Source of the DNA: Psammoneis japonica
Lineage: Eukaryota
DNA length: 64,000 bases
NCBI GenBank assembly: GCA_008632985.1
Contig: QPGO01000107.1
Span: 124,001 to 188,000, forward strand
Reading direction: 5' to 3'
In this document: positions 1 through 64,000 of the stretch, piece after piece
How positions within the stretch are numbered: the first letter of the stretch is position 1
Layout of the letters: every line of letters begins with the position of its first letter
Made by a program: the position numbers and the translations under genes
Notes under the pieces: model-generated
What the model was told of the DNA's origin: nothing
Database searches by the model: none
What the model saw: only the letters and a program-made list of their open reading frames with translations

Positions 1-385
1 GTGACATGGTCATGGCATTGCTGACCCCAACAAGCTCAGCTTTTGCACTGCTTTGGGCACTGAGCTTCTGGTGCTTTGACGTGGCTTGCACTGCTCCGCC
101 ATCCACCATTGCAACTCCTCCTGTGTGGCTCTTGAAATTGGGGTGCACTGCAAAACGAGGCATCCACGTGCCACTTGCAGCAACTTGGAGGTCCTTTGTG
201 CTTGGTGCAGCAACTTCATTTTGTGTCTGGCTCACATGCCTGAGACAATGGACTGGCTCCCCCAATCTTCATTCACAGTGCCCAGGTCCTTTGACCTGTG
301 TGCACAATGCTGCAACAGTGGGGTGCACATTCATGCGGCCACTCTTGGGTGCAAATGGCCCCTTGGCCACCCATGCTTGTGCAGC
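1..385 (-). mobile_element. Degenerate Ty1/Copia RT/RNase H fragment
   Basis: Alignable by eye to 47900-48260 of the Copia element in this window; the minus strand encodes remnants of FAVHPxFKSHTGG...QKL...SSxxAELVGV. No TpA in this stretch. Confidence 0.8.
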
Positions 386-943
386 ATGTGACTGTCACAT
401 GCATGTCTGCAATTGCACATCCTTTGCACATCAATCATGCCACAGTTGCGATGCTCACAAAGGACAGAACAATCACACAGAGTTGGTCGGAAGTCGAAAA
501 TTGCAGGTGCAATTGATTGATGAGCTGTTGACATCTTGTGTGTCAACAGCAATCACATCTGGACAATCTGTTGTCATGAACACATTCTCCGAAAGGCCTT
601 TTGTCTGCAGAAGCAGCACAGAAGCTTGCTTCAGGCCATTGAGAACTCATTCGGAGAAACCAAAAATCACAGAGTGAAATTTAATCTCACAATTTCCACT
701 TTTCGTGCTTCACTCTGCTTTTGTTTGTGCTGTTCTTCAAGCACAGTGCATTGTGCATGCACACCACAGAAGGCAAACACATGGAAAATGAAAATTTCAA
801 CCAACGTGCCTTTGCAAATTCTTCCATGAGCAGGAACGAATTGCGCCAGTTCTGCTGGAATCAATTTCCAAGTGGAAGAAGCTCAGTCCAAGCAGTGCCT
901 CAAGATGGAACACTGTTTTTTGTCTGTCTGACAAGAGGATTCG

Positions 944-2727
944 TCATGCATGACGGGCAACAGAGAGTTCATCTGAGTGGTGATCGAGGTCAGGAGGACA
1001 CTCGGCTCTCACACGAGATGCGGCAGTTGGGTCGCTGATGGGGGTTTTGTTTGAAAAGATGTGCCAGTTTTCCCTGAGGTTGTCGGCAAGGTAAAAGTCG
1101 GCTGCGGAATGGTGAAGCACACGCTCCGTGTCAGTTGCCTTGTCAATGATGTGAAGGCATGACACATGAGCAGCAACTTCGTCTGAGGTGACAGATCGAC
1201 ACTTGGACGGGTCAAAGTGCTGTCGGAGTGTAGACTTGTCCAACCACGACATGTCATTGGGGTCCAGTGGGGGAGATGACGCAACCGGGCCTTTCGTGGT
1301 GTGAACCGGAGGAGAGGCTGGCAGCTGGGCGGGAGGACCTTCCAGTGAAGAGGAAGGTTTGTGGGAATCCATGGTTTCTGACAAAGTGGGAAGGTTGGCG
1401 GTGAGAGTGCGGTTTGCCTCCCGTGACGACGGCAGGTCGGCAGACAAAGGAGGACGTGCCTTGGCAGAGCGTGATGCAGTCTTTGGCTTCTTGTTGGGGA
1501 CGGTCAAGGAAGGCTCTTGTGTGGCGAATGTGAACAATGGGACAAAATGTGGATGTGTGAGAAGACGGATGCACAAGAAACATGCGGTGACAAGGAGGGG
1601 GGGCACGCACCGTCGTACAAACAGGTGCCGTCTTTGCGGGTCCTCCCAATTTTGCGTTTGGTTTTGGATTGATGCTCTTGTTTGTTGTCATCATCCATGC
1701 AGTCAGCCCTCTGATCATGCACTCTGCATTGAAGGATTGTGAGCAACTTGCTGCACTTGGGTTGCATGCCAGGTTGTTCCTTGGGACAGTGCTTCCCAAA
1801 TTCGTGGTTCAACATGGAATTTGTTTTTTCTTCATGCGCCTCCCGACGGGCAAGGGAATCACCAGCCACCGTCACTTTGTTCTTCATGTTGCCGATTTGG
1901 TCTGGAGCAAGGTGTTCCTCAGTGTTGTCCACCTGAGAGCCTGGGTCGTTAGAATCGCGTGGCACAAGAAAGCTGTTGATGAACAGGCACCACTCCTTTT
2001 GCGATTGGACATGATGAAAAATCTGCATGAACCAGCAGTCGAAGTCATTTTGTTTGCACTGAATGTGACGCGTCACGATTTCGGTGACAAAAAATGCACC
2101 GTGGAGGTCTTGTGCACGGTCGTCGATCAGTTTTTTGAGATTGTCTTCCTTTAGAAACCGGAAACAAGGCTTGCCGGAAACGGGATCATTTGGGTCGTCA
2201 CCGGCAACATCAGTGTGGACAAATTCTGCCATGGCTTTGATGTCGCGGCGAAGATTCACACGGTGCTCTTCTTGTTGAACTGTCTCTCTGGGCATTTTGG
2301 AGAAACAGAGAGCTTCATCCAAATTTCGACAACGAAGGTGGTGTTGACCTTTCAGCGAGCGGGATTTCTTCAGGGACCAACCACGAGTCTTGATGTGAGA
2401 CCAAAAGTCAGGGCATCCAAGAGTTTTCCTGATGACACTGTTGGCGCGGATGACTTCTGTGACATGTGGAATTCAACGTAGCTTCAGCTTGTGGCAAAGG
2501 AAGGGAAGAGCAAGAAATTGCGGAGAGGAAGTCCATTTCATCGATTCCAAAAACTGCTTTTTGGATGCACGCGTTGAAATCATGCTTTTGAGCTTGGGAC
2601 CAAACAACTCCATTCCAAAACCATTGGCAAAATGTTCTGTGTCATCAAAATCACATTCATCAGGAAATTGGAAGGAAGGATTGGGGTCGACATCGTCGTG
2701 AGATGGGGTGAAGTCATTGACCGCCAT
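944..2727 (-). pseudogene. Hypermutated ORF relic of unknown function, probably transposon-borne
   Basis: Co-oriented protein-like ORF pieces (2473-2727, 1504-2322, 944-1606), nearly Tyr-free and Cys/His-rich, inside a TpA-depleted block. No family recognised. Confidence 0.35.
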
Positions 2728-3962
2728 GGCAAGAGGTCAGTTGTGATTTGCGTAGAAAGTGCGTGGATGACAACAGTGCATGCTCAGGTGGAAAGCAGTT
2801 TGGGGAGAGGATGTGCTGTTGTGAATTGCGCAGATGATTGCGCATGTAGAATGAGCACCCGAAGCAGGGTGGCACAGAAATTCCGGAAGTTGCTGGAAAA
2901 ATGATGCTGGAAATGTGCGTGAGGGAGACTGGAGCATGCCGAACAGCAGAGGACATGCCAGTCGACACGGTGGGGTGTGATGATGCGGAGATGTTAAAAA
3001 CCAAAATCAAAGACATCGGCTCAACACAAATGTGACATTGAGATCAAATGGAAATTTACAAAATCCAATGAAAGCCAAAATCAAATTAAATTGTCAAGAA
3101 CGACCAAACACAAACAGACAACAAATGTCGGCATTGAACAGATTTAACAAGTTCAGTGTGTTGCTTCAATTTGAGTGCGAAAACAACAATTGAAGGTGCA
3201 ACAAAATTAACTACAATTGGCAACATTCGTGTGTAGAAAATTGAAAACCACTGCATTGCCGCCTCTGATGAGCATTTTGCCATCATTTTTTCTTTGTTGG
3301 AGTGGGTGCCTTCTGTGTTGCCGGTGCAACCCGCTTCAGACCAATTTTTTGGAGTCGAGCCCCCCTGCTGCAGGGCACAGAGAGGGCACATTTTGCCTCT
3401 TTCCCCCCCTCTGAATCCCAGCCCATTTGCCTGTTGCCATTGCAGTCACACAGAACTGGGCAGCTCCCAAACTCATGCCTGCAGCTTGCCGGGTGTGCGC
3501 CAAATCGGCGCCTCGTGCAGCCTGTCAGCTGCGCCCCTTGTTGCTCTCGAAGCTCCTCCTTTGTTTGCCTGGCAGCAGCTCATTCTCCATGGTTGAATGA
3601 TCAACAGTGTTGATGCAAATGAGAGCTGCAACTAAAAGAAAATGATGTGTCATTGGCAAACCACTGCATGCTGCAGCGCTTTTGCAAAATTGCGTGGGGG
3701 GGGGGGGGGGGGGCACTTGCACGTGCTAAAATGCAGCAAACACACAACATTGAATTTTTCGCGAAAAATGCTCAAAAAGTCATTTTCGCGATATTTCCCG
3801 CAACTTTCTGGTTTCTGGCCTTGCATGGAGAAAACGAACGAAAAAGCGCAAATCGTCGCAATCCACAACCACCCATGCACGCACCATCATCGCATCAAGC
3901 GACCCGAGAGACCGTCCAACAGGAGATCAGGTATCGGCGAATAATCAGTACAGGAAAGCACC

Positions 3963-5051
3963 ATGGAGGACGTATCTGAAGACGGTGGCGGTGATCACGG
4001 CATGGAAGACATGTCAAAAAAGGAGCAAAATCAAGAAGAAGCCATGGAACAGACGACAAAAATGATGGCGAAAACCGCCATGGACTCTGCCACCATGAAC
4101 GAAGAGGAGGAAGAAGAAACCGAACGTTCGCCAGAAGTAAAGGCTCGCTTAGAACAACTGCGGGAACTTGATAATGATCGCAATGAAATTATGGAATCCT
4201 ATCTGAAAGAACGGGCAGAACTTGAACAAAAGTATAGCTCGCTCTGCAAACCATTGTACGACAAACGAGCCGAGATTGTGAATGATGACGAGAAAGGGAT
4301 TCCAATGTTTTGGGTCCAAACCATGCAACAAATGCCAGTAATGGGTCTCGTTACGAATTCAGATGTGGATTGTCTCAAACACCTAACCGACGTCCAATGC
4401 CGTGATTTTGAAGACGGTGGTGGCTTTGAACTATCGTTTCATTTTGAACCAAACGAGTACTTTACGAATGACGTGCTGACCAAACGATATGAGGTCCCCA
4501 ACCTTCTCACTGCAGATGAACCCATTCTCAAAAATGTTGTGGGGTGCAAGATTGAATGGAAGGCTCCCGGGAAAGCTTTGACATTTCGACAAGTGACCAA
4601 GAAGCAACGAATCAACTCGGGACCCAACAAGGGTAAAGTTCGAACGGTGCAGAAACGAGAGCGACAGGAATCATTCTTTCATTTCTTTGAACCTCCGCGA
4701 ATGCCGTCCATGAAGGACATGGACGAGCAACAAGCCAATAAATTGGAAGAGGCTTTTGAACAAGATTACGATGTGGCCCAAGCGTTCCGTTCTCACATTA
4801 TTCCAAAAGCTGTTCTCTGGTTTACTGGCGAGGTGAGTCATTGTTTCTTACGCCAAACTTAGACCCAAACGAAGTACGATGTCATGTTGTGTGGAAACCA
4901 AAAACTGAATTTTTTGCACGAAATTCTTCTTATATAGGCACTAATGAGCGATATGGAATATATGATGAATGACCAGTCGTGGCCTGAGGGAAGTGATCCT
5001 TTTCCTCCGCCAGCAAGTGGTGATGAGAATCCGGAATGCAAACAGAACTAA
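3963..5051 (+). CDS. NAP1: Nucleosome assembly protein 1 (NAP family); exons 3963-4832 and 4938-5051
   Basis: NAP motifs KGIPMFW, FHFEPNEYFTNDVLTKRY, GCKIEWK, ESFFHFF, IIPKAVLWFTGE. Phase-0 GT..AG intron at 4833-4937. Exon 2 ends ENPECKQN*, like the NAP1 CKQQ tail. Confidence 0.93.
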
Positions 5052-5366
5052 GGTAGAGCTGAGTTATGCTGTAGTGCTCTAGTGGAGACAGAGAGCTCCC
5101 AGAAGCATGACAGGACTCTTATATGGCTCTAGAGAGTACCGTAGAGAGCTTCCAAAAGCTTGGAAAGTAGAGAAATTCTATTGTAGAATCAATCCGCACA
5201 ACCAAATCAACAGCAGAGAGAAGAGGGGCAGATGACATTTCGAGCTATCGACATCGTAAATTACAGTAAAAGAAAAACCTCGAGGTGGAAGCGCGCGAAG
5301 ATCATATTTGCGCGCATCTCTTCAAGATTTCAGATTCCTCGTCATCTTCAATCTTCGCCATGGCCG

Positions 5367-6620
5367 ATGGCAACCGCTGCCACCTTCGCACGTAAGGTTC
5401 GTTCTATTGTTTCTGGAACTCGTGCCATGAGCAACACCCGGGGAACTTCGAAACGCTCATCAGTGGGTAGTATCACTCCTCAAAGTAGGGCGACCCAGCG
5501 TCCGAGGAGATCGGCTAGACTGTCGTCGGACGGGTGGTCTACTGTGAATCCAACATTATTAGAGACGCCTACTCGACCACGCGCAGCTAAAGCTCTTCCC
5601 GCAGTAGCTGTTACTCCGGACCAGGAATGTACTATTGTCTTGTCTGTATTGGAAGCTCCGTCTGACTTTTCTTTGTCACAAGCTATTTGTTCGTATGGTT
5701 ATTTTGGCCTGGCTCCAAACAAGTGGCAGCCTGCCGATTCAAAGAAACACGACGATGACGGTATCTTTGAACGACCCTTGGTATTTGGAACCACAAATGA
5801 TGAAGAGTTTGCCGCATTGATTCGAGTCGAGCAGAGCTCTTGTAAAAGACAGCTCAAAATCATGGTGACGGGAGGAACTGTGCCGGGGACTCTTGGAGAA
5901 AAGGAACAAATCATTACACAAGTCAAGCGCATGGTGCGTTTTGACTGGTCACCGCAAGAGTTCTGGAACATGAACAAACAAGCCAAGGAACGTGGTTACG
6001 GACGAACGTTTCGCAGTCCGACTTTATGGGAAGATATGGTCAAGACTTTGACGAATTGCAACATGCAATGGAGTGGTACGGTGCAAATGAACCGGCAAAT
6101 GTGCTCGGAATTGGGACACGTTTGTAGCGATAACGGGAGCAATCAAGTGGCGGCATTTCCCACGCCACGACAAGTTCTAGATTTTGGTCCCGAAAGGCTC
6201 AAAGCACACTGCAGAGTGGGTTACCGGGCACCGTGGATAGTTGAATTGGCATCCAAGTTTGTCAACAAAGAGCTTGATGCAACTTGGATCGAAAACGACA
6301 GCGTCTGCAACGAAGAGTTGTTTCAGACGCTCTCGTCACTCAAGGGCTTTGGGAATTTTGCAAGCTCCAATGTTATGCAACTTCTTGGGAGATACAATGT
6401 TTTCCCATTGGACACAGAAACAACGCGTCTCTTTCGTGAAGAATTCGGTGTTGCGAAAAGTGTGCCGCCCCCAAAGGTGCATCAACAGGCACGTGATCAC
6501 TACGATCAGTTTGCACCTTATCAGTTCCTCGCCTACTGGTTTGATCTATGGCGGAATTATGAGCAGAGGAAAAACCTGTTGAGTCCAAGATGGGAGGTGG
6601 AAACTTGTACCTCGTTGTAG
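5367..6620 (+). CDS. HhH-GPD superfamily DNA glycosylase-like protein (AlkA/OGG1-like fold)
   Basis: Motifs FSLSQAICSYGYFGLAPNKW, GRTFRSPTLWEDMVK, FPTP, VGYRA, HhH LKGFGNFAS, and FPLD with the catalytic-position Asp. Start codon uncertain (5232, 5367 or 5427). Confidence 0.8.
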   Translation: MATAATFARKVRSIVSGTRAMSNTRGTSKRSSVGSITPQSRATQRPRRSARLSSDGWSTVNPTLLETPTRPRAAKALPAVAVTPDQECTIVLSVLEAPSDFSLSQAICSYGYFGLAPNKWQPADSKKHDDDGIFERPLVFGTTNDEEFAALIRVEQSSCKRQLKIMVTGGTVPGTLGEKEQIITQVKRMVRFDWSPQEFWNMNKQAKERGYGRTFRSPTLWEDMVKTLTNCNMQWSGTVQMNRQMCSELGHVCSDNGSNQVAAFPTPRQVLDFGPERLKAHCRVGYRAPWIVELASKFVNKELDATWIENDSVCNEELFQTLSSLKGFGNFASSNVMQLLGRYNVFPLDTETTRLFREEFGVAKSVPPPKVHQQARDHYDQFAPYQFLAYWFDLWRNYEQRKNLLSPRWEVETCTSL

Positions 6621-7084
6621 TTTTAAACTGCTTCTACGGCACCGGATAACTGAGTGATCAGGACAGGCGATCCATTGACCCATCAATGAGTACAGATAGA
6701 GTTCATCTCAAACTAACTTGACCCGCTTTCGTCTCTACCTCGTCTCTCACGAGCTCGTCGTTCATTTTCTCAGGACGTCCCTACATAGTACTCTAGCTAG
6801 AGTGAGTTCGTCTTCCCCTTCTTAGTGTGTAGGTGTTCCTCTACATAATATCATAACGGGCACAAAGGTACGGTAGCATTCTCCCACCCCTGACCAGGTG
6901 AAACAGAAATTGTTGTGCTCAAAGCGCAAACGCGCGGTCGCTCGCGCCCCAGCGCAAACCGCGGAAAACCCAGAACGAGGAAAAAAAGGAACAAAAGCAC
7001 TTCACTGTAGTAGCAAAAACAAAGCAAAGGCTGTCTGGTCTCAGGATAGTGCATTATTGTGTCGTCGCCATATTGTCGTGGTCA

Positions 7085-7888
7085 ATGGCATTTACCCTCT
7101 CATTGATTCCCAGTCCCCGACTGTTTCTCATGCTGGTCGGTGTTTCGTTACGGTCGCGATCATTTGCATTTCAAAACATCGCAAGAATGGCTCCAAAACG
7201 AATAAGCGCGAGTGTGTTGAACGTTGCCGAGAAGAAACAAAAGACAATTTCAAGTTACTTTACATCGAATCATTCATCCAAAAGTAAAACGAATGCATCT
7301 ACAAAAGACATTTGTGACTCGGGTACTGACTACAAGATTTACTGTGACTTGGACGGTGTCCTTTGTGATTTCGATACGGGTGTGAAGGAATTGTTCAACG
7401 GCCGTGGTCCGGACCAAGTGCCCAATCAAGGAGCAATGTGGGGTGCTATTCATAAAAAGGAAGGTTTTTATACTCACTTGCCATGGATGTCAGATGGAAA
7501 AGATTTATGGAATGCCATTCGTCACAAAAATCCTCAAGTATTGACGGGCGTCCCCGTCTCCAAAAAAAGCAGAGCCGAAAAGGCGGCGTGGTGTGCTCGT
7601 GAGCTAGGGGTTACCACGAATCATGTGGATATGGCGGCACCCAAGAGAGGGCATATGCCAGTATCGGGGCGAATAAAGGATGGGGTCGTCAATGTCTTTA
7701 CTTGTTGGAGCCGTAACAAGCATCTTGAAAGTGGCAAAGGTGTGGTATTAATTGACGATCGAGAATCACTTTCCGAGAAATGGGAAGAGGCAGGTGGGAT
7801 TTTTATTCATCACATTGATACCGTAACAACCTTGAAGAAACTAAGACACCATGGCATTCTGGAAAAGGGGAAGGTGAGCCGAAGATAA
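7085..7888 (+). CDS. HAD-superfamily 5'(3')-deoxyribonucleotidase-like phosphatase
   Basis: HAD motif I IYCDLDGVLCDF, motif II VLTG, motif IV VLIDD. Hydrophobic N-terminus ending SFAF may be an organelle presequence. Start uncertain. Confidence 0.8.
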   Translation: MAFTLSLIPSPRLFLMLVGVSLRSRSFAFQNIARMAPKRISASVLNVAEKKQKTISSYFTSNHSSKSKTNASTKDICDSGTDYKIYCDLDGVLCDFDTGVKELFNGRGPDQVPNQGAMWGAIHKKEGFYTHLPWMSDGKDLWNAIRHKNPQVLTGVPVSKKSRAEKAAWCARELGVTTNHVDMAAPKRGHMPVSGRIKDGVVNVFTCWSRNKHLESGKGVVLIDDRESLSEKWEEAGGIFIHHIDTVTTLKKLRHHGILEKGKVSRR

Positions 7889-8422
7889 TGTTGTCGTACA
7901 ATAATAACATTGCGAGGAGAGGAATAAATTCAACTCCTTCCTTTGCGTTATTGCGCGCTATGCAGGATGTTGCGGGAAAAAGCAGAGACTTCAGCTGAAT
8001 CCCCTTTAAACAGAAGAACAACTGGTGATGGTTTGCTTAATAGAAAGAAGCAGAAGGTAGAGGTGAGTCAGCCTATGGCATTGTAACTGTCGGCACGCGA
8101 AACCAGTCTCTCACCACCGCGTGAACATCACTTGTGTTGCAGGACTCCACAGAGAAGGACTCAGTTGATAATTGCTGATATTGAGAAAAGAAGAATCATA
8201 GGGCTGGTGAGAGTTCTCCACCTGAAAATAGACTAAACGACATTCCGGTTGAAACGAATTCTTCAGTGTAGAATTATGGGGTCTCGGCGTTTCAGCCTAG
8301 AAAAATTTGCCAGTTGAGCAATGCAGAATCTACCACCACTGTACCAAAACGTCTAGGAGAAGCGGGTGCAAACGATATCTAAAACATTAGAGGATTGTCA
8401 CTGCAGTATCCTACACTGTCTG

Positions 8423-9085
8423 CTATGAACGTTTTCGCTTTTCTCCTCCGCGTTGACCTTCGCTCTTTCGTCGTTTCTTCTTTATCTTTGCGTCTAGATT
8501 CCCAATAGGTGCAGCTGCTGCTACCTCATCCATTTCATCTCCCAAATTATTTGAATTTCCCCGACCTTTCACGTACTGCTCGTATCTTCGAAGCAATTCT
8601 TCGTCTGATATGTGTTGTTTCTTGGCGCGTTCTCCGGCTTTTCCGTCCGTGTATGCGTGTAGGGCAGATTCCCATGTAGATGCAACATTCTTGTTGAAAT
8701 CTCCAAAAGATCGCCTCCCCACCAAATTTGATTTGATCCCGTACATATCAGAAGCCGTAGCAACTTGCGGTAAAGTGCTGTCACCTTTATTATCGCAATC
8801 TGATGATTCGCCACCGGACAAATCGTCGTCGTCCACTTGCATCGTGTCTTGCGTTTTTCTCTCGGGGTGCTTTTTCGTTGGGTCGGATTGACTACCTCGT
8901 CGTTGCATAAATCTCATCCCCATTGTCGCACCCGAGAGCTTCTTTTTTGGTGTATTGCTTCCGTTTGGGGGGCGAGTGTCGTCGTCCTTGGTGGATGTCA
9001 CATCCATGGGCGTTGTTGTATTCTGATATGTTCCTTCATGATTGTTTGACGGCGGCGACGGCTTTGCAGTCCCCGGTTTCCACAT
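8423..9085 (-). CDS. MPP6: M-phase phosphoprotein 6-like exosome cofactor
   Basis: KLSGATMGMRFMQR and GRRSFGDFNK match the two conserved MPP6 motifs; ISDEEL and a basic C-terminus follow. Confidence 0.8.
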   Translation of the reverse strand: MWKPGTAKPSPPSNNHEGTYQNTTTPMDVTSTKDDDTRPPNGSNTPKKKLSGATMGMRFMQRRGSQSDPTKKHPERKTQDTMQVDDDDLSGGESSDCDNKGDSTLPQVATASDMYGIKSNLVGRRSFGDFNKNVASTWESALHAYTDGKAGERAKKQHISDEELLRRYEQYVKGRGNSNNLGDEMDEVAAAAPIGNLDAKIKKKRRKSEGQRGGEKRKRS

Positions 9086-10179
9086 GCTAAATCAAGGCAA
9101 AGGAAGCCTTTTCTAGTTGAATAATTTGATGATGACAATGGTGAAGCTAGGTTATCAACGTCAGATAGAGACAAACCACAAAATGGAAGAAACAAATGAA
9201 ACGAAAAGCAATAACAGCAGGAACACTCCCGGCTTGGGAGGTCTGTAATTGGTACGGGAAGAAGAAGAAGAGAAAGACCTCCCACGGATCGTTACATTTT
9301 TCAGTATGAGGCTACGACTAGCATAAACGTACCTGTTATACCGGTCAGACATTTTGTATTAGATTTTATGTACGCCTTTATTTAATGATAACGGTTATTG
9401 CCAAAACAAATAGCAGGTTTTACATGTGTATCATATACAAATGTCTCACAAAAGTCCATACCTTTCAACTATTTAGATGTTTTTGTAGATGTTACACATT
9501 CAACCGTCGATACTCCGTTTGTCAACTCCGTCTTTGAATAATACTTCATATATGCTCGTATGTTTGATTAAATTTGCGTGGCGGGCGTGGGCATGACCTT
9601 CATTTGAATTCGTACTTAAGAAGAGTCATTCTATGTATTGCCTCAGCATTTTCTTCGTTAAGTGCGTAGAACAGTACAAATCTTACGCAAAAAGTCATAT
9701 GCAGTCATTCAACATTCTTGTATATTCGTCATTAATAAATCATATCAATGTTTTTTATATGTCAATGATTATATCATATTGCATTTTATGCTAGTCGAAG
9801 CCCCATACTGCTGAGCTAATCTGGCCAGTTAGCAAAAATCAAAAAGCGGAGAACGACTTACAGACCAATTTTTTGTACCAGCCTCTACACATTTTTCTCG
9901 TAGACACCATGGCGCTGTTGCGTCGTTTGCACCGTCGTCGTCACGTCTTTTTATGGGGTGAGTTATGCATAAGATTCATGTTCTTTGTCCATGTCATGTG
10001 TAAGCGTTGGCCCAGTCTCGATAAGTGCCGTGCGTGTTGCAAAATGTGTCGTCGACTGAAGTGGTGTGATGACTCGTTTTTTTGTCATCCTTTGACTTTG
10101 TTTCTTTTGTTTTACCTTCTTTTTTGGTTTGTGCTCCAATGCATAGCATTTTATTGTCACAACATAAGCATGAGTAATG

Positions 10180-13100
10180 GGTGACAGAGTGTGAGTCGAG
10201 TTGTCACCCTGGCAATGTGCGTTTGTGGTTGTCACATTGTCTGGTGGTGTGCTCGTTCTTTGTTTTGTGGCTCGTCGTTCCTTTGACTTCTTTCGCTCTT
10301 GTGGTGTCAGCTCTTGCCCCTTGTTTTGCCTTGTCTTTTGACATGTCAACAACATTGGATGGAGGAGTGAAATTGAAGTCTTTCAAGTTGATGCAACACT
10401 CCTCTTTGTTGCATCTGGATTTGGAATGCCTGGAAACGACGCTTGACCAACCCGAGCGCGCTGAGACTCGGGCTCGTTCTGGATTGATGGACAAGATGCT
10501 CCTTCATGTGCTTTTCCCACGTCCTGCTAAAAGTTTCAACAGCACATGTGTCCGTTCCAAGGGATGCCAGACCGACCAAATCATTGCCTGCAGGATGTTC
10601 TTGTGGACGTGTTCCAGCCGCACGTGACCCAAATCGTGCACAAAAACGACATTTGCGCGATTTTTGCGCGGTCTCTGACTTACGAACGGTTTTTCACCAC
10701 CAAAAGTATAGATTTATTCAAATTCTAATGTTTTGCAACACTGACAAGACTCGTGTGAGTGTTGCAAAATCATTGTCATTGTGCCATCAATGTTTTTCAT
10801 TGCGACAAACGAATCGTAACACAACGGATGATTTTCGGCGAAATTATTGCCGTCATTTGGATGTCAACTAAACATGTCTTTCTAAGATGCTTTTTCCTAC
10901 ATTTGCTGCTTACAAAGAAATTTCTGCACAAAGAGCACTGACGTACAATCAGCATTGAGTCTGCTGAGGAAGTTTGTGACACATGTCCCATTGGGAATGT
11001 GACACCCCACAAAAAACTGTTTAATTCTTCATAATCACACATGCTCTAGACGCCTGTAAAAGCCAATCCGCTTAAGTGTTTTATGTGAAAATACTTCATT
11101 CACTTTTAGATGCACAATTTACATTCAAAATCGATTGTCGTTTTGTGTGTCACCTGGGACTGGAACACGTCTGTGCCGAGTTCTTTTTAAAGGCAGCACA
11201 CGAGAGGTTCTTTTCGGTGTCGAACTGGTTGTTGGAAGGGAAGCACAACATGCTTTTCGATGAATTTCATTTGTGCTTGTGTCTGCTTTTGGCAAGTGCC
11301 TTCTGGAGGCTTTTCCAAGACGCACCTGATTTCTGATTGCACTTGGGCGATCCGCTCTTGTTGGCTCTCCAAGAATGCTCAACCATTTGTCTTGTCTGCT
11401 TCATTTTGGATTCCCAGCCTTTTGAAAACAATTGTTTGGGAGCCTTGGGTGATCGCATGATTGTGGGATCATGTCATTTCAACAAGAATGGCGAAACACA
11501 CCCAGTGGCCCACTCCATTGTCACGCTCAATGAAGACGGAAAGGTGGGGATCCGCGTGCAGCAAATTTGATGGCCGCTGCTTCTGCAAAGTCAGCTCAGT
11601 TTTGACACTTGACAAAGATTCTCTCCCCTCAGTGGCTGCATTTTGCTCCTGTGATTTGTCGCTTTTACATGAACCCCGTTGCGCGGGAGTTGACTAAATC
11701 CTGTTCAGTGCTGTGCAACAAACGACAATGCATCGGCGCCATGGTGAGCATCAGCGGGGAGCGATGCATCGCGAGGTGCTTTGCACAAGCACCAAGGCCA
11801 CGTAGAATTTAATGTGGCACGTAGAAATTGCGTAGAAAAATTTGCTGGCCAGACAGAAAAGTGTGACGCTCCGTGGGAGTGCAGCAGGAAAAACAATGTG
11901 GAATGACGGGTTCTGTGTCGGTCTGTCGATCGGCAAATTTTGGCGCACATGGTCTGTCCACATGTCCGATTTTGAGTGGCTGCGGCGTGACGCTGTGCGG
12001 GACGATGACTCGTGGGTGCAATGACCAGACAAGGCAGCACATTGCCCACCCAGGTTTCACTGTTGTGGAGGACCTGGAGCAGGTCCCGGTGACCAAGATC
12101 AGTGACATGCTGAAGAAGGTTGTCATGAAGCAGCAGCAGATCTGGCTGTCAACCCTCAGGTGCAGTTCCCCCGCACCTTGCAAACCACAAGCTCAAGGCC
12201 TTGCATGCACATGGGCAGACTGCCAGGACGGTGCAAGATCAAGCTCCAATGCTGCTGTGCATGCCAGTGATGTCATTGCCAAGTGATGGGGGTGGCATGT
12301 CTTGCTCAACTGGAGAGCAGCTGAAGTCAGCAGATGAAAACGGCAGCTCAAAAACAGCGCTGTTCTTGTTGAGCTCAAGCACCTCTTTGACTCGCCTTTC
12401 AAGAGTTGTTGGAGAGACCAAGCTGCACCATCATGGGGGGGGGGGCACTTGTTTGCCTCATTGGGGGGAACATGAGTCAGTGGCCAACATGCTTTGGCTC
12501 CAGGTGGGACACTGCACTGCTGAGCTGCAATGTCGACAGTTTCTTGGATTGTGCCACATGTTTTTAGCGCACGTGTTTCTGCGCGACATTTGCAGAATTT
12601 TGTGTCATTTGTGGTGCAATTGTTGGGTGATCCATTCAACAACTTTCATCATTTTTTGCTTCTCTGACATCTTGCTCAAATGTCTTAAGAATGGTGTGAT
12701 GCAGGTGGTTTTCAAAAACTCAGAGTGCAGAAAGGTGTGAATGCACCACAAACATTTGGTTGTTCATTTGAGTGTCAAAGACAAATGCAGCACCTGTCAA
12801 CCAGAATGCAAGCTGCAGAACTTGCACATGGAGTTCTGCAGGCAATGTCACATTGAGCCCCACCCAGGCACTTGCAGGATTGCAAGTGTCTCTGTGACAC
12901 ACTCAAGAAACTGGTGATGGATGGGCCCAGATGGGCCTTTGCCAAGCCATTGAAGCACACTCATGATGGTCGCGGTGTGTCATGAGACGATTCTGTGCCT
13001 CCAATTGTCATTGATTGGGATTCTTCCAATGAGGGTGGAAGGGGTCTGGGGATGAGCGGTTGTCACAACAACCGCAGGTCAGCCGAACACCATTGTGACA

Positions 13101-13440
13101 ACACAGAGCTTGTGTCTTCATGAAACGAACTTCGCCCACAAAGTTTCATCTGGCAACTGACAAGATGATTCCCAGTCATTTTGTCTCATGCTTTTCAATT
13201 TTGTGAAAGTTTTTGTGCACAATGACTGGCACAAAATGAGCAAGTGAGGTTGGCACAAATTCTGCACATTTCCGGGTTTTTTGACAAAAAAAGGTGGTTG
13301 CCATTGAGTGCGGTTACACAAGAAGGGCTTGTGCACATCACACCAACAATGACTCTTCATTTGCAAACAGTTGAGCCAGTCAAGCTGGTTGGTTTCACAT
13401 CTTTGATCAAAAATGACTCTTCTCAAATGCAAATCCGAGC
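10180..13440. repeat. Degenerate TpA-depleted repeat/TE debris, unclassified
   Basis: TpA nearly absent apart from patches at ~10680-11130; no recognisable intact domain. Confidence 0.4.
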
Positions 13441-14178
13441 CGGTCAATCCGACTTGCAGAGTCTTTTTACAAGGGGAAGCAATTTTGACCGCTTTTGATC
13501 CAACTCAAATTTTTTTTTACAAGGGGAAGTGATTTTGACCTCTTTTGATCTGACTTGTAAAAATTACAAAAACTTCTTGCAAGGGAAAGTCGATCTGACT
13601 CATGGAATTTTTTTGCAAGTGGAAGTGATTTCGGCCGCTTTCAATCTGACTTAGAATCTTTTTGTGCGACTGCTTTCGATCCAACTCATGGAATCTTTTT
13701 ACAAGTGGAAGTGATTTCGACTGCTTTTGATCTGACTCACAGAATGTTTTTGCAAGTGGAAGTGATTTCGACCACTTTCAATCCGGCCCATGGAATCTTT
13801 TTGTGGGTGGAAGTGATTTCGACCACTTTCGATCCGACTTGTGAAAAACTTCTCATGAGGGAAAGTCAATCCAACTCACAAAAACTTTTTACATTGGGAA
13901 GTGATTTCGACCGCTTTCGATCCAACTCACAGAATCTTTTTGCAGTGGAGAAGTGATTTTGACCACTTTCAATCCGACTTGTAAAAAACATCTTACAGAG
14001 AAAGTTCACCCGACTTGCAAAAACTTTTTGTGGGGGGAATTGATTTTGACTGCTTTCGATCTGACTTGTGGAAACTCAACTTTCGATCTGACTCAGAATC
14101 TTTTCACATGACTGCTTTCAATCTGACTTGCTGAATCTTTTTGCCAGTGGAAGTGATTTTGACCACTTTCAATCCGAC
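13440..14178 (+). repeat. 51-bp tandem satellite, left part
   Basis: Units like GTGGAAGTGATTTCGACCGCTTTCGATCCGACTTGTAGAATCTTTTTGCAA; the array resumes at 25240 after the Copia insertion. Confidence 0.9.
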
Positions 14179-14457
14179 TGACAGAAATTGAATGGCAAAT
14201 GGCAAGAATTCAAACAACAACTCCTTGCTGCTGTCTAAACAGCAGATGAGTCTCCGCTCAGAGACCATCACAGGAGCCAAAAGATGTGCAAGTCAGCACA
14301 ATCAGGCTGCTGTCATTGTTCTTGTGAGCCATGTGGCTCGAAAGCAAACTGCATCGCGCGCGCACGCATGGAGCTAAAGATCACACAAAACTGTGTGCGG
14401 CAAACTAAATGGCACGCGATGTTTTGCGCGCACCTGTGTCCTGTTCAAATCCTGTCA
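14179..14457 (-). repeat. 3' LTR of Copia element 1
   Basis: Direct repeat of 24961-25239 with TG...CA termini. Confidence 0.9.
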
Positions 14458-16542
14458 CTCCCCAGTTTGCTTGAGGAGTCACAGAAACAGATTTGACTTC
14501 AGATGGTTAGATGCCTCCGGAGTGATGTTCCAAAACATGAGGGGATGGAGAAGGTTCCAGATTTGGGAGCAACCCCAATGCTTGCTGAGAATGTCAGCAG
14601 GGGTGCGGAAGCCTTCGATGAAGTGGAGCTCAAGGTGACCAGAGGCAATTGCCTCATGCACACGATGGAACAAGAGAGCAGTGTGTTGCTTGTGTGACTT
14701 TGAGTGCGGGATGGTGGCACTGTCCACAACTGACTTGTTGTCACCGAACATGCAACTGATGTCACGGATCGGGACGCCGAGGTGACGCAGGGTGATGCGC
14801 AGGTTGACAATCTGCTTGACACAAGTCCTTGCGGCAACAAATTAAGACCCACAGGTCACAGTCTCTATGGTGGCTTGCTTCTTGGAGAACCAATCAGCCG
14901 GAATTTGTTGAGGAAGTGGAGCATTCCCATGACAGAGCGTCCGGTGAGCATGCAATGACACAAGTTTGCATCAACGCAGTGGGTGGCAGTGACAAACTTG
15001 CCAAGGGGTGGTGGAGCATCTTTCGGGATCATCTCCTCTGCTTCACCACACACGGAGTGCATCCATTCACAGGCCAGTGCAGGGAGATCCAAACAGTTGG
15101 GCTCTTCCGTGCAAACGCGGAGAGTGCCGTGTCGCATCTTGGAGAGGCATCCACAGACGCATTTGGCACAATCCAAGTGGCCTTGGCGGGGTGCAGCTCA
15201 GAAGCTAGAGAGTGACATGATGGCTGTGGTGATGTCAATTCGACCAAGAAGAGACACTGCCCATTGGAGGGAACCAACAAGAGCTGGAGCTGTTGAATGC
15301 CATCGGGCCCCAGCAGTTCGGAAGCATCCAGTTCGGGGTGGTCACCCTTCTCCAGAGGGGACAGGACATTGGTGGCAGGTTTCTCCCCAAACAGTTGTGT
15401 GCAGCTGTCAACCATGCGTTTGATGTGCTTGCGCGGCGACAGACACAAGGTGCCATCAGGATCCCGGGAGAAGTCGCAGCCTGGATGGAACTCAATCGGT
15501 CCCGTGCTGCCCTTGAGCTTGAACTTGCACTTTTCCATGAGAGTGTCAACGAAAGGTTGAGGATCCTTCATTGCAATGGCGAGGTCATCCACACAAATGG
15601 CAACATGTTCACAGTGGTCGCCATTCTTGCGCGTCCAAATGTTGGGCTCGGCACGGCAGGGGAAGAAACCTTCAGCTTGCAGGCAGTTGGCAAAGCGCTC
15701 ATGCCAGCAGAGGCCGGAGCTGCGCAGTCCATGCAGGGCCTTGTAGATGACAAGAATGTGGCCTTCGAGTTTGCCAAATTCGGGTCCAGCCACAATGCAC
15801 AGCTTCTCCTTGGTGGTGGCTTCAAGGCAGGCATTGCCAATGTTGGTGGCCCATGTCTCCAACTCATTGATTTTGGCCAGGAAAGTCATCAGCCGAAGGC
15901 CACAAAGGGACACTGCTCCAGAGCAGACACTGTCGATGGGCGCCGCATGTCCGTGAGGTGTCCATCAGCTGCGAGTCATGCCTTGTGGCGGCCGTCGTGT
16001 TTCACATTGTACACTGGGTGCACTCGGATCTTCTTGTGTCCCGCAGGAGGAGTGGAAGACTTGGAGGGCCCACAGTCATGAAAGACCTCGTGTTCATTGA
16101 GTTGGCCCATCTTGAGATTGGCTGCGTCTCCCCATTTGCGGTTGCCGTTGCGTTCGTCTGGGGACATGGCGTGTTTGCAGTTCTGGGGGACTTTGCATCC
16201 ACACTTGTGGTGAGGTGCAGTGCAAAAGGAGCAAAGCTTGGCTTGGTTGGCCATGCGGAATGGCTCGCTTCCAGCCATCAGTGTCGAGAAGTCTGTTCTC
16301 TCGTGCACAGATGGTGCAGGTGACAGGGTTGTCCTTGGCGATGATGGCAAGAGGCTTGGACGTGATCTCTCCACTTTCCCATTCAAGCATGATGTTGCAG
16401 CTTGAGCCTTTCCAGGTTGGGTCATGAGGTTTCAGAGGTCCTTTGTGTGGCACAATGCGTCAAAATTTCCAAACAGCAGTGTCTTTGTCTTCTTGCTCAA
16501 TGTGATTCATGATGTCGTTGTGGGCCAGGACTTCCTCGCATT

Positions 16543-16943
16543 TGACGCATTCCAGATGCAGGTGGGAATCCGTGTGACATGGGCCCGTGGAATTCTGCGT
16601 GCGAGCTCCGCAGCAAAATTGTGAGGCAATTGATGATTGATGTGTCAATGATTGCCAACAGAAAATGAGGCAATTTTGCGAACACACAAACTCACCCATG
16701 ATTGAAGCACATCATTTTTTGCTCAGCGCAGTGCATTCTTCAGACGTTGAAGAATGCACCAGGCGTGTTGATGTTCCCACAATTTTGCTGAATGAAACGT
16801 TTTGGGTTTTGCAAAATGGCGAGTCTGGAACATTTTTTTGGAAGATCACACGCAGAAATGCACGTGCGAAACATGCAAGGGATGAAAAAAACAATCATGT
16901 CACACGTCAGTGCTGCGAGCTCCCACCCAGGGCTGGAACGCGT
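16543..16943. mobile_element. ~400-bp MITE, copy 1
   Basis: Imperfect TIRs ...GCRTTCCAG.....GGTGGGA. It interrupts the pol frame (NNDE|CEEVL) with an apparent CATT duplication. Homologous to 19259-19655. Confidence 0.75.
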
Positions 16944-17043
16944 CATTCGTCATTGTTGACAGAGCAGACGAACTTGGTGAGCTCGGGGTTGCCGTTCACT
17001 TTCCAGTCGTGATCTTCGACGGCCTTGACGATGCGAGCTCTGT

Positions 17044-17490
17044 TGCAATGTACAGCCACTGACAAGAGCCAATGTATCACGGCGACGTGTTGCAGCCTTT
17101 AAATGTCACAAAGGGCATGACAAAAATGACCTTTTGTCTGCATGCATGCTGCATTGTGAATTCACAGCGGAGTGGTTCATCGCAACCATTGGGCAGGAGG
17201 CCAGGGGTTCGAAACCCTGAGTGGGAGTTGTCTGCAGCAACGTTGATCACTGTCGAACGCGCAAAACTCTGTGCAGTTCTGTGTGTTCCTTCGCACGCAC
17301 CCACACTGTTCCGCCAAAAACGTGCAGTGTCAGTGCACATCAGTAAAGAGCCGCATGGACGCGTGACACATGGGGAGGAGTGCAACACACAGCTGCTGAC
17401 AAGAGTCAATGTATCGCGGCGACGTGTTGCAGCCTTTAAATGTCACAAAGGGCGTGACAAAAATGACCTTTTGTCTGCATGCATGCTGCG
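17044..17490 (+). mobile_element. TRIM (miniature LTR retroelement)
   Basis: 110-bp direct repeats at 17044-17153 and 17381-17490, TSD CTGT, PPT GGGGAGGAG at 17372-17380. Removing it restores Copia pol QEDGQRHRARIV. Confidence 0.88.
17165..17220 (+). promoter_or_regulatory. tRNA-derived Pol III A-box/B-box inside the TRIM
   Basis: CAGCGGAGTGG (A-box if CA derives from TA), D-stem GCGG/TCGC, B-box GGTTCGAAACC at 17206-17216. Confidence 0.55.
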
Positions 17491-19258
17491 CTGTGGCGCT
17501 GGCCATCCTCTTGTGGCTGCATGAGGAAGGTGCGCCCAATGATGTCTTGTGGGTCAAAAACTGGCATCTTGGGTGTCCTGATCTCCCCATCAGGTGAATC
17601 GACGGGGTTGTCATCATGGCAAGATTTGATGATGGGTTCAGGTGGCTCCCCATCAGGAGGGTCAAGACGCAGGTTTCGAGCGGAAGGATCGGTGGTGGTG
17701 GGTTGCACACCAGACCAACAGAGGATCTTCTGAGTGTCATCAGAAAGAACCTCAAAGGCCATCTGGTGGCCAACATGTTCGGCAATGCCAACAAAGCGTC
17801 AGCGCAACTCACGGGATTCGGAGGGCCAATCGGAGTCATCCAGGTGGAAGCACACGGGTTCCCGCCAGTGAAAGCAAAGCAATGGGCTGATGTCCTGGGT
17901 GGAGCCAGTGAGAGTCTCAAGGGGTGCATGCCAGTGGAGACGTGGGGACACTGTGTGGTTGAGCACAAAGCAAATGCACATGAGCGCCAGCAGCCACATG
18001 TGGGCAGGCCAACCGAAACGATCCATGATGGTGTTTGCCACACACTTCACGGTCTGGTGTCCGCGTTTGGCAAAGTTTTGGTGTTGCTGGTGAGGCTTGC
18101 TTTGCCAGCTGGAGATGAAGAGGGCTCGGAGAATCCCAAGCACCTTGTTGCTGATCTCAACTTGAGCATGGTCGCTGATGAGTTTGGGTGGAGCACCGCG
18201 CTCACAGATCTGATCCTCGAGTGTGTTGACAAACTCTTTGTCAGTTTTGGTGCTGCAGACGTCAGTGACGGCAGACTGGGCACCAACAAACAGTTGGGCG
18301 CTGGTGCAGCCAGAGTCGATGGCTGGGGTGTCAGCATGCACGGTGTCAGTGGCAACAGGCTTGTTGCGGCGGTGCACATTGAGGGCGGGGTTGGGCGATT
18401 TGTGGGCCTTCTTAAGGTGCACACCGGCGGGCATGCGGGCGCACTGCGCAGTGCAGTCGAAAGTGCAACTAACCGTGTCGGCAGGTTGGAAACCAAAGTG
18501 GGGCTGAAGGGACTTGTGGGGGGGTCCTTGGGCTGCACGTTGTGCTCTGGAGGCGGAACATCACAGTCCTTGGGGTCAATTGCACGTGTGCGACACTCAC
18601 AGAACACGTCCTCATTCAGAATGAGGTGGTCATCGAGTGTGGATGCATGATCGTCAGACAGGGAGGCAGACATGACGGCCTTGTTGACAATGACACGATG
18701 ACAGCAGTTGCCGCACTCGTCAAACAGGTTGGCAGTGGGGTCGTCCTGCAGGTCAGAGATCGTGTCGCACCACTGGCTGTCGTCAGTGATGGAGTGATTG
18801 AGGACAGAAGGGTCCCATGTGTCATCACCGGTGAGGATGACATGAGGGAGGGTGTCCCATTCGTCGTCAGTGTGGGGTCGCATGGCAACATGAGGCAAGC
18901 CGCCCTTGATGTCATTTGGGATGACACAGCCATCAGGGGTTGCGATGTGCTGCAAGCTGTCAGGCACCTTGACAGAGCGATCATTGACGTTGTGTTTGTG
19001 CCATTCGAGCTTGCCACAGGAGTGAATGGTCTTGCCCTTTCCCGTGCATGCGCACTGATGGAGGATGGCGATGACGGGACCACGCTGTGTGTCAATGACT
19101 GCACCAGCGGTGACAGTGGGGATGTCAACCAATTGATGGTCGTCAACACCCTGAACGTCAACTTGGTGAGAGGTGCGTGCAATGACATGAACATTGTCGC
19201 CAGCAATGCCACCGTTGGCTCCACAATCGACTGGAGCACCAGCGTGTGTGGAGTGATG

Positions 19259-19655
19259 GGCGGGTTCCAGTCCCAGTTGGGACTCCGTGTGACATTGGGC
19301 CCGTAGAATTCTGCGTGCGAGCTCCGCAGTGAATTTGTTTGGCAATGAAAATGTGAATGATCGCCAAAAGAAAAAGAGGCAATTTTACAAACACATCTCC
19401 TCTTCCACACTTGCAGCACATCATCAATGGTTTGCCCGGGTGTGTTCTTCAGACATTAAAGAACACACCCAGAGTGTTTTCACTCACACAAATGTTGAAA
19501 ATAGAAAGCCTTTGGCTTCGCAAAATGGGGAGCATGAAACAATTTCGTAGAATGTCACACGTAGAAATCTGCACGCGCGACATGCCATGCGATCCAAAAA
19601 ACTCTTGATGTCACAGCACAGCAGTGCGAGGTCCCACCTGGAGCTGGAACGCATT
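19259..19655. mobile_element. ~400-bp MITE, copy 2
   Basis: Same TIR-like ends and the same internal GGGCCCGTRGAATTCTGCGTGCGAGCTCCGCAG as copy 1. GATG duplication; inserted at the gag/protease junction. Confidence 0.75.
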
Positions 19656-20630
19656 GATGAGCGGAGGCAGAGCAAATGACATTGTGGTTGTTGACTCGGC
19701 GGCAAGTGCGGCCGTTAAGTTCCATGTCATCCGGAGGAGCAGGCGAGGCAGAGGGAGCGGCAGATGGGCCCGGTCAACTGGCTTTGGGGGCTTGGTCAGG
19801 AGACAACAGGCATTGCAGATCACCGGGTGGCAGTGGCCTGCGCTTGGTGAGGTGCGCCAGAATGGATTGTCTGAAGTGGCATCCTCATTCGGAGCGGGAT
19901 CACCAGAGTCAGCAAGAGTCGTGGCGGACAAGTTGACATCACCGTCTCTCCCAAGTCGTTGGTCGTGAAGGTTGACCACGACGGACTCGTGGCAGTTGCC
20001 GGCTCGTGGGTTGCGAGGAGGCGGACGAGAATGCTCAAGGATGATCGCCTTGGAGGAATGGGGCAACGAATCCCAGTTCCGTTGGTGGTCGGGAGGGAGA
20101 CGTTTCCATTGGTCGCCGGTGAGGCTGGGACCACGGGTGTGGGCAGCGTTGGCCTGAAGGATGTCAATGTCACTGTCAATGTCATGGAACACATCATCGG
20201 ATGGTTTGTTGGAGCAGACGCCGTGTGCGCATGTGGCACAGCGGGGAGCTTGAGGTGTTGTCTTGGGTTGAAACGTGCTGTCGCACTGAGCCGCCGCTGA
20301 GAGGAGCAAGCCACAACATTGATCGCATGCGAGGCTCTTGCCACTCTGCGTGCAATGTTGATCAGCTTGGTTCTTGACGGTGCAAGTTCTTCAACAGGAT
20401 GTGCAGCATTCTCGAGCATGACACGCTTCTGCACTTCAGAGAAGTGGTCGCTGGCCAGGATGAGGGCCTCGCACTTGCGCAGCTGATCCTGCCAATGAAG
20501 GATGAACCCATGGGTCGGACCTTTCCAAACACCATCACCAAGGCGTGCTGTGGTGAGGCACGTGAGCAAGGTGGAGGACTCGACAGATGCGCGGGTGGAC
20601 GCAAGCGCGCACTTGGACAAGGCACGGCAG

Positions 20631-21658
20631 GGACACACGGCATTTTGTCGCCAATTGCGACACCCCCATAAATGAATTGGACGATTTGTCGTGAAAAACG
20701 CCCTTTGAGACAAATTTCAACCGTTGGCAATAAACAAGACAAAATCATCATTTAATTGGCGATGGCATGTCCCAAACACAAACGTCATGTCAACCAGAGT
20801 GCCACATGATGAATTTTCGGCGAAGACTGCACTTGTCAATTAATGTTTTGGCGATTTTGTCGTGCGCACGACAAATTTTGTCGGATGCGACAAATTTTGT
20901 CGGATACGACAAATTTTGTCGGACGTACGAAAAATTTTGTCGGACGTACGACAAATTTTGTCGCATCCGACAAACCCCGACAAACCCCGACAAACCCCGA
21001 CAAGCCCCGACAAACCCCGACAACGTATGACAAACGCCGACAAGAGCCGACAAACGCTTTGCGACATGCCGATGACGCAACGCTCCCCAACATTCAGAAG
21101 TGCCCAGTCGCACTGACAAAAGGTGCAGTGCAGCAATGCATGCCGGCACATTCCGTTGCACTGTGTAGAAGCGCACGATGTTGTCCCGGCATTGACGAGA
21201 GCATGGAGACCGCCGAGAGCGGCATGATCGTCGCTTTGCATCATCGTGCAAAAGAGACACACTGGCAGTGTCAACGGAGACGTCAGCGGTTGGCGTGTGC
21301 GGGGGGCGTGGGTGTTTCATTCGTGAGTCGTTGTGTCGTGTCGTGTCGTGTCTTGTCGTGTCGTGTCTTGTCGTGTCGTGTCGTGTCATGTCGTGTCGCA
21401 CGCCGACAAAATTTGTCGAATTTTCGTCGATGACATCGATCGCCAAATTCTGTTAATTGCCCCACTTGTTGAAGCGACATCGCCAAAGTTCAGGTTGGTC
21501 ACAAACAATGACATTAATCATTTTGTAACTTAGTCAAACAATGTTTCTGTCCCGTTTATCGCCAACCCGGACATTTTGTCGCAATTCGCGTCTTTTCGCG
21601 ACAAATCATCAATTCATTTAAGAAAATGTCGCCAAATGCGACAAAATGCCGTGTGTCC
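20631..21658. mobile_element. Non-autonomous TIR element (PIF/Harbinger-like by 3-bp TSD and GG..CC ends)
   Basis: Perfect TIR GGACACACGGCATTTTGTCGC, TSD CAG (20628-20630 / 21659-21661). Excision restores gag DAQRVCRALSK. Confidence 0.85.
20860..21420. repeat. Internal short-repeat cluster: near-palindromic GACAAATTTTGTC units, (CAAACCCCGA)n, (GTGTC)n
   Basis: Directly visible tandem units at ~20870-20965, 20968-21022 and 21333-21398. Confidence 0.9.
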
Positions 21659-24230
21659 CAGACCCTCTGGGCATCAGAAGACCCCACATTTTTGCAAATG
21701 AGAGCCTTGCCCTTGTTGGTGAGAAGAATGCATTTGAAGACTGCGAACATGTGCTTTTGCTGTTCAGCAGAGAGCAGTTTGTCTTTGGGGCTGGTCGGTC
21801 TGTGTGTTGAGTCTAGAATGCACTCGACGTCTTGGGCATGGGCTTGCGCTGCAAGTGAGGTGTGCCAAGTGTGCCACTGCTTGTCGGACTTGAGAGCCAT
21901 GAAAGCAGTGGGGTCATGCTTGATGCCTCGCTTGAAGTCTCACACTGGGTCGCGTGCCTTGGTCGGGTTGGTGACATGCAGAGGTGCAAGAGGTGAGCTG
22001 CCGATGGACACAGAAGACATGCAGTCGGGGCTGAGGCGGCAGGCAAGGAACTCATCATGCGTGAACAACGAGGAGTCATTGGCAACGTCAAGACCTTCAT
22101 GTGCTTTGACAATGTGCAGACTAATTAGAGCTGCCAACATGTTCTTGTGACCGCGGGGCAAAGGGATCACATCATTGCCATTGTCGTGCTCAAGCGAGTC
22201 GATTTGGGATGGTGTGAACGTGAGCAGTTCTTGGTGCGAGTCCGTGCCGTCTTGGGTCAAAGCCAAACGAAGAGGGCTCCCAGCACCTTGGGCAAGCACG
22301 GTTCCAACACTGTGCTCGAAACCATCGGTTTGTTGCTGACGAGTGAGAACCATGGCAGACAAAAGTGGTGTCAGGACAAGCAATTCTTGTTGGGAAGCGA
22401 AGGCAGACTTGAAACTTGGGTGAGAACAGACTTGACTTGAAACAGACTTGACTTGAAATCTTGAACTGCCTTAAAATCAGAAGTCGCCGGGCTGTGCTGT
22501 CCCATTCATTGTCAAGTGCTGAGCTTCCTGTCCGGTCCGTAGAGTTGTGCCGGCACGTCCGAACCTGCAGCTGGCGGCACTTTGGGTTGCTTGTGAGCGG
22601 AGCAGCGGGTTGTGAACCCCTGCAGGCAAGCTGACTGGAGGTGGACAAGACCCCCGAACCGTTCTCATTTTATGTCGGTTGGATTTCCCGATCAGGCTGG
22701 CCAGTTGATGCAGGTGTCAGGCGCTGTGGACGAACGAACAAATGCGGGAAAACACCCTCGCCCCAATGCAGGCTGCAATCACGGCTGCTTGCTCTCACAG
22801 TCGTCCTCATGGACCTGGCAGAACTGCAGAGCACCAGCAGTCTGGGGTGGATCAGGTGCAATGGTCACAAACAATGACATTGATCATTTTGTAACTCAGT
22901 CAAACAATGTTTCTGTCCCGTTCATCGCCAACCCGGACATTTTGTCGCAATTCGCGTCTTTTCGCGACAAATCATCAATTCATTTGAGAAAATGTCGCCA
23001 AATGCGACAAAATGCCGTGTGTCCCAGACCCTCTGGGCATCAGAAGACCCCACATTTTCACAAATGAGAGCCTTGCCCTTGTTGGTGAGAAGAATGCATT
23101 TGAAGACTGCGAACATGTGCTTTTGCTGTTCAGCAGAGAGCAGTTTGTCTTTGGGGCTGGTCGGTCTGTGTGTTGAGTCTAGAATGCACTCGACATCTTG
23201 GGCATGGGCTTGCACTGCAAGTGAGGTGTGCCAAGTGTGCCACTGCTTGTCGGACTTGAGAGCCATGAAAGCAGTGGGGTCATGCTTGATGCCTCGCTTG
23301 AAGTCTCACACTGGGTCGCGTGCCTTGGTCGGGTTGGTGACATGCAGAGGTGCAAGAGGTGAGCTGCCGATGGACACAGAAGACATGCAGTCGGGGCTGA
23401 GGCGGCAGGCAAGGAACTCATCATGCGTGAACAACGAAGAGTCATTGGCAACATCAAAAGGCCCCCGTGTGCTTTGACAATGCACAGACTGACCAGAGCT
23501 GCTAACATGTTCTCACAACCTCAGGGCAATGGGACCACATTGGCGCCATTGTCGTGCTCAAGCTGGTTGATTTGGGAAGGCATGAACGTGAACAGTTCTT
23601 GGCACGAGTCCGTGTTGTCGTGGGTCAAAGCCAAATGAAGAGGACTTCCAGCACCTTGGGCAAGCACGGTTCCAACAATGTGTTCAAAACCATCGGTTTG
23701 TTGCTGATGAGTGAGAACCATGGTGGACAAAAGCGGTGTCAGGGCAAGCGATTCTTGTTGGGATGCAGAGGCAGACTTGAAACTTGGGTTGGAATGGACT
23801 TGACTTGAAACAGACTTGACTTGAAATCTTGAACTGTCTTAAAATCAGAAGTTGCCGGATTGTGCCATCCCTTTCGTTGTTGAGTGCCAAACTTCCCATC
23901 CGGTCCACAGTGGAGTTGTGCCGGCACGTCCGAACCCACAGCCAGTGGCACTTTGGGTTGCTTGCGAGTGGAGAGCAGCGGGTTGTAAACCCCTGCAGAA
24001 GAGCTGTCTGGAGGTGGACAAGACCCCCGAACTGTTCTTGTTTTGTGTCGGTTGGATTTCCCGATCAGGCTGGCCAGTTGACACAGGCGTCAGGCACTGT
24101 GGACAAATGAACAAACATGGGAAAAACACCCTCGCCCCAACGCAGGCTGCAATCATGGCTGCTTGCTCTCACAGTCGTCCTCGTGGACCTGGCAGAACTG
24201 CAGAGCACCAGTGATCTGCAGATCAGGTGC
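21496..24230. repeat. Tandem duplication (~1366-bp period) of the MITE end plus 5' gag/UTR
   Basis: 21496-22860 aligns with 22862-24230. Confidence 0.9.
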
Positions 24231-24960
24231 AACAGACTCGGTGTGCTTGTGGAGTGGTGGCACAGCCGGAGTCCAAAGAGTGGGTTCAAGTTCCAACAGG
24301 AATCTTTTGAAAATGACCCGTGATGCACAACCCACAAACCAATTGAGGACACATGTGGAATCTGCACTTTTTTGTGCTGAAACTGTTGTGTTCACACAAT
24401 TTGTGCAAAAATGGACTTGACTGTCATCGGGTCAGGTGCATTTTTGCAAATGTGTTGAAGAAAAATGCGCCTGATCAGAAAACAGTCAAATCCATTTTTC
24501 GCAAAGTTAAAATTCACTGAGGACAGACAGACAGACTTGTCTTGGTGCTGTCCCACACAGTTTCCATGCAATGACTGTGCAGCGCGAAAGATTGCCATTG
24601 TGGCCGTGAAGACACACATGCAACAAGCGACGTAGATCCTTGAACATGCAGGGTTCTTGACCGTCAACCGTTGAGTGGGTGTGTGAAGCGATGAGGATCA
24701 AGAACAGACTTGAATGTGACCGTTGAATGCATGTCTGCAGCGATGAAAAATGTGGCACAATCAATCCAGATGTCCAGCGGCAAGGAGACTTGATGGTGAC
24801 ATTAAATTCCTGCCGATGCTTGGCATTGAATGCGCACAGACTTGCCGATGCACGTAGAATGCATGCGGAGGTCCGCGCAGAATTGAAGCAGCGTCGTCGG
24901 CAAATCAACGATGACGACGGCGGTTGCTCAATGGGTTGACAATGAGCAAGACTGTCAATC

Positions 24961-25239
24961 TGACAGAAATTGAATGGCAAATGGCAAGAATTCAAACAAT
25001 GACTCCTTGCTGCTGTCTAAACAGCAGATGAGTCTCCGCTCAGAGACCGTCACAGGAGCCGAAAGACGTGTGAGTCGGTGCAGTCGGGCTGCTGTCATTG
25101 TTCTTGTGAGCCATGTGGCTCGAAAGCAAACTGCATTGCGCGCGCACGTGCGGAACCAAAGAGCACACAAAACTGTGTGCGGCAAACTAAATGGCGCGCG
25201 ATGTTTCGCGTGCACCTGAATCCTGTTCAAATCCTGTCA
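24961..25239 (-). repeat. 5' LTR of Copia element 1
   Basis: Direct repeat of 14179-14457. Confidence 0.9.
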
Positions 25240-26075
25240 CTGACTCACAGAATCTTTTTGCAAGTGGAAGTGATTTCAACCACTTTCAATCCAACTTGTA
25301 GAATCTTTTTATGAGTGGAAGTGATTTCGACCGCTTTCAGTCTGACTTGTAGAATCTTTTTGCAAGTGGAAGTGATTTTGACCACTTTCGATCCGACTCA
25401 CAGAATCTTTTTGTGAGTGGAAGTGATTTCGACCGCGCTTTCGATCCAACTTGTAGAATCTTTTTGCAATGGAAAGTGATTTTGACTGCTTTTGATCCAA
25501 CTCACAGAATCTTTTTGTGAGTGGAAGTGATTTCGACCGCTTTCGATCCAACTTGTAGAATCTTTTTATGATGGGAAGTGATTTCGACCGCTTTCGATCT
25601 GACTTGTAAAAACTTTTCATGAGGGGAATTGTTTTCGACCGCTTTCGATCCTGCTCACAGAATGTTTTTATGAGTGGAAGTGATTTCGACTGCTTTCGAT
25701 CCGACTTGTAGAATCTTTTCATGGCGCACTTTTGATCCAACTTGTAGAATCTTTTTGTGTTGGGAAATGATTTCAACCGCTTTTGACCTGACTTGCAAAA
25801 ACTTTTTGCAAGGGGAGTTGATTTTGACTGCTTTCGATCCAACTCACAGAATCTTTTTAGAGTGGGAACTCATTTTGACTGCTTTTGATCCAGCTTTTTG
25901 AATCTTTTTATGTTGGGAAATGATTTCAACTGCTTTTGATCCCCGACTCATGAACAACTTCTTGCGAGGGAAAGTCAACCCGACTCACAAAAACTTTTTA
26001 TGAGGAGAATTGATTTTGACCGCTTTCAACCCGACTCACAAAAATCTTCAACAAGTGGAAGTGATTTCAATCCAC
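25240..26075 (+). repeat. 51-bp tandem satellite, right part
   Basis: Roughly 15 degenerate copies of the same unit as 13440-14178. Confidence 0.9.
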
Positions 26076-27074
26076 TTGAAAACAAAGCTTTTTCAATGCA
26101 AACATGTTGCAACAATGTTTGTCTGGAACTCTGAGATCTTCCTTTTCTTGAAGGGAGTTTTGTGTTCTGTCAACATGTCAAACTCTTTTTCATCAAACAT
26201 TTCCTCAAAGTCAATGTGATCTGACAGAACATCAGCAGCATCTGCGCACAACTTTGTCATGTCAAAAACATCTTCAAGCATTCTAAGATTGTTTTTTTTT
26301 AATGCTTTCGCACTCCTCATTCGCATCACAAACACTTGGAGCTTTGAATCTAAAAACAAGTTGTCTGGCCAAGTTGCAAATCATCTCAAAACCTTTGACA
26401 TCAAACATCAAATCCAAGCAAGGCCACATTTCTAATTTTTCCATGTCTTCCACAGTCATGCATCCTGCAAGAAGATTTTTCATCAGCTGAAGGTGGTTTT
26501 TGGTTTGGAGAATGTCCCGTTCTTTTTTGTTGCAATTTCCCATTGGCGCTTTGTGCAACAAACCATTTGGATCTTCACCCATCCAAAATGTTTTCATTTC
26601 CTGTTGTGCTTTGGTGCAATTTTTTCTGTTTTCTGGAGACAGATTGGTGACATCAGAGTCTTGTTTTTTTTGTCATTTGCAAATTTGTCTGTGACATCAT
26701 CCAGGTTGGAGGCATCATCCGGAACAGACTCTTCCGGATTGGACGAGTTTTTTTTTGGCACGATCCAATTCTCGGAGCATTGCCATCACCATGCCAGTTT
26801 CTGTTTTTGCATCGGCTTGTGTTTTGAATTGCTCTGTCTCAGCTTGCGTTTCGAATTGCTCCATCTCAGATGTGTTGTCTGTGTCATTTGGAATTGAGAC
26901 ATCATCCGGAACCGATGTTTTCTTCAAACAGAACAAAAAACACACTGTGTCAGCATGTCGTCATGCAACATTGTCATTTGGAACTGTTTCGTGGATTCAC
27001 CTGAGTTGTGCTTTCTTCCTCATCCGAAATGTTGTTCCAGACATGATCAAACTCACGAATCATCCCCATGAGTT

Positions 27075-27288
27075 TGTTGTGACTCTTTTCACACTTCTTT
27101 CGGATCGACATTGCGTCCTGTCGAACCGTCTTCTGATGATGTCGCGGTGCGCTCTTTCTCAAATGCAACGATTGCAAGTCATCACAAAAAAAATCTGTGC
27201 CATGTGACAACCTCCACCAGCCACAAACAAAAAGAAAAAAGTGCAACATCTCAGATCAAAACAAACGTCATTCAAAAAATGGCGAACA
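27075..27288 (+). repeat. Dispersed repeat (other copy at ~34447-34656)
   Basis: TTGTGACTCTTTTCACACTTC...CAAAAAATGGCGAACA is present at both sites. Confidence 0.85.
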
Positions 27289-27296
27289 CGCAATTG

Positions 27297-29163
27297 TCTC
27301 GCGCACGTGTGCACGGTTGTTGGACTGTGCAGGCGTGCGTGCGTGTGTGAGGTGCAAGCAGAGTGTGCGCAGAATTGCTGCTGCTGAGTGAGTTGACATG
27401 CGGTGGATTTTCCACCGGCACACAACCTGCGTGGTCCACATGAAAGACAAATTTGTGCTCGTCTCTGAAGCTTTTGCACATCATAAAATCATGTTGTGCT
27501 TTTAACAGATGCGTGCAGGAATTCAAAAATCTCACAGAACACCCCAAAAGAACTCTGGAATCTGCATTAAAAAAATTTCTGTTTGACGGTCCGAACAGGG
27601 TCATTGCGAAGCACTTCTCAAAATGTCTTCAGATTGTGCACAGTCAAACATCTGCTGTCACCAAAACAGAGTCACCATCGGATGAGTGGATCCCGTGTTC
27701 TTCACGCGCAAACAACACGATGACGCACAACAACACCATGGCAAGAAATGCGAATGCCGTCCCCTCATCTACAAGCTGGGAATGCGAGACACCATTGAAG
27801 TGGTTGGACAATGTGCATGCGCTGTGTTCATGGGTCAAGTTGGGTTTCTTCTCGCTGCTTGTTGTTGTGTCATTTTACAATGTTTTGACCCACGCCGTGT
27901 TCTTGCTTCGTTGCTTCTGCTCGCGCGCCACCAGCAGCTTCAAGCTCTTCCTGCAGGGTGTGGCCAGTTGCGCGGCTGCATCGAACCCAAACGTGTGCGA
28001 CCAACTGGCCCTGCCCCGGCCAACTCATCTCGCGCACGTGTGCGTGGTTGTTGGACTGTGCAGGTGTGTGTGCGTGTGTGAGGTGCAAGTGGGACATGCG
28101 CAGAATTGCTGCTGAGTGATTGACATGCCGTGGATTTTCCACCGGCACACAATCCACGTGGTCCAAATGGAGCACAAATTTGTGTTGGTCTCTGAGGCCA
28201 TTGCATGTCATTGATTTTGCTCATGCCTCCAATGTGTGCATGTGCCAACTCAAAAGTCTGACAGAACACCCCAAAAGAACTCTGGAATCTGGATTAAAAA
28301 AATTTCCATTTGACAGTCCGAACAAGGCACTGAAACAGCACAGAATTCTGCGTGTCGTGCTTTGCCGTGTCGCAAATCGAAATCACGTGGTGAAAGCACG
28401 GCGAAGCTGACAAGTGGCGGAGAACATCCAAGTGCCAATTGGAAGGAAAGCAATGTTGTCGAGCTTGTCCCAGACACATGTTGTCCAGTGCAAGTGGAAA
28501 CTTTCGTTCAGAAATTTGTCAAAACAAATGTTTTGGACAACTCCCAAGTTCGCCACGGCGAAGCACGGGAGCCAAATTGCTGTGCAAATCGCTGGCAAAA
28601 TTATCCAGCGACACTTTGTAGAGCTGCAATCAATGAATGACTTCCATTCCGACATCGAACTGACACAACTTGTTGCAAGACATGTCACAGCACAACTGTC
28701 GCTCAGCAGAGTGTTCCTCCAATTGTCAAATGTTGTCAGAAGCAGTTGTGGCTTTCCGCCGTGCTTTCGTCGTGCCATCAATTTTACAACATGGTGAAGC
28801 ATGTACGTAAATTCACACCAGGTTCTGCTGCAGTCCCCCATTTGATCAACTGAAAGCATTTGTAACGCACAACAACACCATGGCAAGAAACGCGAACGCC
28901 GTCCCCTCATCTGCAAGCTGGGAATGCGAGACACTGTTGAAGTGGTTGGACAACATGCATGTGCTGCATTCATGGGTCAAGTTGGGTTTCTTCTCGCTGC
29001 TTGTTGTTGTGTCATTTTGCAACGTTTTGACCCACGCCGTGTTCTTTGCTTTGTTGCTTCTGCTCGCGTGCCACCAACAGCTCTTCCTGCAGGGTGTGGC
29101 CAGTTGCACGGCTGCATCGAACCCAAATGTGCGCGACCAACTGGCCCCACCCGGCCAACTCAT
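27297..29163 (+). repeat. Interleaved ~300-bp direct repeats A-B-A'-B'
   Basis: A ~27297-27600 / ~28029-28325; B ~27721-28029 / ~28863-29163. Confidence 0.8.
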
Positions 29164-29923
29164 GCGTCCATGGAGTGGCGCACTTTCAAAAATGCGGTGC
29201 GCACACCCAATCCACACAAAGCACACGCACGTAAAAATGCACTGCAAAATTCGTAGAGATGTTTGTTTGAACTCACTTCTCACACAAACATCACGGCAAC
29301 GATGCTGCGACATCGGCAATGGACGCACACAACAACGACGGTGGACTGGGAGGTCATGATGCACTGAGACAACAACTGATGTGATGAGAAATGAGGTGTC
29401 AATGTCAAATGACAATGACCGAGTTGTTTTGGGAGCTGGTTGAGCCACTGGTGACGAAGGGTTTTTGGCACGCACAGCTTGGTGCTGAAATCACGCAGAG
29501 GTTTTGGCCGCGGTGGGACTGTTGTTTTTCACTTTTTTTGGGGTGCATTTTGTGTTTTCTCGGTCGATCGCATTGATGAAGCACTGAAGTGAGCACGCGA
29601 CAACAGATTTTGACGAAAAGTTGGATTTTCATTCATTGTGGAGGATCAGCACGGGGTTTTAACACGGTGAAGCACGGGGGGACGATTTTTTCACCAGATT
29701 TGCAAGATCCTGTATCCCATCCAATTCGCATGCGTAATGTTAGTGGATTAATGTAATTTTTATACGCAAGAAGCGCAATAACGTCGATATACCCGACATG
29801 ATAGACTTCCCGTGCTGTTGTCGTAATGAGTGAAATCTTGTTGTGTTCGGTGCGTAGAGTCTAGTACTATTTGTCCGTATGTAGACGAGTGCTGCGCACC
29901 GCACTTTTGGAAAGTACGCCACT

Positions 29924-30041
29924 CCATTATAAAACAATAAGAAAGTGCAACTGCAACGATACAAAAAATATACAGATCAGGTTATGAAACTGTTTCGAAG
30001 CCGCGCCACCCACTAATCAGCAGGGGAGCCCTGCGGCAGCC
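29924..30041 (+). repeat. Unmutated copy of a repeat ending in hairpin GCAGGG-GAG-CCCTGC (mutated copy at 34671-34782)
   Basis: Direct alignment of the two copies. Confidence 0.9.
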
Positions 30042-30292
30042 TCATCGTGAGACCCCACAAATACGGAGGGACCCTCCTGTAGAGCTCTACGCGAATTTTT
30101 GTATGTGGTACTGAAACATGTAGCCTACATACGCAAAACTGGTACAGTTTCTACGACAAAAATCCGGAAAAACTCCTAGTTCGCGAGATAGCTCTGGTAC
30201 AAAACCTACGTGAACAGTCCCCATACATTCACGTAGAACTCTACACATTTCCGGGTTGCGGATCCCTCCGTATTTGTGGGGTCCCACGATGA
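30042..30292. mobile_element. 251-bp MITE with ~30-bp TIRs and 4-bp TSD AGCC
   Basis: TIR TCATCGTGRGACCCCACAAATACGGAGGGA. The empty site GGCAGCCCAAT is seen in the paralogous repeat at ~34776-34786. Confidence 0.88.
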
Positions 30293-30351
30293 AGCCCAAT
30301 CGGTCCCACGCACGCTGCCGACATTCTCGCTCATGGCTAACCCTCTTGCGA

Positions 30352-32826
30352 ATGAGCGAACAACCAATTATCCTCGGCAAACGAAAAAGGAATAAAGAGG
30401 TGGATCCAGCTGAAATGATGCAGCAGGTTTCAATCGAAAACAATGAAGAAAGTGCACCGGCATCGATGGAGCTCGTGGTGGAAACGTCCGCGAGTGACGC
30501 GGATGACTCGACCGCGGTCATAGCCGCCGAAATAGTGCAGGAATGGTTAAAAACCGTGACGGACCCGACAGCAAGGAGTGCTCTGGAAGAAAATCGAAAG
30601 CAAATAGTTGAATGTTTGTCGTCGCTAGCGAGTGAAAACGAGTGGCTGTCGATGAAACGTGAATACAGGATTTTCGAGGTTGGCATCATTCTCGGTAAGC
30701 TTCAGCTGCCTGTAAAGGTGGACGCGAAGGGCCTCGCCTTTCTTTTTGTGGATGCTATCGAAGAAAGTGAACAGACGGAGTGGAAAAAACGCGTGGCGAC
30801 GCTGGACTACAAAATTGAAGAGATAGCGCTTTCCCACACGTTCGACGTAAATCAATTTTTGACTCACGTTACGGTGGTGTCAAAATGGTATGAAAAGGGC
30901 AACCAATTACAGGACGCCCCGTACTTTTGCTTGATTCAATCGAGTGGAATGGGCAAAACCAAGATCATGTATCATGCCTGTCAGGAATTAGAGAGCAATC
31001 ACGGGTGGCGGTGCTCCCTGGTACTCCCGAGTCAGATGAAGACGGGTAATACATCGCCAGTAAATGCACACCGAGTTTTCAAAAAGCAAATTGACCTTCA
31101 AGGAATTCTTGCATCAAACACACCTGTTGGCACAATAGTCGATCGAGGCTTTGAAGCACTGGATCGGCTCGTGGATGAAACTGTAGAAGGAAAGGAGCAG
31201 CCCACCAAATATGTCTTTCTTTGCTTTGATGAAGCCCAGGATTACTTGGGCTCATTCAACGAAACAAGTGAAGATAAACCATTGAAAACAGAGCACCCAT
31301 CACTGCTTTTTAGGATCATTCGTTTGTGGCTGCGAAAGCAACGATCTGATGGCTTAAGAATTGTTGCTTGCTTTGCCGGGACGACCGCAAATCTGAACAA
31401 TATTCGCTTCGAATTTGACGACGACAAAAGATTGATGAACACAGTTCCTTCAAGGGAATGGAAAGCTCAGGGTGCTAAGTTCTACGACAAAGGATCTGAG
31501 GTTTTTCCGGTGTCCACTCTGACCACTACTATGGGTTGTATCGCCAAGACGAGCGAAGGAAGCGAGTACAAGAAGGCAGTTCGCTACGGGCGCCCGCTTT
31601 TTGCAGTTTTGGATGCCAATAATGCACTTGAAGAAAAGGTGCAGAACATTCTTGGTCGTATGCTCTTAAGTAAGAATGATTGGGAGGAAAGCTTGCCTGC
31701 CTGTTTTAGTGTGCTTGCTACAAGGATGCAGATGGGCCAAACGACCTTTGCAATCGCTTCCGATCTTGTTGCCAACGGATATGCAAACCTCACTTCAGTC
31801 TCATCCAAGACCGCGAAAATCTGCTTTATGACTGATCCCGTGTGCGCCCGTCTTGCTATGGGCTTGATGGATGAAGAGTTTGCGTGTGGGCCGTTCATGG
31901 GCAAAAATCCACATTGGTGGGTTAGAAAGATGACTATGTTATTCTCTCGGGGTATGTGTAGCCCCGAAAAGGGCGACTTTGGTGAGGTGATGGTTGCTTT
32001 TTACTTGCTGCTATGTGGGGATGCGATACGTGGACCCCTTTCGGACGAAACCTTTTCAGTTTCATTGGATGATTGGCTTGGTGTTCTGCAGGGTGGAGGG
32101 CGTTCCACGAAGCTCGCCAAGCCTCCCTCTAGTTACCAAGTGACAGTTAACTTCATTCAAGTCTGTCGAAACTACCTTCGTTCTTACGGAGTCTGTTGGG
32201 AGGGTTTCAACGACCAAGGTTTCTTGAAGTACCTATACGAATCCGCCACCGCTTTCTACGTTTTTGGCGGCTGTCCTGTAATTGACATGGCCGGTGCTAT
32301 CAGAATTTCCAGTTCAACCGGAAGTGAAATTTCCTTTGCGCCGCTTGTCATTTCTATCAAGTCACACCACTACTTTTCACCAAAGCAGGCCAAGGAGGAA
32401 TGCGAAAAAATGTTGAAGAAGGCGGTCGACAGCGGCATTATGCGGGCGTTGTGTCTTCTCATTGTATTTGGGTCACCAACGTTGCCGGGAAAATCGTCTA
32501 GTGACGACGAATATGCCTTTAAGGGATGTGTGGCAGACAAAATCGTTGGAGACAAACCTGTAGCTTGTATTATTCGGATCCCGTACAATGATGCTTTTGG
32601 GCTCACGGATTCCTTTGTGGAGCTGACATCTTGTGGAGTTGCGGTTGCTGAGTTGTTGGCGTCACATCCTTACATTCGTGCGAATGTCGGAGTGCCGGAG
32701 GTGCTTAATCCCGATTTCGCACTCCGGCGAGGACAGAAAGACACAGAAGCAACGGCAATGTTGGGAGCTCTTTCAAAAGATCTCAGAAAAGAAACCAAGC
32801 CTACCACCGACCACATGAATGGGTAA
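30352..32826 (+). CDS. Crinkler-like (CR) P-loop NTPase plus probable restriction-endonuclease-fold protein
   Basis: Intact ~824-aa ORF with Walker A QSSGMGKT, Walker B FLCFDEA, YGRPLF, KGDFGEV, PVID...ISIK and an N-terminal NLS-like KRKRNK. Normal TpA and Tyr content. Confidence 0.7.
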   Translation: MSEQPIILGKRKRNKEVDPAEMMQQVSIENNEESAPASMELVVETSASDADDSTAVIAAEIVQEWLKTVTDPTARSALEENRKQIVECLSSLASENEWLSMKREYRIFEVGIILGKLQLPVKVDAKGLAFLFVDAIEESEQTEWKKRVATLDYKIEEIALSHTFDVNQFLTHVTVVSKWYEKGNQLQDAPYFCLIQSSGMGKTKIMYHACQELESNHGWRCSLVLPSQMKTGNTSPVNAHRVFKKQIDLQGILASNTPVGTIVDRGFEALDRLVDETVEGKEQPTKYVFLCFDEAQDYLGSFNETSEDKPLKTEHPSLLFRIIRLWLRKQRSDGLRIVACFAGTTANLNNIRFEFDDDKRLMNTVPSREWKAQGAKFYDKGSEVFPVSTLTTTMGCIAKTSEGSEYKKAVRYGRPLFAVLDANNALEEKVQNILGRMLLSKNDWEESLPACFSVLATRMQMGQTTFAIASDLVANGYANLTSVSSKTAKICFMTDPVCARLAMGLMDEEFACGPFMGKNPHWWVRKMTMLFSRGMCSPEKGDFGEVMVAFYLLLCGDAIRGPLSDETFSVSLDDWLGVLQGGGRSTKLAKPPSSYQVTVNFIQVCRNYLRSYGVCWEGFNDQGFLKYLYESATAFYVFGGCPVIDMAGAIRISSSTGSEISFAPLVISIKSHHYFSPKQAKEECEKMLKKAVDSGIMRALCLLIVFGSPTLPGKSSSDDEYAFKGCVADKIVGDKPVACIIRIPYNDAFGLTDSFVELTSCGVAVAELLASHPYIRANVGVPEVLNPDFALRRGQKDTEATAMLGALSKDLRKETKPTTDHMNG

Positions 32827-32999
32827 GCCACTGAGCTATTTGGTTGCATGGTTACTGCATTGGCAACAGGAAGCAGTGTTATGTTACTATGATGGACGTT
32901 AAATTCTTCTCTCAGGGTTGCCTCAAGATAATTCTTCCAGAAGACGTCATAGTCTAAGTTGTTAGGAAAGCAAATGTATTGCATGTCGCATTGGATAGA

Positions 33000-35900
33000 G
33001 TTGACGCACTCTCTGTTTCACACAATGAAATTTGCAGGATGGACAAAACACATTTTTATGCTAAAACGATGATTCGTGTCTTTGCCACATGCCCCAAGAA
33101 GTTGTTCTTGGATGCACACTGGAATGTGTCTCTGGCCGAGCACCCATGCTTGTGCATGGTGTGGTGTTGCAGTCTGCTTTCTTTGATGGGAGAACAGTGC
33201 CACAGCCCCTCCCACCTGCAGAAAGGGAAGGGGAGCCAACATCACTCATTGGTTTCACACCACCTGTTAACAACCCAGCTTGAAGATTTGGGCTGGTGGT
33301 TGGAGTGAATGATGGGGGGCAGAAAATTGTGCAGAAATTGTTGTGCAAACAGACGGGTGCCAGCAATGACACCCACCACCTCTGGGCTCCAGGTGCTGCC
33401 TGTGCATTTGAGCCCTTTTGATGACTTTGAAATGGGGTGACATTTGAGGGTTGCACTGGATTTTTTGACACCTGTTTGCCATCTAAAAAGAGTTGCCCCA
33501 TGTTGGCACCAAAGTGATCCAAGAAGTGAGTCTCACAAATTTGACAGCAATCGTGTGCTGTCAGTGTCACAATGAGAAAGTGGCTGGAAAAGTTTGTGCA
33601 AATTCAAACAGCGACATTAAATGAGCTGACAAGCTGGTGTCATTTTGGTGCCACCTTTTCTCAAAAAGGAAAAAAAATGATTTGTGTCAATGCAGTGCTC
33701 TTTCTTTTGGGGGTGCAGCATTTGCAAGAAAAACCATTGCAGTGGTGACAGGCAAATGAGGCAGAAGCAAAGGGGGTGCAAGGAGCAGCATTGGTGGCAG
33801 GTCAAAGAAGGGGAAAAATGCAAGGAAGCCAATGTTGCAAATCACCCTCCCCAGCCACTGCTGCCAGAAGAAGTGCCAACACCAATGCCAACATGTGACA
33901 ATGATGCTGACAACCAAGAAGAAGACTTGTTTGAGATTGAAGAGGCTGGCATCACTTTGGACTCCATGTTGGAAGACAGAGATGAACTGCCAAACCAGCT
34001 CTGTTGCTCAGACACAAGAGAATTGCAATCACCAGCTGCTTCAAAGTTCTTGGTGCACCAGAGAATGAAGACTCAGGGAAAGTTCACAACAGGATGGTTT
34101 CTGAAATCAGAAACATGCTCAAGCTTCCTGAGGGCACTGATGTCACTCCTGTCTTTTATGCCCTTTTGGGGTGCCAACAAAAGAGCATGCTGCATGATGG
34201 AGAACACAGGATCATTGCATGCAGCAATTCACACAGCAACAGGAGGGCTTCAGCCAATGAGCGTGGAGGGTCAGATTGCTGCAGACACACAAGAAGATGA
34301 ACTCAGCTCTTCTCAAAGCCAGCATGCTGTCAACCATCATTGCAGAGAATTGGGTGAACAAGACAGTGTGACAAAGTCAGATGTCTTTTCATTTGTGAGG
34401 CAATGAAAGCCAAAATTGTCAAATTGAAACCACAAGCCAAGGAAATTGTGACTCTTTTCACACTTCTTGCGGATCGACATTGCGCCCTGTCAAACTGTCT
34501 TCTGATGACATCGCGGTGTGCTCTTTCTCAAACGCAATGATTGTGAGTCATCACAAAAAAATCTGTGCTGTGCAGCAACCTCCACCAGCCACAAACAAAA
34601 AGAAAAAAGCGCAACATCTCAGATCAGAACAAACGTCATTCAAAAAATGGCGAACATGACAATCATTCGTCCATTGTAAAACAATGAGAAAGTGCAACAA
34701 CACAAAAAATGTGCAGATCAGGTTGCAAAACCGTTTTGAAGCCACGCCACCCACTGATCAGCAGGGGAGCCCTGCGGCAGCCCAATTCCTTGTAGGATGA
34801 CAAAATGCCAAAGACGTGCTCAAGTCCAAAAAGCTCTTCAGGCGAAGCATGTGGTCAAAGATCTGACCTTGCACACAAGGATTTTGCAGTGCTCTGTCAT
34901 TCCCCGGCTTCTTGACTTCCACCATGCCTGTGAGACTTCCTCCCGTGCAAACTGTCCAAATGTCAGGCTGAAAGTCAAAAATGCTTGGCTCGTTAAAACA
35001 CTTGACTTGACCCTGCAGACCTGCAGTGTAGATGACCAACTGCAAAACTTGCTTCACAAGACCTTGAACATTGCTTTCAATCCCCCAATTGTTTGATTCA
35101 CCATTGATTTCATGGCCAAGCCATAGATGCGAGTTGTCCTGTCGACACAGACTTTCGTCCAGAAGCACTCGGAAGTCATGCTCAATCATCAAGGCATCGT
35201 CGTGCTTCTCCTTTGAAATGCTGCATTTCGATTTCGACCCCGAGCGCCTGCCGAGAGGCGGAACACCATCCTGAAAGAATGTTTTCATTGTTGCCAAAGG
35301 ATGAACTTAGCTTCGCTTTCAGCTCAGACAGATCAGTGAGGCCGTCGTGCCAGCCAGTCTGTCTGTCCATCAGTGCGTTTTCAGTTTTCTCTGGAGACCC
35401 GCCCAGTTTGCAACAACCCAAAACTTGTGATCACTTGAGGAGTTTTCCTTGGTTTGAAGAACACATGAAATTGAAGGGAAAATTGTGACCTGGGTTCATT
35501 GGGATTGAGAAAGGATTCCAATCTTGTGCCATGTCAGCACAACCTGGATTTGCAGGCAACCTAAAATGCTTTGTGAGGGGGGGGGGGGGGCTCAGGACAC
35601 GTTTCAACTTTCTCCCTTTCTGAGAACAAAGTGGCACAGATGCAACATTCTTGCCAACAGCTGTCAACATGTGGAAAACCCAAAGGAGCTGTCATCAACC
35701 ATTTTGTGTGGTTTGAAGTGGCCAACACTGATGTCATCTTGCAGACAGCAGCAGCCACCGCTGCACCAGTCAGCAGAGCAAGGAAAATGATGCAAGGGCT
35801 GTTGTTGGTTGGCTTGACTCTGTCTGCCAAAGGGACAGACATCCAATGTTTCCTGTTTGTTGCTTGACTGGCTCATGCTCCTGCAGGCTCAAGTTCAAGA

Positions 35901-38900
35901 AACATGCTGGTGTGTCATTCGTCTCAATGGAAAAATCTTCAACATCCACGATTTGGGACAATTTCATGCACGCCAAATTGCAGCCTTTTTGGCAAACATT
36001 TGGCCCATCATCTGTCCATCACATCATGGATTTTCATGACCCCTCAACCTTTTTCACCCCAACACAGCATGGCACAATGGTGCTGTCACACCGTCACAAT
36101 TTTGAGCACAATGGAAGGTGAGGCATTGGTTGCTGACAATTGCACTGGTCTTTTTTGATGCTCCAAAGGCTTGAAGAATGTGTCATTGGTGAACAATGCC
36201 CTGCCTTCTTTTGTCATGAAAATGCCATCTCTTTTTTGCCATGGTGGTTGCACCACATGTCAAGCATTGCGCAATCTTGCAAGCTGTGACAAGGTGTGCA
36301 CATCTCTGTGTGATTCAAGTGCTCGACATTTCATTTTCCAATTTTCTCAGAGTGTTGCAATCTCAACCGATTCCATGGCATTTGACACCCACTGACTCAC
36401 TTGGGCAGAAGTTTCACTCTCAACATTGGGTGGAACATCACCACATTCTTTGAAATCATCCTCTTCTTCAACCTCTTCTTCAGATGAGGACTCAGCTGCC
36501 AGCACAGTTGTCATGGTGAAGAACAGTGCTCTGCGCTTCAGCGTTGGAGGCAGAAATGAAATTCTCACACTGCACACAATTTCAGCACTGAAACATGCAC
36601 ACACAAAAAACAGCAAAAAATGCACAGGCCAACTCACATGCACAAAATGGGGTTGATGTGGTGGCCCTTTATGCCAGTCTGTTTCTTGAACTTGAGCCCA
36701 CATGACTGGCTGTCACCAATGCCTCCATCAGCTAAAATGGTCATTCTTTGTTGTCATTGCAGCAACAACTGGCAGACAGTCAAAGGAAGCAACCCTCCCA
36801 CCCACCCTGGGAGCCCACATGGCTGCCAGGATCCCAGCCAGTGATTGAGTCTGGAGCTTGAGCTTTGCAGATGGACCTCTGCCACCAACCAGTTTGGAGC
36901 TTGAGCCAGCAAGCTGTGTGGTTTGAATTGGCGACCCCCCACCCCCCATGACAAAAAACTTGTTGGTCAGCACAGGTGACATTGACATGTTCATTGCATG
37001 GCAGGTGCACTGCAACATGTGGTGTGTGTGGTGATTGCATCAGGCAGATGGGTGGGTGTTCACTGCCTGTTAACATCAGGGCATGCATGCATCATCTGTT
37101 GGGTCAGGCATGCTGTGGTGGATTTTGTGCATGGCTGTGGGTGCTCAACATTGCCAACTGTTGTTGCAAATCTGAAAAAATTGACAACAATGAACCCCAA
37201 AGACACACCAGCACCCACTGACAGTGTGGTGGCAGAGGGCACTGCCCATTGCCAGTGCATCTGATGCACCTGCCACTTCAGCAACAATGACATGGCTGTT
37301 GCTGCCGCACAGACAATGCATGTTGCAGCTGCCTCAGCCATGCAAAGGCACAGCCAAGGTCATTGCCCACAAGGATGGCCTCATTCTGCTTGTCCTGTGG
37401 AACCAAGTGAAGGAGTTTGGGGAACCAACCTTCTTCTAAAGCACAACTGTGCAATGGTCAAAAAGAGATGGAAAAAATGCAAAGTCTGGGGTTGCTGGCA
37501 ATGTCACTCCACATGTTGCGTGCAATCAAACAGGTGAAATTGGAGGAGTGGGGCAACCTGCTTCTGAATCACAACTGTGCAATGGCAGAAAGGAATGGGT
37601 GCAAGCATTTGGAAGCTCCTGCCATTCCAGTGTCTGTCAGTCAAAAAATGCATGTGAAACCAGGTGCACCCAGTGAGCCACCAAAGGACATGGTGTGTTG
37701 GTGCTGGTGCCATGAAGAGCATCAAGAATGACACACTGATGACAATGATGAGAAAATGAAGGGGGTAAAAAGGAGGCACCCACAAAGGGGCAGAGAAGCT
37801 CCTGAAGGCCCCCAGCCAGCACAACAGCCCAGCCCGTGTTGGCCTGAATGGGTGTGACTTAAAGTTTGTGGAAGATGCAGAAGGCAAGCTGCATTGATGG
37901 TGCCAGAATCATCTTCATTTGAGGAAGGCAAGGGCAAAACCTTCAGTGTCACAAGTGGGCACCCCAGAAAACTGAGTGAGGCATTTGATCAGAAGCAGAT
38001 GCCCCATCTTTGGGCACACATTGCAGCAAATCTTCAGCTGAGTTGGTGCATGTCATTGCTGTTGAAGGTTTGTTGTCTCACCACATGTTGCTCAAGCACA
38101 GCAAGGAGTCACAGAGGGGGCAAGGTGGTGGGCATCAGGGTCTTTTTGATGCAAACCCAGTGCACTTTGCTCAAGACCTGTGGTGGAACACTTGCTTTGA
38201 AGGTCTCAAAGAGCATGACACATTTTGCTTTTTGTGCTTTGTGGAGGTCATTGTGGCTGCCTCCCACCCTTTGAGAGCTTTGAAGTTGGCAGCTGAGTCA
38301 TTGGATTGGATCTTGATGTCAGCTGCCTGAGGAACAAGGGCAAAATCATTGGTGCACACCGGGTGCCACAAGTCCAGCACCACAGAGGAGCCCCCCAGCA
38401 GTGGTTTGTAGCCACAGTCAGATCAGCTCCATCCAGACAAGCAGCTGTTTGTTCCCTGCCTTTGAAGACAACAGCATTTTGATGCAGCATGTTAACACTT
38501 GCCCTCTGGAGTTGCTCTTTTGGGCCCAAACTTTGTTTTGGGGCTTTGAGTCTCAGCAACTTTCTTGGATGCCCCCAGTCCACCAAAAATCAAGACAAAG
38601 GAAGCCTTTTCTGCTTGAACAGTTTGACAGGAGCAATGATGAAGCTGGATTGTCAATGTCAGACAGAGGCACACAGCCCAAGCAAAATGGAACAAGCAAT
38701 CAAAGGAAACATGAAAAAACACGAGCACTGCAGGTCCTGTTGTGTTGGTCTGTTGATCGGCACAGGCTTGCTTTGGCACATGCAGTCTGTCCATCAGCAT
38801 GTCCAAGCTGTGGTGAAAAGTGCAGGCCTTTGGATCAGTTGAATTGGCAAAAGCACCAGGGCTTTGCCAGGCTGGCATTTGGCGAGTGCCTTCTGGAGGT

Positions 38901-39860
38901 CATTGGCAGCATGGTGCATGGGGGGCAGCATTTGATGTGTGCTGTCAGGTTGTTGGTGATGATGGGAGCAGCAGGTGCTTGCATGGTGGGTGGAGCTGTT
39001 TGACAAGTTCCACACCATCAGGAGCAAGGGATGCAGCAGGAAGGGAAGAAGCAACTCAAGTGCAGGTGGCAGAGAGGTTGTTGTTGACATCGGCAGCAAT
39101 TTGGGCGGAGTGAATGCAGGATGAGCTGTCAAAGTCAGGGGGCTCCTCAGACAGTGTCAGACACATCTGGGATGGGAACAGAATGTGACTCATCACAGAG
39201 GGTGCACATGGAGCCATTGTGGAAGAGAAAAAATGTTGTGTGATGGTTGTTGAAATCCAAATGGTGGAGTCCTTGGGGCTTGGGCAGAGGATGAGGGATT
39301 CAAAAGAAAGAGAAGCTTGAAAAAAGGTTCTGAAAAGATGTCTTCCAGGGTCAAGGTGGGTCATCGGCACAGTCAAAGGACTGGGGCCAGCAAATGGAGT
39401 CACCGAAGGGAAGCTGTCCATTCAGACAGCTCTTGGCATGGGCAGGATGATGCAATGAGTTGGATGTTGGTGGCCATGCCAGGTGCATGGTGGGTGTTGC
39501 AAATGTGAGTGTGCAGGCAGGTGTCTCAAAGGCATGTCTTTTTGGTGGTGCATGGACGGTGACGGCCTGGGTGCAGATTGTGTTGCTGGAAGAAAGAGTC
39601 GGGCATGGATCACAAGCTGCAATCTTTGTGCTCAAAAAAAAACAAATCAATTGTTTTAAGTGCTGTTGCACCTTTGCCCAGCAACACCGGCTCCGGCTGA
39701 CCCACACTTCCAGTGCACCCCCCTTGGAGGTGTGGCAGAAGTGCATGCAATTGGCCTGAATCAGCAACTCCCGGAGGAGAACGCCCAATGGAAACAACTG
39801 GCAATGGTGCATGTGCTGCATGTCACTGGCCTCTTGACTTCCTTGAGGCTTTCCTTGAGT
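33000..39860. repeat. Old TE/repeat debris, depleted of both TpA and CpG
   Basis: Near absence of TA and CG; no intact domain recognised other than the relic at 34786-35420. Confidence 0.5.
34786..35420 (-). pseudogene. Hypermutated relic of a Crinkler-type REase-fold domain
   Basis: ESNVQGLV...PDIW...VEVKKP...GQIFDHM, a PD-(D/E)xK pattern with GQxxxY changed to H. Confidence 0.55.
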
Positions 39861-42800
39861 CTGGGATCTGGGCTTGATCACAGAAATCCAATTTTGTGTG
39901 TGTGTTGCAGCAAAGGTCTCATGTTCTGCCACGGAATCAAGCAGAACATCTCAGTCTTTTGCCAAGTGTTCCTGACATTTGTTGCACACAGCTGTCAGTT
40001 CGGCCTCCACTTTGCATCTCTGAGAAGATTGTCTGGTTTCTACATCATGGCCGTGGACATGCTTGTTGTGCTCTTCCCCCACAATTCCCGCCATTGTCGC
40101 CAGACAAACGTTCCCATCTGTGCTGTCCAGTTTGGTGGTTGTTTGTTCTCCTCCTGGCACTGACAAAGGATCCCAGAATCTTGCAGATGTCCAGATTGAT
40201 TGACACTCCACAGAGAGGAATGCCTTCTGCTGAACACTTGCCCCCACCCCACGTTGGATTGAGCTTGCCACAGAACTCTGCATCTGCAATCAATGTCTTC
40301 AAGATGCGCCATCTTGCTGTAAACCATGCTTCAATGGACTGCAACAAGAAATCCCGAAGGGTTGGCATGTTGTCGATTCGGTCACAATGCCTCCTTAGAG
40401 ACCTTGTGGAAACTTTCTGTGCCATGGTTTGTCGCACGGACAGCGGAGCATGTGGTCCCCATCTTCCATGGGATGCTCACAATGAAGACACTGGTGAGGT
40501 CTTGCCGAATTGCACCGGCGGATGATCTCATTAGTGAGGAGAAGATCGTGAACCAGCTTGGCTGTTCCAATGTGTTGTTTGGAATGACGTTTTATGAGGA
40601 AGGCATGAGCATCCCAATCCATCAGCTCCGTCACCTCTGGACTCCACTGACTGCATTCAACAATGCGCTGCAGCAGCTGTGGGGTGGTGGCCACATGTCT
40701 GACATGACGTTCACAACCTGCGGTCAACGTGCCATCTGGAAGACTCAAACATGAGTGACAGTTTGGAAAGGGCAGCACCATTGTGGCATCCCAAGGGTGC
40801 TGGCCTTGGCATGCCCCTGCCAATCGATCCGCTCGGACGTTTGCTCTGGCATTGAGGGGCAGGGCATGAATTGGAGCATGCCAATCTTGATGGCCCTTCA
40901 GCCATTTGACTGGCAGTGGCTGTGTGAAAGAGCCAGTTACAAATGTCCTCTCCATCTCAAGCCGAGTGTGCAGTGTCTCATCAATGACATCCCAGTCAGG
41001 AGACATGCTGTTGGCTCCAGGATGTCTGACATGAAAATCTCTTGTTTCATCCAATTGTTCCTCTGAGGTTGGAGCTGGAAGGATTATGGTGAGTTGATCA
41101 AGACAAGACACCAAAGCTTTGTTGTCACAGTGTGATTCCATCTCTGGAAGCTGTTCCACTCTGCAATGTTCCATGAACCGGCAAATGAATTGAAGGAGGG
41201 ACAAAATGCCACAAGCCTCTGCCCGGCATGATGACGGTCTTCTGCCAAAGACTGGTCCTGCACAATCCACCAGTGGTGCACCATCCAGGGTGATTGTCCA
41301 CCCAAAGGCAGCTCCATCTTTGACGGATCCATCACTGCCAGCTGTTAACTTTGATGACACAAAACATTGGATTGGCATTTGCGGTGGTGAGTGAAAGTCC
41401 AGTTGGTCAAACAACTTCTCTTTCCACTGGCCCAGCAAGTGCAGTTTGTCTTGGAACATGTCTGGGATCCTGGAGCTCAGGAAGTCTGATGATGAAGTGT
41501 GGGGCAGAGCAAATGCCCATCAACCATCTTCTGTTGTTGACAGTTCTGCCAGAAAAGACTCTTCAGACGGGGCCGGAACTGTCTCCAACTCTGTGACAGA
41601 GTTGGTCCTCATGCCGTTCACTTGAAAAATTTGACATCCGTTGGTTGATCTAACACACAGTTGCTCTTCAGAAGGAGAGAAGTACGCTGAGGCTTGCATG
41701 CACATCTGAGACGGAGGCACTGACCAATTGCCAAGAGGTTCCTTGAGAGTGTGTGATGCCGAATGACACAGAGAGGCACAGAACTTGTGCCACATGGACC
41801 AGGCTCTTGTTCCTGGTTTTTGCTGTTCAACGTTGTTCAAGGAGCTGGAGTTGCTCTGAAGCAACGGGTCTCCTGCTGTTTTTGTAGCGTCCAATGTCAA
41901 GCCATCTGCAAGAGCAATGTCAGACACTGACAACACCTGAACATGCAGTCGACAGCAATTCATCCATCTGACTTCTCTGTGAGAGAAGAGTTGGGACTGG
42001 AGCACAATGTCCATGATGCACTGATTGTCATCACATTGAAGGGGAAGAATGCCGGAATGAGTCAAATGTGCTTTTCCTTGAATTCTGTGTGGAGAAAAAC
42101 ATGAACGGAGGCAAACCAACAAGATTCCACATGCGGGAGTTCTGCATCTGCATCCCACAGAAAGCTTTCTCTGGTTTCTGAGTTCAGTTGGATCCATGAC
42201 ACTGCAATGTGCAGCAGCTTGTGCAGTTGATCCTCTCCCAGATTTAATTTGGTGACTCCTCTGGAATGCTTCAGTGACATTTGCAGTTGAGCAACGCCTT
42301 GCTCTGCATCCAATGATCAAAAACCTCTGCCTCCCAGGGCTTGGGGACCGCACAAGATGAATCTTTTTGCACTTTGATTGCACCCACATTTGGCAAAAAC
42401 AACTCGCATGGCTTTCTGTTGAACTGCAAGTGACTCTTTGGGAAGAAAGGTTGAGTTTGGAAAAATGCAGGTCATCAAAGAAAGGCAGCAAGCGTGGTGG
42501 CATCTCCATGTTTCAATGTGATTGAAGTGACAGGATCTAAGGAAGAGGGCCGCAGCATCACTCTTGTGTTGGAGTTTCTTCAACTGGGTCTTCTGGGAAC
42601 TGATTGGAGCCATGCAGTGTCCAAGAGTTTTGTGCAGTGTGTTGTGGCACATGTGCTTGCATGTCACCAGTGTGAACAATGGTTGGATGTGCAATCGCCC
42701 TTTTGTGTGCACATGACAGGCCATGAGCATCGATTTGCTTGCCTCTGTGGCACAGCCCCGAGCCCAGAGAACAGTGGTCGCAGGTTCAACACCTTGATTC

Positions 42801-43726
42801 ATGCAAAAAGTTCATGGCAATGCAGGGGGGGCAAACGCCTGTGACAGCCTAACTGACATGCAGAAAATGTCTGCGCAAGAGGAGCGCACAAAACATGCCT
42901 TCCAACCAGGGTGCGAGAAGCCAACAGGGTGCGAGACGCCTGACAGAGTGGCCTTGCTGACAACACAAACAAGTTCACAAATTGAACAAAATGCACAAAA
43001 AAGCATCCCGACAGGCACAGGAGACACCTCTCTGGCGATTGCACTGACAGCTGCAATGCACAATGAAAACACACAAACATGTGCACCTGACACTGACAAC
43101 TAGAAAACATCCACCTCTGAATGTGATGCAAACCAGTGTGCTTTGTGAAGATCCTGACATCAGTTTGATTGAAGGGGGGTGTTGTGGCACACATGCTTGC
43201 ATGTCACCAGTGTGAACAACGGCTGGATGTGCAATTGCCCTTTTGTGCACATGTGACACAGTGCGCATGCTACAAGTTGTGTGCTTGAACGGGAAGTTGA
43301 CCAGACGGCGGAGAAGATCTCAACGTCAAGGTCTTCATGATGTGGACGAATGCATGGCTCGCCGCACTTGGTGAAATCCCACTCGACCACATGAGAAAGA
43401 AGCACTTGGGTGACTTGAGTTTGTGCTCCACTGTGTCCAGCAAATCACACCAGAGTTGATCATCCTGTTGTGATGAGAGCAACAGGTCAAGAGTTGAAGG
43501 TTGAGGAGACTGGCACGGAAGTCATTGACTTGTTTGGACGTGTCGTCTGCAAATCCTCGATTGTGCATGCGGATGAAGAATCAGCCATCAGGAGTTTTGA
43601 AGCATGCTCCTGTTGCTTTGGCATCAAAAATGTTGAACAAATGGCTGCAAAGGGTGTTCCATTGCCATGGAGAATTGCCGCTGCCTTGACCTGTGCCGCA
43701 GAGGGGGGAATCGTCCGTGTGGGAAT

Positions 43727-44113
43727 TGCAGCAGGCATCCCTGCCGCAGCCGCCGATGATGCTGCTTTCCTGCATCTGTGGGCTGTCCGCAGCGACGCTG
43801 ATCCTGCAGAAGCGTGCATTGGAAAATGAAACTCCTGGCATAAGACCCACGAGAGGCTGCAGGAGATCCAGGCGACTGAGGCCGGCGCGACTGGCCATCG
43901 TGCAAGTGACTCACCTTGTGCCGGTGTGAAGGGTCTGCAACAGGATGTGCGCAGTGCCGAGCATGACTGATTCCGCGCAAGGACTCAGAACTCCATGTGT
44001 CTCACTGTCGCACATGCATGCTCTACGTAAAATGGTCTCACAATTTTTCCACACCACAGGAAATCTCTGTCTCTCTACGACTGAGTGCTTGGACCCCATT
44101 TTTGCACAGGGCA
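43727..44113. mobile_element. Probable solo LTR
   Basis: 387 bp, TG...CA, flanked by a GAAT duplication. Removal restores the LINE RT frame RSHSHTDDSPLCGTGQG. Confidence 0.65.
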
Positions 44114-46032
44114 GAATGACTCCGCTGGGCAAATCCCAGCAAGGTGCGCAGCCAGTGTCTGGCGTGATGCAAGGCATCCATGTTAACTTTGACCATGTGT
44201 GAATCCACTCCGTCACTCCGGGAACAAAGTCCAATGATTGCAGGGACATTCTTGTCAAAGCATGAGGTGAAATCATCGTCGCTTGTCAGTGTCATCTTTC
44301 TGGAAGCTCGGGACATTTCTGGCATCAGGTTTTCAAGAAACACAGGAGTCTGGGCAGAGAGGAAAGAGTGGCAGCCATAAATTCCTGGGTCACACATCCA
44401 GTGGTGCTCCATGTGTTGTGCCAGTTCTCGCCACTTTGCGCTCGTGATGATTTGAAAATCTGCTTTGCAGATGTGAATCACGTGCAGGTGGTGCACTTTG
44501 TTGTTGCCTGGCTCTTTGAATGTCATCACATTGATGATGTCTTTCCAGCGGTCATGTGAATGTCCCCGTTTCAATGTGCAGTTAATGAGGTGCAGTTGAA
44601 TCATGAGTGACGTTTGCTGAACCTGGTCAAGGAGTGATCCATTTGGGGTCGGATTGCCAGTGCAAAGCAGCAGAACATTCTTGGATTGTCGTGGGAAGGA
44701 GAAAGGAAGAAGAGATTTTACATTTCTCTTGAAGAACCAAAGGCACCACATCCTTGCGATTGCAGAACATTGATGTCATTTGGGACAATGCAAAAACTTG
44801 TTTCCAAAGATCGGCAAGTTTGATGGACCATTCTGGCTCTTTGTAACGTTTGCATTGCTTGGCTGCTGCCAGGGAGAGTTGGGTCATGTCACGGTTGAGT
44901 TGCCAAGCAAGGCTGTGGTCAGGAGTGTCAGATTGAAACAAGGCTGTTGCACGATCCAGAATGTTTCTGCTGGCGGTCAAGGGATCCATTGCTTCAAGAC
45001 ACGTGGTGACATGTTCAGGAGACAATGCTTGGAGATCACTGAACTTTGGTCTTGGTGAATCAACTGACGGACTGCCAAACAGGGCAACTGTGTCAAAATC
45101 CATGAAATGGGCATGGTGATCCAAAGACATGCAACAGCTGAATGGTTCACATCCACAGTGCCGCACCACTGCTGAAGCACCGGGGGTCGCTGGCACACAA
45201 TCCAAACGTCTGGAGCCTCACACACAGGCAGAAAAATCAAGGTCTTCATGCTTGTGATGCATGGTGTCCGACATGTTGAATCGTTGGGCCACAGATGCGA
45301 GAGTGTCGGAATTGTGACGGAAGTCTGTGTTAAAATTGCCTGCCAGAATCACTTCCCGATTTGGCTCATCTCAAAAGTGCTCAAGAATGCGTGTCAGATC
45401 GGTGCAGAACGCTCACCGGGGATCTGGATTTGCTTGGCCTTGTTGATGGAGAAGTGCCCCTTGTTGAGCACATGCAGTTGTTTTGCCTGCAATGGACAAC
45501 GAGTTAGAACACACTCTGCAACACGAAACAAACATGACCTGTTGGCCGTGCTTTCCGTCAAAGATCTGCATGGACCAGCGACCCAATGGATCTTTGCATT
45601 GTGCTCGACACCTTGCGGACAGAGAGTTGCAAGATGTGACAGCGGTGCCTGTTGAACTGACCAGTTGATGGCGGCAAATGGGAATCTTGTGAAGAATCCT
45701 CCGCTCTCGTCACACTCGTCCTGGTTGCTTGTGCGGCTGTGGTTTGCCCAGAAGATTGCTCAACACAAACTTCGTTTGCTTGTTAGATGTTTGTTTTGAC
45801 AGACACTTCCCAGTGCCGATCGACATAGATGACAAACCAGATGATTCACTCTAAAGAGTGAGAAAGTTGTTGTTGCATGAACGACAGATCGATGACGAAG
45901 AAGACACAGTCATCGGAATGCACACGTCATCGGATTGTACACGCATGGAGCCTCACATGTCTTTCACTTCAATTCGTGCATGTTCGGGTTACTTTCACCC
46001 CGCATTCACATGCTCCAACACACTCCTGCCGC

Positions 46033-47463
46033 TCACATCGATTGTTCTTGAACGTCGTAAGCGGGAACAGCGCCCATTGGAACGACATCGTATCCTGTCA
46101 CATCGGGAACACCTGTCCCTTCCACACTCACGTCGGTTTCGGTGCTGCAACACCACTGCGTCTGATTGGGATTCAAAAAATCGAGCATCCCATTGAATGA
46201 ATCGGTGATGCCTTCGACACAGCGCACGAATTGGGTTGCATGGTCGCGTCGGATTCGTTCCTTCACGACATTGTTGCTGAAGCCACCTTTGTGCTTGGTC
46301 TCCAGGTTCACAATGACGTCCTTGATCCATCCATGGATTGCGTCTGGACGCAACTCAAAAAAAGTTGCTTGGCTGACAAGCCACAGGCTTCCGCGATCGG
46401 ACAGCCAGCTGGCATTGAGGCTGAAGAACATTGCCAGCTTGAATCCATCGCATGCTGTTCCATTGCCATCAATGGCCAATGAGTGCCGGACGAGATTGTC
46501 CATGTTGCGATTCCGCTGACGTGATTCAAAAGGATCCACATTCAAATCCACAAGTCCTCCAACTTCGCCGTGGGCACCAACCCCACACAACGGCAAACCA
46601 CAGGTTCGCGACAAGCCAAGTCGGTCAATGTCGCTGCGGTCTAGTGCAAGCTTGAGCATGTTGCCTCGCGATCGCCATTGGTTGGATCGCCTTGTGTTGA
46701 GAGCTTGCGGTCTGCCGGCCAAGCACTGCCAGCAATCTCGAGCAGCATGTGCCGTCTGGCTCTTGTTCCTGATCTCGAGTGGTCTCTGTTCCATGTCGTC
46801 ATGGAGAGAGAACATCGGTGTTGTAGCGGGCACACAGTGCCGCATGGGAGGTGACCATTTCTTGCACAGTTCAAAGACTGACTCCATGAGACCAAAATGT
46901 TGTCTCCACAGTTTCACAAACACCTCCTCGAATTGCTGACGGTGAGTCATGAATTGCTCTTCCCAGCAAATCATGTGATGGTCTAGCGCATCCATCGCTA
47001 AGACTGGCTCTTCAGTGGGTAGATCGCCATCCACCATTTCTACGTTTGCGTTGTGACTCAGTGCAAACGCTCTTGTCCAAAGGGAGAGTTGGTCCCTTCC
47101 TCGTTTGTGCGCTCTTGCAGCACGTTCTTGGAGAACTTCCTCCTTTCTTCCGTTCCATAAATCCACAGGAAGACTGTCGGCACGCAGGTCGCCCATTCTG
47201 ACAAACTCATCCTTGATGCTTTCATCAATTGCGCAGGCACCTGCCACCTCTAAAAAACAGTTGTTCGGCCAACGATTCAATGCTGTGCCGGTTGTGTCGT
47301 GAGTGACATGTTCTTGTGGCCTTTTCTCATTGCACAGGTGCCGCGTGGCCCTTTCTTGGTGTGTCACTCGGTTGACAAGGTCTCCGACATGTTCGTTCGG
47401 TGCCGCTTCTAACACAGCGCTCAGGATGGTGTGATTGATGTCTGCCTCCTCGTCGTCATTCAT
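46033..47463 (-). CDS. Additional 476-aa ORF of unknown function between pol and the 3' LTR
   Basis: ATG-initiated, same strand as pol, globular-looking composition, ends just before the PPT; hypermutated (2 Tyr). Confidence 0.6.
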   Translation of the reverse strand: MNDDEEADINHTILSAVLEAAPNEHVGDLVNRVTHQERATRHLCNEKRPQEHVTHDTTGTALNRWPNNCFLEVAGACAIDESIKDEFVRMGDLRADSLPVDLWNGRKEEVLQERAARAHKRGRDQLSLWTRAFALSHNANVEMVDGDLPTEEPVLAMDALDHHMICWEEQFMTHRQQFEEVFVKLWRQHFGLMESVFELCKKWSPPMRHCVPATTPMFSLHDDMEQRPLEIRNKSQTAHAARDCWQCLAGRPQALNTRRSNQWRSRGNMLKLALDRSDIDRLGLSRTCGLPLCGVGAHGEVGGLVDLNVDPFESRQRNRNMDNLVRHSLAIDGNGTACDGFKLAMFFSLNASWLSDRGSLWLVSQATFFELRPDAIHGWIKDVIVNLETKHKGGFSNNVVKERIRRDHATQFVRCVEGITDSFNGMLDFLNPNQTQWCCSTETDVSVEGTGVPDVTGYDVVPMGAVPAYDVQEQSM

Positions 47464-47558
47464 TGTCGATCGTTGTTGCCATGCAAAACATGATTCGCTC
47501 CGGAGAAGATCGCACGATCGTCATTCTCCGGGTGTCAGGGATCTTTCACCCACACGCG

Positions 47559-49247
47559 TCAGAATTCTCGTCTGACGTCACAAACAGGAATCTTGCCTGT
47601 TGCTGTCAGGACTTGACGTCCCATGACGGCTCGTTTAAATTTTAAAAACTTTTCACCTTGCAATGGCTTGGTCATGAAATCTCCAATCATCGCGTCGGCA
47701 GGACAGCACTCGACAGTTGGGTTGCCCTTCTCGACTTGGTCGCACACGAAGAAGCATCGTATGTTCAGCACTCTGGAGCGCTTGCCTGCGCTTCGACGAC
47801 CGTTTGTCTCTAACAGTGTCGCACTTTTGTTGTCTTGGCATGGGATGTTCTTGTCGATGGGACATCCTTGGTGCTCCACAAACAGCTTTGTCCATGGGAT
47901 CATGGTCATTGCATCGTCGACACCCACCAGCTCAGCTTCTGTGCTGCTTCGGGTGTTCAATTTCTGTCTTCGTGACACAGCTTGTGTCGCTCCATCGCCC
48001 ATTGTCATCAATGCTCCGGTGTGGCTCTTGAAATCTGGATGCACCGCGAAGGATGCATCGACGTGCCACTTTGTTGCTCGGAGATCTTTTGCGCTCAGGG
48101 CAGCCACCTCATTGCGCATTCGATTCAGATGCTTGAGGTGCCGGATGAGCTTCGCCCAGTCTTTGTTGGCAGGCTCTCTTGTCCGTGTGCACAGTGCTGA
48201 TGTCGTCGGATGGACGTCCATGCATCCGCGTTTGGATGCGAACAGTCCTTTCGCCACCCACGCATGAAATGTCTGTGCTTTCTCTGGCGGCAATTTTGTT
48301 CCACCCACCTCAAATGGGTTCTCCCCTGCTGGTGTCACAGCAAAATCTGTGCTCTTGATCTTTTCCGGAAATTCGTCAATCACAGATCCGACATGCTTTC
48401 TCATGTCTGCCATCACCTTTCCTTTGTCGGTGAAGTCCAGGATCACACCGAGGCAGTCATGCTTTGGACCCCTCGTCACCACGACTTCGCCGTGACTCCC
48501 GCACTTCCTGTTCAACCAGTTGAGGAACTTGTCGTTAACTTTTGGGTTGACGTGGCTTGACAGTAAGTCATCCACATGAAATTGCACTGTGCGCTGCTTT
48601 CCGTTGACAATTCGGTTGGCAATGCACGGGTCACATGGGTTGAACTTGAACCCTGCCCTTTCCAAGTCTTTGCGGAACTTCTTGCACCACAGCAATGCGG
48701 CAACAAGCATGCCGTAGATTGCTCTGACGACTTGGACGTAAAGGACTCTCTTTCCTTTTTCTAGGACCACGTGCGGTCCATGCAAGTTCGGATCAATGCT
48801 TGCCAGCATGTCCACAAGTGAACCTGCGATCTTCATCATGATTCGTTCCTCACCTTCCTTGGGTTCTGGAACTTCTGTTTGAATGAATGCGTTGGGGACA
48901 TCAGCGCTCACAATGTCGCGTCCCTCGTCTGCATCAATCACCGCAGTCATCAGGATTCCTTCCAATGATGCTGTCGGACTGGCTGACTCGTCTTTGTCTG
49001 GCCATTCTCTGGATGGTTTCCCGTTGTGTGCCATCCGCCCTTTGATGCGACCATCGCGTTTCTCTGCAAGGAACATCAGGGCTGTCATCGCTTTCTTCCT
49101 CTCGGTCGGAGTCATGCTTTTCACTGGCACCGGTTGGAAGCAAACTCGGTCGTGCAGTTGTTTCATTTCTTTCTGTGAGGCGTCATGTCCTTGCTGTCCA
49201 AACAGTTTGAGACCTTTGTGCAGCAGATGTTGCTGACCGAACGACAT
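47559..49247 (-). pseudogene. Copia RT-RNase H: open frame but hypermutated
   Basis: DVPNAF, AIYGML, FHVDD, VDASFAVH, SSTEAE, QDNKS, DFMTKPLQG; only 2 Tyr in 562 aa. Confidence 0.92.
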
Positions 49248-52200
49248 CTCTTTTCCTGCTCATGCTCTGTCATTGTGTTCGCACATGAAAAATGCAGTGA
49301 CCAGTCCTTCTTCACAGTCGCAGTCTGTGTCGTCTTGTGGGTTGGGACTCCTGTTGGTCATGATGTTGTGGCAATGCTCGAGCTTTCTTGGCTCTTGTTC
49401 TTCTTCTTGGGTTCTCGCCACTCCTGCAAAGCAGACTTTCTTTGTCGTGTCACTTGTCTTTGCTTTTGCATTGTAGCTGCGTCCTGATCTTGTGGTTCGG
49501 CTTGTTGTTTCTGCCGATTCTCCTGGTTGTTTCGTCTCTTCTTGGCATTGATTTGGACTGGTGGATCCATCTTCTGCGAGGATCTCATTGGTTTCTTCAT
49601 GTTCTTCGTCAGATTCACATTCGTTGTTGCAATCGTTGTCATCATCGTTGTCGCTGTCGTCATCGTTGTCGTTGTCGTTGTCGCTGTTGTTGTCACTGTC
49701 GCTGTCGCTGTCGTCCACTCCTGCAGTCCAATCAGTGTCACGAAGATTGTCGCCATGTTTGCCGGTGAACTTGAAGTCCTTGATGCCTTGACGAGAGGCC
49801 ATGCGTTCAACCGCCAGAACGTGGGCATCGGTTGAAGGGACTGCAGTGCATTTGCAGGGGTTAAGAAGTTTCCCTGTGTGGAGATTCACAGTGCAGTGTC
49901 CCCCTTTGTCCGTGTCGCGACGGGGGCGCAGGTGGATGCTGTCGATCCCATGTGTTTCCATTGCATTCGTGGAGGAATTCTTGACATGTGAAAGAACAAA
50001 CTCACTGAAAGTGAAAGCAAAATGCTTGTTGCAGTCGAGATTCCTGCGTTGTAAGATGGCATGTGGACTGTGAACGTCCGAGATGCCCTCCTTTTGCGGA
50101 TGCACACTCAACATCACAGTGTTCTTGATTGCCGCGTGCTCACACATGAGCTCAGGCATTGCCTTGCATGGCACGTGTTGAACGGCAGCTCTTGTCCATT
50201 CCTCAATGGTTTGGACACTGCGCTCGACTTCAGGCACGTGGTCCTTGGTGTTGGCACTGACAAGTTCAATGTCCATGCCATCCGCAACGTCGGAAAGCAT
50301 CTCCTTAAATTCAGGATCACACTCAATGAAGTCAATCTTGAATGAAGCCTTGTTGCATTGGCGCAGTGTGGCATCCAGTGCGTCACACACGTGAACGTGC
50401 TTCTTGGACTTTAAACGCACGCTTGCTCGACATTTAATCGTCTTGTCAATGGAATGGAGCAGCTTGACTCCACAAACCTCCATGATGTCAATGCATGGAG
50501 CAATGCCGTCCTTCTGTCTCTCACAAAGTTCTGGCGGCAAGGAAATGATGTCGTTCCTCTCATGGGAACGGTGGGCGCGTTTGGATTTTCCTTTCACAGC
50601 GTCCACAGGTGGACCCCAAATGGCCACCATGCGATCGGCGTCTTCGGGCACAATGTCAACATTCTTGACTTGGTTTGATCGCAGGAATCACTTGCAATCC
50701 CGCAAACTGGGGATGCCAGCCTCGCAGCAGAATCGGAGAGCCTCTTTTGCCCTCGCCATCTTGCGTTTTGTGTGCCCTTTTGAGTTTTCTTTGGCAGTCG
50801 GGATCACTGTCCCAGCAACACTGCCTGGCCCACGCTTCTTGCGCTTTGATTGCTTGGATCCTGTCACACTCATGTTTGCATGTTGCTCTGCTTCTTGGAG
50901 CTCCTTCACATGATCTAGGAATCCCTCACTCGGTGCAAACGTGTGTGGGCCAATGCTGTTTGCCTTGAACACCACGACTTGCTTCCCCGACTTCTCACCC
51001 AGCAAGCAGAATTCGTCGGCCACTCGCGTGTCATGGGTCACGTCGCACTTTTTCTTGATGTCTCGTAAACTGAGGATGTTCGCAATTGCATTCTTTGTCC
51101 CGAGTTTCATGTCACCCCATCCTGGCATGGCACAGTCTTTATCCAGCGTGTCCACTCCTGTGTTCGTTGATGGGTCGATCTTGACCTTTGCTGGTCTGAT
51201 GTTGTGCACGAGGTTCCTGCTTGCTGCCATGCCAAGGGTGGATCCATTGTCGAGGATCAATTCATCTGGCTCGATGTTTGATGAGCTCTGGTTCATGCTG
51301 ACCTGTGTGCTCTCGTTCGTCACTTGCAAATGTGATGAGTGCCAAGACCTTCCATTGCCATTGGACCGCGACGACCTGACGCTGCTGATTGAATCGACGC
51401 TTGTGTCGTCGTCTTCTGAACTGTTTTCGCCAGTTCGAGCCTGTGCGTGGCTCTGCCCTGGCAGTTCGGGCTTCTTCTTGGTGTTCTTGAACCACTTGTC
51501 ACAGGGGACATCGTTGCGGTGTTTGCACTTGTTGGACTTGTGCCCCCCCACACCACAGCAATCACAGACAATTGCCTTGTCTTGTGCAGTCTGTTGTGCA
51601 TGACTCTGGTCCTTCTCATTTTTCTTGTCTTGATCGTTTCTTTTCAATTCGTTTCACTTCCCGCTTCTTTTTCGCGGATCGTTGTCCTTGGGATGATTCA
51701 ACAACACGTCCATTGCCGAATCCAAATCCTTCGGATGCGTGTCATTTCCGAGACTGCAGTCTTGCACCAGACTCTTCTCAAGACTTTTGCAACAGCAATC
51801 GTCACTGTTCTGAATGAACAGATGCGTCGTCCACATCTCACACGCGTCCTTCTTGAGTTCATCCTTTTGTGTCCTGGTTCCCATGGTGCATTCCTTGGTG
51901 TTCTCGACGAAACCATCAAGGAACCTGTCTCCCATTCCTTCTTTGGCAGCATCGCGTTGATTCTTGAATCGCGACAAGTGGTCATTTAGTGACTCATGTT
52001 CTTGGTGTCTGACGTCAAGTGAGGTGGATGAGGCCTCAGTGAACGTGTGGAATGGGTGACGACCTCTCATGGAGTCGCATGTCAGGGACTGCATCAGCTT
52101 CAACAACTTGATCGGGTCATCCCCAATCGTGTCAAAACTGGGATCTGCCTCTGCCCGCTGTCTCATTGGCTTGGAGCAGCAATCGTCTGAGATCATTGCG

Positions 52201-54799
52201 GCAGCCTTTGTCTTGTTCTTCTCAAACTCTGAGAGCTTTCCACGGCACTCACCTGGTTCCGCCATGTGCCCACAGATCAACTGTCTGTTCTCGAGCTCTC
52301 TGTCTGCATCGTCTTTGGCTGCAGATGCCTTCAGCACTGGTTTCTTGCCACTGAAATCCTTGCAGTTCATGTCTTCCAGTGAATGGGCTGAGTGCACGCC
52401 CTGTTCGCACTCCTTCTGGATGCAATGCACTGGCTTTGTCTTGACTTGCTCGAATGTTGCGTTGCGAGAGTTGCTGTTCATGGAGGACGAATGGAATTTC
52501 ATCTCCGTGGTGCAGTTCTTGCCGTTGAATGCCTTCTTCTTCAAGTTGGAAGATTTGTGGCCTTTGCTGCTGTTGCCGCGACCATTGTTGCGGTCTTTTC
52601 CTTTTCTGTGCGGGTCACTCGACCCTCTGTCACTCATTGCAACAGGCTGCTGATTGTCTCCTTTTGGACTGTAGACTTTCCATTTAATGAGCACTCCTTG
52701 CTTGTGACTCTTTAGAGTGAATTTTGAACCGACGAGTTGATGGCGGTAAACGGGAATCTTGTGAAGAATCCTCTGCTCTTGTTGTGCTCGTCCTGGTTGC
52801 TTGCACGGCTGTGGTTTGCCTGGAAGATTGCTCAACACAAACTTCATTCACTTGTCAGACATTTGTTTTAACAGACACTTCCCAGCACCGATCGACACAG
52901 ATGACAAACCAGATGATTCACTCCAAAGAGTGAGAAAGTTGTTGTTGCGTGAACGACAGATCGATGACAAAGAAGACACAGTCATCGGAATGTGCACGTC
53001 ATCGGGTTGTACACGTGTGGAGCCTCACATGTCTTTCACTTCAATTCACATGCATTCGGGTTACTTTCACCCCGCGTTCACATGCTCCAACAGTGCCACC
53101 TGGTTCACAAGGAGTGGAGAAGGGAGTCTTTGACAACAAACAGGTGATTCTGCCATGACACAAGCCTCTTGTTGCCGCTGCCGTGCAGCTGTGCCGAACT
53201 TGGAATTGTGCAGTGTCTGAACATGTCTCAGAGACGCCTGTAACATCAGCTTGAATTTCCATGGCCACTTGTGCACAATCATTGATGTCGCCACCATGGT
53301 GATCAAATGAACAGCCATTGGTGTTGAACGCACACAATCTTGTGTGTCCAGACAATTTGGGGAGCAGTGGATCACCAACAGGGTCATTCGAAGACAATCT
53401 GGTGCAGTCAATGGCAGTGGAGGGAGGGGCGCGACTTCTTCCTGACAACAACTGGGTCCACTGCTGTGCAGCGGGATCAACTGCAGACGAAGGGGCATCA
53501 CCCCTCATTCGGAGGCCGTGCTTCCTTGAAGGAAGGCTTTTGAAGACTTGCGTCTGCATCATGCAGTGGAGGCAGGTGAGACAACTGGGCCTGCCTCAAA
53601 GAAAATCTGAGTCATCCGTGTCTGTCACAGTTGCATCCCTGGGAGGATGATGAGAGGAGGGGGCTGCAGGGACCAACGCAGCTTGCTTCTTGCGCTGAGG
53701 AGAGACTGGTGTGTTTGGAACCACAGATGCAAACGTCTCTTGAATCATCGTTTGCAGCTGGGCTGTGAGAGTGGTTTGTAATTGTGTGGCCACTGCTTGC
53801 TGTGACTGGGTGGACAGCGCCGCAATTGATTCTTGGTGCTTCCCTTCTAGGGCTGCAAAATGTTTTTCTTGTTCTTGTTGGTTTTGACAAACAAGCTGTT
53901 GTAATTTGGCGATTTCCGCAGACTGGTTCATCACATCCGACATGGGGATGGCACCAGGGATGACTGCTCCAGGCTCATTCTGCAACACCTGGGAATGCGT
54001 GGGAAAACCTGCACTCACTCCGACACTTTTTGGGACTGGAGGACCTTTGGATTCTGTTGATTGAGGAGGAGCGATGGAAGCTGCTGGAGAAATGTCTGAA
54101 ATGTCTAGAGACGCCCAACTCTGAATGCTTGTGGAAGAGATGGATTGAACCCTGTCTGACATGTCATCACCAATGCCAGGGATCATGGGTTTGGGTTGGG
54201 CATCCGGGATGCCTGCCTCTGCTGCAATGGCTTCAAACCACTCTGGAAGATGTTCTGCAATGCAGTGCTTGGCTTGATGGAACAAATCCTTGTCCACAAG
54301 AATGTCGCACCTCTGGACAATGGATGGTTTCTTCAATGGGACCACGTCCAGGACTCCTGGCACCTCTTTAATTGCACCTGTCAGGCAAAAATAGTGGGCT
54401 TCAATGTGATGCAATGCCGGTGTGATGTGGGTCTTGGCACTCGTTTTATGTTGTTTGTGGGCTGCTTTGTCAAAAGCTTCTGGTTGCAAATGACGCCAGC
54501 GGGACAAGACCAACGCAAGAGGATGTTCTTTCAACACCTCCAATGAGGCGTGAATCACATCTTTTGCTTGATCATGGGGAGTTTTGATGGCATGGAAATT
54601 AGTCCGAAGAGATTGATCTGCCAGTGATGAAGCCGACTGAACTGCCAACCTGAAAGGCAATTTTGAGCGGCTGCGTTGAGGGAGAAGGGCCATTGACAAT
54701 TTTTGAGCCACATCTTTGGGGCAATGCTTTGGGAGTGGGTCAACAAGTGGAGCCACTTGTGCCAAATCAACGATGGTCTCGTCCCAGTGGTGGTGGTGC

Positions 54800-57777
54800 A
54801 TGTAGATGCCGCAGGAGCTGATGCAGGGGCTTGCTGCAAGAATGATGGAACTTGCAAGATGATAAGGCCAGCAAGGTGTAACGAGTTGGGTCGCCATTAC
54901 GTTGGAGATGGCGTCCTATGTCACCCCGAAATTTGCGACTCTGGGACAGAATGCTGCCCAACAGGCGACGAGCCGTGCTGCGGCCTCAGCTTTCTTGAAT
55001 GTCGCGATCTTGCCTTTTCCTTCGAGATGGGCTTCCAGCAGGATGTAACAGGGGACACAACGTGGAAGGAGAGAGAGGAAAACTTGATTGTTCCCATTAA
55101 TGAGGTTCTCGATGAGTCTGTCAGAAGCGAGAACACGGGTGAATTCATTGCAACCACCGGTGCGATCACGTTCAGGTTGAGGATTGACGATGTTATCAAG
55201 ACGTCCGACGAAATCATCGATGAAATCTCATTGGACATGTCTACGGATGCAGAGACCTTGGAGACAATTTCCGAGTATGACATGAAGTTGACTCTTTTCA
55301 ACGGCTCTGTGGGAGCTGATCGCTTCGTAGGCCTTGCGTTGTCCACCATCAATCCAAAGATGAACAAATTTGAAGGCTCTCTCATTTTTTTTTGGAAAAC
55401 CTCAAGACGACGACAAGGATGTTTCTCGCCATTTGCAACTCGTAGTCAGCTGCTCAGATGCATTTGATGAAGCTAAGGCTGCGTACAGATGCCCAGTTCC
55501 GGGCGACCTCCCTATCATTGACTATCGTTGTCGACGTGACCTGATTTTTGCTTGTGAAACGGCCGTTGCGGCAGCAACTGGTGAATTAGAGAGAGCAATT
55601 GAACAGGCAAGGCTGGTTAAAGAAGTGGCAGAGGCAGCGTTGACAGCAAGGAAGATTAATAAATACGTTGTCGTCGCTGCAAATTGCATACCAACTGCAA
55701 TTGGCTTCTTCGCTTATCTCGCATGCGTAGCAGTGGGCGCCGCTACAACCGCGGCGATTGACATTGCTATATCGGTTGCTATAGATAGAGCTTTTCAAGG
55801 TGCAAAGCTCTTGGCCATAGCAAATTATGATGCTATCGTTCGAGCGGCGATCGATTACATCAAACGAAGGGCGCGAACGTGCTTTCACTGTTGCAGAGAC
55901 GATCCGGATGATTGCTGTCCCGAATGTATGGAAACCGAGACTTGCTGTGAAGGAGCTTGCATTGCACCCGAAGAGTGCTGCCCGTTGTGCTTTAGCAGTG
56001 ACGAATGCTGCGAGGGATCTTGTGTGCCTAAAGATTGCTGTGGCAGCAATGATCCTTGTTGCGGTAGTCAAGATCCATGTTGTCGGGAGCCGAACGATTG
56101 GGACGAGGGCGGGAGTATGGGCGATCCTCATATAAGAACCTTTGACAATGTGGGTTTTTCTTGTCAAGGAAAGGGGGAATTCATTCTCTTTCAATCCTTG
56201 GCATCTGGTGCCGAGGTTCATGGTCGCTTCGAGAAGATACAGCACCGCTTTTTATCCCTAACTAAGGGCTTTGCCGCCATTGGAGGACCCACGAGTCCAA
56301 CTGTGGAGCTCTCTATTCCAAACAAAGATCAAAATGCCTTAGAGTTGCGCATTAACGGTGTATTGACCGATCCACGCAGTGGATACAACGATGCCAAAAT
56401 CGCAGTGACAGTAACCAGCAACAAATTCACTGTGTTTTTCAAGACAATCAAGATGTCGGTTGTCGCTCTACACATGTTGGAAAGGCCCCAGCACCTTAAT
56501 GTGTTTGTACGACTTCCCAGAGTGTTCCGAGGAGAAGAGATTATTGGGTTGTTCGGCTCTCCTGACGACAACCCTTCAAACGACTGGATTGCAGCCAACG
56601 GAACCGTTCTTCCCTTGCCAACCTCTGATCTACGTAAGCGGGCGGGCTACGAATACTGCGTATCAGAGTGGTGCATTCAAGATTCTTCTAGGTCACTGTT
56701 TTCCCACAGTAAACCCTATGACTTCTCCTTCTTCTACGGATGCGATGAGCCATACAAGCGTGACAAGTTTCGAGCCCTAGTGTCACCAGCGCTGCAAACG
56801 CTGTGTGGTACAGATGAAGCCTGTCTCATTGATGGAACAGCGCTCGGACTTGCTGGTGCTCAGAGCCTTCTAGAAACGGAAGCTGGCCTCAGCAGCTCGT
56901 CATCTTCCGCTCGGTTTCGAGCAGACCCAGCTGCTATCGTGGTACGAGCTTCCTTCAACATCGCCTTGGTTGTAAACCTAAAGTCGTCCGCCAATGATGT
57001 CAGGGATGTTGAAGCGTTCTCAGTTTATCGAGTCGACTCAGATAGTCGTGAGGTTGGACGCACAGCCATTGTCACCTTGCAGTTGGAGCGGACACTTCTG
57101 AAGGTGATTTCATCTTCTCTAACATTCTTGCAATTGAATCGGACACCCCAGGTGAATCCTTTAGCTTTCAGGCTGTCCCAATTATTGGAGGAGTAGAGAA
57201 TACTGCTTCGCCATTGGTGTTTACGGCATTGAACGCGGTACGCTCGTTTTCACTCAACTCTGGAATTGGGAGACCTATCTACCCAAATGAATCCCCTTTT
57301 CCAAAAGGATTCATCACGGTAGATTCAATCAAAGGTTTAGTTCTCGTCCTTCAGTATTCGTGGCCAGCCGATAAGACTGACTTGGACACCGCAGTACAGT
57401 TTCTTGATGTCACTGTTGGACAGTCTTGTGGTTCATCCTCTCCGTACATCAAATTCAGCGGAGACCGTAAAGCAGAAGGTATTGAGGTGGCTCGTATCCT
57501 TCTCGGCGAGTCCAACGAGGATGGCCAATGGAAGAAAGTCAAGGTTGAATATTTTGCCGGTTGGTTCGGTTCTACGAACCAAGGGCCGGCTTCAATTACG
57601 GCTTATACCGAAAGAAACCTGAAAGACGGTAGTACTGAAGTGGGCAATAACGCAGTGTCGCTTCCCATCAATCCAGGGGCTCAAGGTGGTTGCACGTCCG
57701 CAAATGTTGGTACCGCATTCGTTAACATTGGAAAGAATGGCACCGTCCGAATTGAGCTCGTATCATTTGCAAGCTGA
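54800..57777 (+). pseudogene. Cys-rich von Willebrand factor type D domain protein, 5'-disrupted and frameshifted
   Basis: GACC..DGTC...GDG..C module, Cys-rich repeats, VWD GDPHIRTFD...CQGKGEF...GLFGSPD. Frameshifts at the T9 run 55385-55393 and at ~57080. No native start before the LINE junction. Confidence 0.7.
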
Positions 57778-58491
57778 CAAGGTTGTGTTTAACGCAACGT
57801 GAGATGCAAAAGATATGCCGCCCCTTCGTGCATTGCAATTTGTCTTCAACCATCTGTGTATTTTGTATGAACTTTCACATGTTTCATTTCGTTGGTTCTT
57901 GGATTCGAAGAATTGAGCAAAAAAAAAATGCCGCCTAGAAATCAACCAGCATGTGCATTGATACATCATATTCTTCCCAATCGATAATACACCGACTCGG
58001 GATCTTGGTTCTTGATGAAGGCGTCTTCCTGGGCCAAGCTCTCGATGAATGTTCTTTTAATCTTTTACACATGCTAATAGCACCTTTTGCATACGACTGA
58101 CTCCCATTCACGTAAGGTATGTGACACTGCGTGCACTGATCCTGGAAAGTAATGCTCTACTAGGTGTTCTGAGTTGCGACGCATCAATCCGCTCACAGCA
58201 AGAGCTTTGCGGTATCTACTGCTGCGGTTCTTTTCATCATCATGGTCAGGTCGCGTTGCGTAGCAGAAAAAAAGTCTGATGGATGGACATGGATTCGATT
58301 CTGCAAGCAGCAGACCCACAGATCATTCTGATCCGTTGACTGCCTAACCAAGAACCACTAATTTAGGCCCTACGCCGGATGTGACACCATTTTATATCCT
58401 AACTTGGCTCTTGGTAGTAGCTAGCTCTAGAGTCTACTTCTCACTGCATTCTGTCGCATAAAAAAACATCATGAATCTATGGACGCATTAG

Positions 58492-59898
58492 TCAGTTTGA
58501 AGTTGAACCCGAGAATTCCTTTACAATGCAATCGGTGCCACCCGCATAAATAATACCATTCTTGCCGTAGGTAAGACACAGCCCCTTTTCCTCCTTTTCA
58601 TGTGCTCTCACACTGAAGAGGGGCAATGATGATCGGATATCCCAAATCTTGATTGCACCGTCATGGCTAGTAGATGCCAAAACGTAAGGATTCGTTGGAG
58701 ACCACTTGACACCGGATATCCACGCCTTGTGTCGGGGTTTCAATGTAGTATCTGTGGTGATACTACTACTTGCTTCACCAGTACTTTTGCCCACACGCAC
58801 ATCCCAAAGTCGAACGGTGCAGTCCGGATGTCCTGTTGCAACCACTTGGGAGTGTCGCGACGTATCCATGCATGACACAACGCGAGATCCGTTCAGTGTC
58901 AGAAGGCAATCTTGCCCTTCCATGTCCCAAACCTTTATGCTATGATCCCAACTCGAAGTTACTAGACTATTGGAGGAAATCCATGATACGGCACTAATGT
59001 TGGAGGAATGAGCTTGCAACACAGCCTTTGGAGCCACGGTGGGTGTGGCTACCTTGGTTTTTCGTTCCGTGCTGGCAGTTTTCGTTTGCTTCCTACTGGG
59101 TTCCTCTTGAGTAACGTTGTCTGCTTGAACATTTTTATAGTCCCAAAGGCAAAGTCCACCGTCCCAATCGCCACTCGACATGAGATTACCTTCCTTTTGC
59201 AAATCAACACAGTTTATCGAGCTGCTGTGACCATCCGTGTATTCGGCGTGAGGACTCATCTCTGAGTCCGCAAACGAGTGCGTAACGAGACTATGGTCTA
59301 GCGATCCCGTAGCAATCGTCAATACCTCGCTCGTATCATCATGTGCAATCGCCAGGCACTTTATGGGACCCGAATGAGCTGTCGCAGTAGCCAAGCATTC
59401 CAACGCCGCCGTGTCGTTGTTCGTTTTAAAGAGCGAAATGGCACCGCTGTAGTTCCCACTCACTAAATAGCCGCTATTGTATTCCAAGCCAGATATCCAA
59501 TCGGGTTGAGGGTCGCTCTCACCCTGATGTTTGGGTGCTGTTTCGGCGGGAAAATAGGTGATTTTTACCGTCTGTTCCAAACTCATGCCGTGTCGTCGTG
59601 CTGCGGTTTCGACTCCGGTTCTCAACAACTTGTTGGAAATCAAAAAGTCAAAGGGAATCACATCATCCTCGTCATCTTCTACACGATCCAACAAGTGATT
59701 AATGACGGCCGACAGGCCCTTGCGACCTACACCCGAAGGCACGGCAATCGGTTCCGATGGGACACGAAGCGATTCATCGGATATCGATGGATCCAATTCG
59801 AATGAAATTCTTACTTGCTCGCCTTCGTTTTCTTCGTTTGAAGAGTCATCACTTTTGTCGTTCATCGAACGATCATCCTCCTCCTTCAAAGCCGCCAT
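58492..59898 (-). CDS. WDR12: Ribosome biogenesis protein WDR12/YTM1
   Basis: N-terminal NLE-like domain (IAVP...LSAVINHLL...PFDFLI...LLRT) followed by WD40 repeats. Start uncertain. Confidence 0.9.
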   Translation of the reverse strand: MAALKEEDDRSMNDKSDDSSNEENEGEQVRISFELDPSISDESLRVPSEPIAVPSGVGRKGLSAVINHLLDRVEDDEDDVIPFDFLISNKLLRTGVETAARRHGMSLEQTVKITYFPAETAPKHQGESDPQPDWISGLEYNSGYLVSGNYSGAISLFKTNNDTAALECLATATAHSGPIKCLAIAHDDTSEVLTIATGSLDHSLVTHSFADSEMSPHAEYTDGHSSSINCVDLQKEGNLMSSGDWDGGLCLWDYKNVQADNVTQEEPSRKQTKTASTERKTKVATPTVAPKAVLQAHSSNISAVSWISSNSLVTSSWDHSIKVWDMEGQDCLLTLNGSRVVSCMDTSRHSQVVATGHPDCTVRLWDVRVGKSTGEASSSITTDTTLKPRHKAWISGVKWSPTNPYVLASTSHDGAIKIWDIRSSLPLFSVRAHEKEEKGLCLTYGKNGIIYAGGTDCIVKEFSGSTSN

Positions 59899-60112
59899 GG
59901 TGCTTTCAAGTTGTATTTTCAGCTTGTGGTCGCAAGTGTTGGTCGATGGTCGAGTCGTCGGAACAAAAAGTGAGCTCGGTTCCATGGTGGCCCATTGGGT
60001 TATGAGATCCCGACAGCAAAGAGACCCGGAAAGATTGCTATTATTTTCGAAATTTCGGTGTTCGGTGTTCGGCACTCCACAATGTTGTGTGGCCGCTGTT
60101 ATTTTCGACACA

Positions 60113-62347
60113 ATGATGATATCTACTGCGTGTCGGGCGTTTCAGAATGGGAAACGTACTAGGGCAACACGTCATGAACTTTTGCATAGAATACTCAGTG
60201 ATTTCCGCAGGCATCCACGGATTGTACTAGGAACAAAAAGTCTACCCAATCATGATGGAACGGTGAAATCCTTCACGACAACGGCCGCTGCCTTGAAGAG
60301 ATGGAACCACCCGCCCTTGCAAATATCAAGGAGAAATTCGGTTCGTTTCTTTTCGACTGAAAGTGCAGAGTCGAGCGAAATATTGGCAAAACTAGAAAAT
60401 GGAAACGTCAAAGAGGCCCATGAGTTATTGATTCAAACTCATGAGGAAGGCGAACGAGTTCCTGTAAGCAGTTGTACCCTGGTGATGGACGCGTGGATCG
60501 AATACCAAGAAAACATTGCAAAAGTGGAATCTATGGAAAAGGATCTAAAAGAAGTAATGCATGCTGCAGAATCTACGAATGAAATACTCGACCTTTTGAA
60601 CAGTCAAGAAAACGACGACAACGTGATTACCACGGTTCATCACTACAATTCAGTCTTGTCTGGTTGGTGCCGTGTCTGCACAGTCGGCGGTAGTTCAGAT
60701 ATTTCCAGAGGCGTCCCACAACGTGCTCAACGAGTCCTAGAAGAAATGGAGCGGAAATTACTGACAAAGGACGTGTTGTCATTCAACCTCGTTATGGAAG
60801 CTTGGGGTGCGTCAAATGAACATTTACGCGGCTCCATGGCTCAAGCAGTTTACAAGAAAATGCATCAACAGGGACTTGAACCAAATGGGGATACCCATCG
60901 TATCATGATGCATGCGTGGTGTAATTCAAAACAAAAGCGATGTGCCTTTAACGCGACAGGACATTTACAAAAACTCCAACAAGGACTGAAGAAGGGCCAG
61001 AAAGATATGGAACCAACTTTGGAAGACAATCATTTGGTATTGGACGCCTGGGCCCGAGCCGAGTAAGTGCATCTGCAGTTGGTGTTATTGCAATGGGAAA
61101 AACCTTTGTTGCCTCTCCTTCTCATTACTTCGTTTTGAAACGTCTTGGCCAGAGGAAGGCTTGGATACAGACGAGCGCTCGCGATACTCCAAGCCATGGA
61201 TGATTTGTACATTTCCAGGGCAACCGACATTCGTCCTACCGAAACCACGTTTAGGCTCGTGCTCGAGGCAATCGCGCACAATTCCGTCACTGTACCAGAC
61301 TTGGGGCCCAAGGTTGACAAGTTATTGGTTCAGATGGATGAACGTTTCATGATTCCCGACACGGCGTGCTTTGATGCCGCGATTCGTACGTGGAAGAATA
61401 GCGCCTTGCTGCAAACGACGTGTGCAGCATGCCACGACGATGCGAAAAGAGCTCATCAGCTGCTGAAGCAAATGAACACGGCGTTCCACCAGACTATTGC
61501 AATCGTTGTAAAGCCACAAACCAAGCACTTTAATATGGTGATTGAAGCTTGGGGCACGAGTAAGGAAGAGGAAGCTTCGGCAAAAGCAGAACGACTTTTG
61601 CAACAAATGGAAGCAACATATGCTGATGCGGGCGATGAAGCCGTGAAACCAGATTTGGATAGCTACATTCTAACGTTGAATGCCCTAGCAAAAAGTGCAC
61701 CCGCGGAAAACAAGGTTGACCGAGCTGCAAACATATTCGAAAGACTCAAAATCGCCATCCAGGCTGACGATGAAACGGCCAAGCCCTCTGTGGATGCGTA
61801 CAATGCTGTTTTGAAAGTTTGTGCAACTGCGAGGGACAAGGACAGTACTGCTTCAATCCATGATGACGCTCTCCAAAAGGCTTTTTCGATTTTAACAGAC
61901 ATGACCGCAAACATGTCGGACGATGGCGACGATGGCCCCAACTCTAGCACCTATCAGATTCTTCTCGAAGCGTGCGCCAATCTCATTCTGTCCGGAAAGG
62001 AGCAGATGAGGGCGTTACAAGGTGTTTTTCAGAATTGCTGTCGTGCGGGCCTTGTGGATAAGGATGTCTTGAATACCTTTCGGGAATCTGTGAGCAGCGA
62101 TGTTTACAATGAATTGGTTACTGCCGCGAGCGTAGAGAATGACGGCGCTAGTTCGAACAGTGCCAAAATGGTTCCGGAGGAGTGGACGAGAAATCTGTCG
62201 TATCGAGTTTTGACTGTAGACGGACACAAGCCACCTCCTCTGAGCGTGGAGGGTCTGTTTGTGATTACCCCAGCCATGTATGAACACAGAATGAGGAACT
62301 TGCGTAAGCGCAAGAATCAGCGTCTGCTTCGGGGCGGGCGAATGTAA
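60113..62347 (+). CDS. Pentatricopeptide-repeat-like protein; exons 60113-61062 and 61153-62347
   Basis: PPR-like repeats (HYNSVLSGW, SFNLVMEAW, HFNMVIEAW, KPDLDSY, AYNAVLKVC). A phase-2 GT..AG intron at 61063-61152 joins the two ORFs. Divergent from WDR12. Confidence 0.85.
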
Positions 62348-62439
62348 CAGTGGCACTTTGTTGTGTAGCAAGTATCAGTCAGACTTGCACCAGAATGACA
62401 CCAAAAGCAATTTGATAGACTACACTTATACAACATTCA

Positions 62440-64000
62440 TTACCCTTTCTTTGGAAGCGCAGATTGGAATCCAGCATTCTCCGAAAACCACTTTCGATTC
62501 GCCTCTCGCACTCGGTCCTTGTTTGCATCGGGATTCACAAGCTCCAATCCTTGAACTGGCGTAAACACCATGCTACTCGCCAATCCATTGGTAGTTCCCG
62601 AACTCATCTGGATGGCTCGTTTTCGAGACGCCTTGGTGTTGGCTTGTTTCATCTTGCGCTTTTCTGTCGTTCGCCGAACAGCTCCTCCACCTTCGGCTGT
62701 ATCCAGCATGCCCAAGGTCAGACCCATAGCATCATCACCATATTCCCCGGTACCCTGTGAGAACGCTCGCGTGTTTGCCTGTTTCATCAAGGCTGTCTCC
62801 TGAAACTTCTCCTTAATGGCCCGCATCCTTCTCCCTCCTCGTCTCTTCTTGACGGTCAAATCGGGCCTGAAGATCAAGAACAATTAGAAAATGAAACGAA
62901 AATGTCAGAACCAGATTTCGCTCGACAGAAAAACAGGTAAAGAAAAACAATAGATTGTCATCAAACGCTATGACGCGGTCACGCCATCCTTCACTTTTTT
63001 TCCGGCATAAAGGGGAATAGTACAATGCAATTACAGAAAAACGACAGACAGCAATTCAAACGAGACAAATGCCATCACACCCTCCTTCACTTTGTTGCCA
63101 CAAGGAGTGATACAAAGTAAACGGATGATTGTTTCATCCTGGATGGAGGTTGTGGGCAAGGGCGTTAGAAGGCAGTTCTCGGCAATCAAGTTCTCTTTCT
63201 TTTCTGGGTAAACTTACTTTGGCAATGCCTTGAGGACGCGTGCCTTATCAGGCTCTTCCCACTTTTGAATCTTCGTTTCCAATTCATGCCGAAACTTGAG
63301 TCCTGCTTCGGCACTGCGTGTTCGTCCCGTGTCAACATTGACAAAGTCACACCGAGCTGCCAAGACGACCTTGGCTGCGACCGCCTTGAGTGCCTTCTTC
63401 TGAAGATAGCTCGGGCACTGTTTGACTAAATCACACTCCGCTAAAACTCCCATGTGTGGCTTGGTTGCCATGTTGGAGAGACCAGCTCGTGAGGCTGCAT
63501 TCTGCTTTACCTGTCCTAGTACTTGGAGATTGCACGAGGGAATTTTGGAAAGCTCCGCCAAGCCCCCGGCAAGGCCAATTAGCTGTGCGGCACTGCCAGA
63601 CCCAATGAGAGCGCAGACACTTGGAGCCAGACTCTCCATGCGGCTCTCGACGAATTCAGTCAGTTCTTTTCGAACCTGCAGCACCCGCTCCATATAAGCT
63701 GCAGCCTCCTCGACCGCCTCCAGCTCTGTCTTGGAAAGCGGCCTCCCAGACGTTGTGCTCCCCGCCACGGTGATTGTAATAATTTGATTGGAATTGAGGA
63801 TTTTGTTCAAACCGTCGTTCACCTTGGTGATATCCATCTCGTTTCCAATAACGCGGACGGCGTTCATGTAGCTGAGCGGATCGACAATGAGTTCTTCGAG
63901 TTCGGGAAACTTCTCGTGATATGCGGTGCATAACTCCCCGTGAGCGCGACTCAGTTCGTTTGCCAAGTTCGCCAGGTGCTTGTTGGATTGAAGAATAAGT
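62440..64000 (-). CDS. PRPF31: U4/U6 snRNP protein PRP31 (5'-partial); intron 62867-63217
   Basis: Nop domain (FPELEEL, GGLAELSKIPSCNLQVLG); spliced junction ALPK|PD..KKRRGGRR; C-terminal GLASSMVFTPVQGLELVNP. Confidence 0.95.

Follow-up and report, generated by a model that had tools for sequence, protein, structure and literature searches.

Roughly nine-tenths of the TA dinucleotides expected from base composition are gone from the transposon-rich DNA of a 64,000-nucleotide stretch of the Psammoneis japonica genome (contig QPGO01000107.1; hereafter the window), and the adjoining genes are spared. The reading that I favour, at a probability of about one half, is that an enzyme-driven, targeted defence has produced this state by saturating A-to-G mutation at 5'-TAB-3' in integrated repeats, probably through adenine deamination.

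Distribution of TA in the window

The blocks, islands and elements of the window are the following (obs/exp, observed over expected number of a dinucleotide).

1-3700: block A, TA-depleted repeat DNA, TA obs/exp 0.02-0.19 per kb
First ~1 kb of block A, minus strand: Copia reverse transcriptase (RT) fragment of the element 2 type, where 61 tblastn segments of element 2 homologs begin
3945-9091: TA-normal gene island, TA obs/exp 0.40-0.63
3945-4862, plus strand: NAP1-like ORF (Pfam NAP, 4.8e-64)
8423-9091, minus strand: MPP6-like ORF (Pfam MPP6, 1e-16)
Within 3945-9091: two further ORFs, without Pfam match
10176-29700: block B, TA-depleted repeat DNA; TA positions end at 10175 and are dense again from 29713
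10606-11171: MITE-like insertion within block B, TA-normal, with inverted repeats of 26 nt at its ends (10606-10631 and 11146-11171)
13444-14186: first array of a 51-bp satellite, TA-depleted (TRF period 51 and monomer alignment)
14178-25241, minus strand: Copia element 1, LTRs 14178-14459 and 24960-25241
25240-26070: second array of the 51-bp satellite (TRF period 51 and monomer alignment)
29713-33062: TA-normal island with a short repeat on the promoter side and an 870-codon ORF
29923-30041: promoter-side short repeat, TA intact
30214-32826, plus strand: 870-codon ORF
33070-45651: block C1, TA-depleted and strongly CpG-depleted (TA obs/exp 0.02-0.12, CG obs/exp 0.05-0.68), no class assigned
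34670-34782: mutated copy of the short repeat, in block C1 (pairwise alignment)
40398-42512, minus strand: 704-codon frame with one stop, in block C1
45652-53092, minus strand: Copia element 2, LTRs 45652-46020 and 52724-53092
53093-54800: tail of block C, TA-depleted
54803-64000: TA-normal gene island, TA obs/exp 0.44-0.74
Within 54803-64000: VWD-like ORF and PPR ORFs (Pfam)
58492-60141, minus strand: WDR12/YTM1 ORF (Pfam)

Counted within the limits set by an initial annotation of this DNA (1-3700, 10180-29700 and 33000-54800; 45,022 bp), the three blocks contain 246 TA, against 2,834 ± 39 expected from 200 mononucleotide shuffles. The resulting obs/exp of 0.087 compares with 0.563 in the remaining 18,978 bp of the window, and the depletion of the repeat blocks is confirmed as real and far beyond chance. 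Kilobase by kilobase, TA obs/exp is 0.02-0.16 in most of the blocks and 0.40-0.81 in genic DNA. TG and CA stand at 1.585 and 1.683 in the blocks, versus 1.194 and 1.141 in the rest of the window, while the 12 dinucleotides other than TA, TG, CA and CG differ by at most 0.1; the TG+CA excess in the blocks is approximately the sum of the TA and CpG losses. All the counts of the initial annotation that were checked proved correct, including the absence of TA from bases 1-680 (the first lies at base 682) and a figure of about 17 TA for the first 680 bp of NAP1 (17 in the NAP ORF, 3945-4624).

The edges of the blocks are sharp, the change taking place within tens of bases. The description of the transposon blocks as nearly devoid of TA holds overall, but block B is not uniform: the region 10681-11120 of the MITE-like insertion contains 20 TA, while the flanking segments 10176-10527 and 11189-11665 contain none. 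This insertion escaped TA loss, and 10606-11171 is a TA-normal island. The two copies of the short repeat also differ, the gene-side copy (29923-30041) having its TA intact and the copy inside the block (34670-34782) being mutated at no fewer than 7 TA. Within this window, genes and short repeats of up to 566 bp retain TA. An earlier statement that all element classes are affected goes too far, since some short MITE-like repeats have normal TA.

Of 115 block ORFs with a length of at least 90 aa, all but the four in satellite arrays (111) were compared with Pfam, and none matched at E <= 0.01. The LINE listed in the initial annotation is not confirmed by this search. Most of block C1 (33-45.6 kb) received no transposon identity from Pfam or homolog searches. 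Within its 704-codon frame, no homolog was found for ORF 40398-41519 (minus strand), for which a protein language model (Atlas) offers RNase_H/zf-RVT as a lead only; the part 41523-42512 (minus strand) gave no Atlas lead.

Direction of change in the Copia elements

The LTRs of element 1 are 91.5% identical over 282 bp, and tblastn alignments of ~1,900-aa homologs span 14527-23473. This element contains an internal tandem duplication (21496-22861 and 22862-24232), and its RT motif reads CVDD (15584-15595, minus strand), with GNACLE and ALHGL close by. Element 2, with LTRs 89.8% identical over 371 columns, has a single frame from 52847 to 47559 that is interrupted by 4 stops and is composed of 0.28% Tyr, 3.57% Cys and 4.14% His; its RT motif is HVDD (48567-48578, minus strand). 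The six peptide motifs quoted in the initial annotation are all present, since FNPCDPC, HDCLG and NIRCFF lie at 47748-48644 (minus strand).

At 31 conserved Tyr columns, element 1 has no Tyr, 21 Cys and 7 His; the 9 such columns of element 2 read Cys five times, Tyr twice, and His and Phe once each. The 40 Tyr columns conserved in homologous Copia proteins are thus occupied, over both elements, by 26 Cys (TGY), 8 His (CAY), 2 Tyr and 4 other residues. Residue classes other than Tyr with at least 10 columns are 58-100% retained. A RIP-type C-to-T or G-to-A change at CpA is at odds with a TA obs/exp of 0.087 and with Tyr having become Cys or His in 34 of 40 columns.

Codon junctions were used as a second probe. 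T precedes none of the 119 retained A-starting codons, versus 19% in unmutated relatives, and it precedes 8 of the 12 codons with a first-base A-to-G change. The codon data show no enrichment of such changes after A, C or G, which is in keeping with the proposal that they are concentrated at TpA relative to other contexts. Selection is not needed to account for the C|A excess at codon junctions: the rule for the +1 base described below predicts ~12 first-base changes, and 12 were found.

Authenticity of the TA-free sequence

One possibility considered was that a modified base in repeats had produced an artefact of sequencing, base calling or assembly, the platform of the window sequence not being on record and all read evidence coming from one sample in one study. 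Contigs of a separate assembly of a public run (X1, word depth 182-264), which may be the data behind the window assembly or its polishing, run from unique gene into block. They carry TA-free sequence there too, at ~98-99.6% identity to the window (12 differences in 3,071 bp and 20 in 2,650 bp), so that 0.4-2% of positions differ. A base-calling artefact, which the initial annotation had proposed to test with a separate read set, is unlikely. Moreover, every site shows a single fixed state, unlike the outcome expected from polymerases misreading a symmetric modification; genes along the same molecule are unaffected, and the same protein signature is found in ENA, Logan and JGI assemblies. An artefact of any of the three kinds is, in my judgement, very improbable. 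X2 contigs, guessed to be transcriptome-like, cover the gene part only (8 of 30 bins), and nothing from the X3 read set was placed on the window.

Within the block, 16 differences separate the window from X1; 4 of them are A/G after A and 5 are TA-type. Because these 5 occur although TA is now rare there, the TA-erasing process is probably still ongoing.

Of 8 Tyr-poor Copia homologs in public assemblies (ENA, Logan and JGI), 7 show Tyr-to-Cys/His change with Arg kept, TA loss being deduced here from protein rather than from DNA. Compared with unmutated relatives, the Tyr-poor protein P0198 has changed at 16 of 34 TA contexts (15 as predicted) and at 24 of 240 other contexts; for the +1 base, it provides only 23 informative sites. 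A metagenome scan with P0198 found 8 unmutated relatives, its own contig not being among them.

Differences between repeat copies

Copies in the LTR pairs, the tandem duplication and the satellite differ from each other by TG/CA alternatives. Of the 34 mismatched positions in the element 2 LTR pair, 32 lie within TA- or CG-derived dinucleotides, and the pair contains 9 adjacent TG/CA doubles, versus ~0.8 predicted by a CpG-only model. Over six copy pairs 42 doubles were found and 6.1 were predicted from CpG, on which ground a CpG-only origin was rejected. In the 17 monomers of the second satellite array, one dinucleotide column reads TG in 8 copies and CA in 8, with neither CG nor TA in any, while CG is preserved in 6-8 copies at each of three CpG columns. 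To judge from such comparisons, the changes were made in DNA after integration. Likewise, on the question of whether the elements arrived TpA-free, LTR pairs that differ by TA-derived changes indicate that they appear to have carried TA at integration.

These observations bear directly on RNA-level editing, in which an ADAR- or ADAT-like enzyme would convert A to I in retroelement transcripts and reverse transcription would fix the change before integration. RNA adenosine deaminases typically produce A-to-G changes with a 5' U preference, as seen here, and at the Tyr codons of the two window elements sense-strand TG outnumbers CA (26 versus 8). However, TA-derived changes distinguish the LTRs of one element, which start out identical when it integrates; the satellite and the tandem duplication are also affected, and antisense CA changes are abundant, Cys:His being 26:27 in 7 other Tyr-poor proteins. 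ADARs are reported to prefer a 3' G and to disfavour a 3' U, whereas the best 3' neighbour here is T. As the sole cause, RNA editing is contradicted by these sequence comparisons, and the scenario is hardly credible.

Since the Tyr columns, the codon-junction test, the paired repeat copies and an independent Tyr-poor protein agree, comparative sequence evidence establishes the direction of change as TpA to TpG or CpA, i.e., A-to-G on either strand. The core inference of the initial annotation, A-to-G change in TpA context on both strands within repeats, therefore stands; its description of these repeats as silenced is an assumption.

Sequence context and strand

Site survival in the blocks relative to genic DNA defines the target as 5'-T-A-B-3', ranked by its third base TAT > TAC ~ TAG >> TAA. 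ATAT has a survival of 0.00 (no sites in the blocks versus 54 in genic DNA), and TTAA, with a survival of 0.66, is nearly spared. The third-base rule, with its sparing of TAA and TTAA, had been overlooked in the initial annotation. A rule based on the -2 base instead of the +1 base was rejected on outcomes, as it leads to ~14 TG expected at Tyr codons, versus 26 found. TA-site survival fits a model in which each strand is hit independently, and runs tests detected no strand-coordinated clustering of outcomes (p = 0.92, 0.55, 0.89 and 0.50). By the pattern of outcomes, each TpA site was resolved independently of its neighbours.

CpG decay in the same DNA

A second process, also overlooked in the initial annotation, runs parallel to TA loss yet is separable from it. 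In the blocks CG has an obs/exp of 0.59, versus 0.985 outside; repeat copies show 65 CG-versus-TG/CA differences, and CpG decay explains ~1,100 of the ~2,590 excess TG+CA. This pattern points to a separate, slower CpG to TpG/CpA decay on the same DNA; its rate in LTRs, estimated from LTR and copy pairs, is roughly 100 times background. At 20-22 kb, with a CG obs/exp of ~1.0, the loss of TA is complete, and blocks whose CpG obs/exp is 1.0 have lost it as fully as those at 0.05; TA loss therefore saturates well before CpG decay. In the Tyr-poor database proteins the Arg codons have persisted, pointing to TA loss without CpG decay. Deamination of 5mC as the cause of TpA loss was rejected, as cytosine deamination cannot remove TpA.

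One conceivable connection between the two processes is error-prone patch repair of deaminated 5mC (T:G), in which a polymerase-eta-like enzyme would insert G opposite T at WA motifs, as polymerase eta does in phase II of immunoglobulin somatic hypermutation. The strongest polymerase-eta hotspot is A-to-G at TA, CpG decay is present in the blocks too, and the 4 window-versus-X1 differences that are A/G after A are of the kind expected. The AA half of WA, however, is not depleted (obs/exp 1.25 in the blocks versus 1.21 outside), and conserved Lys and Asn residues are retained at 82% and 83%, with no AA-to-AG products (AGR/AGY) at AAR/AAY columns. Considering also that TA is fully lost at 20-22 kb, where CpG remains intact, and is lost in the Arg-retaining database proteins, patch repair is improbable.

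Another possibility is that palindromic TpA in heterochromatic repeats carries a mutagenic mark, such as oxidised or hydroxymethylated thymine or a modified adenine, whose mispairing or misrepair would yield TpG/CpA as at methylated CpG, with no dedicated mutator. TpA is self-complementary like CpG, both strands are changed independently without strand runs, the fast CpG decay in LTRs indicates that a mark can drive rapid decay in this genome, and the TA-type differences from X1 suggest a continuing process. Conversely, the MITE-like insertion inside block B is TA-normal without any decay, TA loss is as complete at a CpG obs/exp of 1.0 as at 0.05, and the literature searched yielded no eukaryotic TpA mark; I know of no mutagenic base mark at TpA in any eukaryote. 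A mark of this kind is fairly unlikely.

Discussion

The sequence shows that integrated repeat DNA has been subject to a saturating point mutation, in which G replaces A on either strand at 5'-T-A-B-3' (with B ranked T > C ~ G >> A), each TpA finishing, site by site, as TpG or CpA. The process ran at hundreds of times the background substitution rate and halts within tens of bases of the block edge, sparing genes and short MITE-like repeats. The favoured reading ascribes it to an enzyme-driven, targeted defence. Its likeliest chemistry would be conversion of adenine to hypoxanthine in double-stranded DNA, and its targeting would be to long repeats or to their chromatin. For the element, nearly all Tyr codons (TAY) would become Cys or His codons, including that of the catalytic Y of the RT YxDD motif, and TA-containing signals would be destroyed. 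That the agent is an adenine deaminase, and that its action is targeted and defensive, I infer from this pattern. A-to-G change with T directly 5' fits a TadA/ADAT-like deaminase, while identifying none, and a thymine-directed chemistry fits equally well, because at palindromic TpA A-to-G on one strand is T-to-C on the other.

By analogy, the system may be a RIP-like genome defence with the opposite chemistry. RIP of Neurospora and other ascomycetes is likewise a saturating transition hypermutation affecting both strands, with sharp edges and loss of coding capacity; it is confined to repeat or transposon DNA and lets short repeats escape, as may be the case here. RIP, however, changes C to T mainly at CpA, making TpA and AT-rich DNA, whereas here TpA is destroyed and GC rises; and one RIP event affects one strand, whereas neighbouring outcomes here are independent. 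The lack of strand-coordinated runs also differs from APOBEC-type single-strand deamination. The "RIP-like" CpG hypermutation of basidiomycetes and 5mC deamination similarly turn a self-complementary YpR into TpG/CpA in transposons, and are also represented in these blocks, but they cannot remove TpA, the loss of which is fuller than, and independent of, CpG loss.

Processes directed at adenine resemble the pattern in other respects. ADAR hyper-editing and the mRNA editing by fungal TAD2/TAD3 (ADAT) are A-to-G with a strong 5' U/T preference, but act on RNA, whereas integrated DNA and a satellite are changed here, and they differ in the 3' neighbour, T being best and A worst here. Polymerase-eta WA mutagenesis (somatic hypermutation phase II) shares A-to-G at TA; AA is untouched here, however, and saturation of sites over tens of kilobases is unlike repair-patch errors. 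Engineered adenine base editors derived from TadA convert A in DNA to inosine, read as G, with a 5'-T/Y preference. This matches the chemistry proposed here, but these editors are laboratory constructs. I know of no description of a natural DNA adenine deaminase in eukaryotes, and all the repeat-directed mutators familiar to me (RIP, RIP-like CpG mutation, APOBEC) remove C or G. Full-text literature searches, with subscription journals and supplements outside their scope, returned no description of TpA-loss hypermutation; the sole match for diatoms plus hypermutation, PMC9258296, is irrelevant in its matching part.

A more specific proposal is tentative: diatoms, or one diatom lineage, might possess a natural chromatin- or homology-guided editor of double-stranded DNA at 5'-TAB-3', independent of RIP, that erases TpA from long transposons; among eukaryotes, its catalytic part would then be the first base editor of DNA adenine (or thymine) found in nature. 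PMC3239186 predicts deaminase-SAM-Tudor proteins, within the cytidine-deaminase clade, that are specific to stramenopiles; they are a lead only. Many diatoms also have a DNMT4 related to RID, described as of unknown function in PMC9998398.

Removal of TpA through A:T-to-G:C change would represent a genome defence of a new class and a novel influence on genome composition. In transposons, GC rises and Tyr codons, TAG stops, TATA-like motifs and poly(A)-like signals are removed; most TAA codons are removed too, but TAA changed to TGA remains a stop. Because only TGA stops are left, TA-erased DNA contains long spurious ORFs. These are a concern for annotation, along with the hiding of transposons from homology searches that is illustrated by the 111 block ORFs without a Pfam match. 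The TA obs/exp of transposons would provide a simple statistic for surveying other algae, and the enzyme, with its defined three-base motif, could turn out to be an adenine base editor of natural origin. The finding would bear on the control of mobile DNA in diatoms, major primary producers with transposon-rich genomes.

Blocks and gene islands

The window is made up of three gene islands, which carry NAP1-like, MPP6-like and WDR12/YTM1 genes, PPR proteins as well as several ORFs that match no Pfam family, and of three blocks between them that contain two Copia elements (RVT_2 matches), a 51-bp satellite and much unclassifiable DNA.

Blocks, elements and intron-free ORFs (the ORFs lie in TA-normal islands and match no Pfam family at E <= 0.001)
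1-3700: first block
10180-29700: second block (block B)
33000-54800: third block
14178-25241, minus strand: Copia element 1
45652-53092, minus strand: Copia element 2
5187-6620, plus strand: ORF, 477 codons
6902-7888, plus strand: ORF, 328 codons
30214-32826, plus strand: ORF, 870 codons

The 870-codon ORF (30214-32826, plus strand) is overlain by contigs, transcript-like in appearance, of X2, which like X1 is a public sequencing run from a sample that matches the window. The closest named relatives of WDR12 are all from diatoms (41-48% identity; Chaetoceros, Seminavis, Fistulifera, Thalassiosira, Cylindrotheca and Skeletonema among them), and its closest unnamed matches reach 57%; the source is therefore probably a diatom. 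WDR12/YTM1 (58492-60141, minus strand) and a PPR ORF (59699-61066, plus strand) share about 440 bp on opposite strands; as these ORFs run stop to stop and are not start-defined, the two may be no more than closely spaced divergent genes.

Composition of the blocks

The blocks (45,022 bp) contain 246 TA dinucleotides, against 2,834 ± 39 in shuffled sequences (observed/expected 0.087), whereas the ratio in the rest of the window is 0.563. The initial annotation had reported bases 1-680 to be free of TA, and its counts were correct wherever rechecked: the first TA of the window is at base 682, and the NAP ORF has 17 in its initial 680 bp. TG (1.59 in the blocks versus 1.19 outside) and CA (1.68 versus 1.14) are raised, CG is lowered (0.59 versus 0.985), and the remaining twelve dinucleotides differ by at most 0.1. 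Calculated from these ratios, the TG and CA excess (about 2,590) corresponds to the deficits of TA (about 1,350) and CG (about 1,100), so that two processes ending in TG or CA explain the entire shift in composition. TA loss is equally complete at 20-22 kb, where CpG is intact, and at 36-39 kb, where it is almost gone; TA loss therefore saturates before CpG loss, which may serve as a clock. No ORF searched in the 12.6 kb from 33000 to 45650 has a Pfam match, and a 704-codon frame with a single stop lies at 40398-42512 (minus strand). CpG observed/expected varies from 0.05 to about 1.0 across equally TA-free segments of this region (minimum at 36-39 kb) and might rank them by age.

Direction and sequence rule of the change

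Element 1 was compared with 50 full-length homologs (all at least 1,700 aa, mean Tyr 3.9%), a column counting as conserved when 25 or more homologs align there and 80% or more of them agree. At 31 conserved Tyr columns the element has no Tyr, but 21 Cys (TGY), 7 His (CAY) and 3 other residues. Retention is 87% for Phe, 91% for Trp, 95% for His and 95% for Gly; it is only 58% for Arg, whose CGN codons gave TGN or CAN products, which identifies this loss as CpG decay. Element 2, which belongs to another Copia lineage and is about 24% identical to element 1, retains Tyr at 2 of 9 Tyr columns and has Cys at 5, His at 1 and Phe at 1; Tyr makes up 0.28% of its 1,763-codon frame, compared with a median of 3.7% across 270 homologs. 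None of 119 retained A-starting codons follows T (81 follow C, 30 G and 8 A), T precedes 19% of such codons in unmutated relatives, and 8 of 12 first-base A-to-G changes occurred after T. In a direct comparison, a short-repeat copy within a block (34670-34782) has TG or CA at no fewer than seven sites that are TA in the gene-adjoining copy (29923-30041), which has kept its TA.

The 220 TA sites remaining in 43.9 kb of block DNA were compared with the 741 in 18.7 kb of genic DNA: how well a site survives varies with the base that follows each of its two adenines in the 3' direction.

TA survival by the 3' bases of the two adenines
TTAA: 0.66
(A,G): 0.32
(A,C): 0.17
(G,G): 0.12
(C,C): 0.07
Pairs with one T: 0.03-0.08
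ATAT: 0 sites in blocks versus 54 genic

Nine of ten classes are closely fitted by a product model in which each adenine survives at about 0.1 (before T), 0.27 (C), 0.34 (G) or 0.81 (A), the exception being (C,G), modelled at 0.09 and observed at 0.158. The rule on the following base predicts about 12 first-base junction changes, and 12 were seen; a rule on the base 5' of T was rejected, as under it Tyr codons should show about 14 TG outcomes and they show 26. Four series gave no runs of like outcome at successive sites (p = 0.92, 0.55, 0.89 and 0.50). Patch repair by a polymerase-eta-like enzyme is weakened as an explanation, since AA was not seen as a target in codon columns or block dinucleotide counts and TA loss occurs without CpG decay.

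Change after integration

In six pairs of copies, about 90% identical, the differences comprise 42 adjacent TG-versus-CA doubles, 19 TA-versus-TG/CA, 65 CG-versus-TG/CA and no CG-versus-TA; CpG decay alone, fitted to these pairs, predicts 6.1 doubles and was rejected as their source. The two LTRs of an element are identical when made. Those of element 2 differ at 34 positions in 371 columns: 18 in 9 doubles, 5 of TA type, 9 of CpG type and 2 of any other kind. By estimate from this pair, background divergence would be below 1% and per-copy TA loss about 80-90%, which would put the TA mutation rate at hundreds of times background. Among 17 satellite monomers, one dinucleotide column is TG in 8, CA in 8 and CG or TA in none, while CG persists in 6-8 copies at each of the three real CpG columns. 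Copy pairs, LTRs and satellite together exclude that RNA editing before integration, or faulty reverse transcription, acted alone. The mutation is a DNA-level change from A:T to G:C at T-A-B that follows integration, strikes sites independently and on either strand, and is very fast relative to background.

Boundaries and targets

The mutation is confined to the repeat blocks, and TA density shifts within tens of bases at 10175/10528, ~29700, ~33062 and ~54800. Two MITE-like units end in 26-nt inverted repeats (complementarity 92% and 85%) and have normal or high TA content: one adjoins a gene (9302-9810) and the other, of 566 bp (10606-11171), has normal TA within block B between TA-free flanks. 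A gene-adjoining short repeat that keeps its TA has an X1 word depth of 1,570-2,315, six- to nine-fold the single-copy level. The spared 566-bp unit and the short repeat imply that long elements and surrounding DNA are mutated and that short, currently repeated elements are not; the governing rule may be length, age or chromatin. The central proposal of the initial annotation, conversion of TpA to TpG or CpA in repeats, stands with a sharper motif (T-A-B) and a narrower range of targets.

Separately assembled reads and possibly continuing change

Read evidence came from a single public sample, as Logan contigs of X1, whose library type is unrecorded and whose sample may be the assembly's own source.

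X1 contigs
3,071 bp, 31137-34207: 12 differences from the window
2,650 bp: 20 differences
1,529 bp: 30 differences

X1 contigs run from gene into block at a word depth of about 182-264, the same as over the adjoining unique gene. TA-free sequence is therefore present in separately assembled high-depth reads that are not letter-for-letter the window, and a base-calling artefact is unlikely, subject to those two features of the run. If polymerases misread a symmetric base modification, each site would be expected to show a mixture of TG and CA reads, not one fixed state at full depth. Among the differences listed between window and X1 at 30.6-36.2 kb (21, with 159 more existing), 3 lie in the gene part and 18 in the block. 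The latter represent 16 events (3 TA-versus-TG/CA, 2 TG/CA doubles, 3 CpG-type, 4 A/G after A and 4 other), and TA-type events at the few residual TA suggest, among the differences listed, that the process is continuing. Divergence is about 0.75-2% in the block (33072-39090) versus about 0.1% in the adjoining gene (30270-33071), and 10 of the 12 differences of the 3,071-bp contig fall within its ~1.1 kb of block; this excess suggests that alleles or strains vary much more in the block, or that mutation continues there.

The signature in other assemblies

Tyr is at most 1.3% in 8 of the 270 database homologs, from ENA (2), Logan (2) and JGI/IMG (4) contigs. Seven, read as protein and not as DNA, have Cys (26 in total) or His (27) at conserved Tyr columns and retain Arg; Tyr is retained in six control proteins. 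For P0198, one of these Tyr-poor Copia proteins, a metagenome scan found eight unmutated relatives (76-82% amino-acid identity, TA observed/expected 0.47-0.70). Where these share a codon and its neighbours, 16 of 34 TA contexts are altered in P0198 (15 of them in the manner expected of TA-to-TG/CA), compared with 24 of 240 contexts that contain neither TA nor CG and 4 of 33 CG contexts. Thus the signature also exists beyond this assembly, and CpG decay need not accompany it.

Intact Copia polyprotein ORFs with normal TA, on two metagenome contigs
L001, 318-6050: 1,911 codons
L002, 968-6703: 1,912 codons

Both are apparently unmutated and possibly active relatives of P0198.

Proposed mechanism and implications

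The properties of the mutation suggest a targeted enzymatic process resembling RIP in the way it mutates repeats but opposite in chemistry. The simplest chemistry would be deamination of adenine to hypoxanthine in duplex DNA, to which thymine-directed chemistry on the opposite strand would be formally equivalent; a maintained mutagenic mark at the palindromic TpA is a rival explanation. DNMT4, related to fungal RID, occurs in many diatoms with function unknown (PMC9998398), and stramenopile-specific deaminase-SAM-Tudor proteins are predicted (PMC3239186). A full-text search of the non-subscription literature found no account, for any organism, of hypermutation by TpA loss, and a prior description outside that scope is possible; PMC9258296 proved irrelevant.

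Overall, the finding is real and very unusual. The window has 78 ORFs of at least 150 codons, the majority in the TA-free blocks; because TAA and TAG are nearly absent there, TGA is the sole frame terminator, and many long, overlapping, spurious ORFs arise on both strands, which can mislead gene prediction. Copia element 1 contains, on its gag side, a 1.37-kb tandem duplication of 91% identity (21496-24232), usable as an internal clock of the hypermutation.

Follow-up and report, generated by a model that had tools for sequence, protein, structure and literature searches.

Why should one copy of a repeat keep its TA dinucleotides while a second copy has lost nearly all of them? This question is raised by a repeat pair in a 64-kb stretch of the diatom Psammoneis japonica, the whole of which is referred to as the window. 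An earlier note had described the pair as a before/after comparison, in which one copy was converted at its TA sites and the other was untouched. The matching parts of the two copies, A and B, are as follows:

27077..27288: left half of copy A, in depleted DNA, 0 TA
29923..30041: right half of copy A, unconverted, 8 TA, in a TpA-normal island
34446..34656: left half of copy B, 0 TA
34670..34782: right half of copy B, converted, with 6 TG and 1 CA at the TA sites of copy A and 1 TA left

A blastn comparison of the window with itself aligned 29923-30041 to 34670-34782 at 85.7% over 119 columns (E 1.9e-32), and the left halves, 27077-27288 and 34446-34656, with a 91% match. The repeat is a low-copy duplicated unit of ~340 bp; the right-half match stands as first described, but the unit is larger than it implied, and the halves of copy A are separated by ~2.6 kb of inserted repeats. 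A MAFFT alignment of the right halves contains 13 substitutions, all of them transitions (13/13), and one 6-nt indel, which corresponds to a TGCAAC unit present in two copies in A. Seven of the eight TA sites of copy A are changed in B (six to TG, one to CA), and the eighth TA, common to both copies, is followed by AAA. The other six substituted bases all lie at CG, TG or CA sites (two CG-CA, one CG-TG, one TG-CG, and a TG-CA site that accounts for two). These counts bear out the earlier note on the converted sites, on the TAAA context of the survivor, and on the CpG character of the remaining differences apart from the small indel. Under alternative gap settings, global alignment gave six TA/TG differences and 11 mismatches, all at pyrimidine-purine steps. 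When 13 substitutions were placed randomly in copy A, at least seven fell in TA in 0.02% of 200,000 trials, so that chance is an unlikely source of the pattern. By strand, TG exceeds CA six to one in this pair and the outcomes alternate elsewhere, with no consistent pattern. There are seven sites with TA in A and TG or CA in B and none of the opposite kind, but a comparison of two copies cannot by itself give the direction of change.

The description of copy A as untouched holds for its right half, which keeps 8 TA. Its left half lies in depleted DNA and is converted, without a single TA, so that the description fails for copy A as a whole. The left halves of A and B differ at four TG-versus-CA discordant sites, compared with ~0.6 that double CpG decay would give; by this count, conversion in A was independent of that in B.

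Over the whole 64-kb window, the observed/expected ratio (o/e) is 0.24 for TpA, 1.51 for CA, and 1.48 for TG. A two-state segmentation resolved this average into alternating domains:

1..3931: depleted domain, TpA o/e 0.08 (segmentation)
3932..10175: TpA-normal island with NAP, two unnamed ORFs, and MPP6
11121..29659: depleted domain, TpA o/e 0.09, CpG o/e 0.71
29660..33062: TpA-normal island around a gene, TpA o/e 0.60, CpG o/e 1.00 (TA positions and segmentation)
33063..54862: depleted domain, TpA o/e 0.07, CpG o/e 0.49
54863..64000: TpA-normal island with WDR12/YTM1, PPR genes, and Nop56/58

Depleted segments make up 70% of the 64-kb window and have a TpA o/e of 0.03-0.09, TG and CA ratios of ~1.6, and a CpG o/e of 0.49-0.81, compared with ~1.0 in islands. 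By the same segmentation, islands have a TpA o/e of 0.46-0.60 and a CpG o/e of 0.86-1.01. TA positions and segmentation together place the island borders within ~100 bp. A small TA-bearing patch (10681-11120) lies within a 26-nt inverted-repeat element in depleted DNA.

The islands coincide with genes, as they would if a genome-wide bias from TA to TG/CA were opposed by purifying selection that keeps needed TA in genes. However, non-coding DNA within islands has a TpA o/e of 0.62-0.98 (0.98 upstream of the gene at 30352-32826, 0.76 upstream of MPP6), compared with 0.49 for the coding sequence 30352-32826. Since TpA is thus higher in the non-coding than in the coding DNA of islands, codon selection is not the cause. 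Repeat fragments and a MITE-like insert within the island have also escaped conversion, and we regard a genome-wide bias of this kind as highly improbable.

The direction of change can be read from two further kinds of sequence in the depleted domains, and from other copies of the window's repeats:

25241..26090: 51-bp tandem array (second array at 13450-14190), with two classes of pyrimidine-purine columns
45645..53032, minus strand: relic of a Copia-type LTR retrotransposon, with LTRs at 45645-45960 and 52717-53032 and a polyprotein frame at 47559-52847

Three independent tests show TA to be ancestral and TG/CA derived. The direction proposed in the earlier note is borne out mostly outside the pair, by the tyrosines of the Copia relic, the discordance of its LTRs, and sibling copies. 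We compared the relic with 40 intact relatives and took as tyrosine columns those with tyrosine in at least 80% of relatives. At the 27 conserved columns the relic has 14 Cys, 9 His, 2 retained Tyr, and 2 other residues. For the majority of the remaining residue classes, 70-100% of columns are retained, with lower values for Thr (56%), Met (64%), and Val (68%). Overall, Tyr amounts to 0.28% in the relic versus 3.69% in the relatives, Cys to 3.57% versus 1.16%, and His to 4.14% versus 2.46%. The relic otherwise stays in a single frame for 1763 codons, interrupted by 3 internal stops and free of indel noise. The split between Tyr to Cys (14) and Tyr to His (9) shows a process that acts on both DNA strands. 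This split also bears on A-to-I editing of retrotransposon transcripts, fixed through reverse transcription, for which it can be said that RNA-editing deaminases prefer a U before the edited A (as related in bioRxiv 10.64898/2026.01.13.699255). Editing of sense RNA yields only Tyr to Cys, whereas 9/23 of the changes are Tyr to His; TG and CA are enriched equally; and tandem repeats, TIR elements, and the segmental duplicate, which do not pass through RNA, are equally affected. The Tyr to His changes and the non-retroelement repeats refute RNA editing for the bulk of the signal, and the probability left to it is minimal.

The two LTRs were identical at insertion, and TG-versus-CA discordance between them is therefore informative about direction. 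There are nine such sites, compared with ~0.55 expected from double CpG decay, and five sites at which only one LTR has TA. The 35 LTR mismatches comprise 23 of TA type, 7 of CpG type, and 5 others, so that LTR divergence overstates insertion age about threefold. Six paralogous pairs pooled contain 48 TG/CA discordant sites versus ~6 expected, and their 263 mismatches divide into 115 TA-type, 66 CpG-type, and 82 other. Sibling copies were taken from contigs of sequencing runs of one sample, possibly the window's own assembly data. Among the 40 best supported differences, beyond which lie 578 more, 22 have TA in the siblings and TG or CA in the window, none is the reverse, and nine have CG in other copies and TG or CA in the window. 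In the 51-bp units, columns contain either CG, TG, and CA with 0 TA, or TA, TG, and CA with 0 CG.

The opposite course, in which RIP-like C to T changes at CpA/TpG made the TA of copy A out of TG/CA, fits the two-copy comparison just as well, which is symmetric when taken alone, and fungal RIP does turn CpA into TpA. Yet TpA around copy A is ordinary (o/e 0.60), with no excess, and conserved Tyr codons have been lost in the depleted relic. The TG-versus-CA differences between the LTRs are impossible by C to T changes, TG/CA became TA in 0 of ~57 cells of the CpG-class tandem-repeat columns, and the majority of sibling copies have TA. The tandem columns, the relic's tyrosines, the LTR pair, and the sibling copies refute this reversal, to which we give practically no chance.

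Sequencing itself could in principle generate the pattern, if a modified base at TpA in silent chromatin were systematically miscalled and the true DNA were TA. A modification restricted to heterochromatin would mimic the domains, the replacement of Tyr by Cys and His, and the TG/CA discordance, and since the runs could be those from which the window was assembled, they offer no independent exclusion. On the other hand, run contigs differ from the window at 0 positions over 415-496 bases and at 12 over 3071, depleted DNA included, while sibling copies are read as TA within the same run. The intact frame of the relic (1763 codons, 3 internal stops, no indel noise) and the CpG decay and ordinary substitutions that accompany the pattern also argue for real mutations, and make a miscalling artefact very unlikely.

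The question of why the right half of copy A was spared leads to its surroundings, which contain the following features:

27299..29159: inserted repeats that split the halves of copy A, TpA-depleted (bounds approximate)
29170..29927: TIR element crossing the island border
30038..30292: MITE-like insert, TA-rich, with 36-nt terminal inverted repeats, within the island
30352..32826, plus strand: intact gene without a Pfam family, start codon inferred

The probable start codon at 30352 lies 311-429 bp downstream of the right half of copy A, which is thus, as had been pointed out, just upstream of an intact gene. The gene matches P0001 at 48% identity, in an alignment that starts at 30355 and covers 98% of the query, and belongs to a family (831 aa here) that is expanded in diatoms, with many copies in Nitzschia inconspicua; diverged contigs also align to it. 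The ORFs adjoining copy B have no Pfam family. A decayed paralogue of the 831-aa gene beside copy B was considered and rejected, as tblastn searches with the gene and five relatives matched the gene alone. Contigs of run X2, presumed to be DNA, cover 27448-33201 and not 33202-35100, where missing cover is no evidence.

The TIR element has 2 TA up to 29659 and then 20 TA (29660-29915), and is converted only on the outer side of 29660. One contig spans 29460-29903 of the element, and at six of the seven differences listed for 29473-29647 siblings have TA and the window TG or CA. The MITE-like insert, with up to 26 sibling contigs, is unconverted in the island; one contig skips its 255 bases, with 4 letters fitting both sides. 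For the inserted repeats at 27299-29159, siblings have TA, with as many as 22 different contigs at a listed position. In run X1, one contig runs from the left half of copy A through its right half to the gene with neither the 2.6-kb insert nor the MITE, and both inserts are therefore recent or polymorphic. In this insert-free version of the locus, the 11-letter linker has two TA where the window has CA and TG.

These observations must be weighed against age as the only cause, under which the island holding the right half of copy A would be young DNA not yet reached and location would be irrelevant. The insert-free X1 contig, the gene family with its many Nitzschia inconspicua copies and diverged contigs, and the patch at 10681-11120, an indication that unconverted young inserts exist in depleted DNA, all fit such a view. 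The other islands, though, contain conserved single-exon housekeeping genes (NAP, MPP6, WDR12/YTM1, Nop56/58), which are not recent arrivals. The TIR element is of a single age and is nevertheless converted just left of 29660, where its siblings have TA, and the left half of copy A, part of the duplicated unit, was converted independently of B (4 discordant sites versus 0.6 expected). Age as the sole explanation is thus unlikely, but it could contribute to the local contrast, since conversion takes time and the inserts beside copy A are missing from another version of the locus. The sharp borders, the split TIR element, the spared MITE, and the differing halves of copy A, of which the left is converted and the right is not, instead support targeting that follows position rather than homology, as the earlier note had argued. 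We infer that the targeted state is repressive chromatin; these domains also show CpG decay, which serves as a proxy for cytosine methylation.

Within the same sequences, ~85% of TA but ~25% of CpG has been lost. Rough estimates from the paralogous pairs put TA loss at ~6-7 times CpG decay and ~60-120 times other substitutions. CpG decay, which makes up 6/13 of the substituted bases in the A/B pair and 66/263 of the paralogous-pair mismatches, cannot account for the loss of TA. Survival of TA relative to islands depends on its flanks, with none of 54 ATAT sites retained and the best survival (0.59) at TTAA, and a multiplicative rule fits all ten flanking contexts. The rule misses the TG or CA outcome at 2/7 converted A/B sites. 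The base two before the edited A and the base after it are inseparable in the survival data, as they are complementary across strands; the tandem-repeat columns, in small numbers, favour the base after the A.

Taken together, these comparisons make it probable that a very fast TA-specific mutation process acts in apparently silent, transposon-rich DNA of this diatom and exempts the DNA of genes and their close surroundings. The evidence is comparative throughout and comes from one 64-kb window. At 5'-TA-3', the A on either strand would be turned into G, giving TG or CA; the gene island would protect the TA of the right half of copy A, whereas copy B, in targeted DNA, would have lost 7/8. A plausible chemistry, put forward with somewhat less than even confidence, is that an enzyme deaminates adenine in DNA and the resulting hypoxanthine is read as G; the main alternative would be thymine oxidation at TpA, with a product that mispairs with G. 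The process could defend the genome by disabling mobile elements irreversibly. More tentatively still, we propose a chromatin-guided DNA-editing defence, in which an enzyme would edit the A of TA in silenced DNA and quickly erase TpA from every mobile element, an old SAR-wide system shared with Bigelowiella natans. Such an enzyme would recognise TA best in ATAT and worst in TTAA, and its edge would follow active genes within ~100 bp. If so, Tyr codons, TATA-like signals, and two of three stop codons would disappear along with TpA, the enzyme would be a naturally occurring one that edits adenine sequence-specifically in double-stranded chromosomal DNA, and TpA editing would be a mirror image of fungal RIP common to distant SAR branches.

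The process has consequences for annotation. Converted DNA lacks TAA and TAG stops and therefore shows long false ORFs in all six frames. Nine of the ten long ORFs of depleted DNA compared with Pfam had no family, and the tenth had a weak RVT_2 match under Pfam's curated cut-off; transposon proteins lose tyrosines and are missed by family models. The related sequences surveyed lack the signature: TpA depletion was found in 0/78 environmental Copia-family loci, all with an o/e of 0.47-1.09 (the best 80 of 594 confirmed relatives, 78 distinct), and Tyr depletion in 0/120 related polyproteins (the best 120 of 860). Both sets are best-scoring matches, biased to intact copies, so that absence elsewhere is not implied, and the signature may be confined to this lineage. 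In the literature searched, which included few subscription journals, TpA loss in diatom repeats is nowhere described, and the sole earlier account of TpA-specific hypermutation is a 2026 preprint on a rhizarian alga. The diatom footprint, at saturation and with natural before/after controls, indicates that the process is no one-species curiosity. It adds aiming by chromosomal position at the scale of a single gene, the flanking rule provides a testable sequence rule for an enzyme, and diatoms are a group with genetic tools, which opens the way to experiments.

Among known systems, RIP turns C into T, chiefly at CpA, and thereby generates TpA; duplication triggers it, and both copies are affected. 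The process in the window shares with it irreversible hypermutation by transitions, a preference for a dinucleotide, and the destruction of mobile elements. In contrast to RIP, a hypermutation of Neurospora and other fungi (PMC7296669), TpA is destroyed here and the product is GC-richer, and what is spared, according to position, includes one duplicate copy, a MITE present in many copies, and a gene whose paralogues have diverged. The window thus has neither C to T change with TpA excess nor duplication-driven mutation of all copies, and the contrast with RIP drawn earlier stands. Decay of 5-methylcytosine at CpG likewise converts a palindromic pyrimidine-purine step to TG/CA on either strand in silent DNA, but the dinucleotide and the base differ, as does the extent of loss (~85% of TA versus ~25% of CpG). 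In dinoflagellate DNA, 5-hydroxymethyluracil is a thymine modification with a reported TpA preference. It could in principle give T to C at TpA, and we know of no such mutational footprint. The APOBEC and ADAR enzymes of animals edit retroelements (as related in bioRxiv 10.64898/2026.01.13.699255), and the likeness lies in hypermutation of mobile or viral sequences with a neighbour-base preference, driven by a deaminase that in the diatom is presumed. According to that account, their substrates are single-stranded replication intermediates or RNA, and their footprints are strand-asymmetric and limited to the elements themselves, whereas in the diatom both strands, whole chromosomal domains, and non-retroelement repeats are affected. 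The window does not show the ADAR-like picture of sense-strand A to G changes in retroelements only. The sole diatom with mutation-accumulation data, Phaeodactylum tricornutum, is reported to have the usual GC to AT bias (PMC6604790).

The closest precedent comes from the rhizarian alga B. natans, where integrated DNA of giant viruses and virophages is hypermutated specifically at TpA. In its mutation-accumulation lines, TpA changed to TpG/CpA at ~1000 times background in integrated viral DNA (bioRxiv 10.64898/2026.01.13.699255), and an ADAT2-like deaminase was proposed, though not demonstrated (Mettrop et al., bioRxiv 10.64898/2026.01.13.699255). Both cases, as far as that preprint describes its own, involve A:T to G:C transitions at TpA only, with TpG or CpA by strand, in particular regions and in foreign or mobile DNA, at rates orders of magnitude above background, and both leave clusters that are poor in TpA and rich in CpA and TpG. 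The window accordingly has the TpA-confined change, the bounded regions, and the mobile DNA targets of the B. natans type. The main text of the preprint neither states a flanking preference for its 231 mutations nor refers to diatoms. The process was seen directly in the B. natans lines, in two viral inserts, whereas in the diatom it is deduced comparatively. The two inserts of B. natans still retain many TpA (Rho 0.45 and above), while the diatom is near saturation (o/e 0.03-0.09), and in the diatom retrotransposons, TIR elements, and tandem repeats are hit, gene islands have ~100-bp borders, and TA loss follows a flanking rule.

The window, which is eukaryotic, has an overall observed/expected ratio of 0.24 for TpA and 1.5 for CA/TG, and the TpA depletion is regional and sharp-edged. 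Two-state segmentation assigned 70% of the window to depleted segments (TpA observed/expected 0.03–0.09, TG/CA 1.5–1.7, CpG 0.49–0.81) and recovered four TpA-normal islands (TpA 0.46–0.60, CpG 0.86–1.01).

TpA-normal islands of the window
3932–10175, island
10681–11120, island (small patch)
29660–33062, island holding the right half of repeat copy A
54863–64000, island

The three large islands carry single-exon genes, namely NAP, MPP6, an 831-aa gene, WDR12/YTM1, PPR, and Nop56/58. Non-coding island DNA is richer in TA than coding DNA (observed/expected 0.62–0.98 versus 0.49), which shows that the islands were not made by codon selection. The 824–831-aa gene next to copy A (probable CDS 30352–32826) lacks a Pfam family, and all of its named relatives, the best at 48%, are from raphid diatoms (Nitzschia inconspicua, Cylindrotheca closterium, and Seminavis robusta). 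Some relatives bear AAA_22, ResIII, or DUF2075 domains, and the family, with at least 14 members in N. inconspicua, possibly comprises diatom NTPases that are mobile or have a role in defence. The named matches of the WDR12/YTM1 gene (58492–60141) are all from diatoms, with Chaetoceros debilis the best (48%).

In depleted DNA, the loss of TAA and TAG leaves long open frames in all six frames, and the long ORFs there are no evidence of genes; the window holds 47 ORFs of at least 200 aa, many overlapping on both strands. A 51-bp tandem repeat forms two arrays (13450–14190 and 25241–26090) 11.4 kb apart, both flanked by a shared 282-bp segment (14178–14459 and 24960–25241, 91%), and the whole looks like a large duplicated block. 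A further tandem duplication of about 1.37 kb lies at 21496–24230, its copies 85–98% identical by segment, beside short repeats of 10, 19–21, and 5 bp at 20854–21398, including nine copies of CCGACAAACC.

The repeat pair flagged in an earlier note was recovered by aligning the window to itself (29923–30041 versus 34670–34782; 85.7% identity over 119 columns, E 1.9e-32). According to that note, seven of eight TA are converted in one copy, with nearly all other differences at CpG-type sites plus one indel, and MAFFT alignment confirmed this. The 13 substitutions are all transitions; seven of the eight TA of copy A are changed in copy B (six to TG, one to CA), the other six substituted bases all lie at CG, TG, or CA sites, and the single 6-nt indel is a TGCAAC unit present twice in copy A. 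When 13 substitutions were placed randomly, seven or more TA were struck in 0.02% of 200,000 trials. The TA common to both copies is followed by AAA. These sequences are the right halves of a larger unit, whose left halves (27077–27288 and 34446–34656) match at 91%; the halves adjoin in copy B, and in copy A other repeats totalling about 2.6 kb lie between them. The right half of A is directly followed by a MITE-like insert (255 bp, 36-nt inverted ends), beyond which homology to B returns for a few bases. The right half of A lies within island 29660–33062; the left half of A and the whole of copy B are in depleted DNA. Neither left half contains TA, and TG in one faces CA in the other at four sites (0.6 expected), which indicates that they were converted independently after duplication, with the right half of A spared. 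The notion of an untouched copy thus holds for the right half of A, but the unit is larger than had been described, and the left half of A, without TA, is converted.

The proposed direction of change, from TA to TG or CA, is borne out by several comparisons. The Copia relic, a decayed LTR retrotransposon in the depleted domain 33063–54862, has LTRs 89% identical and a single reading frame over 1763 codons with three internal stops. Its read-through was aligned to 40 of 71 full-length polyproteins (1550–1800 aa) from the best 120 of 860 relatives. At 27 columns with Tyr in at least 80% of relatives, the relic has Tyr at two, Cys at 14, His at nine, and other residues at two; most other residue classes are retained in 70–100% of columns (Thr, Met, and Val in 56–68%). 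Tyr codons (TAY) become Cys (TGY) or His (CAY) codons through precisely the change of TA into TG or CA. Because Cys and His are both among the products, both DNA strands were struck, which rules out sense-RNA editing. The LTRs were identical at insertion, so that TG facing CA can descend only from TA or CG; nine such sites occur where CpG counts predict about 0.55, and TA stands in one LTR only at five further sites. Six paralogous pairs in depleted DNA have 48 discordant sites (about 6 expected), and their 263 mismatches comprise 115 TA-type, 66 CpG-type, and 82 others. Sibling copies were taken from contigs matching 26900–35100 at 80% likeness or more, from a DNA sequencing run that may belong to the assembly's own data; among the 40 differences with the best support (a further 578 were present), TA faces TG or CA in the window at 22, the reverse at none, and CG faces TG or CA at nine. 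In 25 units of the 51-bp repeat, pyrimidine–purine columns fall into two classes, {CG,TG,CA} without TA and {TA,TG,CA} without CG. Finally, TpA observed/expected is 0.47–1.09 at all 78 distinct loci of the relic's Copia family from environmental sequences (drawn from the best 80 of 594 relatives). Together, these results show that the TA-free state is derived, which rules out a RIP-like reading.

In the LTRs and pooled pairs, about 85% of inferred ancestral TA was lost, compared with about 25% of CpG. By rough arithmetic on small numbers, with some changes possibly predating the duplications, TA loss per base is roughly 60–120 times that of remaining substitutions. In the insert DNA left of 29660, TA is lost with CpG still near expectation, which fits TA loss outpacing CpG decay. 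Survival of TA relative to islands depends on context (ATAT 0 of 54, ATAG 0.02, ATAC 0.03, GTAC 0.08, CTAG 0.10, CTAA 0.31, TTAA 0.59), and all ten contexts can be reproduced with a single factor for each flank: A 0.10, G 0.28, C 0.31, and T 0.77 when the base precedes TA, or when its complement follows TA. The TA surviving in TAAA in the repeat pair agrees with this rule. Within the window, CpG is most strongly depleted (observed/expected 0.08–0.45) at 33001–43500, where TpA is lost in full, and the Copia relic at 46001–52000 has lost TpA with CpG still at 0.8–0.9. TpA and CpG decay, which differ in speed, could serve as two clocks.

Location is favoured as the determinant of conversion. The TIR element at 29170–29927 (35-nt ends, 91%) is one unit, since a sibling-copy contig spans 29460–29903. 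Position 29660 divides its TA unevenly: two lie to the left, and 20 lie in the part of its body at 29660–29915. At six of seven listed differences in 29473–29647, TA in the siblings faces TG or CA in the window, and GCGCAC at the left end of the element corresponds to GCGTAC at its right end. The MITE-like insert, within the island, keeps about 20 TA although siblings of it occur in as many as 26 contigs. In one contig, the left half is followed by a linker of 11 letters, the right half of A, and the gene, without the 2.6-kb insert or the MITE; its linker contains two TA, where the window remnant (29160–29171), about 500 bp outside the island, has CA and TG. This contig documents another version of the region upstream of the gene (29923–30472), which belongs either to the second haplotype or to a paralogue that is nearly identical. 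The half-converted element, the spared many-copy MITE, the two halves of A, and the linker support the earlier suggestion that targeting follows location rather than homology alone. Age alone, by which unconverted DNA would merely be young, cannot explain islands that consist of housekeeping genes, nor the half-converted element. Age does contribute, since conversion takes time: a 566-bp element within depleted DNA (10606–11171; 26-nt inverted ends, 85%; 20 TA inside, patch 10681–11120) has probably inserted too recently to have been converted.

As read from these sequence comparisons, the process acts on DNA, replaces the A of TpA by G on either strand, and is directed at domains. The targeted state is likely repressive chromatin, because CpG decay, a footprint of cytosine methylation, shares the depleted domains and is absent from the islands. 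GC-biased gene conversion is unlikely, as AA, TT, and AT are not depleted, and an artefact arising from a modified base is likewise improbable. Enzymatic deamination of adenine to hypoxanthine would be the simplest route; the main alternative would have the thymine of TpA oxidised to a base that pairs with G. tRNA adenosine deaminases target A34, which is preceded by an invariant U33, and a TpA preference would therefore pass to a DNA-acting derivative of such an enzyme. Adenine deamination was also proposed for Bigelowiella natans, by authors who point to an ADAT2-like protein (bioRxiv 10.64898/2026.01.13.699255).

The observation of the earlier note is thus confirmed, and its interpretation is both supported and extended. 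In the literature searched, we found no description of TpA loss in diatom repeats, and one diatom mutation-accumulation study, in Phaeodactylum tricornutum, reports the usual GC to AT bias (PMC6604790). The closest system is that of B. natans, where mutation-accumulation lines show TpA-specific hypermutation in two integrated viral regions: of 231 mutations, all but one change A to G or T to C, and each of these 230 falls at TpA; the rate is about 1000 times background (bioRxiv 10.64898/2026.01.13.699255). The main text of that preprint mentions neither diatoms nor flanking bases. In contrast, the footprint described here lies in a stramenopile, is saturated, covers most of the window, and is deduced from sequence comparison; it strikes both transposons and satellites, and it ends at the borders of genes. 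Compared with fungal RIP, the process is a chemical mirror image and lacks RIP's defining features. Judged from one window, it appears to be a genome-defence-like hypermutation of a kind described very recently, of which the diatom case would be new.

Follow-up and report, generated by a model that had tools for sequence, protein, structure and literature searches.

Evidence for post-integration conversion of TpA to TpG and CpA in retrotransposons and satellite repeats of a diatom-like stramenopile

The two long terminal repeats (LTRs) of a retrotransposon are made by reverse transcription, and any change acquired before integration is copied into both. In the 64-kb stretch of DNA analyzed here (the window), the two LTRs of a copia-type retrotransposon, element A, differ from each other at many positions, most of them in dinucleotides that read TG in one LTR but CA in its partner. 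This raises the question of what changed them, when, and on which strand. The original prediction was that ancestral TpA had been converted to TpG or CpA after integration and on both strands.

Element A is a Ty1/copia LTR retrotransposon, with a copia-type polyprotein, direct LTRs, and a 5-bp target-site duplication (TSD). Its features are:

45650–53092, minus strand: copia-type element A, whole insertion, Ty1/copia type
45645–45649: target-site duplication GTGCC, left copy, read directly and the same as 53093–53097
53093–53097: target-site duplication GTGCC, right copy, read directly
45650–46020, minus strand: LTR of 371 bp, TGTTG...CAACA on the plus strand, the 3′ LTR in element orientation
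52722–53092, minus strand: LTR of 371 bp, the 5′ LTR in element orientation
46021–52721, minus strand: internal region, gag-pol frame, with copia homologs and a weak RVT_2 match

The LTR termini are TG..CA, with the exception of TT for TG at 52722–52723, and a purine-rich tract adjoins the 3′ LTR. The search for homologs returned 847 long proteins at E ≤ 1e-10, the top one being a full-length copia (E = 7e-227, 63% identity), and the alignment to full-length copia homologs covers the polyprotein. Among the matches listed, PF07727 was present in 120/120 of the homologs. The sole Pfam domain detected in element A is RVT_2, at 29.2 bits and under the 31.6-bit cutoff, a low score consistent with the mutational load; the gag-pol frame carries three in-frame TGA stops within its first 1700 codons. 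An empty site is provided by a contig of a public sequencing run (X1), which joins position 45644 to 53093 with five shared bases. The TSD, the TG..CA ends, and the empty-site contig establish the LTRs as a pair from a single insertion, and their differences thus post-date integration, as predicted, unless ectopic conversion between differently mutated copies was involved. Run X1 belongs to the one study listed as containing the stretch, no RNA run being among those listed, and is possibly the source sample of the window's own assembly.

When the LTRs were compared without gaps, 41 of 371 positions were mismatched, 39 of them by transitions. This is the count to use, since a gapped aligner dropped a four-column stretch and returned 34/367. 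Twelve reciprocal TG/CA dinucleotides account for 24 of the mismatched positions; the remainder are 5 TA-versus-CA/TG sites, 9 CG-versus-TG/CA sites, and 3 others. The TA type makes up 29 positions, which bears out the predicted preponderance of reciprocal TG/CA and TA-versus-CA/TG states, and the six pairs of LTR strings quoted in its favor are all present in the alignment with exact coordinates. Forty-one transitions placed at random produced a mean of 0.86 reciprocal pairs and a maximum of 7 (20,000 trials). YpR dinucleotides cover 193 of the 371 positions and contain 40 of the 41 mismatches (binomial P = 9e-11), and only 1 of the 178 non-YpR sites differs. Strand-coherent mismatch tracts, as in repeat-induced point mutation (RIP) or hyperediting, were not found (24 runs versus 23.2 permuted, P = 0.70).

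The CG-versus-TG/CA sites were absent from the original prediction and represent a real CpG share. Under a two-class model that takes as input the shared and differing YpR counts of the LTR pair, and in which the ancestral state is mostly assigned by the model, about 27 of the 41 mismatched positions would derive from ancestral TpA and about 11 from CpG, so that CpG would not be the main source of the differences. The ancestral state is directly visible at three LTR sites among the 40 of 954 variant places listed for run X1; among the same 40, other copies read TA at 7 places where the window copy has TG or CA, the LTR sites 45978 and 52739 included. At 45976 the other copies have CA against CG in one of the LTRs, a state compatible both with an A→G step at a non-TpA site and with loss of CpG in those copies.

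The window contains further repeats in which the same question can be asked:

14179–25239, minus strand: copia-type element B, an independent replicate of the tyrosine comparison below
14179–14457 and 24961–25239, minus strand: element B LTRs, TGACAG...CTGTCA, with flanking 5-mers CCGAC and CTGAC
17044–17495, plus strand: small TRIM-like element inside element B, with 115-bp direct repeats at 17044–17158 and 17381–17495
21496–24232: tandem duplication of ~1.37 kb within element B, 91.8% identity between copies
25240–26077, plus strand: 51-bp satellite array, with a sister array at 13444–14178

The original prediction took TA as the ancestral state, and comparison with outgroups supports it: the conserved tyrosine codons of elements A and B indicate that the direction of change is TA→TG/CA. 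Tyr is conserved by 80% or more of 40 homologs in 27 columns, where element A has Cys at 14, His at 9, Tyr at 2, and other residues at 2; in a tblastn version of the comparison, which scored 28 conserved Tyr, element A has Cys at 15, His at 9, and Tyr at 2. Element B was compared with its own homolog set, the element A homologs covering 0 of its codons, and its 33 conserved Tyr positions read Cys at 22, His at 7, and Tyr at 0. The homologs contain 3.7% Tyr, 1.2% Cys, and 2.5% His, versus 0.31% Tyr, 3.65% Cys, and 3.96% His in element A. A single TA→TG/CA step fits 35 of the 119 changed conserved columns of element A, and a single CG→TG/CA step fits 11. Changes of A→G/T→C outside TpA are near background, numbering 10 in the coding columns, where the other C→T/G→A changes number 6, or 7 with an ambiguous one, and no conserved His, Gln, Cys, or Trp was changed to Arg in element A relative to the 40 homologs.

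At the conserved Tyr codons of both elements, TG is found on the sense strand 37 times and CA 16 times (P = 0.005). The two strands were therefore unequally hit, but since both products are present the strand polarity is not strict and the bias is moderate, and the expectation of conversion on both strands holds.

The other repeats behave like the LTRs of element A. The 115-bp repeats of the TRIM-like element, where the original prediction had noted the same kind of difference in strings located at 17044 and 17381, have 10 mismatches, all transitions, and two TG/CA doubles are among them. The TRIM terminus has a third match at 42203, which was rejected because homology ends after about 13 bases. 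The tandem duplicate of element B matches the mismatch spectrum of the LTRs, with 20 TG/CA doubles. The YpR columns of the satellite fall into two classes: those of the TA class contain TG and CA, or TA and TG, and 0 CG among 22 units, and those of the CG class retain 6–10 CG.

At the scale of the window, TpA depletion forms blocks in the 1-kb profile:

33060–54800: TpA-depleted block holding element A
1–3500 and about 10200–29650: other TpA-depleted blocks

TpA observed/expected is 0.02–0.19 over 66% of the window, in repeat blocks of copia elements and satellite, and 0.40–0.81 in gene islands, which carry NAP, MPP6, WDR12, PPR, and Nop genes. The depletion is thus confined, in this one 64-kb window, to mobile-element and repeat domains, and host genes are spared. 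The edges of the depleted blocks, judged from TA positions, are sharp to within about 100–200 bp, as near 29660 and 33060, and the sequence between elements inside the blocks is also TpA-poor. Among all dinucleotides, the share of TpA is 0.50% in the repeat blocks and 3.95% in the gene islands, whereas total YpR is unchanged (24.6% versus 23.9%). Five unmutated metagenomic relatives have TpA observed/expected of 0.66–0.71, and GC content is 0.51 in the repeats versus 0.39–0.45 in the relatives.

The neighboring bases affect the outcome, ATAT being fully converted and TTAA largely spared, in the order ATAT > GTAC > CTAG >> TTAA. In the residual TpA an effect of the −2 neighbor is inseparable from one of the +1 neighbor because the contexts are complementary. 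At the tyrosine codons, TAT gave 9 Cys and 8 His, and TAC gave 28 Cys and 8 His; of the two simple neighbor models (−2 and +1), neither fits these outcomes.

We consider these data to be best explained by a hypermutation of DNA from TpA to TpG/CpA that takes place after integration in transposon and satellite blocks and spares the gene islands, with a probability of about 0.8. This reading draws directly on the mismatch spectrum, its direction, its presence on both strands, its confinement to repeat blocks, and its timing relative to insertion. An A:T→G:C transition would occur on either strand at TpA, on DNA already integrated, and each LTR would be hit independently, so that an original TA would often be represented by TG in one LTR and by CA in its partner. 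About 87–93% of the TpA sites of element A would have been converted per copy, with ordinary CpG→TpG/CpA decay alongside affecting about 26% of CpGs per copy. That LTRs, tandem-duplicate copies, and satellite units all differ at TA-type sites suggests activity on resident DNA. The per-TpA-site rate has a point estimate of ~730-fold relative to non-YpR sites, a figure whose background is a single mismatch among 178 sites (95% interval, 0.014%–3.1%).

For the chemistry, which we infer, the most likely candidate appears to be an enzyme that deaminates adenine in DNA to hypoxanthine at T-A steps, although we would give it slightly less than an even chance. A DNA-level process with its chemistry on thymine is an unlikely but serious alternative: the T of TpA would be oxidized or modified to a 5-hydroxymethyluracil-like base that pairs with G, giving T→C. 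Because TpA is self-complementary, A→G and T→C on opposite strands are indistinguishable from sequence. Thymine hydroxylation in dinoflagellate DNA prefers TpA; we know of no 5-hydroxymethyluracil-like thymine modification in diatoms. In the main text of a recent preprint on the chlorarachniophyte Bigelowiella natans, in which a comparable process was described, the authors prefer adenine deamination (Mettrop et al. 2026, bioRxiv 10.64898/2026.01.13.699255).

A-to-I editing of element RNA or cDNA before integration, with the LTR differences arising from later ectopic conversion with edited copies, is very unlikely. ADAR/ADAT-type deaminases produce an adenine later read as guanine, as here, but their known natural substrates are, to our knowledge, RNA. 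A preference of RNA adenosine deaminases for U or T directly 5′ of the A, stated also in the Discussion of the B. natans preprint (bioRxiv 10.64898/2026.01.13.699255), would suit TpA. The family is multi-copy, with 952 matching contigs in run X1, the LTRs share some TG at places where TA stands in other copies (e.g., 52739), and the sense-strand excess of A→G at Tyr codons is in the expected direction. However, editing would reach both LTRs alike, and 29 TA-type positions differ between them, an argument against ADAR editing that the original prediction had made and that stands. Furthermore, a matching spectrum is found in the tandem duplication and in the 51-bp satellite units, which are not reverse-transcription products, and entire blocks, including inter-element sequence, are depleted with sharp edges.

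Deamination of methylated CpG alone, with the TG/CA reciprocals all derived from CG, is highly improbable as the full explanation, even though CpG decay is clearly present. CG-versus-TG/CA sites are common, with 9 in the LTR pair and 71 in seven repeat pairs (versus 19 TA-versus-TG/CA sites in the same seven pairs), the conserved Arg of element B has become Cys, His, Gln, Trp, or stop at 18/51 positions, and CpG observed/expected falls to 0.05–0.4 in the 33–45 kb block. Yet CpG decay is unable to lower TpA or to make Cys or His from Tyr codons. The 13 shared CG and 9 single differences of the LTR pair give a per-copy loss of ~0.26, from which ~0.8 reciprocals are predicted, versus 12 found. 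One metagenomic relative (L005) is CpG-poor (0.24) yet keeps its TpA (0.71), and the TA-class satellite columns hold no CG.

We give as little credence to a sequencing or assembly artifact, in which a modified base at TpA in repeats is misread. Platform and library are unrecorded for both the assembly and run X1, but 68% of 31-mers sampled from 45000–54000 recur in the contigs of X1, with word depths in the tens to hundreds, and some X1 pieces match the window with 0 differences. The TG or CA outcome is fixed per site and varies between copies, and the stops and other substitutions indicate real decay.

RIP raises the TpA/ApT index and lowers (CpA+TpG)/(ApC+GpT). Fungal-type RIP can be practically dismissed: it is likewise post-integration, repeat-directed, limited to transitions, and found on both strands, but the repeats here have a TpA/ApT of 0.09–0.10 and a (CpA+TpG)/(ApC+GpT) of 1.49–1.68, opposite to RIP, their GC is raised relative to the relatives, and strand-coherent runs are absent.

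Hypermutation from TpA to TpG/CpA has already been shown in B. natans, according to the main text of the 2026 preprint, and the present data support its occurrence in a further lineage. In mutation-accumulation lines of that chlorarachniophyte, 230 of 231 mutations in two integrated viral regions were A→G/T→C, all of the A→G/T→C mutations were at TpA, and the rate was ~thousand times background; the activity was described as episodic, occurring in some lines only, and reverse transcriptase and DDE domains were overrepresented among the TpA-poor coding sequences (Mettrop et al. 2026, bioRxiv 10.64898/2026.01.13.699255). As far as the main text of the preprint allows comparison, the two systems are alike in converting TpA to TpG/CpA and little else, on both strands of resident DNA, within foreign or transposon-derived stretches and with the remaining genome normal. 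They differ in host (here a diatom-like stramenopile), in target (LTR retrotransposons and satellite here, viral regions there), in the kind of evidence (comparative, from LTR pairs and outgroups, versus experimental), and in extent, TpA observed/expected being 0.02–0.19 over 66% of the window versus 0.45 in the giant-virus region of B. natans. A separate C→T component at CpG coexists in the window. The neighbor effect, with TTAA spared and ATAT converted, is seen here; flanking context was not found in the main text of the preprint.

RIP of ascomycete fungi resembles the preferred DNA-level conversion at TpA in that it follows integration, introduces transitions at a single dinucleotide of either strand in repetitive or mobile DNA, inflates divergence, and destroys reading frames. 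RIP changes C→T mainly at CpA, creating TpA and lowering GC, whereas here A→G changes destroy TpA and raise GC, and no strand-coherent tracts were seen. Deamination of 5-methylcytosine at CpG yields the same products, TpG and CpA, and is the second component here (about 11/41 LTR mismatches in the two-class model), at ~0.26 per copy per site in element A versus ~0.9 for TpA. A full-text search of literature outside subscription journals found no report of TpA hypermutation in a diatom.

It is conceivable, although we hold this only tentatively and with more doubt than the deamination chemistry itself, that diatoms and chlorarachniophytes share a dedicated, chromatin-aimed genome defense, a "reverse RIP" with a DNA adenine deaminase and its own neighbor rule. 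If so, TpA would be erased on both strands of transposons, satellites, and integrated viruses, reaching saturation while neutral sites change well under 1%, with effects across large algal genomes on GC content, on repeat ages, and on the annotation of transposons. The finding bears on how widely the system extends beyond B. natans, in which it was first observed; if it is genome-wide, this would be a second major algal lineage with transposon-directed hypermutation of a polarity opposite to RIP.

LTR-divergence ages are inflated in the window, as originally predicted. The element A pair differs at 34/367 of all sites in the gapped alignment versus 1/178 of non-YpR sites, and its age is thus inflated about 17-fold; for five other pairs the inflation is about 2- to 9-fold. 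Transposon proteins lose Tyr and drop under profile thresholds, so that repeat annotation can be expected to miss them, and the loss of TAA and TAG stop codons leads to long spurious reading frames. GC content is increased in the repeat compartments. LTR pairs provide a cheap, experiment-free measure of the process and of its sequence context. Repeat pairs in the window settle at about 91% identity regardless of age.

Element A, the copia-type insertion on the minus strand, and its termini are as follows.

45650–53092, minus strand: element A, LTR retrotransposon with paired LTRs, flanking GTGCC and an empty site
45650–46020, minus strand: left LTR, 371 bp, plus strand TGTTG...CAACA
52722–53092, minus strand: right LTR, 371 bp, plus strand starting with TT, not TG
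45645–45649 and 53093–53097: GTGCC 5-mer directly outside element A, read at both ends

In two contigs from one public sequencing run, 45644 is joined straight to 53093, with 5 bases common to both sides; these contigs show the unoccupied target site, as present in a different allele or copy of the flanking sequence. This is the only public run that contains the element A region, and it may be the source sample of the assembly. The internal region carries a gag-pol frame that is interrupted by three in-frame TGA codons over 1700 codons. Although its score against Pfam RVT_2 (29.2 bits) is under the 31.6-bit cutoff, 847 long homologs in the database match it at E ≤ 1e-10 (best E = 7e-227, 63% identity) and PF07727 is found in 120/120 of the homologs listed, and element A is therefore of the Ty1/copia type. 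The integrase side and the RT side of the polyprotein are separated by an Asp/Ser/Asn-rich run (DSDSDSDNNSDNDNDNDDD...), the product of a coding microsatellite of 12/18-nt period at 49609–49715.

The two LTRs were aligned without gaps and differ at 41 of 371 positions, 39 of the differences being transitions; the strings quoted in the original prediction are all found in the alignment.

Differences between the two LTRs of element A
TG in one LTR, CA in the other (reciprocal): 12 sites, 24 positions
TA versus CA or TG: 5 sites, 5 positions
CG versus TG or CA: 9 sites, 9 positions
Other: 3 sites, 3 positions

Pyrimidine-purine (YpR) dinucleotides, covering 193 of the 371 positions, contain 40 of the 41 mismatches (P = 9e-11), and 41 randomly placed transitions would give a mean of 0.86 reciprocals, with a maximum of 7 in 20,000 trials. 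The TRIM-like repeat pair quoted in the same prediction (17044–17158 and 17381–17495) has 10 mismatches in 115 bp, every one a transition. A matching spectrum is seen in seven repeat pairs of the window, six ∼91 to 93% identical and the seventh 84.5%, which together have 47 TG/CA doubles, 71 CG-versus-TG/CA sites and 19 TA-versus-TG/CA sites, with a remainder of 34 transversions and 46 other transitions.

An outgroup is needed to orient these changes because a TG/CA reciprocal takes two changes from CG or from TA alike. The element A translation was aligned with 40 full-length homologs, and columns with Tyr (TAY) in at least 80% were read. Of the 27 such columns in element A, 14 are Cys (TGY), 9 are His (CAY), 2 are Tyr, and 2 are other residues; a tblastn variant of the test assigned 15 of 28 to Cys, 9 to His, and 2 to Tyr. 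Tyr makes up 0.31% of the translation versus 3.7% in 69 homologs, and the gain in Cys plus His approximately equals the Tyr deficit in total. In element B (14179–25239), a second copia-type element that is unrelated to A and was aligned with 40 homologs of its own, none of the 33 conserved-Tyr sites is still Tyr: 22 are Cys, 7 His, 3 Phe, and 1 Leu. Arg is retained at 26 of 36 conserved-Arg positions of element A and is found at none of the conserved Trp, Cys, His, or Gln positions in the homolog alignment, which argues for modest CpG loss without onward conversion of TG/CA to CG.

The same direction of change can be read from the composition of the TpA-depleted repeat blocks and the TpA-normal host gene islands, the latter located at 3945–9091 and 55364–63999, where most genes are long single frames.

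3945–4862: NAP
8426–9091, minus strand: MPP6
55364–57196: VWD-like frame
58492–60141, minus strand: WDR12/YTM1 (named best matches only from diatoms, 41–51% identity; the host is thus diatom-like)
59699–62347: PPR frames
63217–63999, minus strand: Nop-domain gene, running past the window end

TpA observed/expected is 0.24 for the entire window and, in 1-kb windows, 0.02 to 0.19 in repeat blocks versus 0.40 to 0.81 in gene islands. The repeat blocks hold a total of 213 TpA over 42,300 bp (0.50% of dinucleotides; islands, 3.95%), TG and CA each increase from 7.24% in islands to 10.24% in repeat blocks, and total YpR is near-constant (24.6% versus 23.9%, repeat blocks and gene islands compared), as expected when transitions only interconvert YpR dinucleotides. 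Five unmutated metagenomic relatives have TpA of 0.66 to 0.71 and GC of 0.39 to 0.45; the GC of element A is 0.51. One of the five, a related copia element on metagenome contig L005, has a CpG observed/expected of 0.24 with TpA normal at 0.71, and CpG decay thus does not yield the picture of TpA loss. This relative provides a natural contrast, having undergone classical CpG decay while keeping its TpA.

Other copies of the family were compared at the best-supported 40 of 954 variant places in one public run's contigs, adjacent variant places being read together as dinucleotides. Among these 40, the other copies have TA where element A has TG at 45978, 46276, 47719, and 52739, and TA where it has CA at 48446, 50235, and 51834; CG in the other copies corresponds to CA or TG in element A at 7 places, and the reverse is seen at 4. 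The LTR reciprocal at 45977–45978 is TA in other copies. At 45976, one LTR has CG, and the other LTR and 86% of other-copy depth have CA, a difference due either to A→G outside TpA or to a CpG loss common to copies elsewhere.

The shares of TpA and CpG were estimated with a two-class model from the LTR-pair counts, in which most ancestral LTR states are model-inferred. CG is shared at 13 sites and differs singly at 9, from which the model gives a per-copy CpG loss of ∼0.26, ∼23 ancestral CpGs, and an expectation of ∼0.8 CG-derived reciprocals; ∼11 of the 12 reciprocals would be TA-derived. Adding to these ∼11 the TA sites that differ singly (5) or are shared (2) brings the ancestral TpA count to ∼29 and the per-copy conversion to ∼0.87, in agreement with the 25/27 (0.93) Tyr codons changed. 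The modelled origin of the mismatched positions is ∼27 TpA, ∼11 CpG, and 3 other, so that a mostly CpG origin, the counter-case to the original prediction, is not what the model returns; by this estimate CpG decay is a real quarter of the LTR signal.

In reverse transcription, both LTRs are copied from a single cDNA template. Because its TSD and the empty site identify element A as a single insertion, the TA-type differences between its LTRs arose in the chromosome, which bears out the proposal of post-integration conversion. Ectopic conversion is a possible source of LTR differences. Chromosomal origin is backed by the same spectrum in two kinds of sequence that are not reverse-transcription products.

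13444–14178 and 25240–26077: 51-bp satellite array, either side of element B
21496–24232: tandem duplication of ∼1.37 kb in element B, copies 91.8% identical

YpR columns of the satellite were tallied over 22 units. One column has 10 TG, 10 CA, 0 TA, and 0 CG, another 9 TA, 12 TG, 1 CA, and 0 CG, and a near-invariant column 20 TG, 1 CA, and 0 CG; four further columns retain 6 to 10 CG alongside TG and CA. The tandem halves have the mismatch spectrum of the LTRs, with 20 reciprocals, and both align to the N-terminal (gag) part of one homolog (P0241). Element B is inserted within the array, the satellite resuming on both flanks, and the sole difference between its flanking 5-mers, CCGAC and CTGAC, is a CpG transition that falls at a CG-class satellite column. 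The 452-bp TRIM-like element (17044–17495) separates two tblastn pol segments of element B, the first stopping at 16543 and the second starting at 17475, and therefore looks like a nested insertion.

TG and CA products are both found, consistent with the predicted action on both strands without strict polarity. Conserved Tyr codons became TG in 37 cases and CA in 16 on the element sense strand (binomial P = 0.005), the ratio for element A alone being 15:9 (P = 0.31), and the remaining TA-type coding changes are approximately balanced (TG 5–6, CA 6); the moderate TG bias could come from neighboring bases or transcription. Successive reciprocals show no runs in orientation (24 seen versus 23.2 expected).

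From the one window analyzed, we consider it likely (probability about 0.8) that the repeat or silenced compartment is subject, on top of CpG decay, to a TpA-specific A:T→G:C mutator working on DNA. The edges of depleted blocks are sharp, e.g., near 29660 and 33060, which suggests a chromatin or element boundary. The chemistry may be enzymatic deamination of adenine at TpA, the product of which would be read as G; we put this forward tentatively as the favored option. A 5′ U/T is the preferred neighbor of adenosine deaminases that act on polynucleotides. The tRNA enzymes are known to meet U33-A34 in every case. The 5′ U/T preference of ADAR is stated in a 2026 preprint (bioRxiv 10.64898/2026.01.13.699255). 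Chemistry on thymine, the main alternative, appears less likely; as TpA is self-complementary, sequence data do not distinguish it from chemistry on adenine.

The nearest precedent is Bigelowiella natans, described in that preprint. Of the 302 nuclear single-nucleotide mutations in its mutation-accumulation lines, 231 were located within two viral integrations, and 230 of these were A→G/T→C changes, all of them turning TpA into TpG or CpA; the rate reached ∼6e-7 in viral regions versus 3.5e-10 elsewhere, hypermutation was limited to some lines, reverse-transcriptase and DDE domains were overrepresented among TpA-poor coding sequences, and an ADAT2 homolog was proposed as candidate enzyme (bioRxiv 10.64898/2026.01.13.699255). 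All sequence-level features match the present case, but here the host is of another lineage, the targets are LTR retrotransposons and satellite, depletion is near saturation, and the neighbor rule differs. A full-text literature search that covered few subscription journals found no diatom report of such hypermutation. RIP is the opposite, since the repeats show TpA/ApT of 0.09 to 0.10 and (CpA+TpG)/(ApC+GpT) of 1.49 to 1.68.

Residual TpA in repeat blocks, relative to gene islands, varies with the flanking bases.

Residual TpA by flanking bases
ATAT: 0.00 (0 sites left)
ATAC/GTAT: 0.02
ATAG/CTAT: 0.03
GTAC: 0.05
CTAG, ATAA/TTAT: 0.10
CTAC/GTAG: 0.13
GTAA/TTAC: 0.16
CTAA/TTAG: 0.32
TTAA: 0.62

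Four of the five LTR TA-versus-CA/TG sites are in the slow xTAA/TTAx contexts. The words "context," "trinucleotide," and "flanking" do not occur in the main text of the B. natans preprint (bioRxiv 10.64898/2026.01.13.699255).

For dating, a gapped alignment of the element A LTRs was used, in which 34 of 367 sites differ (Jukes-Cantor 0.099) versus 1 of 178 outside any YpR dinucleotide (0.0056). Ages from LTR divergence are overestimated, as anticipated, by 17.5-fold for this pair and by 1.9- to 9.4-fold for five other repeat pairs. The non-YpR background is a single mismatch (95% interval 0.014%–3.1%), against which the point estimates are ∼730-fold for TpA and ∼106-fold for CpG. Seven of eight window repeat pairs (at least 110 bp, several families, satellite arrays excluded) are 85.7 to 91.5% identical, which fits TpA-site saturation rather than common age.

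Two 212-bp repeats in direct orientation (27077–27288 and 34446–34656; 91% identity) enclose a TpA-normal island at ∼29660–33060. An 870-codon open frame within it (30214–32826, plus strand) has no Pfam match, and the island may be either an unmutated mobile element or a host gene with a solo repeat on each side. The block at 33001–40000 looks the oldest in the window (CpG observed/expected 0.05–0.39, TpA 0.02–0.07, TG/CA up to 2.2), and its long open frames gave no protein-family match. Because TAA and TAG are almost lost from the repeat blocks, stop-to-stop frames of 200 to 570 codons occur there in several reading frames and on either strand, and ORF length is without value as a guide to genes.
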